This document shows positions 1-64,000 of a DNA stretch of 64,000 nt, piece after piece. Origin of the DNA: Octopus vulgaris. Lineage: Eukaryota. The DNA is taken from NCBI GenBank assembly GCA_951406725.2, contig OX597827.1:64418001-64482000 (forward strand), in the 5' to 3' direction. A program made the position numbers and the translations under genes. Numbering within the stretch: position 1 is the first letter of the stretch; every line of letters starts with the position of its first letter. The notes beneath the pieces are model-generated. The model ran no database searches, was not told where the DNA came from, and worked only from the letters and a program-made list of their open reading frames with translations.

Positions 1-586
1 GATTCTATTTATAGATTCTATTTATAGATTCTATTTATAGATTCTATTTATAGATTCTATTTAGAGATACTATTTATTTATTTATTTATTTATTTATTTA
101 TATATTCTATTTATAGATTCTATTTATAGATTCTATTTATAGGTTCTATTTATAGATTCTATTTATAGATTCTATTTATAGATTCTATTTATAGATATTA
201 TTTATTTATATTTATTTATTTATTTAGATTCTATTTATAGATTCTATTTATAGATTCTATTTATAGATTCTATTTATAGATTCTATTTATTTATTTATTT
301 ATTTATTTATAGATTCTATTTATAGATTCTATTTAAAGATACTATTTATAGATTCTATTTATAGATTCTATTTATAGCTTCTATTTATTTATTCTCTTTA
401 TAGATTCTATTTATAGATACTAATTATTTATTTATTTATTTATTTATAGATTCTATTTATAGATTCTATTTATAGATTCTATTTATAGATACTATTTATA
501 GATTCTATTTATAGATTCTATTTATAGATTCTATTTATAGATTCTATTTATAGATTCTATTTATAGATCCTATTAATAGATTCTAT

Positions 587-625
<39 letters not shown>

Positions 626-1321
626 TAGATTCTATTTATAGTTTCTATTTATAGATTCTATTTATAGATACTATTTATTTATTTATTTATTTATAGATTC
701 TATTTATAGATTCTATTTATAGATTCTATTTATAGATTCTACTTATAGATTCTATTTATAGATTCTATTTATAGATTCTATTTATAGATTCTATTTATAG
801 ATTCTACTTATAGATTCTATTAATAGATACTATTTATTTATTTACTTATTTATAGATTCTATTTATAGATTCTATTTATAGATTCTATTTATAGATTCTA
901 TTTATAAATTCTATTAATAGATTCATTTATAGATTCTATTTATAGATTCTATTTATAGATTCTAATTACAGATTCTATTTATAGATTCTATTCATAGATT
1001 CTATTTATTTATTTATTTATTTATTTATAGATTCTATTTATAGATACTATTTATAGATTCTATTTATAGATTCTATTTATAGATTCTATTTATAGATTAT
1101 ATTTATAGATTCTCTTTATAGATTCAATTTATAGATACTAATTATTTATTTATTTATTTATTTATTTATAGATTCTATTTATAGATTCTATTTATAGATT
1201 CTATTTATAGATACTATTTATAGATTCTATTTATAGATTCGATTTATAGATTCTATTTATAGATTCTATTTATAGATACTATTTATAGATTATATTTATA
1301 GATCCTATTAATAGATTCTAT

Positions 1322-1366
<45 letters not shown>

Positions 1367-1623
1367 TTTATGTATAGATTCTATTTATAGATTCTATTTA
1401 TAGATTCTATTTATAGATACTATTTATTTATTTATTTATTTATAGATTCTTTTTATAGATTCTATTTATAGATTCTATTTATAGATTCTACTTATAGATT
1501 CTCTTTATAGATTCTATTTATAGATTCTATTTATAGATTCTATTTATAGATTCTATTTATAAATACTATTTATTTATTTATTTATTTATAGATTCTATTT
1601 ATAGATTCTATTTATAGATACTA
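1..1623 (+). repeat. AT-rich 13-bp satellite (TAGATTCTATTTA)n with interspersed (TATT)n runs, forward orientation
   Basis: Direct tandem periodicity gattctatttata, with variants such as gatactattt and gattctattaata. The array runs off the left edge of the window. Confidence 0.97.
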
Positions 1624-3813
1624 ATAGAATCTATAAATAGAATCTATAAATAGAATCTATAAATAGAATCTATAAATAGAATCTATAAATAAATAAATAA
1701 ATAAATAGAATCTATAAATAGAATCTATATATAGAATCTATAAATAGAATCTATAAATAGAATCTATTAATAGAATCTATAAATAGAATCTATAAATAGA
1801 ATCTATTAATAGAATCTATTAATAGAATCTATAAATAGAATCTATTAATGGAATCTATAAATAAATAAATAAGTAAATAAATTGTATCTATAAATAGAAT
1901 CTATAAATAGAATCTATAAATAGAATCTATTAATAGAATCTAATAGAATCTATTAATAGAATCTATAAATAGAATCTATTAATAGAATCTATAAATAGAA
2001 TCTATAAATAGAATCTATAAATAAATAAATAGGTAAATAAATTGTATCTATAAATAGAATCTATAAATAGAATCTATGAATAGAATCTATAAATAGAATC
2101 TATAAATAAATAAATAAATAAATAAATAAATAGAATCTATAAATAGAATCTATATATAGAATCTATAAATAGAATCTATAAATAGAATCTATTAATAGAA
2201 TCTATAAATAGAATCTATAAATAGAATCTATTAATAGAATCTATAAATAGAATCTATAAATAGAATCTATAAATAAATAAATAAATAAATAAATAAATAG
2301 AATCTATAAATAGAATCTATATATAGAATATATAAATAGAATCTATAAATAGAATCTATTAATAGAATCTATAAATAGAATCTATAAATAGAATCTATAA
2401 ATATGAATCTATAAATAAATAAATAAATAAATAAATAGAATCTATAAATAGAATCTATAAATAGAATCTATAAATACAATCTATTAATAGAATCTATAAA
2501 TAGAATCTATAAATTGAATCTATAAATAGAATCTATTAATAAATAGAATCTATAAATAAATAAGTAAATAGAATCTATAAATAGAATCTATAAATAGAAT
2601 CTATAAATAGAATCTATAAATAGTATCTTTAAATAGAATCTATAAATAGAATCTATAAATAAATAAATAAATAAATAAATAGAATCTATAAATAGAATCT
2701 ATAAATAGAATCTATAAATAGAATCTATAAATAGAATCTATAAATAAATAAATAAATATATAAATAGTATCTATAAATAGAATCTATAAATAGAATCTAT
2801 AAATAGAATCTATAAATAGAATCTATAAATAGAATCTATAAATAGAATCTATAAATAGAATATATAAATAAATAAATAAATAAATAAATAAATAGTATCT
2901 CTAAATAGAATCTATAAATAGAATCTATAAATAGAATCTATAAATAGAATCTATAAATAGAATCTATAAATAGAATCTATAAATAGAATCTATAAATAAA
3001 TAAATAAATAAATAAATAAATAGTATCTATAAATAGAATCTATAATAGAATCTATAAATAGAATCTATAAATAGAATCTATAAATAGAATCTATAAATAG
3101 AATCTAAAAATAAATAAATAAATAAATAAATAGTATGTATAAATAGAATCTATAAATAGAATCTATAAAGAGAATCTATAAATAGAATCTATAAATAGAA
3201 TCTATAAATAGAATGTATAAATAAATAAATAAATAAATAAATAGTATCTATAAATAGAATCTATAAATAGAATCTATAAATAGAATCTATAAATAGAATC
3301 TATAAATAGAATCTATAAATAAATAAATAAATAAATAAATAAATAGTATCTATAAATAGAATCTATAAATAGAATCTATAAATAGAATCTATAAATAGAA
3401 TCTATACATAGAATCTATAAATAGAATCTATAAATAGAATCTATAAATAGAATCTATAAATAAATAAATAAATAAATAGTGTCTATAAATAGAATCTATA
3501 AATAGAATCTATAAATAAATAAATAAATAAATAAATAGAATCTATAAATAGTATCTATAAATAGAATCTATAAATAGAATCTATAAATAAATAAATAAAT
3601 AAATAGTATTTATAAATAGAATCTATAAATAGAATCTATAAATAGAATCTATAAATAGAATCTATAAATAGAATCTATAAGTAGAATCTATAAATAGAAT
3701 CTATAAATAGAATCTATAAAAAGAATCTATAAATAAATAAATAATTAAATAGTATCTATAAATAGAATCTATAAATAGAATCTATAAATAGAATCTATAT
3801 ATAAATAAAAAAA

Positions 3814-3848
<35 letters not shown>

Positions 3849-5622
3849 ATAGAATCTATTAATAGGATCTATAAATATAATCTATAAATAGTATCTATAA
3901 ATAGAATCTATAAATAGAATCTATAAATCGAATCTATAAATAGAATCTATAAATAGTATCTTTAAATAGAATCTATAAATAGAATCTATAAATAGAATCT
4001 ATAAATAAATAAATAAATAAATAATTAGTATCTATAAATAGAATCTATAAAGAGAATCTATAAATATAATCTATAAATAGAATCTATAAATAGAATCTAT
4101 AAATAGAATCTATAAATAGTATCTATAAATAGAATCTATAAATAAATAAATAAATAAATAAATAGAATCTATGAATAGAATCTATAAATAGAATCTGTAA
4201 TTAGAATCTATAAATAGAATCTATAAATAGAATCTATAAATCGAATCTATTAATAGAATTTATAAATAGAATCTATAAATAGAATCTATAAATAGAATCT
4301 ATAAATAGAATCTATAAATAAGAAAATAAATAAATAGTATCTATTAATAGAATCTATAAGTAGAATCTATAAATAGAATCTATAAATAGAATCTATAAAT
4401 AGAATCTATAAATAGAATATATAAATAGAATCTATAAGTAGAATCTATAAATAGAATCTATAAATAGAATCTTTAAATAGAATCTATAATTAAATAAATA
4501 AATAAATAAACAGTATCTATAAATAGAATCTATAAATAGAATCTATAAATAGAATCTATAAATAGTATCTATAAATAGAATCTATAAATAGAATCTATAA
4601 ATAGAATCTATAAATAAATAAATAAATAAATAATTAGTATCTATAAATAGAATCTATAAAGAGAATAGATAAATAGAAGCTATAAATAGAATCTATAAAT
4701 AGAATCTATAAATAGTATCTTTAAATAGAATCTATAAATAGAATCTATAAATAAATAAATAAATAAATAAATAGAATCTATAAATAGAATCTATAAATAG
4801 AATCTATAAATAGAATCTATAAATAGAATCTATAAATAGAATCTATAAATAAATAAATAAATATATAAATAGTATCTATAAATAGAATCTATAAATAGAA
4901 TCTATAAATAGAATCTATAAATAGAACCTATAAATAGAATCTATAAATAGAATCTATAAATAGAATATATAAATAAATAAATAAATAAATAAATAAATAG
5001 TATCTCTAAATAGAATCTATAAATAGAATCTATAAATAGAATCTATAAATAGAATCTATAAATAGAATCTATAAATAGAATCTATTAATAGAATCTATAA
5101 ATAAATAAATAAATAAATAAATAGTATCTATAAATAGAATCTATGAATAGAATCTATAAATAGAATCTATAAATAGAATCTATAAATAGAATCTATAAAT
5201 AGAATCTATAAATAAATAAATAAATAAATAGTATGTATAAATAGAATCTATAAATAGAATCTATAAATAGAATCTATAAATAGAATCTATAAATAGAATC
5301 TATAAATAGAATCTATAAATAGAATGTATAAATAAATAAATAAATAAATAAATAGTATCTATAAATAGAATCTATAAATAGAATCTATAAATAGAATCTA
5401 TAAATAGAATCTATAAATAGAATCTATAAATAAATAAATAAATAAATAAATAAATAGTATCTATAAATAGAATCTATAAATAGAATCTATAAATAGAATC
5501 TATAAATAGAATCTATACATAGAATCTATAAATAGAATCTATAAATAGAATCTATAAATAGAATCTATAAATAAATAAATAAATAAATAGTGTCTATAAA
5601 TAGAATCTATAAATAGAATCTA

Positions 5623-5653
<31 letters not shown>

Positions 5654-5773
5654 ATAGAATCTATAAATAGTATCTATAAATAGAATCTATAAATAGAATC
5701 TATAAATAAATAAATAAATAAATAGAATCTATAAATAGAATCTATAAATAGAATCTATAAATAGAATCTATAA
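1624..5773 (-). repeat. Same AT-rich 13-bp satellite in inverted orientation, (TAAATAGAATCTA)n with (AATA)n runs
   Basis: The monomer is the reverse complement of the one in 1-1623, and the switch is abrupt at tagatacta|atagaatcta. Confidence 0.97.
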
Positions 5774-5777
5774 TTAG

Positions 5778-5809
5778 ATTCCTTCCTCCCATTCCTCCGA
5801 CTTCCTCCC
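5778..5809 (+). repeat. Orphan fragment of the 58-bp satellite monomer
   Basis: attccttcctcccattcctcc matches the pyrimidine tract of the 58-mer whose array starts 3.5 kb downstream. Confidence 0.75.
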
Positions 5810-6361
5810 GGTTTGAACCAGTTTGAGCCGGATTGAACCGGTTTGAACCAGTTTGAACCAGTTTGAACTGGTTTGATCTGGTTTGAACTGGTTTGACCCT
5901 GTTTGAACCGGTTTGAACCGGTTTGTACTGGTATGACCCGGTTTGAACCGGTTTGAAATGGTTTGACCCGGTTTGAACCTGTTTGAACCAGTTTGAACGG
6001 GTTTGATACGGTTCAAAGTGGACCAAACCGGTACAAACCGAATAAAACCGGTTCAAACCGGATCAAAATGTTTGATGAAAATGTTTGATGAAAATGTTTG
6101 ATGAAAATGTTTGATGAAAATTTTTGATGAAAATGTCTGATGAAAATGTCTGATGAAAAATGTTTGATGAAAATGTCTAATGAAAAACGTTTGATGAAAG
6201 TGTTTGAACTGGTTTGATCCGGTTTGAACCGGTGTGAACCAGTTTGAACCAGTTGGAACCGTTTTGAATTGGTTAGATCCGGTTTGAACTTGTTTGATGT
6301 GGTTGATCCGGTTTGAGCCGGCTTGAACCTGTTTAATGTTTGATGAAAATGTCTGATGAAA
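5810..6361 (+). repeat. Composite island: 10-mer (GGTTTGAACC)n, linker, 13-mer (TGTTTGATGAAAA)n, 10-mer, 13-mer
   Basis: Tandem 10-bp and 13-bp periodicities. Diagnostic variants (gtctaatgaaaaacg; ggttagatccggtttgaacttgtttgatgtgg) are shared with 8885-9310 and 52830-53230. Confidence 0.93.
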
Positions 6362-6449
6362 TTTATTTATTTATAGATTCTATTTATCGATTCAATTTTA
6401 TAGATTCTATTTATAGATTCTATTTACAGATTCTATTGATAGATTCTAT

Positions 6450-6484
<35 letters not shown>

Positions 6485-8884
6485 TAGATTCTATTTATAG
6501 ATTCTATTTATAGATTCTATATATAGATACTATTTATAGATTCTATTTATAGATTATATTTATAGATACTATTTATAGATTTGAACCAGTTTGAACCGGT
6601 TTGAACCAGTTTGAACCGGTTTGAACTGGTTTGACCAGTTTGAACCGGTTTGAATTTATAGCTACTATTTATAGATTCTATTTATAGATTCTATTTATAG
6701 ATTCTATTTATAGATTCTATTTATAGATTCTATTAATAGATTCTATTTATAGATTCTATTTATTTATTTATTTATTTATAGATTCTATTTATAGATTCTA
6801 TTTATAGATTCTATTTATAGATACTATTTATAGATTCTATTTATAGATTCTATATATAGATTCTAATTATAAATTCTATTTATAGATTCTATTCATTTAT
6901 TTATTTATTTATTTATTTATAGATTCTATTTATAGATTCTATTTATAGATTCTATTTATAGATTCTATTTATATATTTATTTATTTATTTATAGATTCTA
7001 TATATAGATTCTATTTATAGATTCTATTTATAGATTCTATTTATAAATTCTATTTATAGATTCTATTCATTTATTTATTTATTTATTTATTTATAGATTC
7101 TATTTATAGATTCTTTTTATAGATTCTATTTATAGATTCTATTTATAGATTCTATTTATAGATTCTCTTTATAGATTCTATTTATAGATTCTATTTATAG
7201 ATTCTATTTATAGATACAATTTATTTACTTATTTTTTTATTTATAGATTCTATTTATAGATTCTATTTAAGGATTCTATTAATAGATTCTATTTATAGAT
7301 TCTATTAATAGATTCTATTAATAGATTCTATTAATAGATTCTATTTATAGATCCTATTTATAGATTCTATTTATAGATTCTATTTATAGATTCTATTTAT
7401 AGATTCTATTTATAGATTCTATTTATAGATTCTATTTATAGATTCTATTTATAGATACAATTTATTTACTTATCTATTTATTTATAGATTTTATTAATAG
7501 ATTCTATTTATAGATTCTATTAATAGATTCTATTAATAGATTCTATTTATAGATTCTATTTATAGATTCTATTAATAGATTCTATTTATAGATTCTATTT
7601 ATAGATTCTATATATAGATTCTATTTATAGATTTTATTTATTTATTTATTTATTTATAGATTCTATTTATAGATTCTATTTATAGATTCTATTTATAGAT
7701 TCTATTTATAGATTCTATTTATAGATTCTATTTATAGATACAATTTATTTACTTATTTATTTATTTATAGATTCTATTAATAGATTCTATTTATAGATTC
7801 TATTAATAGATTCTATTAATAGATTCTATTTATAGATTCTATTTATAGATTCTATTAATAGATTCTATTTATAGATTCTATTTATAGATTCTATATATAG
7901 ATTCTATTTATAGATTCTATTTATTTATTTATTTATTTATTTATTCATAGATTCTATTTATAGATTCTATTTATAGATTCTATTTATATATTCTATTTAT
8001 AGATTCTATTTATAGATACAATTTATTTACCTATTTATTTATTTATAGATTCTATTTATAGATTCTATTAATAGATTCTATTTATAGATTCTATTAATAG
8101 ATTCTATTAATAGATTCTATTAATAGATTCTATTTATAGATTCTATTTATAGATTCTATTTATAGATTCTATTTATAGATTCTATTTATAGATTCTATTA
8201 ATAGATTCTATTTATAGATTCTATTTATAGATTCTATTTATAGATACTATTTATAGATTCTATTTATAGATACAATTTATTTACTTATTTATTTATTTAT
8301 AGATTCTATTTATAGATTCTATTTATAGATTCTATTTATAGATTCTATTAATAGATTCTATTAATAGATTCTATTAATAGATTCTATTCATAGATTCTAT
8401 TTATAGATTCTATTTATAGATTCTATTTATAGATACAATTTATTTACTTATTTATTTATTTATAGATTCTATTTATAGATTCTATTTATAGATTCTATTT
8501 ATAGATTCTATTAATAGATTCTATTAATAGATTCTATTAATAGATTCTATTCATAGATTCTATTTATAGATTCTATTTATAGATTCTATTAATAGATTCT
8601 ATTTATAGATTCTATTTATAGATTCTATTTATAGATTCTATTTATAGATTCTATTTATAGATTCTATTTATAGATTCTATTTATAGATACAATTTATTTA
8701 CTTATTTATTTATTTATAGATTCTATTTATAGATTCTATTTATAAATTCTATTTATAGATTCTATTCATTTATTGATTTATTTATTTATAGATTCTATTT
8801 ATAGATTCTTTTTATAGATTCTATTTATAGATTCTATTTATAGATACTTTTTATTTATTTATTTATTTATAGATTCTATTTATA
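6362..8884 (+). repeat. AT-rich 13-bp satellite, forward orientation, with a 75-bp 10-mer insert at 6580-6654
   Basis: gattctatttata periodicity, with the subfamily variant gatacaatttatttactt recurring from about 7210. Confidence 0.96.
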
Positions 8885-9310
8885 GAACCAGTTTGAACCG
8901 TTTTGAATTGGTTAGATCCGGTTTGAACTTGTTTGATGTGGTTGAACCAGTTTGAACCGGTTTGAACTGGTTTGACCCGGTTTGAACCGATTTGAACTGG
9001 TTTGATCCGGTTTGAACCGGTTTGAACCAGTTTGAACTGGTTTGATACGGTTGAAACCAGACGAAACCGCTTCAAATCGAATAAAACCTAATCAAACCGG
9101 ATCAAAATGTCTGATGAAAATGTTTGATGAAAATGTTTGATGAAAATGTTTGATGAAAATTTTTGATGAAAATGACTGATGAAAATGTCTGATGAAAAAT
9201 GTTTGATGAAAATGTCTAATGAAAAACGTTTGATGAAAGTGTTTGATGAAAGAGTTTGAACTGGTTTGATCCGGTTTGAACCGGTTTGAACAGGTTTGAA
9301 ACTGTTTGAA
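8885..9310 (+). repeat. Composite 10-mer/linker/13-mer/10-mer module forming the left flank of the 58-bp array
   Basis: GGTTTGAACC units, the caaatcgaataaaacc linker at about 9073-9088, TGTTTGATGAAAA units, then 10-mers running directly into the 58-mer. Confidence 0.93.
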
Positions 9311-12300
9311 CCATTCCTCCCCTTCACCTTCAAATCCCACTATCTGGAATGTTCAATATTCCTACTTCCCCTTCCTCCATTTCACCTTAAAATCCCCCTC
9401 TCTGGAATGTTCAGTATCCCTTCTTCCCCTTCCTCTGCTTCACCTACAAATCCCCCTCTCTGGAATGTTCCATATTCCTTTCTCCACTTCCGCCCCTTCA
9501 ACTTCAAATCCCCCTCTATGGAATGTTCAATATTCCGTCCTCCCCTTCCGCCCCTTCACCTTCAAATCCCCCTCTCTGGAATGTTCAATATTCCTTCCCC
9601 CCCTTCACCTTCAAATCCCCCTCTCCGGAATGTTCAATATTCCTCCGTCCCATTTCTCCCCTTCACCTCAAACCCCCTCTGTGGAATGTTCAATATTCTT
9701 TCCTCACCTTCCTCTCCTTCACCTTCAAATCCCACTCCCTGGAATGTTGAATATTCCTTCTACACATTCCTCCCCTTCACCTTCAAATCCCACTCTCTGG
9801 AATGTTCAATATACCTACCTCCCCTTTCTCCATTTCACCCTCAAATCCCCCCCTCTCGAAAGTTCAGTATCCCTTCCTCAACTTACTCCCCTTCACATTT
9901 AAATCCCCCTCTCTGGAATGTTCAATATTCCGTCCTCCACTTCCACCCCTTCACCTTCAAATACCCCTCTCTGGAATGTTCAATATTCCGTCCTCCCTTT
10001 CTGCTCCTTCACCTTGAAATCCCCCTCTCCGGAATGTTCAATATTCCTCCCCCCTTCACCTTCAAATCACCCTCTCTGGTATGTTGAATATTCCTTCCTC
10101 CACTTCCTCCCCTTCACCTTCAAACCCCTCTCTCTGGAATGTTCAATATTCCTTCCCCCCTTCCTCCCCATCACTTTCAAATCTCCCTCTCTGGAATGTT
10201 GAATATTCCTTCATCCCATTCCTCCCCTTTACCTACAAATCCCACTCTCTGGAATGTGGAATATTCCTTCTTCCCATTCCTCCGCTTCACCTTCAAATCC
10301 TACTATCTGGAATGTTCAATATTCCTACCTCCCCTTCCTCCATTTCACCTTCAAATCCCCCCTCTGGAATGTTCAGTATCCCTTCCTCCCCTTCCTCCCC
10401 TTCACCTTCAAATCCCCCTGTCTGGAATGTTCCATATTCCTTCCTCCACTTCCGCCCCTTCACCTTCAAATCCCCCTCTATGGAATGTTCAATATACCGT
10501 CCTCCCCTTCCGCCCCTTCACCTTCAAATCCCCCTCTGTGGAATGTTCAATATTCCTTCCCCCCTTCACATTGAAATCCCCCTCTCTGGAATGTTCAATA
10601 TTCCTTCCTCCCCTTCCTCCCCTTCACCTTCAAAACCCCCTCTCTGGAATATTGAACATTCCTTCTTCCCATTCCTCCGCTTTACCTTCAAATCCCACTC
10701 TCTGGAATGTTGAATATTCCTTCCTCCCCTTCGCCACCTTCACCCTCAAAACCCCCTCTCTGGAATATTGAACATTCCTTCTTCCCATTCCTCCGCTTTA
10801 CCTTCAAATCCCACTCTCTGGAATGTTCAATATTCCATCCTCCCCTTCCGCCCCTTCACCTTCAAATCCCCCTCTCTGGAATGTTCAATATTCCTTCCCC
10901 CTTCACCTTCAAATCCCCCTCTCTGGAATGTTCAATATTCCTCTGTCCCTTTCCTCCCCTTCACCTCAAATCCCCCTCTCTGGAATGTTCAATATTCCAT
11001 ACTCCGCTTCCTCCACTTCACCTTCAAAACCCCTCTCTGGAATGTTCAGGATTCCTTCCTCTCCGTCCTCCATTCGCCGTCAAATCCCCCTCTATGGAAT
11101 GTTCAATATTCCTCCCTCGCCTTTCTCCCCTTCACCTTTAATCCCCCTCTCTGGAATGTTCAATATTCCTTCCTCCCCTTCCTCCGCTTCACCTTTAAAT
11201 CCCCCTCTTTGGAATGTTCAATATAACTTCCTCCACTTCCTCTCCTTCACCTTCAAATCCCCCTCTCTGGAATGTTCAATATTCCTCCCTCCCCTTCTTC
11301 CCCTTCACCTATAAATCCCCCTCTCTGGAATGTTCAATATTCCTTCCTCCATTTCTTCCCCTTCAACGTAAATTCCCATTCTATGGAATGTTCAATATTC
11401 CTTATTCCCCTTGCTCCCCTTCACATTTAAATCACCCTCTCTGGAATGTTCAATATTCCTTCTTCCCCTTCCTCCATTGACCTTCAAATCCCCCTCTCTG
11501 GAATGTTCAATATCCCTTCTTCCCATTCATCCCTTCACCTTCAAATCCCCCTCTCTGGAATGTTCAGGCTTCCTTCCTCCCCGTCCTACCCTTCACCGTC
11601 AAACCCCCCTCTCTGGAATGTTCAATATTCCTTCCTCCCCTTCTCCCCTTCACCTTAAAATACCCTCTCTGGAATGATCAATATTCCTTCCTTTCTTTCC
11701 TCCCCTTCACCTATAAATCCCCCTCACTGGAATGTTGAATATTCCTTCCTGCACTGCCTCCCCTTCACCTTCAAACCCCTCTCTCTGGAATGTTCAATAC
11801 TCCTTCCCCCCTTCCTCCCCATCACTTTCAAATCCCCCTCTCTGGAATGTTGAATATTCCTTCGTCCCATTCCTCCCCTTTACCTACAAATCCCACTCTC
11901 TGGAATGTTGAATATTCCTTCTTCCCATTCCTCCTATCACCTTCAAATCCCACTATCTGGAATGTTCAATATTCCTACCTCCCCTTCCTCCATTTCACCT
12001 TCAAATCCCCCTCTCTGGAATGTTCAGTATCCCTTCCTCCACTTCCGCCCCTTCACCTTCAAATCCCCCTCTATGGAATGTTCAATATACCGTCCTCCCC
12101 TTCCTCCCCTTCACCTTCAAATCCCCCTCTGTGGAATGTTCAATATTCCTTCCCCCCTTCACATTGAAATCCCCCTCTCTGGAATGTTCAATATTCCTTC
12201 CTCCCCTTCCTCCCCTTCACCTTCAAATGCCCCTCTCTGGAATATTGAACATTCCTTCTTCCCATTCCTCCGCTTTACCTTCAAATCCCACTCTCTGGAA

Positions 12301-15300
12301 TGTTGAATATTCCTTCTACCCATTCCTCCTCTTCACCTGCAAATCCCACTCTCTGGAATGTTCAATATTCCTACCTCCCCTTTCTCCATTTCACCTTCAA
12401 ATCCCCCTCTCTGGAATGTTCAGTATCCCTTCCTCAACTTCCTCCCCTTCACATTTAAATCCCCCTCTCTGGAATGTTCAATATTCCTTCCTCCCCTTCC
12501 GCCCTGTCACCTTCAAATCCCCCTCTCTGGAATGTTGAATATTCCTTCTTCCCATTACTCACCTTACCTTCAAATCCCACCCTCTGGAATGTTGAATATT
12601 CCTTCTACCCATTCCTCCCCTTCACCTTCAAATCCAACTCTCTGGAATGTTTAATATTCCTACCTCCCCTTTCTCCATTTCACCTTCAAATCCCCCTCTC
12701 TGGAATGTTCAGTATTCCTTCCTCAACTTCCTCCCCTTCACCTTTAAATCACCCTCTCTGGAATGTTCAATATTCCTTCCTCCCCTTCCGCATCCTCACC
12801 TTCAAATCCCCCTCTCTGGAATGTTCAATATTCCGTCCTCCCCTTCCGCCTCTTCACCTTCAAATCCACCTCCATGGAATGTTCAATATTCCTTCACCCT
12901 CCACCTTCAAATCCCCCTGTCTGGAATGTTCAATATGCCTTCCTCCCCTTCCTCCCCTTCACCTTCAAAACCCCTCTCTGGAATGTTCAGGATTCCTTTC
13001 TCTCAGTCCTCCATTCGCCGTCAAATCCCCCTCTATGGAATGTTCAATATTCCTTCCTCCCCTTTCTCCCCTTCACCTTTAAATCCCCCTCTCCAGAATG
13101 TTCAATATTCCTTCCTCCCCTTCCTCCCCTTCACCTTTAAATCCCCCTCTTTGTAATGTTCAATATACCTTCCTCCCCTTCCTCTACTTCACCTTCAAAT
13201 CCCCCTCTCTGGAATGTTCAATATTCCTCCCTCCCCTTCTTCCCCTTCACCTATAAATCCCCCTCTCTGGAATGTTCAATATTCCTTCCTCTATTTCTTC
13301 CCCTTCACCGTAAATTCCCATTCTATGGAATGTTCAATATTCCTTATTCCCCTTCCTCCCCTTCACCTTTAAATAACCCTCTCTGGAATGTTCAATATTC
13401 CTTCTTCCCCTTCCTCCCCTTCACCTTCAAATCCCCCTCTCTGGAATGTTCAATATTCCTTCTTCCCATTCATCACTTCACCTTCAAATCCCCCTCTCTG
13501 GAATGTTCAGGATTCCTTCCTCCCCGTCCTACCCTTCACCGTCAAACCCCCTTCTCTGGAATGTTCAATATTCCTTCCTCTCTTTCCTCCCCTTCACCTA
13601 TAAACCCCCTCACTGGAATGTTCAATATTCCTTCTTCCCCTTCCTCCACTTCACCTTTAAATCCCCCTCTTTGGAATGTTCAATATTCCTTCCTCCCCTT
13701 CAATCCTTCAACTTCAAATCCCCCTCTCTGGAATGTTCAATATTCCTTCCTCCCCTTCCTCCCCTTCAACTTTAAATCCCCCTCTCCGCAATGTTCGATA
13801 TTCCTTCCTCCCCTTCCTCTCCTACACATTCAAATCCCCTTCTCAGAAATGTTAAATCATCCTCCCTCCCCTTCTTCCCCTTTACCTATAAATCCTTCTC
13901 TCTGGAATGTTCAATATTCCTTCCTCCATTTCCTCCCCTTTACCTTCAAATCCCACTCTCTGGAATGTTGAATATTCCTTCTTCCCATTCCCCCACTTCA
14001 ACTTCAAATCCCCCTCTCTGGAATGTTCAGCATCCCTTCCTCCCCTTCCTACACTTCACCTTCAAATCCCCCTCTCTGGAATGTTCAGTATCCCTTCCTC
14101 CCCTTCCTCCCCTTCACCTTCAAATCCCCCTCTCTGGAATGTTCAATATTCCTTCCCCCTTCACGTCCAAATCCCCCTCTCTGGAATGTTCAATATTCAT
14201 TCTTCCCATTCCTCCCCTTTACCTTCAAATCCCCCTCTCTGGAATGTTCAATATTCCTTCTTCCCATTCCTCCCCTTTACCTTGAATTCCCCCTCTCTGG
14301 AATGTTCAATATTCCTTCTTCCCATACCGCCCCTTTAACTTCAAATCCCCCTCTCTGGAATGTTCAATATTCCTTCCTCCCCTTCCTCCCCTTCACCTTC
14401 AAATCCCCCTCTCCGGAATGTTCAATATTCCATCCTCTCCTTCCTCCCCTTCACCTTCAAATCCCCCTCTCTGGAATGTTCAATATTCCTTCTTCCCATT
14501 CCTCCCCTTCACCTTCAAATCCCCCTCTCTGGAATGTTCAATATTCCTTCTTCCCATTCCTCCCGTTCACCTTCAAATCACCCTCTTTGGAATGTTCAAT
14601 ATTCCATCCTCCCCTTCCCATCACCTTCAAATCCCCCTCTCTGGAATGTTCAATATTCCTTCCACCCCTTCCTCCCTTCATCTTCAAAGCCCCCTCTCTG
14701 GAATGTTCAATATTCCTTCCTCCCCTTCCGCCTCTCCACCTTCAAATCCCCCTCTCTGGAATGTTCAATATTCCGTCCTCTCCTTCCGCCGCTTCACCTT
14801 CAAATCCACCTCCATGGAATGTTCAATATTCCTTCCCCCTGCACCTTCAAATCCCCCTCTCTGGAATGTTCAGGATTCCTTCCTCTCCGTCCTCCATTCG
14901 CCGTCAAATCCCCCTTTTATGGAATGTTCAATATTCCTTCCTCCCCTTCCGCCCCTTCACCTTTAAATCCCCCTCTCTGGAATGTTCAATATTCCTTCCT
15001 CCCCTTCAGCTTTAAATCCCCCTCTTTGTAATGTTCAATATACCTTCCTCCCCTTCCTCTCCTTCACCTTCAAATCCCCCTCTTTGGAATGTTCAATATT
15101 CCTCCCTCCCCTTCTTCCCCTTCACCTATAAATCCCCCTCTCTGGAATGTTCAATATTCCTTCCTCTATTTCCTCCGCTTCACCGTAAATTCCCATTCTA
15201 TGGAATGTTCAATATTCCTTATTCCCCTTCCTCCCCTTCACCTTTAAATCACTGTCTCTGGAATGTTCAATATTCCTTCATCCCCTTCCTCCCCTTCACC

Positions 15301-18300
15301 TTCAAATCCCCCTCTCTGGAATGTTCAATATTCCTTCTTCCCATTCATCCCTTCACCTTCAAATCCCCCTCTCTGGAATGTTCAGGATTCCTTCCTCCCC
15401 GTCCTACCCTTCACCGTCAAACCCCCCTCTCTGGAATGTTCAATATTCCTTCCTCCCATTCTCCAATTCACCTTAAAATCCCCCTCTCTGGAATGTTCAA
15501 TATTCCTTCCTTTCTTTCCTCCCCTTCACCTATAAATCCCCCTCACTGGAATGTTCAATATTCCTTCTTCCCCTTCCTCCAATTCACCTTTAAATCCCCC
15601 TCTTTGGAATGTTCAATATTCTTTCCTCCCCTTCCATCCTTCAACTTCAAATCCCCCTCTCTGGAATGTTCAATATTCCTTCCTCCCCTTCCTCCCCTTC
15701 CACTTTAAATCCCCCTCTCTGCAATGTTCAATATTCCTTCCTCCCCTTCCTCTCCTACACATTCAAATCCCCCTCTCAGGAATGTTCAATCCTCCTCCCT
15801 CCCCTTCTTCCCCTTTACCTATAAATCCTCCTCTCTGGAATGTTCAATATTCCTTCCTCCATTTCCTCACCTTTACCTTCAAATCCCACTCTCTGGAATG
15901 TTGAATATTCCTTCTTCCCATTCCTCCCCTTCAACTTCAAATCCCCTCCTCTGGAATGTTCAATATTCCTTCTTCCCCTTTCTTCATTTCACCTTCAAAT
16001 ACCCCTCTTTGGAATGTTCAGCATCCCTTCCTCCTCTTCCTACCCTTCACCTTCAAATCCCCCTCTCTGGAATGTTCAGTATCCCTTCCTCCCCTTCATC
16101 CCCTTCACCTTCAAATCCCCCTCTCTGGAATGTTCAATATTCCTTCCCCCTTCACGTCCAAATCCCCCTCTCTGGAATGTTCAATATTCCTTCCTCCCTC
16201 TCCTCCCCTTCACCTTCAAATCCCCCTATCTGGAATGTTCAATATTCCTTCCGTTCCTTCCTCCCATTCACCTTCAAATCCCCCTCTCTGGAATGTTCAA
16301 TATTCCTTCTTCCCATTCCTCCCCTTCACCCTGAAATCACCCTCTCTGGAATGTTCAATATTCCTTCTTCCCATTCCTACCCTCTACCATCAAATCCCCC
16401 TGTCTGGAATGTTCAATATTCAATCCTCCCCTTCCTCCCCTTCACCTTCAAATCCCCCTCTCTGGAATGTTGAACATTCCTTCTTCCCATTCCTCCGCTT
16501 TACCTTCAAATCCCCCTCACTGGAATGATCAATATTCCTTCCTCCAATTCCTCCCCTTCACCTTCAAATCCCCCTCCCTGGAATGTTCAATATTCCTTAC
16601 ACCCCTTCCTCCCCTTCACCTTCATATCCCCCTCTCTGGAATGTTCAATATTCCCTCCTCCTTTTCCTCCCCTTCAACTTCAAATCCCCCTCTCTGGAAT
16701 GTTCAATATTCCCTCCTCCCCTTCCTCCCCTTCACCTTCAAATTCCCCTCTCTGGAATGTTCAATATTCCTTCCTCCCCTCCCTCCCCTTCACCTTCAAA
16801 TCGCTCTCTCTGAAATGTTCAATATTCCTTCCTCCCCTTCCTCCCCTTCACCTTCAAATCCCCCTCTCTGGAATGTTCAATATATCTTCCTCCCCTTCCT
16901 CCCCTTCACCTTCAAATTTCCCTCTCTGGAATGTTCAATATGCCTTCCTCCCTTCACCTTCAAATCCCCCTCTCTGGAATGTTCAATATTCCCTCATCCT
17001 TTTCCTCGCCTCCACCTTCAAATCCCCCTCTCTGGAATGTTCAATATTCCTTCCTCCGCTTCCCCCCTTCACCTTCAAATCCCCCTCTATGGAATTTTCA
17101 ATATTCCTTCCTCTCCTTCCTCCCCTTCACATTCAAATCCCCCTCTCTGGAATGTTCAGGATTCCTTCCTCCCCGTCCTACCCTTCACCGTCAAACCCCA
17201 CTCTCTGGAATGTTCAATATTCCGTCCTCCCCTTCCTCCCCTTCACCTTCAAATCCCCCTCTCTGGAATGTTCAATATTCCTTCCTCCCTTTCCTCCCCT
17301 TCACCTTCAAATCCCCCTCTCTGGAATGTTCAATATTCCTTCCTCCTCCTCCTCCCCTTCATCTTCAAATCCCCCCTCCGGAATGTTCAATATTCCCTCC
17401 TCCTTTTCCAACCCTTCACCTTCAAATCCCCCTCTATGGAATGTTCAATATTCCTTCCACCTCTTCCTCCCCTTCATCTTCAAATCCCCCCTCCGGAATG
17501 TTCAATATTCCCTCCTCCTTTTCCACCCCTTCACCTTCAAATCCCCCTCTCTGGAATGTTCAATATTCCTTCCTCCACTTCCTTACCTTCACCTTCAAAT
17601 CCCCCTCTCTGGAATGTTCAATATTCCTTCTTCCCATTCCTCCCCATTACCTTCAAATGCCCCTCTCTGGAATGTTCAATATTCCTTCTTCCCATTCCTT
17701 ACCTTCACCTCCAAATCCCCCTCTCTGGATTGTTCAATATTCCTTCCTCCCCTTCGTCCCCTTCACCTTCAAATCCCCCTGTCTGGAATGTTCAATATGC
17801 CTTCCTCCCCTTCCTCCCCTTCACCTTCAAAACCCCTCTCTGGAATGTTCAGGATTCCTTTCTCTCAGTCCTCCATTCGCCGTCAAATCCCCCTCTATGG
17901 AATGTTCAATATTCCTTCCTCGCCTTTCTCGCCTTCACATTTAAATGCCCCTCTCTGGAATGTTCAATATTCCTTCCTCCCCTTCCTCCCCTTCACCTTT
18001 AAATCCCCCTCTTTGGAATGTTCAATATACCTTCCTCCCCTTCCTCTCCTTCACCTTCAAATCCCCCTCTCTGGAATGTTCCATATTCCTCCCTCCCCTT
18101 CTTCCCCTTCACCTATAAATCCACCTCTCTGGAATGTTCAATATTCCTTCCTCCATTTCCTCCCCTTCACCGTAAATTCCCATTCTATGGAATGTTCAAT
18201 ATTCCTTATTCCCCTTCCTCCCCTTCACCTTTAATTCACCCTCTCTGGAATGTTCAATATTCCTTCTTCCCCTTCCTCCCCGTTACCTTGAAATCCCCCT

Positions 18301-21300
18301 CTCTGGAATGTTCAATATCCCTTCTTCCCATTTATCCCTTCACCTTCAAATCCCCTTCTCTGGAATGTTCAGGATTCCTTCCTCCCCGTCCTACCCTTCA
18401 CCGTCAAATACCCCTCTCTGGAATGATCAATATTCCTTCCTTTCTTTCCACCCCTTCACCTATAAATCCCCCTCACTGGAATGTTCAATAATCCGTCCTC
18501 CACTTCCTCCCCTTCACCTTCAAATCCCCCTCTCTGGAATGTTCAATATTCTGTCCTCCCCTTCTGCCCCTTCACCTTCAAATCCCCCTCTCTGGAATGT
18601 TCAATATTACTACCCCCTTCACCTTCAAATCCCCCTCTCTGGAATGTTGAATATTCCTTCCTCCGCTTCCTCCCCTTCACCTTCAAAACCCTCTCTCTGG
18701 AATGTTCAATATTCCTTCCCCCCTTCCTCCCCATCACTTTCAAATCCCCCTCTCTGGAATGTTGAATATTCCTTCATCCCATTCCTCCCCTTTACCTACA
18801 AATCTCACTCTCTGGTATGTTGAATATTCCTTCTTCCCAATCCTCCGCTTCACCTTCAAATCCCACTATCTGGAATGTTCAATATTCCTATCTCCTCTTC
18901 CTCCATTTCACCTTCAAATCCCCCTCTCTGGAATGTTCAGTATTCCTTCCTCCCCTTCCTCCCCTTCCCCTTCAAATCCCCCTGTCTGGAATGTTCCATA
19001 TTCCTTCCTCCACTTCCTCCCCTTCACCTTCAAATCCCCCTCTATGGAATGTTCAATATTACGTCCTCCCCTTCCGCCCCTTCACCTTCAAATCCCCCTC
19101 TCTGGAATGTTCAACATTCCTTCCCCCCTTCACATTGAAATCCCCCTCTCTGGAATGTTCAATAATCCTTCCTCCCCTTCCTCCCCTTCACCTTCAAATC
19201 CCCCTCTCTGGAATGTTGAACATTCCTTCTTCCCATTCCTCCGCTTTACCTTCAAATCCCACTCTCTGGAATGTTGAATATTCCTTCTACCCATTCCTCC
19301 TCTTCACCATCAAATCCTACTCTCTGGAATGTTCTATATTCCTAACTCCCCTTTCTCCATTTCACCTTAAAATCCCCCTCTCTGGAATGTTCAGTATCCC
19401 TTCCTCAGCTTCCTCCCCTTCACCTTTAAATCCCCCTCTCTGGAATGTTCAATATTCCTTCTTCCCCTTCCGCCCCTTCACGTTCAAATCCCCCTCTCTG
19501 GAATGTTGAATATTCCTTCTTCCCATTACTCCCCTTTACCTTCAAATCCCACCCTCTGGAATGTTGAATATTCCTTCTACCCATTCCTCCCCTTCAACTT
19601 CAAATCCTACTCACTGGAATGTTTAATATTCCTAACTCCCCTTTCTGCAATTCACCTTCAAATCCCCCTCTCTGGAATGTTCAGTATTCCGTCCTCAACT
19701 TCCTCCCCTTCACCTTTAAATCACCCTAACTGGAATGTTCAATAATTCTTTCTCCCCTTCCGTCTCTTCACCTTCAAATCCCCCTCTCTGGAATGTTCAA
19801 TATTCCGTCCTCCCCTTCCGCCTCTTCACCTTCAAATCCACCTCTCTGGAATGTTCAATATTCCTTCCCCCCTCCACCTTCAAATCCCACTCTCTGGAAT
19901 GTTCAATATTCGTCCGTCCCATTCCTCCCCTTCACCTCAAATCCCCCTCTCTGGAATGTTCAATATTCCTTACTCCCATTCCTCCCCATCACCTTCAAAA
20001 TCCCTCTCTGGAATGTTCAGGATTCCTTCCTCTCCGTCCTCCATTCGCCGTCAAATCCCCCTCTATGGAATGTTCAATATTCCTTCCTCCCCTTTCTCCC
20101 CTTCACCTTTAAATCCCCCTCTCTGGAATGTCCAATATTTCTTCCTCCCCTTCCTCACCTTCACCTTTAAATCCCCCTCTTTGTAATGTTCAATATACCT
20201 TCCTCCACTTCCTCTCCTTCACATTCAAATCCCCCTCTCTGGAATGTTCAATATTCCTCGCTCCCCTACTTCCCATTCACCTATAAATACCCCTCTCTGG
20301 AATGTTCAATATTCCTTCCTCTATTTCCTCCCCTACACCTTCAAATTTCCCTCTCTGGAATGTTCAATATGCCTTCCTCCCCTTCACCTTCAAATCCCCC
20401 TCTCTGGAATGTTCAATATTCCCTCCTCCTTTTCCTCGCCTTCACCTTCAAATCCCCCTCTCTGGAATGTTCAATATTCCTTCCTCCCCTTCACTTTCAA
20501 ATCCCCCTCTCTGGATTGTTCAATATTCCTTCATCCCCTTCCTCCCCTTCACCTTCAAATCCCCCTCTATGGAATTTTCAATATTCCTTCCTCCCCTTCC
20601 TCCCCTTCACATTAAAATCCCCCTGTCTGGAATGTTCAATATTCCTTCCTCCCTCTCCTCCCCTTCACCTTCAAATCCCCCTCTCTGGAATGTTCAATAT
20701 TCCGTCCTCCCTTTCCTCCACTTCACCTTCAAATCCCCCTCTCTGGAATGTTCAATATTCCTTCCTCCTCCTCCTCCCCTTTATCTTCAAATCCCCCCTC
20801 CGGAATGTTCAATATTCCCTCCTCCTTTTCCACCCCTTCACCTTCAAATCCCCCTCTCTTGAATGTTCAATATTCCTTCCTCCACTTCCTTCCCTTCACC
20901 TTCAAATCCCCCTCTCTGGAATGTTCAATATTCCTTCTTCCCATTCCTCCCCTTTACCATCAAATCCCCCTCTCTGGAATGTTCAATATTCCTTCTTCCC
21001 ATTCCTTACCTTCACCTCCAAATCCCCCTCTCTGGATTGTTCAATATTCCTTCCTCCCCTTCCTCCCCTTCACCTTCAAATCCCCCTCTCTGGAATGTTC
21101 AATATGCCTTCCTCTCCTTCACCTTCAAGTCCCCCTCTCTGGAATGTTAAATATTCCCTCCTCCTTTTCCTCCCTTTCACCTTCAAATCCCCCTCTCTGG
21201 AATGTTCAAAATTCCTTCCTCCCCTTCACCTTCAAATCCCCCTCTCTGGAATGTTTAATATTCCTACCTCCCCTTCACCTTCAAATCCCCTCTCCGGAAT

Positions 21301-24300
21301 GTTCAATATTCCTTCCTCCCCTTCCTCCCATTCACCTTCAAATCCCCCTCTCTGGAATGTTCAATATTCCCTCCGCAATTTCCTCCCCTTCACCTTCAAA
21401 TCCCCCTCTCTGGAATGTCCAATATTCCTTCCTCCCCTTCCTCCCCTTTATCTTCAAATCCCCCACTCTGGAATGTTCAATATTCCATCCTCATTTTCCT
21501 CCCCTTCACCTTCAAATCCCCCTCTCTGGAATGTTCAATATCCCTTCCCCCCCTTCCTTCCCTTCACCTTCAAATCCCCCTCTCTGGAATGTTCAATATT
21601 CCTTCTTCCCATTCCTCCCATTTACCTTCAAATCCCCCTCTCTGGAATGTTCAATATTCCTTATTCCCATTCCTTACTTCCACCTTCAAATCCCCCTCTC
21701 TGGAATGTTCAATATTCCTTCCTCCCCTTCCTCCCCTTCACCTTCAAATCCCCCTCTCTGGAATGTTCAATATTCCTTCCTCCCCTTCACCTTCAAATCC
21801 CCCTCTCTGGAATGTTCAATATTCCTTCTTCCCATTCCTCCCATTTACCTTCAAATCCCTCTCTCTGGAATGTTCAATATTCCTTCCTCCCCTTCCTCCC
21901 CTTCATCTTCAAATCCCCATCTCTGGAATGTTCAATATTCCCTCCTCCTTTTCCTCCCCTTCACCTTCAAATCCCCCTCTGTGGAATGTTCAATATTCCT
22001 TCTTCCACTTCCTTCCCTTCACCTTCAAATCCCCCTCTCTGGAATGTTCAATATTCCTTCTACCCATTCCTCCCATTTACCTTCAAATCCCCCTCTCTGG
22101 AATGTTCAATATTCCTTCTTCCCATTCCTTACCTTCACCTTCAAATCCCCCTCTCTGGAATGTTCAATATTCCTTCCTCCCCTTCCTCCCCTTCACCTTC
22201 AAATGCCCGGTCTCTGGAATGTTCAATATTCCTTCCTCCACTTCCTCCCCTTCACCTTCAAATCCCCCTCTGGAATGTTCAATATTGCTTCTTCCCATTC
22301 CTCACATTTACCTTCAAATCCCCATCTCTGGAATGTACAATATTCCTTCGTACCCTTACTCCCCTTCATCTTCAAATCCCCCTCTCTGGAATGTTCAATA
22401 TTCCCTCCTCCTTTTCCTCCCCTTCACCTTCAAATCCCCTCTCTGGAATGTTCAATATTCCTTCCTCCCCTTCCTACCCATCACCTTGCAATCCCCCTCT
22501 CTGGAATGTTCAATATTCCTTCTTCCCATTCCTCCCATTTACCTTCAAATCCCCCTCTCTGGAATGTTCAATATTCCTTTTTCCCATTCCTTATTTACCT
22601 TCAAATCCCCATCTCTGGAATGTTCAATATTCCTTCTTCCCATTCCTTACCTTCACATTCAAATCCCCCTCACTGGAATGTTCAATATTCCTTCTTCCCA
22701 TTCCTCCCCTTTAACTTCAAATCCCCCTCTCTGGAATGTTCAATATTCCTTCTTCCCATTCCTTACCTTCACCTTGAAATCCCCCTCTCTGGAATGTTCA
22801 ATATTCCTTCTTCCCATTCCTCCCCTTTACCTTCAAATCCCCCTCTCTGGAATGTTCAATATTCCTTCTTCCCATTCCTCCCCTTAACCTTCAAATCCCC
22901 CTTTCTGGAATGTTCAATATTCCTTCTTCCCATTCCTCCCCTTCACCTTCATTCCTTCTGGAATGTTAAATATTCCCTCCTCCTTTTCCTCCCCTTCACC
23001 TGCAAATCCCCCTCTCTGGAATTTTCAATATTCCTTCCTCCCCTTCACCTTCAAATCCCCCTCTCTGGAATGTTCAGTACTCCTTCCTCCCCTTCACCTT
23101 CAAATCCCCCTCACTGGAATGTTCAATATTCCTTCCTCCCCTTCACCTTCAAATCCCCCTCTCCGGAATGTTCAATATTCCTTCCTCCCCTTCCTCCCAT
23201 TCACCTTCAAATCCCCCTCTCTGGAATGTTCAATATTCCCTCCTCCTTTTCCTCCCCTTCACCTTCAAATCCCCCTCTCTGGAATGTTCAATATTCCTTC
23301 CTCCCCTTCCTCCCTTTCATCTTCAAATCCCCCCTCTGGAATGTTCAATATTCCCTCCTCATTTTCCACCCCCTCACCTTCAAATCCCCCTCTCTGCAAT
23401 GTTCAATATTTCTTCCTCCACTTCCTTCCCTTCACCTTCAAATCCCCCTCTCTGGAATGTTCAATATTCCTTCCTCCCTTCCTCCCCTTCACCTTCAAAT
23501 CACCCTCTCTGGAATGTTCAATATTCCTTCCTCCCCTTCCTCCCCTTCAACTTCAAATCCCCCTCTCTGGAATGTTCAATATTCCTTCCTCCCCTTCCTC
23601 CCCTTCACCTTCAAATCCCCCTCTCTGGAATGTTCAATATTTCTTCTTCCAATTCCTCCCCTTTACCTTCAAATCCCCCTTTCTGGAATGTTCAATATTC
23701 CTTCTTCCCATTCCTCCCATTTACCTTCAAATCCCCCTATCTGGATTGTTCAATATTCCTTCTTCCCATTCCTTACGTTCACCTTCAATTCCCCCTCTCT
23801 GGAATGTTCAATATTCCTTCTTCCCATTTCTCCCATTTACTTTCAAATCCCCCTCTCTGGAATGTTCAATATTCCTTCCCCACCTTCCTGCCCTTCACCT
23901 TCAAATCCCCCTCTCTGTAATGTTCAATATTCCTTCCTCTCCTTCACCTTCAAATCCCCTCTCTGGAATGTTCAATATTCCTTCTTCCCATTCCTCCCAT
24001 TTACCTTCAAATCCCCCTCTCTGGAATGTTCAATATTCCTTCCTCCCCTTCCTCCCCTTCATCTTCAAATCCCCATCTCTGGAATGTTCAATATTCCCTC
24101 CTCCTTTTCCTCCCCTTCACCTTCAAATCCCCCTCTGTGGAATGTTCAATATTCCTTCTTCCACTTCCTTCCCTTCACCTTCAAATCCCCCTCTCTGGAA
24201 TGTTCAATATTCCTTCTACCCATTCCTCCCATTTATCTTCAAATCCCCCTCTCTGGAATGTTCAATATTCCTTCTTCCCATTCCTTACCTTCACCTTCAA

Positions 24301-27300
24301 ATCCCCCTCTCTGGAATGTTCAATATTCCTTCCTCCCCTTCCTCCCCTTCACCTTCAAATGCCCGGTCTCTGGAATGTTCAATATTCCTTCCTCCACTTC
24401 CTCCCCTTCACCTTCAAATCCCCCTCTGGAATGTTCAATATTGCTTCTTCCCATTCCTCACATTTACCTTCAAATCCCCATCTCTGGAATGTACAATATT
24501 CCTTCGTACCCTTACTCCCCTTCATCTTCAAATCCCCCTCTCTGGAATGTTCAATATTCCCTCCTCCTTTTCCTCCCCTTCACCTTCAAATCCCCTCTCT
24601 GGAATGTTCAATATTCCTTCCTCCCCTTCCTACCCATCACCTTGCAATCCCCCTCTCTGGAATGTTCAATATTCCTTCTTCCCATTCCTCCCATTTACCT
24701 TCAAATCCCCCTCTCTGGAATGTTCAATATTCCTTTTTCCCATTCCTTATTTACCTTCAAATCCCCATCTCTGGAATGTTCAATATTCCTTCTTCCCATT
24801 CCTTACCTTCACATTCAAATCCCCCTCACTGGAATGTTCAATATTCCTTCTTCCCATTCCTCCCCTTTAACTTCAAATCCCCCTCTCTGGAATGTTCAAT
24901 ATTCCTTCTTCCCATTCCTTACCTTCACCTTGAAATCCCCCTCTCTGGAATGTTCAATATTCCTTCTTCCCATTCCTCCCCTTTACCTTCAAATCCCCCT
25001 CTCTGGAATGTTCAATATTCCTTCTTCCCATTCCTCCCCTTAACCTTCAAATCCCCCTTTCTGGAATGTTCAATATTCCTTCTTCACATTCCTCCCCTTC
25101 ACCTTCATTCCTTCTGGAATGTTAAATATTCCCTCCTCCTTTTCCTCCCCTTCACCTGCAAATCCCCCTCTCTGGAATTTTCAATATTCCTTCCTCCCCT
25201 TCACCTTCAAATCCCCCTCTCTGGAATGTTCAATATTCCTTCCTCCCCTTCACCTTCAAATCCCCCTCACTGGAATGTTCAATATTCCTTCCTCCCCTTC
25301 ACCTTCAAATCCCCCTCTCCGGAATGTTCAATATTCCTTCCTCCCCTTCCTCCCATTCACCTTCAAATCCCCCTCTCTGGAATGTTCAATATTCCCTCCT
25401 CCTTTTCCTCCCCTTCACCTTCAAATCACCCTCTCTGGAATGTTCAATATTCCTTCCTCCCCTTCCTCCCCTTCATCTTCAAATCCCCCTCTGGAATGTT
25501 CAATATTCCCTCCTCATTTCCACCCCCTCACCTTCAAATCCCCCACTCTGCAATGTTCAATATTTCTTCCTCCACTTCCTTCCCTTCACCTTCAAATCCC
25601 CCTCTCTGGAATGTTCAATATTCCTTCCTCCCGTTCCTCCCCTTCACCTTCAAATCCCCCTCTCTGGAATGTTCAATATTCCTTCCTCCCCTTCCTCCCC
25701 TTCAACTTCAAATCCCCTCTCTGGAATGTTCAATATTCCTTCCTCCCTTCCTCCCGTTCACCTTCAAATCCCCCTCTCTGGAATGTTCAATATTTCTTCT
25801 TCCAATTCCTCCCCTTTACCTTCAAATCCCCCTTTCTGGAATGTTCAATATTCCTTCTTCCCATTCCTCCCATTTACCTTCAAATCCCCCTATCTGGATT
25901 GTTCAATATTCCTTCTTCCCATTCCTTACGTTCACCTTCAATTCCCCCTCTCTGGAATGTTCAATATTCCTTCTTCCCATTTCTCCCATTTACTTTCAAA
26001 TCCCCCTCTCTGGAATGTTCAATATTCCTTCCCCACCTTCCTGCCCTTCACCTTCAAATCCCCCTCTCTGTAATGTTCAATATTCCTTCCTCTCCTTCAC
26101 CTTCAAATCCCCCTCTCTGGAATGTTCAATATTCCTTCTTCCCATTCCTCCCCGTTACCTTCAAATCCCTCTCTCTGGAATGTTCAATATTCCTTCCTCC
26201 CCTTTATCTTCAAATCCCCATCTCTGGAATGTTCAATATTCCCTCCTCCTTTTCCTCCCCTTCAACTTCAAATCCCCCTCTGTGGAATGTTCAATATTCC
26301 TTCTTCCACTTCCTTCCCTTCACCTTCAAATCCCCCTCTCTGGAATGTTCAATATTCCTTCTACCCATTCCTCCCATTTACCTTCAAATCCCCTCTCTGG
26401 AATGTTCAATATTCCTTCTTCCCATTCCTTACCTTCACCTTCAAATCCCCCTCTCTGGAATGTTCAATATTCCTTCCTCCCGTTCCTCCCCTTCACCTTC
26501 AAATGCCCCTCTCTGGAATGTTCAATATTCCTTCCTCCCCTTCCTCCCCTTCACCTTCAAATCCCCCCTCTTGAATGTTCAATATTGCTTCTTCCCATTC
26601 CTCACCTTTACCTTCAAATCCCCATCTCTGGAATGTACAATATTCCTTCGTACCCTTACTCCCCGTCATCTTCAAATCCCCCTCTCTGTAATGTTCAATA
26701 TTCCCTCCTCCTTTTCCTCCCCTTCACCTTCAAATCCCCTCTCTGGAATGTTCAATATTCCTTCCTCCCCTTCCTACCTATCACCTTGCAATCCCCCTCT
26801 CTGGAATGTTCAATATTCCTTCTTCCCATTCCTCCCATTTACCTTCAAATCCCCCTCTCTGGAATGTTCAATATTCCTTTTTCCCATTCCTTATTTACCT
26901 TCAAATCCCCATCTCTGGAATGTTCAATATTCCTTCTTCCCATTCCTTACCTTCACATTCAAATCCCCCTCACTGGAATGTTCAATATTCCTTCTTCCCA
27001 TTCCTCCCCTTTAACTTCAAATCCCCCTCTCTGGAATGTTCAATATTCCTTCTTCCCATTCCTTACCTTCACCTTGAAATCCCCCTCTCTGGAATGTTCA
27101 ATATTCCTTCTTCCAATTCCTCCCCTTTACCTTCAAATCCCCCTCTCTGGAATGTTCAATATTCCTTCTTCCCATTCCTCCACTTTACCTTCAAATCCCC
27201 CTTTCTGGAATGTTCAATATTCCTTCTTCCCATTCCTCCCTTTCACCTTGAAATCCCCCTCTCTGGAATGTTCAATATTCCTTCTTCCCATTCCTCCCCT

Positions 27301-30300
27301 TTACCTTCAAATCCCCCTCTCTGGAATGTTCAATATTCCTTCTTCCCATTCCTTACCTTGACCTCCAAATCTCCCTCTCTGGAATGTTGAATATTCCTAC
27401 TTCCCATTCCTTACCTTCACCTTTAAATCCCCTCTCGCTGGAATGTTCAATATTCCTTCTTCCTATTCTTCCACTTTACCTTGAATTCTCCCTCTCTGGA
27501 ATGTTCAATATTCCTTCTTCCCATTCCTCCCCTTTACCTTCAAATCCCCCTCTCTGGAATGTTGAATATTCTTTCCTCCCCTTCCTCCCCTTCACCTTCA
27601 AATCCCCCTCTCTTGAATGTTCAATATTCCCTCTTCCCATTCCTCACTTTACCTTGAAATCCCCCTCTCTGGAATGTTCAATATTCCTTCTTCCCATTCC
27701 TTACCTTCACCTTCAAATCCCCCTCTCTGGAATGTTCAATATTCCTTCCTCCCATTCCTCCCCTTCACCTTGAAATCCCCATCTGGAATGTTCAAGATTC
27801 CTTCTTCCCATTCCTCCCCTTTACCTTCAAATCCCCCTCTCTGGAATGTTCAATATTCCTTCTTCCCATTCCTTACAATCACCTTCAAATCCCTCTCTCT
27901 GGAATGTTCAATATTCCTTCTTCTCATTCCTTACATTCAATTTCAAATCCCCCTCTCTGGAATGTTCAATATTCCTTCTTCCCATTCTTCCCCTTTACCT
28001 TGAATTCCCCCTCTCTGGAATGTTCAATATTCCTTCTTCCCATTCCTCCCCTTTAACTTCAAATCCCCCTCACTGAAATGTTCAATATTCCTTCTTCCCA
28101 TTCCGCACATTCACCTTCAAATCCCTCTCTCTGGAATGTTCAATATTCCTTCTTCCCATTCCTTACATTCAATTTCAAATCCCCCTCTCTGGAATGTTCA
28201 ATATTCCTTCCTCCCCTTCCTCCCCTTTACCTTCAAATCCCCATCTCTGGAATGTACAATATTCCTTCCTACACTTACTCCCCTTCATCTTCAAATCCCC
28301 CTCTCTGGAATGTTCAATATTCCCTCCTCGTTTTCGTCCCCTTCATCTTCAAATCCCCCTCTCTGGAATGTTCAATATTCCTTCCTCCCCTTCGTCCCCA
28401 TCAACTTCAAATCCCCCTCTCTGGAATATTCAATATTCCTTCTTCCCATTCCTCCCTTTTACCTTCAAATCTCCCTCTCTGGAATGTTCAATATTCCTTT
28501 TACCCATTCCTTACATTCACCTTCAAAACTCCCTCTCTGGAATGTTCAATATTCCATCTTCACATTCCTTAACTTCACATTCAAATCCCCCTCCCTGGAA
28601 TGTTCAATATTCCTTCTTCCCATTCCTCCCCTTTACCTTCAAATCGCCCTCTCTGGAATGTTCAATATTCCTTCTTCCCATTCCTTACCTTCACCTTGAA
28701 ATCCCCCTCTCTGGAATGTTCAATATTCCTTCTTCACATTCCTCCCCTTTACCTTCGAATCCCCCTCTAGGAATGTTCAATATTCCTTCTACCCATTCCT
28801 CCACTTTACCTTGAATTCTCCCTCTCTGGAATGTTCAATATTCCTTCTTCCAATTCCTCCCTTTTCCCTTCAAATCCCCTTCTCTGGAATGTTGAATATA
28901 CTTTCCTCCCGTTCCTCCCCTTCACCTTCAAATCCCCGTCTCAGGAATGTTCAATATTCCTTCTTCCCATTCCTCACTTTACCTTGAAATCCCCCTCTCT
29001 GGAATGTTCAATATTCCTTCTTCCCATTCCTTACCTTCACCTTCAAATCCCCCTCTCTGGAATGTTCAATATTCCTTCTTCCTATTCCTCCCCTTTACCT
29101 TCAAATCCCCCTCTCTGGAATGTTCAATATTCCTTCTTCCCATTCCTCCACTTTACCTTCAAATCCCCCTCTCTGGAATGTACAATATTCGTTCATCCCA
29201 TTCCTCCCCTTCACCTTCAAATCCCCCTCTCTGGAATGTTCAATATTACCTTCTTCCCATTCCTCCCCTTTACCTTCAAATCCCCCTGTCTGGAATGTTC
29301 AATATTCCTTCTTCCCATTCCTACCCTTTACCTTCAAATCCCCCTTTCTGGAATGTTCAATATTCCTTCTTCCCATTCCTCAACTTTACCTTGAATTCCC
29401 CGTCTCTGGAATGTTCAATATTCCTTCTTCCCATTCCTCCCCTTTAACTTCAAATCCCCCTCTCTGGAATGTTCAATATTCCTTCCTCACCTTCCTCCCC
29501 TTCACCTTCAATTCCCCCTCTCTTGAATGTTCAATATTCCTTCCTCTCCTTCCTCCCATTCACCTTCAAATCCCCCTCTCTGGAATGTTCAATATTCCTT
29601 CTTCACATTCCTCCCCTTTACCTTCAAATCCCCCTCTCTGGAATGTTCAATATTCCTTCCTCCCCTTCCTCCCCTTACCTTCAAATCCCCCTCTCTGGAA
29701 TGTTCAATATCCCTTCCAACCCATCCTCCAATTCACCTTCAAATCCCCCTCTCTGGAATGTTCAATATTCCTTTCTCACCTTCCTCTCCTTCACCTTCAA
29801 ATCCCTCTCTCTGGAATGTTCAATATTTCTTCCTCCCCTTCCTCCCCTTCACCTTCAAATCCCCCTCTCTGGAATGTTCAATATTCTTTCTTCCCATTCC
29901 TCCACTTTACCTTCAAATCCCCCTCTCTGGAATGTTCAATATTCATTCCTCCCCTTCCCTTCACCTTCAAATACCCCTATCTGGAATGTTCAATATTCCT
30001 TCCTCCCCTTCCTCCCCTTCACCTTCAAATCCCCCTCTCAGGAATGTTCAATATTCCTTTCTCAACGTCCTCCCATTTACCTTCAAATCCCCCTCTCTGG
30101 AATGTTCAATATTCCTTCCTCCCCTTCCTCCCCTTCACCTTCAAATACCCCCTCTCTGGAATGTTCAATATTCCTTCCATCCCATTCCTCCCCTTTACCT
30201 TCAAATCCCCCTCTCTGGAATGTTTAATATTCCTTCCTACCCTTCCTCCCCTTCACCTTCAAATCCCACTCTGTGGAATGTGGAATATTCCTTCCTCCCC

Positions 30301-33300
30301 TTCCTCCCCTTCACCTTCAAATCCCCCTCTCTGGAATGTTCAATATTCCTTCTTCCCATTCCACCCCTTTACCTTGAAACCCCCTCTCTGGAATGTTCAA
30401 TATTCCTTCTTCCGATTCCTTACATCACCTTCAAATCCCCCGCTCTGGAATGTTCAAAATTCCTTCTTCCTATTCCTCCGCTTTACCTTCAAATCCCCCT
30501 CTCTGGAATGTACAATATTCCTTCTTCCCATTCCTCCACTTTACCTTCAAAACCCCCTCTCTGGAATGTTCAATATTCCTTCTTCCCATGCCTCCCCATC
30601 ACCTTCAAATCCCCCTCTCTGGAATGTTCAATATTCCTTCTTCCCATTCCTTATATTCACCTTCAAATCCCCCTCTCTTGAATGTTCAATATTCCTTCTT
30701 CCCATTCCTCCCCTTTACCTTGAATTCCCCCTCTCTGAAATGTTCAATATTCCTTCTTCCCATTCCGCACCTTTAACTTCAAATCCCCCTCACTGGAATG
30801 TTCAATATTCCTTCCTCCCCTTCCTCCCCTTCACCTTCGAATCCCCCTCTCTGGAATGTTCAATATTCCTTCCTCTCCTTCCTCCCCTTCACCTTCAAAT
30901 CCCCCTCACTAGAATGTTCAATATTCCTTCATCCCATTCCTCCCCTTTACCTTCAAATCCCCCTCTCTGGAATGTTCAATATTCCTTCTTCCCATTCCTC
31001 CCCTTTACCTTCAAATCCCCCTCTCTGGAATGTTCAATATTCCTTCCTCCCCTTCCCTTCACCTTCAAATTCCCCTCTCTGGAATGTTTAATATTCCTTC
31101 TTCCCCTTCCTCCCCTTCACCTTCAAATCCCCCTCTCTGGAATGTTCAATATTCCTTCCAACCCTTCCCCTACTCCTCCAAATCCCCCTCTCTAGAATGT
31201 TCAATATTCCTTCCTCCCCTTCCTCCCCTTCACCTTCAAATCTCCGTCTCTGGAATGTTCAATATTCCTTCTTCCCATTCCTCCCTTTTACCTTCAAATC
31301 CCCCTTTCTGGAATGTTCAGTATTCCTTCTTCCCATTCCTTACCTTCACCTTCAAATCTCCTCTCTGGAATGTTCAATATTCCTTCTTCCCATTCCTTAA
31401 ATTCACCTTCAAATCCCCCTATCTGGAATGTTCAATATTCCTTTTTCCCATTCCTCCCCTTTACCTTGAAATCCCCCTCTCTGGAATGTTCAATATTCCT
31501 TCTTCCCATTCCTACCCTTTACCTTCAAATCCCCCTCTCTGGAATGTTCAATATTCCTTCCTTCCCATTCCTTACCTTCACCTTCAAATCCCCCTCTCTG
31601 GATTGTTCAATATTCCTTCCTCCCATTCCTTCCCTTCACCTTCAAATCCCCCTCTCTGCAATGTTCAATATTCCCTCCTCATTTTCCTCACATTCACCTT
31701 CAAATCCACCTCTCTGGAATGTTCAATAATCCTTCCTCCCCTTCCTCCCCTTCACCTTCAAATCACGCTCTCTGGAATGTTCAATATTCCTTCCTCCCGT
31801 TCCTCCCCTTTACCTTCAAATCCCCCTCTCTGGAATGTTCAATATTCCTTCCTCCCTCTCCTCCACTTCAACTTCAAATCCCGCTCTCTGGAATGTTCAA
31901 TATTCCTTCCTCCCGTTCCTCCCCTTCACCTTCAAATCCCCCTCTCTGGAATGTTCAATATTCCTTCCTACCCTTCCTCCCCTTCACCTTCAAATCCCAC
32001 TCTCTGGAATGTTGAATATTCCTTCCTCCCCTTCCTCCCCTTTACCTTCGAATCCCCCTCTAGGAATGTTCAATATTCCTTCCTCCCCTTCCTCCCCTTC
32101 ACCTTCAAATCTCCCTCTCTGGAATGTTCAATATTCCTTCTTCCAATTCCTCCCTTTTACCTTCAAATCCCCTTCTCTGGAATGTTGAATATTCTTTCCT
32201 CCCGTTCCTCCCCTTCACCTTCAAATCCCCGTCTCTGGAATGTTCAATATTCCTTCTTCCCATTCCTCACTTTACCTTGAAATCCCCCTCTCTGGAATGT
32301 TTAATATTCCTTCTTCCCCTTCTCCCCTTCACCTTCAAATCCCCCTCTCTGGAATGTTCAATATTCCTTCCAACCCTTCCCCTACTCCTCCAAATCCCCC
32401 TCTCTAGAATGTTCAATATTCCTTCCTCCCCTTCCTCCCCTTCACCTTCAAATCTCCGTCTCTGGAATGTTCAATATTCCTTCTTCCCATTCCTCCCTTT
32501 TACCTTCAAATCCCCCTTTCTGGAATGTTCAGTATTCCTTCTTCCCATTCCTTACCTTCACCTTCAAATCTCCTCTCTGGAATGTTCAATATTCCTTCTT
32601 CACATTCCTCCCCTTTACCTTCAAATCCCCCTCTCTGGAATGTTCAATATTCCTTCCTCCCCTTCCTCCCCTTACCTTCAAATCCCCCTCTCTGGAATGT
32701 TCAATATCCCTTCCAACCCATCCTCCAATTCACCTTCAAATCCCCCTCTCTGGAATGTTCAATATTCCTTTCTCACCTTCCTCTCCTTCACCTTCAAATC
32801 CCTCTCTCTGGAATGTTCAATATTTCTTCCTCCCATTCCTTCCCTTCACCTTCAAATCCCCCTCTCTGCAATGTTCAATATTCCCTCCTCATTTTCCTCA
32901 CATTCACCTTCAAATCCACCTCTCTGGAATGTTCAATAATCCTTCCTCCCCTTCCTCCCCTTCACCTTCAAATCACGCTCTCTGGAATGTTCAATATTCC
33001 TTCTTCCCATTCCTCCCCTTTACCTTCAAATCCCCCTCTCTGGAATGTTCAATATTCCTTCCTCCCCTTCCTCCACTTCAACTTCAAATCCCGCTCTCTG
33101 GAATGTTCAATATTTCTTCCTCCCATTCCTCCCCTTCACCTTCAAATCCCCCTCCCTGGAATGTTTAATATTCCTTCCTACCCTTCCTCCCCTTCACCTT
33201 CAAATCCCACTCTCTGGAATGTTGAATATTCCTTCCTCCCCTTCCTCCCCTTTACCTTCGAATCCCCCTCTAGGAATGTTCAATATTCCTTCCTCCCCTT

Positions 33301-36300
33301 CCTCCCCTTCACCTTCAAATCTCCCTCTCTGGAATGTTCAATATTCCTTCTTCCAATTCCTCCTTTTACCTTCAAATCCCCTTCTCTGGAATGTTCAATA
33401 TTCTTTCCTCCCGTTCCTCCCCTTCACCTTCAAATCCCCGTCTCTGGAATGTTCAATATTCCTTCTTCCCATTCCTCACTTTACCTTGAAATCCCCCTCT
33501 CTGGAATGTTCAATATTCCTTCTTCCCATTCCTTACCTTCACCTTCAAATCCCGCTCTCTGGAATGTTCAATATTCCTTATTCCTATTCCTCCCCTTCAC
33601 CTTCAAATCCCCCTCTCTGGAATGTTCAATATTCCTTCTTCCCATTCCTCCACTATACCTTCAAATCTCCCTCTCTGGAATGTACAATATTCGTTCTTCC
33701 CATTCCTCCCCTTCACCTTCAAATCCCCCTCTCTGGAATGTTCAATATTCCTTCTTCCCATTCCTCCCCTTTACCTTCAAATCCCCCTGTCTGGAATGTT
33801 CAATATTCCTTCTTCCCATTCCTACCCTTTACCTTCAAATCCCCCTCTCTGGAATGTTCAATATTCCTTCTTCCCATTCCTCACCTTTACCTTGAATTCC
33901 CCGTCTCTGGAATGTTCAATATTCCTTCTTCCCATTCCTCCCCTTTAACTTCAAATCCCCCTCTCTGGAATTTCAATATTCCTTCCTCCCCTTCCTCCCC
34001 TTCACCTTCAAATCCCCCTCTCTGGAATGTTCAATATTCCTTCCTCCCCATCCTCCACTTCACCTTCAAATCCCCCTCTCTGGAATGTTCAATATTACTT
34101 CCTCCCCTTCCTCCCCTTCTCCTTCAAATCCCCCTCTCTGGAATGTTCAATATATCTTCCTCCCCTTCCTCCCCTTCACCTTCAAATCCCCCTCTCTGGA
34201 ATGTTCAATATTCCTTCTTCCCATTCCTCCACTTTACCTTCAAATCCCACTCTCTGGAATGTTCAACATTCATTCCTCCCCTTCCCTTCACCTTCAAATC
34301 CCCCTATCTGGAATGTTCAATATTCCTTCCTCCCCTTCCTCCCCTTCACCTTCAAATCCCCCTCTCAGGAATGTTCAATATTCTTTTCTCACCTTCCTCC
34401 CCATTACCTTCAAATCCCCCTCTCTGGAATGTTCAATATTCCTTCCTCACCTTCCTCCCCTTCACCTTCAAATCTCCCTCTCAGGAATGTTCAATATTCC
34501 TTCTTCCCATTCCTCCCCTTTACCTTGAAATCCCCCTCTCTGGAATGTTCAATATTCCTTCTTCCCATTCCTACCCTTTACCTTCAAATCCCCCTCTCTG
34601 GAATGTTCAATATTCCTTCCTTCCCATTCCTTACCTTCACCTTCAAATCCCCCTCTCTGGAATGTTCAATATTCCTTCCTCCCCTTCCTTCCCTTCACCT
34701 TCAAATCCCCCTCTCTGCAATGTTCAATATTCCCTCCTCATTTTCCTCACCTTCACCTTCAATTCCCCCTCTCTGGAATGTTCAATATTCCTTCCTCACC
34801 TTCCTCCCCTTCACCTTCAAGTTCCCCCTCTCTTGAATGTTCAATATTCCTTCCTCCCCTTCCTCCCATTCACCTTCAAATCCCTCTCTGGAATGTTCAA
34901 TATTCCTTCTTCACATTCCTCCCCTTTACCTTCAAATCCCCCTCTCTGGAATGTTCAATATTCCTTCCTCCCCTTCCTCCCCTTACCTTCAAATCCCCCT
35001 CTCTGGAATGTTCAATATCCCTTCCAACCCATCCTCCAATTCACCTTCAAATCCCCCTCTCTGGAATGTTCAATATTCCTTTCTCACCTTCCTCTCCTTC
35101 ACCTTCAAATCCCTCTCTCTGGAATGTTCAATATTTCTTCCTCCCCTTCCTCCCCTTCACCTTCAAATCCCCCTCTCTGGAATGTTCAATATTCTTTCTT
35201 CCCATTCCTCCACTTTACCTTCAAATCCCCCTCTCTGGAATGTTCAATATTCATTCCTCCCCTTCCCTTCACCTTCAAATACCCCTATCTGGAATGTTCA
35301 ATATTCCTTCCTCCCTTCCTCCCCTTCACCTTCAAATCCCCCTCTCAGGAATGTTCAATATTCCTTTCTCAACGTCCTCCCATTTACCTTCAAATCCCCC
35401 ACTCTGGAATGTTCAATATTCCTTCCTCCCCTTCCTCCCCTTCACCTTCAAATATCCCTCTCTGGAATGTTCAATATTCCTTCTTCCCATTCCTCCCCTT
35501 TACCTTCAAATCCCCCTCTCTGGAATTTTCAATATTCCTTCCTACCCTTCCTCCCCTTCACCTTCAAATCCCACTCTGTGGAATGTGGAATATTCCTTCC
35601 TCCCCTTCCTCCCCTTCACCTTCAAATCCCCCTCTCTGGAATGTTCAATATTCCTTCTTCCCATTCCACCCCTTTACCTTGAAACCCCCCTCTCTGGAAT
35701 GTTCAATATTCCTTCTTCCGATTCCTTACATTCACCTTCAAATCCCCCGCTCTGGAATGTTCAAAATTCCTTCTTCCTATTCCTCCCCTTTACCTTCAAA
35801 TCCCCCTCTCTGGAATGTTCAATATTCCTTCTTCCCATTCCTCCACTTTACCTTCAAAACCCCCTCTCTGGAATGTTCAATATTCGTTCTTCCCATGCCT
35901 CCCCATCACCTTCAAATCCCCCTCTCTGGAATGTTCAATATTCCTTCTTCCCATTCCTTATATTCACCTTCAAATCCCCCTCTCTTGAATGTTCAATATT
36001 CCTTCTTCCCATTCCTCCCCTTTACCTTGAATTCCCCCTCTCTGAAATGTTCAATATTCCTTCTTCCCATTCCGCACCTTTAACTTCAAATCCCCCTCAC
36101 TGGAATGTTCAATATTCCTTCCTCCCCTTCCTCCCCTTCACCTTCAAATCCCCCTCTCTGGAATGTTCAATATTCCTTCCTCCCCTTCCTCCCCTTCACC
36201 TTCAAATCCCCCTCACTAGAATGTTCAATATTCCTTCATCCCATTCCTCCCCTTTACCTTCAAATCCCCCTCTCTGGAATGTTCAATATTCCTTCTTCCC

Positions 36301-39300
36301 ATTCCTCCCCTTTACCTTCAAATCCCCTCTCTGGAATGTTCAATATTCCTTCCTCCCCTTCCCTTCACCTTCAAATTCCCTCTCTGGAATGTTTAATATT
36401 CCTTCTTCCCCTTCCTCCCCTTCACCTTCAAATCCCCCTCTCTGGAATGTTCAATATTCCTTCCAACCCTTCCCCTACTCCTCCAAATCCCCCTCTCTAG
36501 AATGTTCAATATTCCTTCCTCCCCTTCCTCCCCTTCACCTTCAAATCTCCGTCTCTGGAATGTTCAATATTCCTTCTTCCCATTCCTCCCTTTTACCTTC
36601 AAATCCCCCTTTCTGGAATGTTCAGTATTCCTTCTTCCCATTCCTTACCTTCACCTTCAAATCTCCTCTCTGGAATGTTCAATATTCCTTCTTCCCATTC
36701 CTTAAATTCACCTTCAAATCCCCCTATCTGGAATGTTCAATATTCCTTTTTCCCATTCCTCCCCTTTACCTTGAAATCCCCCTCTCTGGAATGTTCAATA
36801 TTCCTTCTTCCGATTCCTACCCTTTACCTTCAAATCCCCCTCTCTGGAATGTTCAATATTCCTTCCTTCCCATTCCTTACCTTCACCTTCAAATCCCCCT
36901 CTCTGGAATGTTCAATATTCCTTCCTCCCATTCCTTCCCTTCACCTTCAAATCCCCCTCTCTGCAATGTTCAATATTCCCTCCTCATTTTCCTCACATTC
37001 ACCTTCAAATCCACCTCTCTGGAATGTTCAATAATCCTTCCTCCCCTTCCTCCCCTTCACCTTCAAATCACGCTCTCTGGAATGTTCAATATTCCTTCTT
37101 CCCATTCCTCCCCTTTACCTTCAAATCCCCCTCTCTGGAATGTTCAATATTCCTTCCTCCCCTTCCTCCACTTCAACTTCAAATCCCGCTCTCTGGAATG
37201 TTCAATATTTCTTCCTCCCATTCCTCCCCTTCACCTTCAAATCCCCCTCCCTGGAATGTTCAATATTCCTTCCTACCCTTCCTCCCCTTCACCTTCAAAT
37301 CCCACTCTCTGGAATGTTGAATATTCCTTCCTCCCCTTCCTCCCCTTTACCTTCAAATCCCCCTCTAGGAATGTTCAATATTCCTTCCTCCCCTTCCTCC
37401 CCTTCACCTTCAAATCTCCCTCTCTGGAATGTTCAATATTCCTTCTTCCAATTCCTCCCTTTTACCTTCAAATCCCCTTCTCTGGAATGTTGAATATTCT
37501 TTCCTCCCGTTCCTCCCCTTCACCTTCAAATCCCCGTCTCTGGAATGTTCAATATTCCTTCTTCCCATTCCTCACTTTACCTTGAAATCCCCCTCTCTGG
37601 AATGTTTAATATTCCTTCTTCCCCTTCCTCCCTTCACCTTCAAATCCCCCTCTCTGGAATGTTCAATATTCCTTCCAACCCTTCCCCTACTCCTCCAAAT
37701 CCCCTCTCTGGAATGTTCAATATTCCTTCCTCCCCTTCCTCCCCTTCACCTTCAAATCTCCGTCTCTGGAATGTTCAATATTCCTTCCTCCCGTTCCTCC
37801 CCTTTTACCTTCAAATCCCCCTTCTCTGGAATGTTCAGTATTCCTTCTTCCCATTCCTTACCTTCACCTTCAAATCCCCTCTCTGGAATGTTCAATATTC
37901 CTACTTCCCATTCCTTAAATTCACCTTCAAATCCCCCTATCTGGAATGTTCAATATTCCTTCTTCCCATTCCTCCCCTTTACCTTCAAATCCCCCTCTCT
38001 GGAATGTTCAATATTCCTTCTTCCCATTCCTACCCTTTACCTTCAAATCCCCCTCTCTGGAATGTTCAATATTCCTTCCTTCCTTCCTTCCCTTCACCTT
38101 CAAATCCCCCTCTCTGGAATGTTCAATATTCCTTCCTCCCATTCCTTCCCTTCACCTTCAAATCCCCCTCTCTGCAATGTTCAATATTCCCTCCTCATTT
38201 TCCTCACATTCACCTTCAAATCCACCTCTCTGGAATGTTCAATAATCCTTCCTCCCCTTCCTCCCCTTCACCTTCAAATCACGCTCTCTGGAATGTTCAA
38301 TATTCCTTCCTTCCCATTCCTCCCCTTCACCTTCAAATCCCCCTCTCTGGAATGTTCAATATTCCTTCCTCCCCTTCCTCCACTTCAACTTCAAATCCCG
38401 CTCTCTGGAATGTTCAATATTTCTTCCTCCCATTCCTCCCCTTCACCTTCAAATCCCCCTCCCTGGAATGTTTAATATTCCTTCCTACCCTTCCTCCCCT
38501 TCACCTTCAAATCCCACTCTCTGGAATGTTGAATATTCCTTCCTCCCCTTCCTCCCCTTTACCTTCGAATCCCCCTCTAGGAATGTTCAATATTCCTTCC
38601 TCCCCTTCCTCCCCTTCACCTTCAAATCTCCCTCTCTGGAATGTTCAATATTCCTTCTTCCAATTCCTCCCTTTTACCTTCAAATCCCCTTCTCTGGAAT
38701 GTTGAATATTCTTTCCTCCCGTTCCTCCCCTTCACCTTCAAATCCCCGTCTCTGGAATGTTCAATATTCCTTCTTCCCATTCCTCACTTTACCTTGAAAT
38801 CCCCCTCTCTGGAATGTTCAATATTCCTTCTTCCCATTCCTTCCCTTCACCTTCAAATCCCGCTCTCTGGAATGTTCAATATTCCTTATTCCTATTCCTC
38901 CCCTTCACCTTCAAATCCCCTCTCTGGAATGTTCAATATTCCTTCTTCCCATTCCTCCACTATACCTTCAAATCTCCCTCTCTGGAATGTACAATATTCG
39001 TTCTTCCCATTCCTCCCCTTCACCTTCAAATCCCCCTCTCTGGAATGTTCAATATTCCTTCTTCCCATTCCTCCCTTTACCTTCAAATCCCCCTGTCTGG
39101 AATGTTCAATATTCCTTCTTCCCATTCCTACCCTTTACCTTCAAATCCCCCTCTCTGGAATGTTCAATATTCCTTCTTCCCATTCCTCACCTTTACCTTG
39201 AATTCCCGTCTCTGGAATGTTCAATATTCCTTCTTCCCGTTCCTCCCCTTTAACTTCAAATCCCCCTCTCTGGAATGTTCAATATTCCTTCCTCCCCTTC

Positions 39301-42300
39301 CTCCCCTTCACCTTCAAATCCCCCTCTCTGGAATGTTCAATATTCCTTCCTCCCCATCCTCCACTTCACCTTCAAATCCCCTCTCTGGAATGTTCAATAT
39401 TCCTTCCTCCCCTTCCTCTCCCTTCTCCTTCAAATCCCCCTCTCTGGAATGTTCAATATATCTTCCTCCCCTTCCTCCCCTTCACCTTCAAATCCCCCTC
39501 TCTGGAATGTTCAATATTCCTTCCTTCCCATTCCTCCCCTTTACCTTCAAATCCCCCTCTCTGGAATGTTCAACATTCATTCCTCCCCTTCCCTTCACCT
39601 TCAAATCCCCCTCTCTGGAATGTTCAATATTCCTTCCTCCCCTTCCTCCCCTTCACCTTCAAATCCCCCTCTGGAATGTTCAATATTCTTTTCTCACCTT
39701 CCTCCCCATTACCTTCAAATCCCCCTCTCTGGAATGTTCAATATTCCTTCCTCACCTTCCTCCCCTTCACCTTCAAATCCCCCTCTCTGGAATGTTCAAT
39801 ATTCCTTCTTCCCATTCCTCCCCTTTACCTTGAAATCCCCCTCTCTGGAATGTTCAATATTCCTTCTTCCCATTCCTCCCCTTCACCTTCAAATCCCCTC
39901 TCTGGAATGTTCAATATTCCTTCCTTCCCATTCCTTACCTTCACCTTCAAATCCCCCTCTCTGGAATGTTCAATATTCCTTCCTCCCCTTCCTTCCCCTT
40001 CACCTTCAAATCCCCCTCTCTGGAATGTTCAATATTCCCTCCTCATTTTCCTCACCTTCACCTTCAAATCCCCCTCTCTGGAATGTTCAATAATCCTTCC
40101 TCCCCTTCCTCCCCTTCACCTTCAAATCCCCCTCTCTGGAATGTTCAATATTCCTTCTTCTCATTCCTCCCCTTTACCTTCAAATCCCCCTCTCTGGAAT
40201 GTTCAATATTCCTTCCTCCCCTTCCTCCCCTTCACCTTCAAATCCCGCTCTCTGGAATGTTCAATATTCCTTCCTCCCTTTCCTCCCCTTCACCTTCAAA
40301 TCCCCCTCCCTTGAATGTTCAATATTCCTTCCTACCCTTCCTCCCCTTTCACCTTCAAATCCCCTCTCTGGAATGTTCAATATTCCTTCCTCCCGTTCCT
40401 CCCCTTCACCTTCAAATCCCCCCTCTCTGGAATGTTCAATATTCCTTCCTCCCGTTCCTCCCCTTCACCTTCAAATCTCCCTCTCTGGAATGTTCAATAT
40501 TCCTTCCTCCACTTTCTCCCCTTCACCTTCAAATCCCTTTCTCTCGAATGTTCAATATTCCTTCCTCCCGTTCCTCCCCTTCTCATTCACATCCCCGTCT
40601 CTGGAATGTTCAATATTCCTTCTTCCCATTCCTCACTTTCACCTTCAAATCCCTCTCTCTGGAATGTTCAATATTCCTTCCTCCCATTCCTCCCTTCACC
40701 TTCAAATCCCCCTCTCTGGAATGTTCAATATTCCTTCCTCCCGTTCCTCCCCTTCACCTTCAAATCCCCCTCTCTGGAATGTTCAATATTCCTTCTTCCC
40801 ATTCCTCCACTTCACCTTCAAATCCCCCTTTCTGGAATGTTCAATATTCCTTCTTCCCATTCCTCCCCTTCACCTTCAAATCCCCCTCTCTGGAATGTTC
40901 AATATTCCTTCTTTCCATTCCTCCCCTTTACCTTCAAATCCCCCTGTCTGGAATGTTCAATATTCCTTCTTCCCATTCCTCCCCTTTACCTTCAAATCCC
41001 CCTCTCTGGAATGTTCAATATTCCTTCTTCCCATTCCTCACCTTTACCTTGAATTACCCGTCTCTGGAATGTTCAATATTCCTTCTTCCCATTCCTCCCC
41101 TTTAACTTCAAATCCCCCTCTCTGGAATGTTCAATATTCCTTCCTCCCGTTCCTCCCCTTCACCTTCAAATCCCCCTCTCTTGAATGTTCAATATTCCTT
41201 CCGTTCCTTTCCTCCCCTTCACCTTCAAATCCCCCTCTTTGGAATGTTCAATATTCCTTCCTCCCATTCCTCCCCTTCACCTTCAAATCCCCCCTCTCTG
41301 GAATGTTCAATATTCCTTCCTCCCCTTCCTCCCCTTCACCTTCAAATCCCCCTCTCTGGAAAGTTCAATATTCCTTCCTCCCCATCATCCACTTCACCTT
41401 CAAATCCCCCTCTCTGGAATGTTCAATATTCCTTCCTCCCCTTCCTCTCCTTCTCCTTCAAATCCCCCTCTCTGGAATGTTCAATATTCCTTCCTCCCCT
41501 TCCTCCCCTTCACCTTCAAATCCCCCTCTCTGGAATGTTCAATATTCCTTCCTTCCCATTCCTCCACTTTACCTTCAAATCCCCCTCTCTGGAATGTTCA
41601 ATATTCATTCCTCCACTTCCCTTCACCTTCAAATCCCCCTATCTGGAATGTTCAATATTCCTTCCTCCCCTTCCTCCCCTTCACCTTCAAATCCCCCTCT
41701 CAGGAATGTTCAATATTCTTCCTCTCACCTTCTTCCCCTTCACCTTCAAATCCCCCTCTCTGGAATGTTCAATATTCCTTCCTCCCGTTCCTCCCCTTCA
41801 CCTTCAAATCTCCCTCTCTGGAATGTTCAATATTCCTTCCTCCCGTTCCTCCCCTTCACCTTCAAATCCCCCTCTCTGGAATGTTCAATATTCCTTCCTA
41901 CCGTTCCTCCCCTTCACCTTCAAATCCCACTCTCTGGAATGTTGAATATTCCTTCCTCCCCTTCCTCCCCTTCACCTTCAAATCCCCCTATCTGGAATGT
42001 TCAATATTCCTTCTTCCCATTCCTCCCCTTTACCTTCAAACCCCCTCTCTGGAATGTTCAATATTCCTTCCTCCCTTCCTTCCCATTCACCTTCAAATCC
42101 CCCGCTCTGGAATGTTCAATATTCCTTCTTCCTATTCCTCCCCTTTACCTTCAAATCGCCCTCTCTGGAATGTTCAATATTCCTTCTTCCCATTCCTCCC
42201 CTTCACCTTCAAATCCCCCCTCTGGAATGTTCAATATTCCTTCTTCCCATGCCTCCCCTTCACCTTCAAATCCCCCTCTCTGGAATATTCAATATTCATT

Positions 42301-45300
42301 CTTCCCATTCCGCACCTTTAACTTCAAATCCCCCTCTAGAAATGTTCAATATTCCTTCCTCCCCTTCCTCCCCTTCACCTTCAAATCCCCCTCTCTGGAA
42401 TGTTCAATATTCCTTCCTCTACTTCCTCCCCTTCACCTTCAAATCCCCCTCTCTGGAATGTTCAATATTCCTTCTTCCCATTCCTCCCCTTTACCTTCAA
42501 ATCCTCCTCTCTTGAATGTTCAATATTCGTTCTTCCCATTCCTCCCTTTTACCTTCAAATCCCCCTCTCTGGAATGTTCAATATTCCTTCCTCCCCTTCC
42601 CTTAACCTTCAAATCCCCCTCTCTGGAATGTTCAATATTCCTTCCAACACTTCCACCCTATTCCTTCAAATCCCCCGCTCTAGAATGTTCAATATTCCTT
42701 CCTCCCCTTCACCTTCAAATCTCCCTCTCTGGAATGTTCGATATTCCTTCTTCCCATTCCTCCACTTTACCTTCAAATCCCCCTCTCTGGAATGTTCAAT
42801 ATTCCTTCTTCCCATTCCTTACCTTCACCTTCAAATCCCCTCTCTTGAATGTTCAATATTCCTACTTCCCATTCCTTAAATACACCTTCAAATCCCCCTA
42901 TCTGGAATGTTCAATATTCCTTCTTCCTTTCCTCCCCTTTACCTTGAAATCCCTCTCTCTGGAATGTTCAATATTCCTTCTTCCCATTCCTACACTTTAC
43001 CTTCAAATCCCCCTCTCTGGAATGTTCAATATTCCTTCCTTCCCATTCCTTACCTCCACCTTCAAATCCCCCTTTCTGGAATGTTCAATATTCCGCCCCT
43101 TCACCTTCAAATCCCCCTCACTGGAATGTTCAATATTCCTTCCTCCCCTTCCTCACCTTCACCTTCAAATCCCCCTCTCTGCAATGTTCAATATTCCCTC
43201 CTCATTTTCCTCACCTTCACCTTCAAATCCCCCTCTCTGGAATCTTCAATATTCCTTCCTCCCCTTCCTCCCCTTCACCTTCAAATCACGCTCTCTGGAA
43301 TGTTCAATATTCCATCTTCCCATTCCTCACCTTTACCTTCAAATCCTCCTCTCTGGAATGTTCAATATTCCTTCCTCCCCTTCCTCCACTTCAACTTCAA
43401 ATCCCGCTCTCTGGAATGTTCAATATTTCTTCCTCCCATTCCTCCCCTTCACCTTCAAATCCCCCTCTCTGGAATGTTCAATATTCCTTCCTAACCTTCC
43501 TCCCCTTCACCTTCAAATCCCCCTATCTAGAATGTTGAATATTCCTTCCTCCCCTTCGTCCCCTTCACCTTCAAATCCCGCTCTCTGGAATGTTCAATAT
43601 TCCTTATTCCTATTCCTCCCCTTTACCTTCAAATCCCCCTCTCTGGAATGTTCAATATTCCTTCTTCCCATTCCTCCACTTTACCTTCAAAACCCCCTCT
43701 CTGGAATGTTCAATATTCCTTCTTCCCATGCCTCCCCTTCACCTTCAAATCCCCCTCTCTGGAATGTTCAATATTCATTCTTCCCATTCCTCCCCTTTAC
43801 CTTCAAATCCCCCTCTCTGGAATGTTCAATATTCCTTCTTCCCATTCCTTCCTATTCACCTTCAAATCCCCCTCTCTGGAATGTTCAATATTCCTTCTTC
43901 CCATTCCTCCCCTTTACCTTGAATTCCCCATCTCTGGAATGTTCAATATTCCTTCTTCCCATTCCTCCCCTTCACCTTCAAATCCCCCTCTCTGGAATGT
44001 TCAGTATTCCTTCTTCCCATTCCTTACCTTCACCTTCAAATCCCCTCTCTGGAATGTTCAATATTCCTACTTCCCATTCCTTAAATTCACCTTCAAGTCC
44101 CCTATCTGGAATGTTCAATATTCCTTCTTCCCATTCCTCCCCTTTACCTTGAAATCCCCCTCTCTGGAATGTTCAATATTCCTTCCTTCCCATTCCTACA
44201 CTTTACCTTCAAATCCCCCTCTCTGGAATTTTCAATATTCCTTCCTTCCCATTCCTTACCTTCACCTTCAAATCCCCCTCTCTGGAATGTTCAATATTCC
44301 TTCCCCCCCTTCCTCCCCTTCACCTTCAAACCCCCACTCTGGAATGTTCAATATTCCTTCCTTCCCATTCCTTACCTTCACCTTCAAATCCCCCTCTCTG
44401 GAATGTTCAATATTCCTTCTTCCCATTCCTCCCAGTTACCTTCAAATCCCCCTCTCTGGAATGTTCAATATTCCTTCCTCCAGTTCCTCCCCTTCACCTT
44501 CAAATCCCCCTCTCTGGAATTTTCAATATTCCCTCCTCATTTTCCTCACCTTCACCCTTCAAATCCCCCTCTCTGGAATGTTCAATATTCCTTCCTCCCC
44601 TTCCTCCCCATTCACCTTCAAATCACGCTCTCTGGAATGTTCAATATTCCTTCCTCCCATTCCTCCCCTTCACCTTCAAATCCTCCTCTCTGGAATGTTC
44701 AATATTCCTTCCTCCCCTTCCTCCACTTCACCTTCAAATCCCGCTCTCTGGAATGTTCAATATTTCTTCCTCCCATTCCTCCCCTTCCACCTTCAAATCC
44801 CCCTCCCTGGAATGTTCAATATTCCTTCCTACCCCTTCCTCCCCTTCACCTTCAAATCCCACTCTCTGGAATGTTGAATATTCCTTCCTCTCCTTCCTCC
44901 CCTTCACCTTCAAATACCCCTCTCTGGAATGTTCAATATTCCCTCCTCCCCTTCACCTTCAAATCCCCCTCACTGGAATGTTCAATATTCCTTCTTCCGA
45001 TTCCTTACATTCACCTTCAAATCCCCCGCTCTGGAATGTTCAATATTCCTTCTTCCCATTCCTCCCCTTTACCTTCAAATCCCCCTCTCAGGAATGTTCA
45101 ATATTCCTTCTTCCCATTCCTCCAAGTTACCTTCAAAACCGCCTCTCTGGAATGTTCAATATTCCTTCTTCCCATGCCTCCCCTTCACCTTCAAATCCCC
45201 TCTCTGGAATGTTCAATATTCCTTCTTCCCATTCCTCCCCTTTACCTTCAAATCCCCCTCTCTGGAATGTTCAATATTCCTTCTTCCCATTCCTTACCTT

Positions 45301-48300
45301 CACCTTCAAATCCCCCTCTCTGGAATGTTCAATATTCCTTCTTCCCATTCCTCCCCTTTACCTTCAATTCCCCCTCTCTGGAATGTTCAATATTCCTTCT
45401 TCCTATTCCGCACATTTAACTTCAAATTCCCCTCTCTGGAATGTTCAATATTCCTTCCTCCCCTTCCTCCCCTTAACCTTCAAATCCCCTCTCTGGAATG
45501 TTCAATATTCCTTCCTCTCCCTTCCTCCCCTTCACCTTCAAATCCCCCTCTCTGGAATGTTCAATATTCCTTCTTCCCCTTCCTCCCCTTTACCTTCAAA
45601 TCCCCCTCTCTGGAATGTTCAATATTCATTCTTCCCATTCCTCCCCTTTACCTTCAAATCCCCCTCTCTGGAATGTTCAATATTCCTTCTTCCCCTTCCT
45701 CCCCTTCACCTTCAAATCCCCCTCTCTGGAATGTTCAATATTCCTTCCTCCCCTTCCCTTCACCTTCAAATCCCCCTCTCTGGAATGTTTAATATTCCTT
45801 CTTCCCCTTCCTCCCCTTCACCTTCAAATCCCCCTCTCTGGAATGTTCAATATTCCTTCCACCCCTTCCCCCTACTCCTTCAAATACGCCTCTCTAGAAT
45901 GTTCAATATTCCTTCCTCCCCTTCCTCCCCTTCACCTTCAAATCTCCCTCTCTGGAATGTTCAATATTCCTTCTTCCCATTCCTCCCCTTTACCTTCAAA
46001 TCCCCCTCTCTGGAATGTTCAATATTCCTTCTTCCCATTCCCCTTCACCTTCAAATCCCCCTCTCTGGAATGTTCAATATTCCTACTTCCCATTCCTTAC
46101 ATTCACCTTCAAATCCCCCTATCTGGAATGTTCAATATTCCTTCTTCCCATTCCCCCCTTTACCTTGAAATCCCCCTCTCTGGAATGTTCAATATTCCTT
46201 CTTCCCATTCCTAACCTTTACCTTCAAATCCCCCTCTCTGGAATGTTCAATATTCCTTCCTTCCCATTCCTTACCTTCACCTTCAAATCCCCCTCTCTGG
46301 AATGTTCAATATTCCGCCCCTTCACCTTCAAATCCCCCTCTCTGGAATGTTCAATATTCCTTCCTCCCCTTCCTCCCCTTCACCTTCAAATCCCCCTCTC
46401 TGGAATGTTCAATATTCCTTCCTCATTTTCCTCACCTTCACCTTCAAATCCCCCTCTCTGGAATGTTCAATATTCCTTCCTCCTCTTCCTCCCCTTCACC
46501 TTCAAATCCCCCTCCCTGGAATGTTCAATATTCCTTCTACACATTCCTCCCCTTTACCTTCAAATCCCCCTCTCTGGAATGTTCAATATTCCTTCCTCCC
46601 CTTCCTCCACTTCACCTTCAAATCCCCCTCCCTGGAATGTTCATTATTCCTTCCTCCCCTTCACCTTCAAATCCCCCTCTCTGGAATGTTCAATATTCCT
46701 TCCTCTCCTTCCTCCCCTTCACCTTCAAATCCCCCTCTCTGGAATGTTCAATATTCCTTCTTCCCATTCCTACCCTTTACCTTCAAATCCCCCTCTCTGG
46801 AATGTTCAATATTCCTTCTTCCCATTCCTCCCCTTCACCTTCAAATCCCCCTCTCTGGAATGTTCAATATTCCTTCCTCGCCTTCCCTTCACCTTCAAAT
46901 CCCCCTCTCTGGAATGTTTAATATTCCTTCTTCCCCTTCCTCCCCTTCACCTTCAAATCCCCCTCTCTGGAATGTTCAATATTCCTTCCAACCCTTCCCC
47001 CTACTCCTTCAAATCCCCCTCTCTAGAATGTTCAATATTCCTTCCACCCCTTCCTCCCCTTCACCTTTAAATCTCCCTCTCTGGAATGTTCAATATTCCT
47101 TCTTCCTATTCCTCCCCTTTACCTTCAAATCCCCCTCTCTGGAATGTTCAGTATTCCTTCTTCCCATTCCTTACCATCACCTTCAAATCCCCTGTCTGGA
47201 ATGTTCAATATTCCTACTTCCCATTCCTGAAATTCACCTTCAAATCCCCCTATCTGGAATGTTCAATATTCCTTCTTCCCATTCCTCGCCTTTACCCTGA
47301 AATCCCCCTCTCTGGAATGTTCAATATTCCTTCTTCCCATTCCTACCCTTTACCTTCAAATCCCCATCTCTGGAATGTTCAATATTCCTTCCTCCCATTC
47401 CTTCCCCTTCACCTTCAAATCCCCCTCTCTGGAATGTTCAATATTCCGCCCCTTCACCTTCAAATCCCCCTCTCTGGAATGTTCAATATTCCTTCCTCCC
47501 CTTCACCTTCAAATCCCCCTCTCTGCAATGTTCAATATTCCCTCCTCATTTTCCTCACCTTCACCTTCAAATCCCCCTCTCTGGAATGTTCAATATTCCT
47601 TCTTCCTATTCCTCCCCTTTACCTTCAAATCCCCCTCTCTGGAATGTTCAATATTCCTTCTTCCCATTCCTCACTTTACCTTCAAATCCCCCTCTCTGGA
47701 ATGTTCAATATTCCTTCTTCCCATTCCTCCCCTTCACCTTCAAATCCTCCTCTCTGGAATGTTCAATATTCATTCTTCCCATTCCTCATCTTTACCTTCA
47801 AATCCCCCTCTCTGGAATGTTCAATATTCCTTCTTCCCATTCCTTATATTCACCTTCAAATCCCCCTCTCTGGAATGTTCAATATTCCTTCTTCCCATTC
47901 CTCCCCTTTACCTTCAAATCCCCCTCTCTGGAATGTTCAATATTCCTTCTTCCCATTCCGCACCTTTAACTTCAAATCCCCCTCTCTGGAATGTTCAATA
48001 TTCCTTCCTCCCCTTCCTCCCCTTCACCTTCAAATCCCCCTCTCTGGAATGTTCAATATTCCTTCCTCTCCTTCCTCCCCTTCACCTTCAAATCCCCCTC
48101 TCTGGAATGTTCAATATTCCTTCCTTCCTTTCCTCCCCTTTACCTTCAAATCCCCCTCTCTGGAATGTTCAATATTCCTTCTTCCCATTCCTCCCCTTTA
48201 CCTTCAAATTCCCCTCTCTGGAATATTCAATATTCCTTCCTCCCCTTCCCTTCACCTTCAAATTTCCCTCTCTGGAATGTTCAATATTCCTTCTTCCCCT

Positions 48301-51300
48301 TCCTCCCCTTCACCTTCAAATCCCCCTCTCTGGAATGTTCAATATTCCTTCCACCCCTTCCTCCCCTACTCCTTCAAATCCCCCTCTCTGGAATGTTCAA
48401 TATTCCTTCCTCCCCTTCCTCCCCTTTACCTACAAATCCTCCTCTCTGGAATGTTCAGTATTCCTTCTTCCCATTCCTCCCCTTCACCTTCAAATCCCCT
48501 CTCTGGAATGTTCAATATTCCTACTTCCCATTCCTTACATTCACCTTCAAATCCCCCTATCTGGAATGTTCAATATTCCTTCTTCCCATTCCTCCCCTTT
48601 ACCTTCAAATCCCCCTCTCTGGAATGTTCAATATTCCTTCCTCCCATTCCTACCCTTTACCTTCAAATCCCCCTCTCTGGAATGTTCAATATTCCTTCCT
48701 TCCCATTCCTTACCTTCACCTTCAAATCCCCCTCTCTGGAATGTTCAATATTCCGACCTTTCACCTTCAAATCCCCCTCTCTGGAATGTTCAATATTCCT
48801 TCCTTCCCTTCCTCCCCTTCACCTTCAAATCCCCCTCTCTGCAATGTTCAATATTCCCTCCTCATTTTCCTCACCTTCACCTTCAAATCCCCCTCTCTGG
48901 AATGTTCAATATTCCTTCCTCCCCTTCCTCCCCTTCACCTTCAAATCACCCTCTCTGGAATGTTCAATATTCCTTCCTCCCTTCCTCCCCTTCACCTTCA
49001 AATCCCCCTCTCTGGAATGTTCAATATTCCTTCCTCCCGTTCCTCCCCTTCACCTTCAAATCCCCCTCTCTGGAATGTTCAATATTCCTTCCTCCCATTC
49101 CTCCCCTTCACCTTCAAATCCCCCTCTCTGGAATGTTCAATATTCCTTCCTCCCGTTCCTCCCCTTCACCTTCAAATCCCCCTCTCTGGAATGTTCAATA
49201 TTCCTTCCTCCCGTTCCTCCCCTTCACCTTCAAATCCCCCTCTCTGGAATGTTCAATATTCCTTCCTCCCGTTCCTCCCCTTCACCTTCAAATCCCCCTC
49301 TCTGGAATGTTCAATATTCCTTCTCCCCTTCCTCCCCTTCACCTTCAAATCCCCCCTCTGGAATGTTCAATATTCCCTCCTCCTTTTCCACCCCTTCACC
49401 TTCAAATCCCCCTCTCTGGAATGTTCAATATTCCTTCCTCCCATTCCTTCCCTTCACCTTCAAATCCCCCTCTCTGGAATGTTCAATATTCCTTCTTCCA
49501 ATTCCTCCCCTTTACCTTCAAATCCCCCTATCTGGAATGTTCAATATTCCTTCTTCCCATTCCCCCCTTTACCTTGAAATCCCCCTCACTGGAATGTTCA
49601 ATATCCCTTCTTCCCATTCCTACCCTTTACCTTCAAATCCCCCTCTCTGGAATGTTCAATATTCCTTCCTTCCCATTCCTTACCTTCACCTTCAAATCCC
49701 CCTCTCTGGAATGTTCAATATTCCTTCTTCCCATTCACCTTCAAATCCCCCTCTCTGGAATGTTCAATATTCCTTCCTTCCCTTCCTCCCCTTCACCTTC
49801 AAATCCCCCTCTCTGCAATGTTCAATATTCCTTCCTCAATTTCCTCACCTTCACCTTCAAATCCCCCTCTCTGGAATGTTCAATATTCCTTCCTCCCCTT
49901 CCTCCCCTTCACCTTCAAATCACCCTCTCTGGAATGTTCAATATTCCTTCTTCCCATACCTCCCCTTTACCTTCAAATCCCCCTCTCTGCAATGTTCAAT
50001 ATTCCTTCCTCCCCTTCCTCCACTTCACCTTCAAATCCCCCTCTCTGGAATGTTCAATATTCCTTCCTCCCGTTCCTCCCCTTCACCTTCAAATCCTCCT
50101 CCCTGGAATGTTCAATATTCCTTCCTCCCCTTCCTCCCCTTCACCGTAAAATCCCCCTCTCTGGAATGTTCAATATTCCTTCCTCCCCTTCCTCTCCTTC
50201 ACCTTCAAATCCCCCTCTCTGGAATGTTCAATATTCCTTCCTCCCCTTCCTCCCCTTCAACTTCAAATCCCCCTCTCTGGAAAGTTCAATATTCCTTTCT
50301 CCCCTTCCTCCCCTTCACCTTCAAATCCCCCCTCTGGAATGTTCAATATTCCCTCCTCCTTTTCCACCCCTTCACCTTCAAATCCCCCTCTCTGGAATGT
50401 TCAATATTCCTTCCTCCATTCCTTCCCTTCACCTTCAAATCCCCCTCTCTGGAATGTTCAATATTCGTTCTTCCAATTCCTCCCCTTTACCTTCAAATCC
50501 CCCACCCTGGAATGTTCAATATTCCTTCTTCCCATTCCTTACCTTCACCTTCAAATCCCCCTCTCTGGATTGTTCAATATTCCTTCCTCCCCTTCCTCCT
50601 CTTCACCTTCAAATCCCCCTCTCTTGAATGTTCAATATTCCTTCCTCCCCTTCCTCCCCTTCACCTTCAAATCCCCCTCTCTGGAATGTTCAATATTCCT
50701 TCCTCCACTTCCTCCCCTTCACCTTCAAATCCCCCTCTCTGGAATGTTCAATATTCCTTTTTCCAATTCCTCCCCTTTACCTTCAAATCCCCCTCTCTGG
50801 AATGTTCAATATTCCTTCATCCCATTCCTTACCTTCACCTTCAAATCCCACTCTCTGGATTGTTCAATATTCCTTCTTCCCATTCCTTACGTTCACCTTC
50901 AAATCCCCCTCTCTGGAATGTTCAATATTCCTTCTTCCCATTCCTTACCTTCACCTTCAAATTCCCCTCTCTGGAATGTTCAATAATCCTTCTTACCATT
51001 CCTCCCCTTTACCTTCAAATCCCCCTATCTGGAATGTTCAATATTCCTTCTTCCCATTCCTCCCCTTTACCTTCAAATCCTCCTCTCTGGAATGTTCAAT
51101 ATTCCTTTTTCCCATTCCTTACAATCACCTTCAAATCCCCCTCTCTGGAATGTTTAATATTCCTTCTTCCCATTCCTCCCTTTTACCTTCAAATTCCCCT
51201 CTCTGGAATGTTCAATATTCCTTCTTCCCATTCTTCCCCTTTACCTTCAAATCCCCCTCTCTGGAATGTTCAATATTCCTTCCTCCCCTTCCTCCCCGTC

Positions 51301-51331
51301 ACCTTCAAATCTGGAATGTTCAGTATTCCTT
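9311..51331 (+). repeat. 42-kb satellite array of a 58-bp monomer, consensus TGGAATGTTCAATATTCCTTCCTCCCCTTCCTCCCCTTCACCTTCAAATCCCCCTCTC (about 730 copies)
   Basis: Uninterrupted head-to-tail periodicity in a single orientation. There are two common monomer types (ttcctccccttc...ttcacc and ttcttcccattc...tttacc) plus 48-bp and 53-bp deletion variants. Copy number is length divided by 58 and is approximate. Confidence 0.98.
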
Positions 51332-51336
51332 GGACG

Positions 51337-54300
51337 GGTTCAAATCAGTTCAAACTGGTTCAAACCAGTTCAAACCGGATCAAACTGATTTGACCCCGTC
51401 GCGTTCGGTCCGGTTTGGTCAGGTTTTGATCGGTCCAGTTCAAAGCGGTTCAAACCGAACCAAACCGGTACAAACCGAATAAAATCGGTTGAACAGGTTA
51501 AAACCGGTTCAGACCTGCTCAAACCAGTTCAAACCAGTTCAAAATGTTTGATGAAAATGTTTGATGAAAATGTTTGATGAAAATGTTTGATGAAAATGTT
51601 TGATGAAAATGTCTGATGAAAATGTTTGATGAAAATGTTTGATGAAAATGTCTGATGAAAATGTTTTATGAAAAATGTTTGATGAAAGTGTTTGAACTGG
51701 TTTGAACTGGTTTGATCCGGTTTGAACGAGTTTGAACTGGATCAAACCAGTTCAAACCAGATGAAACTGTTTTGACCACGTCGCGTTCGGTCCGGTTTGG
51801 TCCGGGTTTGATCGGTCCAGTTCAAACCGGTTCAAAGCGGACCAAACCGGTCCAAACCGAATAAAATTGTTTGAACCGGGTAAAACCGGTTCGAACCAGA
51901 TCAAACCGTTTTAAACCGGATCAAACCAAGTTCAAACCGAATCAAACCGGTTCAGCCCTGACCAAAGCAGTTCAAACCGGTTCAAACTGGTTCAAACTGG
52001 TTCAAACCGGTTCAAAAGTTATCAAACCAGTTCAAACACTTTCATCAAACATTTTTGATCAGACATTTTCATCAGAGATTTTCATCAAACATTAAACCGG
52101 TTCAAACCGGCTCAAACCGGATCAACCAGATCAAACAAGTTCAAACCTGATGAAACCAATTCAAGCCGATTCAAACTGGTTCAAACCGGTACAAATCGAA
52201 TAAAACCGGTTCAAACCGGATCAAAATGTCTGATAAAAATGTTTGATGAAAATGTTTGATGAAAATGTTTGATGAAAATGTTTGATGAAACTGTCTAATG
52301 AGAAATGTTTGATGAAAGTGTTTGATAAAAGTGTTTGAACAGGTTCGATCTGGTTTGAACCGGTTTGAACCAGTTTGAATCAGTTTGAACCGGTTTGAAC
52401 TGGTTTGATCCGGTTTGAACCGGTTTGAACTGGTTTGATCCCGCTTGAATCGGTTTGAACTAGTTTGAATTGGTTTGATCCGGTTCAAACCGGACCAAAC
52501 CGGTACAAATCAAATAAAACCGGTTCAAACCGGATGAAAATGTCTGATGAAAATGTTTGATGAAAATGTTTGATGAAAATGTTTGTTGATAAATGTTTGA
52601 TGATAAACGTTTGATGAAAATTTTTGATGAAAATGTTTGGGGAAAATGAAAGTGTTTGATGAAAATGTTTGAACTGGTTTGAACTGATTTGATCCGGTCT
52701 GAACCGGTTTGAACTTGTTTGAACCGGTTTGAACCAGTTTGGACCGGTTTGAACCAGTTTGAACCGGTTTGAACTGGTTGGACCTGGTTTGAACCGGACC
52801 AAACCGGTACAAATCGAATAAAACCGGTTCAAACCGGATGAAAATGTCTCATGAAAATGTTTGATGAAAATGTTTGATGAAAATGTTTGATGAAAATGTT
52901 TGATGAAAATGTCTGATGAAAATGTTTGATGAAAATGTCTGATGAAAATGTCTGATGAAAAATGTTTGATGAAAATGTCTAATGAAAAACGTTTGATGAA
53001 AGTGTTCGATGAAAATGTTTGATGAAAATGTCTAATGAAAAATGTTTGATGAAAGTGTTTGATGAAAGTGTTTGAACTGGTTTGAACTGGTTTGATCCGG
53101 TTTGAACCTGTTTGAACCGGTTTGAATTGGTTAGATCCGGTTTGAACTTGTTTGATGTGGTTGATCCGGTTTGAGCCGGTTTGAACCGGTTTAATGTCTG
53201 ATGAAAATGTTTGATGAAAATGTATGATGAAAAATGTTTGATGAAATTGTTTGATGAAAGTGTTTGAACTGGTTTGATTAAGTTTGAACCTGTTTGAACC
53301 AGTTTGAACCGGTTTGAACTGGTTTAATCAGGTCTGAACCAGTTTGCACCGGTTTGATCCGGTTTGAACTTGGTTTGAACCTGTTTAAAACGGTTTGATC
53401 TGGTTTGAACTGGTTTTACCCTGTTCAACCGATTTTATTCGGTTTGTACCGGTTTGGTTCGGTTTGAACCGGTTTGAACTGGATCGATCAAAACCCGACC
53501 AAACGGGACAGAACGCAACGGGTTTGATCCGGTTTGAACTGGTTTGATCCGGTTTGAACCTGTTTGATCCGGTTTGAACCGGTTTGAACCAGTTTGAACT
53601 GATTTGATCCGGTCCAAACCGGACCAAACCGGTACAAATCGAATAAAACCGGTTCAAACCGGATCAAAATGTCTGATAAAAAGGATACATATATCATCAA
53701 ATATTTTTCATCAAAATTTATCATCAAACATTTTTCATAAAACATTTTCATCAAACATTTTCATCAAACATTTATCATCAAACAGTTATCAAATATTTTT
53801 CATCAAACATTTATCATCAACATTTTCATCAAACATCTTAATCAAACATTTTCATCAAACATTTTCATCAAACATCTTAATCAAACATTTTCACCAAACA
53901 TTTTCATCAAACATTTTCACCAAATATTTCAGCAAACATTTTCATCAAACATATTCATCAAACATTTTTCATCATACATTTTCCTGAAACATTTTCATCA
54001 AACATTTACCATTAAACAATTATCATCAAACACTTTCATCAAACATTTATCATCAAATATTTTTCATCAAACATTTATCGTCATTTATCATCAAACATTT
54101 ATCATCAAACACTTTTCCTCAAACATTGTCATCAAACATTTATCATCAAAAGTTTTCATCATCAAAAGTTTTCAAACTTTTTTACATCATACATTTTCAG
54201 CAAACATCTTAATCAAACAGTTTCATCAAACATTTTCATCAAAAATTTTCATCAAACCAATTCAAACTGGTTCAAACATGTACAAATCGAATAAAACCGG

Positions 54301-55460
54301 TTCAAACCGGATCAAAATGTCTGATGAAAATGTTTGATGAAAATGTTTGATGAAAATGTTTGATGAAAATGTCTGATGAAAATGTTTGATGAAAAATGTT
54401 TGATGAAAATGTTTGATGAAAATGTCTAATGAAAAATGTTTGATGAAAGTGTTTGATGAAAGTGTTTGAACTGTTTTGATCTGGTTTGATCCGGTTTGAA
54501 CCGGTTTGAACCGTTTTGAACCAGTTTGAACCGGTTTGAACCAGTTTGAATCGGTTTGAACCAGTTTGAACCAGTTTGAACCGGTTTGAACTGGTTTGAT
54601 CCGGTTCGAACCGGTTTAAACTGGTTTGATCAGGTTTGAACCGGTTTGAAGCTGTTTGGTCCGGTTTGAACCGGATCAAACCGGTACAAATCGAATAAAA
54701 CCGGTTCAAACGGATCAAAATGTCTGATGAAAATGTTTGATGAAAATGTTTGATGAAAATGTTTGATGAAAATGTCTGATGAAAATGTTTGATTAAAATG
54801 TTTGATGAAAATGTTTGATGAAAAATGTTTGATGAAAGTGTTTGAACTGGTTTGAACTGCTTGATGAAAATGTTTGATGAAAACGTTTGATTAAGATGTT
54901 TGATGGAAATGTTTAATGAAAATGTTTGATAAAATATGTTTGATGAAAATGTTAGAGGAAAATGTTTGATTAAGATGTTTGCTGAAAACGTTTGATGGAA
55001 ATGTTTGATGAAAATGTCTGATGAAAAATGTTTGATGTAAATGTTTGATGAAAATGTTTGAAGAAAATGTTTGATGAAAAATGTTTTATGAAAATGTTTG
55101 ATGATAAATGTTTGATGATTAATGTTTGATGAAATGTTTGATGATAAATGTTTGATGATAATTGTCTGATGAAAATGTTTGTTGATAAACGTTTGATGAA
55201 AATGTCTGATGAAAATTTTTGATGACAATGTTTAATGAAAACTTTTGATGATATATGTTTGATGGCAATGTTTGAGGAAAAGTGTTTGATGATAAATGTT
55301 TGATGATAAATGACGATAAATGTCTGATTATACATGTTTGATGATAAATGTTGGATGAAAATGTTTGATTAAGATGTTTGATGAAAATGTTTCAAAAAAA
55401 TTTTTGAGTTCAAACCGGATCAAACCAGTTCAAATTGATTCAAACCGGTTTGAACTGGTT
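51337..55460. repeat. Composite satellite of alternating 10-mer and TGTTTGATGAAAA 13-mer blocks in both orientations
   Basis: Repeated 300-400-bp modules [10-mer array, linker, 13-mer array]. There is an inverted 13-mer block at about 53690-54260 and an inverted repeat pair at about 51770-52170 and 53115-53525. Confidence 0.93.
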
Positions 55461-57004
55461 CGATCAAAATTTTGACCAAAATTTGACCAAACCGGTGTGA
55501 CCAAGATTTTGACCAAAATTTTCAAAATATTTTGCAAAAAATTTTGACCAGTTTTAACCGGTTCGATCCGGTATGAACCGGTTTGAACCGGTTTGACCAA
55601 AAATTTTTACCAAACATTTTATAAAATTATTCAAAATATTTTGACCAAAAATTTTGAACAAAAATTTCAGATTTTTCAAGAATTTTATGAAATTTTTGGT
55701 CAAAATTTTTTGAAAGTTTTGGTGAAACCGGTTCAAAGCGGATCAAACTGGTTTGACCCTGTCTGGTTCGGTCAGATTTTGATCGGTCAGATTCAAACCA
55801 GATCAAACCGGTGCAAACCGGATAAAACTGGTTCAAAGCGGTTGAAACCAGTTGAAACCGGTCCAAACCGGTTCAAACCGGTTCAAACTGGATTCAACCG
55901 GATTGACCAAAAATTTTTACCAAACATTTTCAAAAAGCTCTTGACCAAAAGTTTTGAACAAACATTTCAGAATATTTTTCAAAAATTTTAACTGGTTCAA
56001 ACTGGTTTATACCAGTTCAAACCGGATCAAACCGGTTCAAACCGGATCAAATCATTTCAAACTGGTTCAAAAACTTTGCAAAAAATTTTGACCAAAGATT
56101 TTGAACAAACATTTCAGATTTTTCAAAAATGTTATGAAATTTTTGGTCAAAATTTTTTGAAAGTTTTGGTCAAACCGGTTCAAACCGTATCAAAACTGGT
56201 TTGACCCTGTCTGGTTCGGTCAGATTTTGATCGGTCAGATTTTGATCAGACCGGATCAAACCGGTGCAAACCGGATAAAACTGGTTCAGACCAAATCAAA
56301 CCGGATCAAAGCGGTTGAAACCAGTGGAAACCGGTCCAAACCGGTTCAAATCGGTTCAAACCGGTTCAAACTGGATTCAAGCGGATTGACCAAAAATTTT
56401 TACCAAACATTTTCAAAAAACCTTGCAAAAAATTTTGACCAAAAGTTTTGAACAAACATTTCAGAATATTTTTCAAAAATTTTAACCGGTTCAAACTGGT
56501 TCATACCAGTTCAAACCGGATCAAACCGGTTCAAACCGGATCAAATCATTTCAAACTGGTTCAAAAAACTTTGCAAAAAATTTTGACCAAAAATTTTGAA
56601 CAAACATTTCAGAATATTTTTCAAAAATTTTAACCGGATCAAACTGGTTCAAACCGGATCAAACCATTTCAAACTGGTTCAAAACGGTTTGAACTGGTTT
56701 GACCAAAATTTTGACCAAAATTTGACCAAACCGGTTTGGCCAAGATTTTGACCAAAATTTTCAAAATATTTTGCAAAAAATTTTGACTAGTTTTAACCGG
56801 TTCGATCCGGTTTGAACCGGTTTGACCAAAAATTTTTACCAAACATTTTAAAAACATTTTTCACACAATTTTGACCAAAAAATTTTGACCAAAAATTTGG
56901 AACCGGTTTGAACCAGTTGGAACCGGTTTGATCCGGTTTAAACCGGTTTGATGTGGTTTGAACCGGTTTTACCCGGTTCAACCGGTTTTATTCGGTTTGT
57001 ACCG
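55461..57004. repeat. A-tract repeat (TTTTGACCAAAA/AAAATTTT) interleaved with 10-mer blocks
   Basis: Recurrent ttttgaccaaaa and ttttggtcaaaa units, with direct duplications 55472/56711 and 55651/56099. Confidence 0.88.
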
Positions 57005-58325
57005 GTTTGATGAAAAATATTTGATGATACCATGTTTGATGATAAATATTTAGCTTGAGAAATGTTTGATGAAAATGTTTGTTGATAAAATGTTTGATGA
57101 TAAACGTTTGATGAAAAATGTTTGATGAAAATGTTTGGTGAAAACTTTTGATGAAAACGTTTGATGATAAATGTTTGATGATAAATGTTTGATGATAAAT
57201 ATTTGATGAGAAATGTTTGATGAAAATGTTTGATGATAAATGTTTGATGATAAATGTTTGATGAAAATGTTTGATGAAAATGTTTGATGAAAATGTTTGA
57301 TGAAAATGTTTGATGATAATGTTTGATGAAAATGTTTGATGAAAATGTTTGATGAAAATATTTGATGATAAATGTTTGATGAAAATGTTTGATGAAAATA
57401 TTTGATGAAAATGTTTGATGAAAATGTTTGATGAAAATGTTTGATGAAAATGTTTGATGAAAATGTTTGATGAAAATGTTTCATTAAGATGTTTGATGAA
57501 AATGTTTGATGGAAATGTTTGATGAAAATGTTTGATGAAAATGTTTGATGAAAATGTTTGATGAAAATGTTTGATGAAAATGTTTGATGATTATTGTTTG
57601 ATGAAAATGTTTGATGATAAATGTTTGATGATTAATGTTTTTTGATAAATGTTTGATGAAAATGTTTGATGAAAAATGTTTCATTAAAATGTTTGATGAA
57701 AATGTTTTATTAAGATGTTTGATGAAAATGTTTGATGAAAATCTTTAATTAAGATGTTTGATCAAAATGCTTGATGTAAATGTTTGATGAACATGTTTGA
57801 TGAAGATATTTGATGAAAATGTTTGATGATAAATGTTTGATGAAAATGTTTGATGATAAATGTTTGATGAAAATGTTTGATGAAAATGTTGATGATAAAT
57901 GTTTGATGAAAAATATTTGATGATAAATGTTTGATGATAAATGTTTGATGAAATGTTTGATGAAATGTTTGATGAAAATGTTTGATGAAAAATATTTGAT
58001 GATAAATGTTTGATGATAAATGTTTGATAAAAATGTTTGATGATAAATGTTTGATGATAAATGTTTGATGAAAATGTTTGATGATAAATGTTTGATGAAA
58101 ATGTTTGATGAATATGTTTGGTGAAAATGTTTAATGAAAACGTATGATGAAAAATATTTGATGAAAAATGTTTGATGAAAAGTGTTTGATGATAAATGTT
58201 TGATGATAAATGACGATAACTGTTTGATGATAAATGTTTGATGATAAATGATTGATGAAAATGTTTGATGAAAATGTTTGATATAAATGTTTGATGAAAA
58301 TGTTTGATGAAAATGTTTGATTATA
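57005..58325 (+). repeat. 13-bp satellite (TGTTTGATGAAAA)n with a 15-bp variant TGTTTGATGATAAA-type, ending the satellite domain
   Basis: Clear tandem periodicity that ends at gtttgattatacat. Confidence 0.95.
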
Positions 58326-58338
58326 CATATATGCATAT

Positions 58339-58389
<51 letters not shown>

Positions 58390-58625
58390 CATATATACAC
58401 ATATATATATATACATACATATATATATATATATATGTCTACACCACCTGTCTTCGTCTTTTGTTTTTTCGTCGTGAATTCCCCCTATATATATATGTAT
58501 ATACATATATGTGTGTATATATATATATATATATACATTTATATATATATATATATGTATATATATACATACATTTCTATATATCTATCTATGTATCTAT
58601 CTGTATATCTATATATATATATAAT
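58322..58625. repeat. Compound (TA)n/(CA)n/(TACA)n/(TATC)n microsatellite with a short non-repetitive insert at about 58437-58486
   Basis: Dinucleotide and tetranucleotide runs visible directly. Confidence 0.9.
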
Positions 58626-58870
58626 ATTAAATTAGAGATAAATCCACTATTAGGCAAATCAAACAATGAAAAACTGAAGCCAATACATAACATTAATTAA
58701 TTTATATTATTTTAAATAGATATCAAAAGTATTAAAAGTTTAATAAAAGATAATGAGTGAAACACTACGTTCGTTTTATGGCCGTCCAATTCGTAATAAT
58801 TCGAGTTATGGTTACAGTCAATCTTCAGGTTATTGAAATATTTATCTTAGCGAGGTTTAGCAATATATAT

Positions 58871-59453
58871 ATAGTGGCTTAAGGTGACCCGCGCGTAGAG
58901 CGGGTGAGTTTGTGGTCGTTACTTTCTGTTGCTTCCTTTCTGTTTCTTATCGCCACATTCTCCCTCTTTGTTTCTCTATCCTTTCTCATTTACTCACTCT
59001 CATACTCTTCCTTTCTCTCGGACTTTCCTTCGCTTTCACTTACGCTTTATCTTTCTCTATCTATCTCTCTACCATTTATAAAAAGAAAATAGATTTCTGC
59101 GTTTAAATTACAAACCCGCTTCCACTTGACCATGTTGAAAATTTGATTGAAATCGGGCAAAAGGTGTCCGATCTAGACTCCCGAGTGTTCCCCCAAATCA
59201 ATAAAATCCCAGTTTTCACACCAAAGCAACCACTCCAGCGCCACAAAACGTCTCCCAATCAAAGTGTGCGTTTTTTTGCAATAGTAACCACACCTTTTAA
59301 GATAGGGATTTCTAATCTAGCTCACTCTCATCCTCACCTTATTTTACATGTCCCTGTAAATTTTGAAGTCAATCCGACGGGATCTAGTTGCCTTTAACAC
59401 GTTCCAATGCCAAAACCAGACAAACTTTTCGCATTACAGAAATATAATATAGA
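58871..59453 (-). mobile_element. Probable non-autonomous Helitron-like element
   Basis: On the minus strand it begins A|TCTATATTATATTTCTGTAATGCGAAAAGTTTG (5' TC after A). It ends with a GC-rich hairpin ACCCGC-7nt-GCGGGT (58887-58905) followed 12 nt later by CTAT, one mismatch from the canonical CTRR. It sits within (TA)n on both sides and has no coding capacity. The family assignment rests on terminal structure only. Confidence 0.5.
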
Positions 59454-59488
59454 TATATATATATATATGAATTAGCATGAGGATCTTG

Positions 59489-59633
59489 AAGGCAATGGGT
59501 TAGTCGTTAAGGTAGGGACCTCATGATGATAATATGGTGGTCTCGATTCCTGGGCCGGACAATGCGCTGCATTCTTGAATAAAAAACTTCATTTTCTTTT
59601 CCTCAACTTCACTCACTCGGCAAGAATGAGTAA
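59489..59633 (+). mobile_element. Degenerate tRNA-derived SINE 5' portion
   Basis: A-box-like TGGGTTAGTCG (59497-59507) and B-box-like GGTCTCGATTCC (59539-59550) at tRNA-like spacing. The downstream part resembles, from memory, octopus SINE central regions. Confidence 0.5.
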
Positions 59634-59639
59634 TTCTGT

Positions 59640-59758
59640 GAAAGAGAAAAGAGAGGGTGAGAGAGAGAGAGTGAAAGAAAGATAGTGAGAGAGAGAGAAA
59701 GAGAAGAGAGAGAAAGAGGAGAAATAGAAAGAGGAGAGAGAGTGAGAAAGAGAGAAAT
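59640..59758 (+). repeat. GA-rich low-complexity tract
   Basis: Degenerate (GA)n. Confidence 0.85.
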
Positions 59759-59760
59759 AT

Positions 59761-59910
59761 ACTTCCACACAATTTCCGTCTGCCAAATTCACTCGCAAGG
59801 GATAAGCCAACGCGAAGTTGCTCAAACTTCCCAAGCTGATCAAAGTGCCGTGCACTGGAGTGAACCCCAGACCACGTGGTGATTAAGGGAGCTCCTGAAG
59901 CATACAGCCA
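59761..59910 (-). mobile_element. Degenerate 5' portion of the same SINE superfamily as 60631-61032
   Basis: tttccgtctgccaaattcactcgcaagg...gaaccccagaccacgtggt...catacagcca aligns by eye with tttccgtctaccaaatccacccacaagg...gaacacagaaccatgtggt...cacacagcca at 60886-61021. Confidence 0.7.
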
Positions 59911-60099
59911 AAACTAACAGTATTTCCACAAGGCCTTAGATTTTCTCTGGTATTTCAGATGGCGCACTCTATCCGATCTTTTTACTCTTTCATTTTTCTC
60001 TCTTTCTCTCTCTTATTTTTTTACCTCCTCTTCTCCCACTATTCTATCCTATATTTCTGTCACTCTCTCTCTCACTCCTCCTTCCTTGCTCACGCGGCT

Positions 60100-60505
60100 C
60101 CCACATGGCCATCGGCCATCTTTCTTTCTTCTCCTAACTTGTCTTTCTTTCTTTCTCTCTGTTGTAGCTGGAACAAGGATGACGTGTTCTTGTTTGTCTC
60201 CTGGCCAAGCTTGGTTTACGCGGTCGCCACCATAACCTCGTTTAGGCTTAGCAGCTCTTCCTGTTTGTTTTCACTGTTCTGTTTGTGTTACCAATTCTGA
60301 CCCTCCGCAAAATCCCAAATTTTCTTTAATTTGCTTTACGGGAGCAACTGGTATATCGAAAGCGTACATTGCTGTTAAATGCTCCAAATACGAGTGTAGA
60401 AAAAACAGCCAACAACTGATGAAGGATCGTTCTTTATGTTGTTTGTCGTGTTTTCCATTTGTGTCTTTCGATGTTCGAAAAAATAGTACATATTCCATGC
60501 CCACA
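60100..60505. mobile_element. Probable interspersed-repeat remnant of unknown class (possibly Penelope-like terminal repeat)
   Basis: Non-tandem, T-rich sequence ending in (TA)n. It resembles an abundant octopus repeat I recall, but there is no ORF or diagnostic terminus, so the call is weak. Confidence 0.3.
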
Positions 60506-60506
60506 T

Positions 60507-60568
<62 letters not shown>

Positions 60569-60593
60569 GTATAGATGTAAGTATGTACAAATA

Positions 60594-60630
<37 letters not shown>
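60505..60630. repeat. (TA)n microsatellites
   Basis: Two long TA runs. Confidence 0.95.
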
Positions 60631-60633
<3 letters not shown>

Positions 60634-61032
60634 CTATTTTACTTGTTTCAGTCATTTGACTGCGGCCATGCTGGAGCACCGCTTTTAGTCGAGCAAATCG
60701 ACCCCAGGATTTATTCTTTGTAAGCCCAGTACTTATTCTATCGGTTTCTTTTGCCGAACTGCTAAGTTCCGTGGACGTAAACACACCACCATCGGTTGTC
60801 AAGCAACGTGTGAGGGGGCAAACAGACACACAAGCATATATACACACAAACATATACATACATATATACGACGGGCTTCTTTCAGTTTCCGTCTACCAAA
60901 TCCACCCACAAGGCTTTGGTCGGCCCGAGGCTATAGTAGAAGACACTTGCCCAAGGTGTCACGCAGTGCGACTGAACACAGAACCATGTGGTTCGTAAGC
61001 AAGTTACTTACCACACAGCCACTCCTGCCCCT
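60631..61032 (-). mobile_element. Near full-length tRNA-derived SINE of the octopus OK/OR type
   Basis: The minus strand starts aggggcaggagTGGCTGTGTGG (A box, 61011-61021), has a B-box-like GTTCAGTCG (about 60969-60977), then a CORE-like accttgggcaagtg, an internal TA/TG microsatellite, and a 3' end ...tgactgaaacaagtaaaatagtaa. The family name comes from recognition, not a database search. Confidence 0.85.
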
Positions 61033-61576
61033 ATTATTATATTATATATGTATACATATATATATGAGATTCATTTGACGGTCAAAAAGCATAGCTGTTG
61101 TCGAAATAGCTTAGCATCAATGTGATTTTAAGTATAGGATGCGTTAAGTTTTTATCCAGTTGGTTCTCTTACCATTCTATATAGAGAAAAATAAATTTTT
61201 CGTAGGCTTTATGATAGCTTCAGAATACACGTGAAATCTAATTGGAAAGCCTAAGTCAGATGCTTCAAACTTAGGCATTTTTGGATATCTCACACATTTG
61301 ATAGTGCTGTCTGCAAACGTTGGTGATACGAGCATCAACCGTAATCAGTAAAACTAAAGCAGACGTGAAGTGAATAAGGATTCATATAATCCAGTTTGAA
61401 CAACATAGAGTCGTTTAGAAATAGGGGTTTTAATATGTACTTATATCTTATAAAACTGCTCGTTACGTGGCTAAACTGAGAGGGATTGACAAAATTATAG
61501 AGGAAAATATTCAAACTCACATTTTATTGACCAGATATCTACGCGTGAGCGCTTGTTACTGACAGTGCTGTATGGA

Positions 61577-61791
61577 TACACACACACGCACACACACACA
61601 CACACACAACTATAAATACACACTCACAACTATAAACACACACACATGTATGATATATATATGCATTTACGTGTATATGTGTGTATGCGTACATGTATCC
61701 ATACACACGTATACCTTTGGATGTATATCGATGTGGATATAGATATGTATGTATATCTTTGTATGTATATATGTATGTGTGTGTGTACGTA

Positions 61792-61832
<41 letters not shown>

Positions 61833-61854
61833 TCTATATGTAATGCATGTGTGT

Positions 61855-61903
<49 letters not shown>

Positions 61904-62016
61904 CGTGTATATATATATACTGTGTGTATATATATATATATATGTCTGTATATATATATATATATCTAGTATATACGTACATTTAAAAATATATGCATTT
62001 ATGACTATATATGCAC

Positions 62017-62061
<45 letters not shown>

Positions 62062-62127
62062 AATATACATATATACGTATACATACACCCACACGTTCAC
62101 ACACATACACATACAAGCCCGTGCATT

Positions 62128-62223
<96 letters not shown>
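61577..62223. repeat. Compound (CA)n/(TA)n/(TG)n tract ending in (TATC)n at 62129-62223
   Basis: Simple repeats visible directly. Confidence 0.92.
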
Positions 62224-62570
62224 TCCTATAATCTTACTTTGCACTCCTCCTTATAAAACCACTTAAAGTTACTCAACGACAAAATACCAGGAATTATTCA
62301 TTGAAAATATGCCAATGATTTCTGTTGACAAGGTTTTGCGATGAAGTTAATAATCCCATTAATTCGACGAACGTCATCAAATTGACACGATTATCGACTT
62401 AAATTGATGGAGGAACACACCTATGTTGTGGATGTAGAAAAGGTGGGTTTAACCAGTATACGAGAATACTGATCCTCTACGAGCAGTCGCTTCATGGAAA
62501 GTTTTTCCCGGTATTCAGCAGCTAGAGAACGTAGAGAAATAGGCTTTATCAATCCCATCCCTTGCAACAA

Positions 62571-62571
<1 letters not shown>

Positions 62572-62650
<79 letters not shown>

Positions 62651-62680
62651 GCACACACACACGCACACACACACACGCAC
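62572..62680 (+). repeat. (CA)n microsatellite
   Basis: About 38 perfect CA units followed by a degenerate tail. Confidence 0.96.
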
Positions 62681-62737
62681 ATTCGATTACTTATCTGTAG
62701 TTTTGTTTGTGTGTTTATGTGCATGTATTAGCGAATG

Positions 62738-63027
62738 TATACACACATACATACATACATACATACATACATACATGCATGCATGCATACATACATGCAT
62801 GCATACATACATACATACATACATACATGCATGCATACATACATACATACATACATACATACATACATACATACATACATACATGCATGCATGCATACAT
62901 ACATGCATGCATGCATACATACATACATACATACATGCATACATACATACATATATACATACATACATACATATTTACATACATATACAAATATACATAA
63001 ATAAATACGTACGTACATACATACATA
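62738..63027 (+). repeat. (TACA)n/(TGCA)n compound tetranucleotide microsatellite
   Basis: atac and atgc units in tandem. Confidence 0.95.
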
Positions 63028-63755
63028 GAGGGTGCGATGGGTAAATTGTCACTATTTGATATCTTTAATTTCGTCCATGCGCATTGTTTGTTTTTGACTT
63101 TGTCGACTACACAGTATAACAGGGTCAGTTGGGCACCGTCTGTGAGAAAAACAGCACCAGAAATTTGGAAACGACATTCTGTACTACTTGGCATTTGCAC
63201 CGGAAGCCCCAATACGAACATTTCACAGTGTTTGGGTGTCAATCTGAGGACAGTGCAATCTGAGGACATGTACTGATAGCAATAAAAAATCAAACATCCA
63301 GTCAACATCATGGTGTTTGGAGTGATCATTAGTGATGGTGAAGTTATGTCTCCATTCATCTTCCCACACGGCCTCAGACACAACACGGAGGCCTACATCA
63401 AGTGCCTGCAGGAGGTAGTGCTGCCCTGGGTCAAGAGAATGGCTGCTGGAAGCCACTATGTCTGGCAATAGGACTCTACACCATGCCACACGAGCCGGAG
63501 AACCCAGTCATAGCTGTCAGACAATTTCTGCGACCACGTCAGCCCTAACATTTGGCCACCTAACTCCCCAAACTGCAGCCCCCTTGATAATTATGTGCGG
63601 GCGCAATTGAGCAAGAGACCAACAAAACTCCTTGTAACACCAAAGAGGAACTGAAAGCAAGGCTTATGGTAGCATTCACCAACTTAAACAAGGAAGCCGT
63701 CCAGAAGAATTGCAGGAGATTCCGAAGTCTCTGTAGGCTGTGGTTGAAGCCAATG
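63028..63755 (+). mobile_element. Decayed, internally deleted Tc1/mariner transposon of the DD37D (maT) family
   Basis: It starts after TA with gagggtgcgatgggtaaattgtc (putative left TIR) and contains transposase remnants. No right TIR is visible before the microsatellite at about 63760. Confidence 0.85.
63150..63755 (+). pseudogene. DD37D transposase pseudogene
   Basis: An HTH-like segment (PEIWKRHSVLLG...ISQCLGVNLRTVQ) is followed by KHPVNIMVFGVIISDG...YIKCLQEVVLPW...YVWQ*DSTPCH...WPPNSPNCSPLDNY. The second and third catalytic Asp codons (63472, 63586) have 37 residues between them. There are in-frame stops at 63469 and 63511, frameshifts near 63600 and 63730, and the first catalytic Asp region is deleted. 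Confidence 0.88.
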
Positions 63756-63759
63756 CTCT

Positions 63760-63972
63760 CATGCTCACACATATATACACATATATACTTACATACATTA
63801 TGTGTACATATACACATACATTATATTTACATACAAATACACTCATGTATATATGTATGTATATATATATATATAGTAATATAATAAATAAATAAAATAT
63901 ATGCATATATACATACATATATGTACATACATCTACATGTATATATACATGCATACATATATATATATATGT
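63760..63972. repeat. Degenerate TA/CA microsatellite
   Basis: Low-complexity alternating purine-pyrimidine sequence. Confidence 0.88.
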
Positions 63973-64000
63973 GAGTACAGGACACCACAAATAAACGTAG

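What the first reader, a model, noticed from the sequence alone, without database searches (positions are those of the whole stretch)
9311..51331. The 58-bp satellite looks like a 42-kb transcription-factor landing pad: overlapping TEAD and heat-shock motifs in a conserved palindromic core
Seen in sequence: each monomer has a well-conserved core CTCTGGAATGTTCAATATTCC, while most variation falls in the C/T tract. Established knowledge: TGGAATGT is the TEAD/Scalloped MCAT motif (reverse complement ACATTCCA), and CTC-tg-GAA-tg-TTC is one base from the three-unit heat-shock element TTCnnGAAnnTTC. Perfect HSE variants occur, for example at 22903, 23681 and 25059. Human GGAAT satellite III is known to recruit HSF1 into nuclear stress bodies and has been reported to bind TEAD. 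Inference: about 700 tandem sites could form a convergent stress- or Hippo-responsive satellite platform in a cephalopod, which I do not know to have been described.
Basis: partly seen in the sequence, partly recalled or inferred. Interest (0 to 1): 0.72.

Follow-up and report, generated by a model that had tools for sequence, protein, structure and literature searches.

The report
TEAD-site satellite in motif mosaics
This 42-kb repeat is a locally expanded copy of a scattered satellite whose unit carries one textbook site for the growth-control protein TEAD, which would likely bind it, and it sits among other short repeats that resemble sites for other gene regulators, whereas its heat-shock-like look is lost in sister arrays and is probably a coincidence.

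Summary
The array is real: 733 full 58-bp monomers, 645 with a full TEAD pattern, 11 perfect heat-shock elements (HSE) at the stated places. The heat-shock reading fails. The base the HSE needs has swept to T in sister arrays (2 of 380 monomers keep GAAnnTTC on C4), and perfect HSEs are no commoner than other changes at that column. The 'conserved core' mostly reflects base context. It is not clearly better kept than the non-homopolymer stretch beside it (ratio 0.84, p=0.08), and shows no excess in 15 older loci after context correction (x1.04).

The TEAD half survives. The genome's TEAD recognition helix equals the human one. The unit occurs at 19 loci on 12 contigs; at 12 of them it adjoins other short repeats matching TCF, Grainyhead, MEF2, POU or STAT sites, or a 9-bp exact TEAD double motif. 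7 of 13 unit lineages hit a strict motif, against 1.6 in shuffles and 0 of 26 control repeats; the panel was chosen after seeing the units. The scan noted this mosaic before on other DNA (e1-10340363). Binding, transcription and function are untested.

The parts
9311..51331 (+). 58-bp satellite array, 733 full monomers, mean identity 0.92 to own consensus; built from block duplications (commonest best-match offsets 92 and 38 monomers)
21681..21738 (+). example monomer identical to the consensus
21702..21718 (.). 17-bp quasi-palindrome of the example monomer (8-bp arms, one mismatch, 1-bp centre); perfect in the older 59-bp form; weak hairpin (-2.5 kcal/mol, z -1.3)
21700..21708 (-). TEAD single-motif pattern (RMATTCCWD, from PMC12008814) in the example monomer; 645 such sites on this strand of the array
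22903..22915 (+). one of 11 perfect three-unit HSE variants (others at 23681, 25059, 25834, 27203, 29346, 31306, 32518, 36611, 40830, 43074)
10646..10662 (.). core inverted in place (three linked changes); also at 10762 and 12239 with shared flanks, likely one template-switch event copied twice
1..8845 (.). 13-bp satellite with 394 MEF2-type palindromic matches (motif recalled); continues about 33 kb beyond the window
8885..9312 (+). 10-bp (Grainyhead-type, motif recalled) and 13-bp blocks joining the two large arrays
51338..58321 (.). mosaic of 10-bp and 13-bp blocks in both orientations, 50 Grainyhead-type palindromes; right end of the whole mosaic

Best explanation
The array is a long local expansion of one unit of a dispersed family of short satellites that are stitched into mosaics, and each monomer carries an inherited TEAD site that TEAD would likely bind when the chromatin is open, most likely as a passive or silenced motif cluster and not as a selected heat-shock platform. 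Shown: the unit lies at 19 loci on 12 contigs; a 59-bp form has a perfect palindrome with two inverted TEAD patterns, and the 58-bp form has only one; the array grew by block duplication; blocks moved between chromosomes as composites (same junction on C14 and C18); neighbouring units match other transcription-factor sites more often than shuffles. Inferred: the 59-bp form is the older one; the family descends from enhancer-like motif clusters, and factor binding favoured their spread or expansion; the lower mutation count of the core comes mainly from its being the only purine-rich part of a polypyrimidine monomer; the HSE look is a by-product of GGAATGT standing in a palindrome.
For: Family and loci. 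Unit forms. Block duplications. Shared junction C14:64,381,290 and C18:20,308,482, read by eye. TEAD pattern 15.6 per kb against 0.17 per kb in 206,577 flank bases. TEAD helix identical to human over 39 of 40 aligned residues after the exon start. 9-bp unit equals the Tead double-motif spacing of PMC12008814 (2 to 172 matches at each of 13 of 27 loci). Motif panel: 10 of 13 units against 3.1-3.6 in shuffles; after merging related units 7 of 13 strict hits against 1.6 (0 of 3000 shuffles), 4 of 13 non-palindromic hits against 0.8 (9 of 3000), and 0 of 26 control repeats. HSE loss. Context explains the core.
Against: The motif panel was written after I had seen the units and after reading note e1-10340363, and 34 of its 35 motifs are recalled, so the enrichment is inflated by an unknown amount. 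The later loci gave only 3 new unit types (1 strict hit, 1 weak hit, 1 miss). Motif columns are better kept than other columns for TCF (p=0.012), borderline for MEF2, ARE, 9-bp TEAD and 59-bp TEAD (p 0.05-0.09), and not for POU, STAT or Grainyhead. The long arrays lost the second TEAD site in a sweep, which is against steady drive for more TEAD sites. The right arm is not protected when it is a full TEAD site (10 left against 22 right events; Fisher p=0.34 against the other class). Against the 'passive' part: the six GGAATG columns stay low in the long arrays after context terms (x0.59-0.65, p 0.003-0.013), though not in the older loci (x0.85, p=0.44). 7 of 19 loci have no other family unit beside them in the DNA fetched.
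Confidence: 0.52

Rival explanations
1. Ordinary neutral satellite: motif matches in this and the neighbouring units are chance plus a bias towards palindromes, and no factor matters to the family's history.
For: A TEAD pattern arises in 6% of shuffled monomers. No excess conservation after context in 15 older loci. Three of eight motif tests show no conservation. Panel is post hoc.
Against: Non-palindromic strict motifs still hit 4 of 13 against 0.8; 0 of 26 control repeats hit; the 9-bp unit has the exact cooperative TEAD spacing and alternates in regular cassettes with TCF- and Grainyhead-type units at several loci.
Confidence: 0.2
2. Host-selected TEAD/YAP platform: the array concentrates TEAD and its co-activator as a sink, condensate seed or long-range enhancer, like human satellite 3.
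For: 645 full sites in 42 kb, about 90 times flank density. Left hexamer unchanged in 23 of 23 consensus sequences and low in long arrays after context terms. Unit present under four organism labels. Selection on single monomers is expected to be weak, so flat per-column tests do not exclude it (inference).
Against: Small share of the genome's sites (about 1%, extrapolated) against 24-58% for human satellite 3 (PMC11526998, passage). No family unit near the rDNA array. No double motif in the array. Only repeats and transposon fragments recognised in about 10-25 kb of flank (output partly cut). Array size varies from under 1 kb to over 40 kb between loci.
Confidence: 0.15
3. Heat-shock platform: HSF binds the near-perfect elements and drives stress transcripts or nuclear stress bodies.
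For: 536 of 733 monomers hold a three-unit element with at most one mismatch, 11 perfect. HSF1-like exon present. The centre C is kept in 14 of 15 older loci, so HSF could still bind this array in passing.
Against: GAAnnTTC is left in 2 of 380 monomers on C4 and 282 of 674 on C7; centre is T in 45 of 66 at C8:91.7 Mb. Perfect variant not enriched (12 T, 25 A, 11 G); 8 of 511 in older loci. HSE columns are not better kept than spacer columns (35.4 against 28.8 events per column). The typical HSE has three contiguous units (PMC11059408, passage).
Confidence: 0.06
4. Internal repeats of a non-autonomous mobile element (Helitron or MITE type) whose ends carry the mosaics around.
For: Dispersed small insertions with sharp borders; composite blocks shared between chromosomes.
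Against: Flanks of 9 loci share only scattered repeats, with no common terminus at the borders and no evident target-site duplication; no match in viral or metagenome contigs. The later loci were inspected by eye only.
Confidence: 0.04
5. Centromeric or pericentromeric satellite, favoured for its dyad symmetry.
For: 8-bp arms with at most one mismatch occur in 0.8% of shuffles. Four long arrays lie 5-9 Mb from a contig end.
Against: Two or three loci on the same contig for C7, C8, C9, C10, C11; arrays are small; hairpin weak; the homogeneous 65-bp neighbour was listed only on C2 and C31.
Confidence: 0.03

Closest known systems
Human satellite 3 as TEAD/HSF1 platform (PMC11526998; abstract, passages and Discussion read; supplements not seen)
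   Same: Tandem repeat dense in GGAATG; TEAD DNA-binding helix identical; HSF-type elements in a subset.
   Different: 58-bp complex unit with one site, not GGAAT pentamers; tens of kb, not megabases; about 1% (estimate) against 24-58% of genome TEAD motifs; not beside rDNA; binding not measured; no sign of common origin.
MORC3-restricted tandem repeats with homotypic motif clusters, such as the IFNB1-MRE (PMC13373173; abstract and one results section read; lead from note e1-10340363)
   Same: Tandem repeats that are homotypic clusters of factor motifs; most had no general enhancer activity, which fits a silenced-cluster reading.
   Different: Up to 61 motifs at single loci there; here hundreds per array, a dispersed family, and several different single-factor units interleaved. 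No chromatin data here.
Tead double motif (PMC12008814; passages read)
   Same: The family's 9-bp unit is an exact concatemer of the double-motif pattern; the 58-bp unit holds the single-motif pattern.
   Different: The window's array has 0 double motifs; the 59-bp form has two sites inverted with a 3-bp gap, a geometry not described in the passages I read.
Satellite library with concerted evolution; transposon-linked satellites of molluscs (recalled; PMC12628747 seen only as a search listing)
   Same: Many short families at low copy, one amplified locally, array-specific variants swept.
   Different: No carrier element ends found; units are rich in factor-like motifs.

Membership tests
Satellite DNA family | Long head-to-tail array of a fixed monomer | tested here: met
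   732.4 copies of 58 bp, 86% matches
Satellite DNA family | Several arrays with array-specific swept variants | tested here: met
   columns 1, 42, 45, 54, 56 differ between arrays; 19 loci
Satellite DNA family | Non-coding, no known RNA family | tested here: inconclusive
   plus strand has stop-free runs up to 1475 codons because the consensus lacks stop triplets, with frequent indels; no Rfam match in 9311-14000, the only part of the array scanned
Heat-shock element array | Three contiguous inverted nGAAn units (PMC11059408) | tested here: not met
   perfect in 11 of 733; one mismatch allowed 536 of 733
Heat-shock element array | Element kept across the family | tested here: not met
   GAAnnTTC in 2 of 380 (C4), 282 of 674 (C7); centre T in 45 of 66 (C8)
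Heat-shock element array | HSF binding and stress-induced RNA | not testable with these tools
   no chromatin data; no RNA holder on record
TEAD site cluster | Full single motif RMATTCCWD | tested here: met
   645 bottom-strand and 10 top-strand matches in 733 monomers
TEAD site cluster | Cognate TEA domain with conserved recognition helix | tested here: met
   two exons on C3; alignment to human TEAD4/TEAD1 chains, E 5.5e-20
TEAD site cluster | Cooperative double-motif spacing | tested here: not met
   0 in the window's array; present in the related 9-bp unit
TEAD site cluster | Motif under constraint | tested here: inconclusive
   x0.59-0.65 in long arrays, x0.85 (p=0.44) in older loci, mirror test not supportive
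TEAD site cluster | Binding in cells | not testable with these tools
   needs CUT&RUN, DiMeLo-seq or EMSA
Human satellite 3-type platform | Holds a large share of the genome's TEAD motifs | tested here: not met
   3,534 exact cores against about 470,000 background sites extrapolated from 35 in 206,577 flank bases; assembly gaps in some arrays may hide copies
Human satellite 3-type platform | Lies beside rDNA arrays | tested here: not met
   tandem rDNA on C20:23.96-24.07 Mb (best 40 candidates only); 0 hits for 8 unit probes in 200 kb at and around it
MORC3-restricted motif-cluster repeats | Homotypic motif cluster in a tandem repeat | tested here: met
MORC3-restricted motif-cluster repeats | Closed by MORC-type repression, enhancer on release | not testable with these tools
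   no chromatin or perturbation data
Centromeric satellite | One major locus per chromosome | tested here: not met
   2-3 loci on five contigs
Helitron/MITE-borne satellite | Shared element ends around the repeats | tested here: not met
   flank comparison of 9 loci; later loci by eye

The most novel reading that the evidence does not exclude
The genome carries a family of satellites assembled from signal-responsive factor sites (Hippo/TEAD, Wnt/TCF, Grainyhead, STAT, POU, MEF2), interleaved like synthetic reporter cassettes. They spread and expand because those factors bind them, and this 42-kb array is the family's TEAD block, loading hundreds of TEAD molecules at one place.
Probability: 0.27. 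Interest if true: 0.8.

Novelty: new variant of a known kind. Interest (0 to 1): 0.44.

Why it matters
Factor-binding satellites are known from humans, mice and flies, but mostly as single families. If binding is confirmed, this genome would offer a natural panel: the same dispersed family with TEAD-only, TCF-only, Grainyhead-only and mixed blocks from under 1 kb to over 40 kb, with swept variants that remove one site or the HSE. That would allow a direct test of whether factor binding biases which repeats expand. If binding is absent, the array is an ordinary satellite.

Tried and rejected
Expression: no RNA holder listed among 24 runs. One run guessed to be RNA holds the monomer, but the silent control stretch was blank in all four runs, DNA included, so nothing follows. 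Laying a monomer on runs of three other organism labels showed tandem copies but listed no variant columns; one of them was flagged as a possible source of this DNA. Taxon check by protein search: one unnamed hit. Centromere idea from the layered C2 end: dropped. rDNA link: none. Viral and metagenome contigs: 0 matches. Coding reading: long stop-free runs follow from composition. Hairpin: weak. Origin of the palindrome as a fold-back of the 9-bp unit: one fold-back with the same 3-bp gap at C6:22.90 Mb and no exact 9-bp/58-bp junction by pattern in 909,707 bases; left as a lead. First control set for the motif panel was mostly microsatellite-like (1 of 44 hit) and was not relied on. ORF fragment beside the C18 mosaic: no Pfam match. 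A held-out test of the panel gave almost only known units. Rows dropped: monomers with N or cut ends; monomers with gaps in columns 30-53, and classes under 20 monomers, in the mirror test; monomers under 70% identity or with over 12 gaps. C7 was sampled in four stretches and C4 in 380 of about 457 monomers. Literature searches (listings only) showed no description of this family; the library lacks most subscription journals.
Full report
1. Observation. Tandem Repeats Finder gives a 58-bp array at 9314-51311, 732.4 copies. An anchor-free wraparound alignment gave 733 full monomers. The exact 21-bp core is in 389 of them, TGGAATGT in 632, and perfect TTCnnGAAnnTTC in 11, including the three named positions. 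Raw substitution is 3.0% per column in the core, 5.7% in the non-homopolymer columns 11-23 and 12.6% in the C/T tract. The core holds a 17-bp quasi-palindrome with a 1-bp centre; arms this long occur in 0.8% of 3,000 shuffles, but the hairpin is weak. Three monomers carry the whole core inverted in place with shared flanks, which I read as one template-switch event. The array is made of duplicated blocks (commonest best-match offsets 92 and 38 monomers).

2. Is the core specially conserved? Because copies are related, I clustered variants by shared neighbours into approximate events across five long arrays (2,705 monomers). C columns mutate about twice as often as A/T columns, and columns among pyrimidines more often still. 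With those terms the 21-bp core effect is x0.85 (p=0.105), while the six GGAATG columns stay low (x0.59-0.65, p 0.003-0.013). In an independent set, 460 unique monomers from 15 loci of the 59-bp form, the core is x1.04 (p=0.73) and GGAATG x0.85 (p=0.44) after the same terms, and the AAAT columns outside the core are as well kept as AAT inside. A mirror test does not favour TEAD: the right arm mutates more than the left whether or not it is a full TEAD site (22 against 10, and 139 against 94; Fisher p=0.34). The right arm lies in the pyrimidine tract and the context terms overlap with 'core', so these tests cannot fully separate context from constraint. Selection on single monomers of a long array would also be weak (inference).

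3. The family. The genome (G000, 2.8 Gb) has 1,305 exact copies of this core and 3,534 of a generalised one. I saw the unit at 19 loci on 12 contigs, up to three per contig; more are unlisted. Long 58-bp arrays lie on C4, C5, C7, C11 and C14. A 59-bp form with a perfect palindrome is scattered in short, more diverged arrays, and C11 mixes both core types, so I infer the 59-bp form is older. Runs under four organism labels from 7 studies hold the unit; one may be the source of this DNA.

4. Heat-shock reading. The typical HSE has three contiguous units (PMC11059408, two passages), and an HSF1-like exon exists. In this array 536 of 733 monomers are within one mismatch. But the dyad centre, the C of TTC, is the core column that sweeps. 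GAAnnTTC remains in 2 of 380 monomers on C4 and 282 of 674 on C7, the centre is T in 45 of 66 at C8:91.7 Mb, and G in 11 exact cores of a roughly 37-monomer array upstream on C14. It is kept in 14 of 15 older loci. The perfecting change is not enriched (12 T, 25 A, 11 G). With GGAATGT fixed, 10.3% of shuffles give a near-HSE. HSF may bind this array in passing, but it is not a kept feature of the family.

5. TEAD reading. The single-motif pattern RMATTCCWD (PMC12008814, passages) occurs 655 times in the array, 15.6 per kb against 0.17 in flanks. The TEA domain's recognition helix matches human TEAD. The left hexamer is unchanged in all 23 consensus sequences. On the other side, the long arrays lost the second, inverted site; the array has no double motif; one shuffled monomer in 17 holds the pattern by chance; the family holds roughly 1% of the genome's patterns (extrapolation) against 24-58% for human satellite 3 (PMC11526998, passage); and none of eight unit probes hits near the rDNA array on C20.

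6. The surroundings change the picture. The array lies in a 105-kb mosaic of short repeats, and 12 of 19 loci have other units beside them. The same junction appears on C14 and C18, with no shared element ends. The units include a 9-bp repeat that is an exact concatemer of the Tead double motif (38 exact 42-mers at 9 loci), alternating in regular cassettes with a 22-bp TCF-type and a 10-bp Grainyhead-type unit, plus MEF2-, STAT- and two POU-type units. These names, apart from TEAD, are recalled consensus motifs. A 35-motif panel hits 10 of 13 units against 3.1-3.6 in shuffles. After merging related units and adding three found later, strict motifs hit 7 of 13 against 1.6 (0 of 3,000 shuffles), non-palindromic ones 4 of 13 against 0.8 (9 of 3,000), and 0 of 26 control repeats from another region. 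The panel was post hoc. Within families, motif columns are better kept for TCF (p=0.012), borderline for four units and not for POU, STAT or Grainyhead. I had seen the TCF, STAT, POU and ARE words; the Grainyhead and MEF2 names and the MORC3 paper came from note e1-10340363, which reported this mosaic from another array and is not independent support.

7. Mechanism. Shown: dispersal of composite blocks, local growth by block duplication, sweeps at the dyad centre and second arm. Inferred: descent from enhancer-like motif clusters; TEAD binding when accessible; a mostly silenced or passive state, as for most MORC3-restricted motif-cluster repeats, which had no general enhancer activity (PMC13373173, abstract and one section). 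I give this 0.52; a purely neutral satellite 0.20; a selected TEAD/YAP platform 0.15; a heat-shock platform 0.06; element-borne repeats 0.04; centromeric 0.03.

8. Novelty. It works like known motif-cluster satellites but fails the scale and rDNA features of human satellite 3. Five searches (listings only) showed no account of this family or of interleaved single-factor satellites; the library is incomplete and no supplements were read. Verdict: new variant of a known kind, interest 0.44. The interest lies in the mosaic family more than in this array, and no binding or expression evidence exists yet.

Noticed in passing
G000:C2:215,530,838-215,584,024 (L056-L061): 53-kb array of a 65-bp unit at 98% identity, flanked on both sides by 34-bp arrays and then older units, about 19 kb from the contig end; a second array on C31:10.27-10.34 Mb. 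No panel motif in the unit.
   Followed up: partly
L079-L080, L083-L086 (C11:20.83, C15:40.69, C17:56.77 Mb): Regular cassettes of 9-bp TEAD-type, about four 22-bp TCF-type and about ten 10-bp Grainyhead-type units, repeated many times like a synthetic reporter.
   Followed up: partly
L077 (C8:56,728,150-56,729,380): A degenerate TTAGGG telomere-type tract of about 1.2 kb lies inside a mosaic, and a short similar tract near the C10:34.39 Mb array; may hint at break repair or a subtelomeric source.
   Followed up: no
window 10646, 10762, 12239: The 17-bp core is inverted in place in three monomers with shared flanks.
   Followed up: partly
window 9311-51331: Divergence from consensus falls from 0.11 at the left end to 0.06 at the right, and a C>A variant that makes CATTCC in the tract is in 253 of 733 monomers.
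   Followed up: partly
L091 (C7:45,074,624-45,076,213): An 85-bp unit with a perfect octamer-type word beside 52-bp, 9-bp and 59-bp units.
   Followed up: partly
L079 (C11:20,824,135-20,824,335): A short repeat rich in TGACGT half-sites between 9-bp TEAD-type blocks; no hit in the fixed panel.
   Followed up: no
L039:1190-1675 (minus strand): Open frame fragment that runs into the C18 mosaic; reminded me of a DNA-transposon protein (recalled), no Pfam match.
   Followed up: partly
L072:1102-1938 (minus strand): Single-exon HSF-domain frame of 278 codons on C2, apart from the HSF1-like exon on C4; one unnamed relative at 44% identity.
   Followed up: partly
G000:C20:23.96-24.07 Mb: Tandem rDNA with an 18.4-kb period and 141-bp and 189-bp spacer repeats; more than 30 further scattered 5.8S-like copies among the best 40 matches.
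   Followed up: partly
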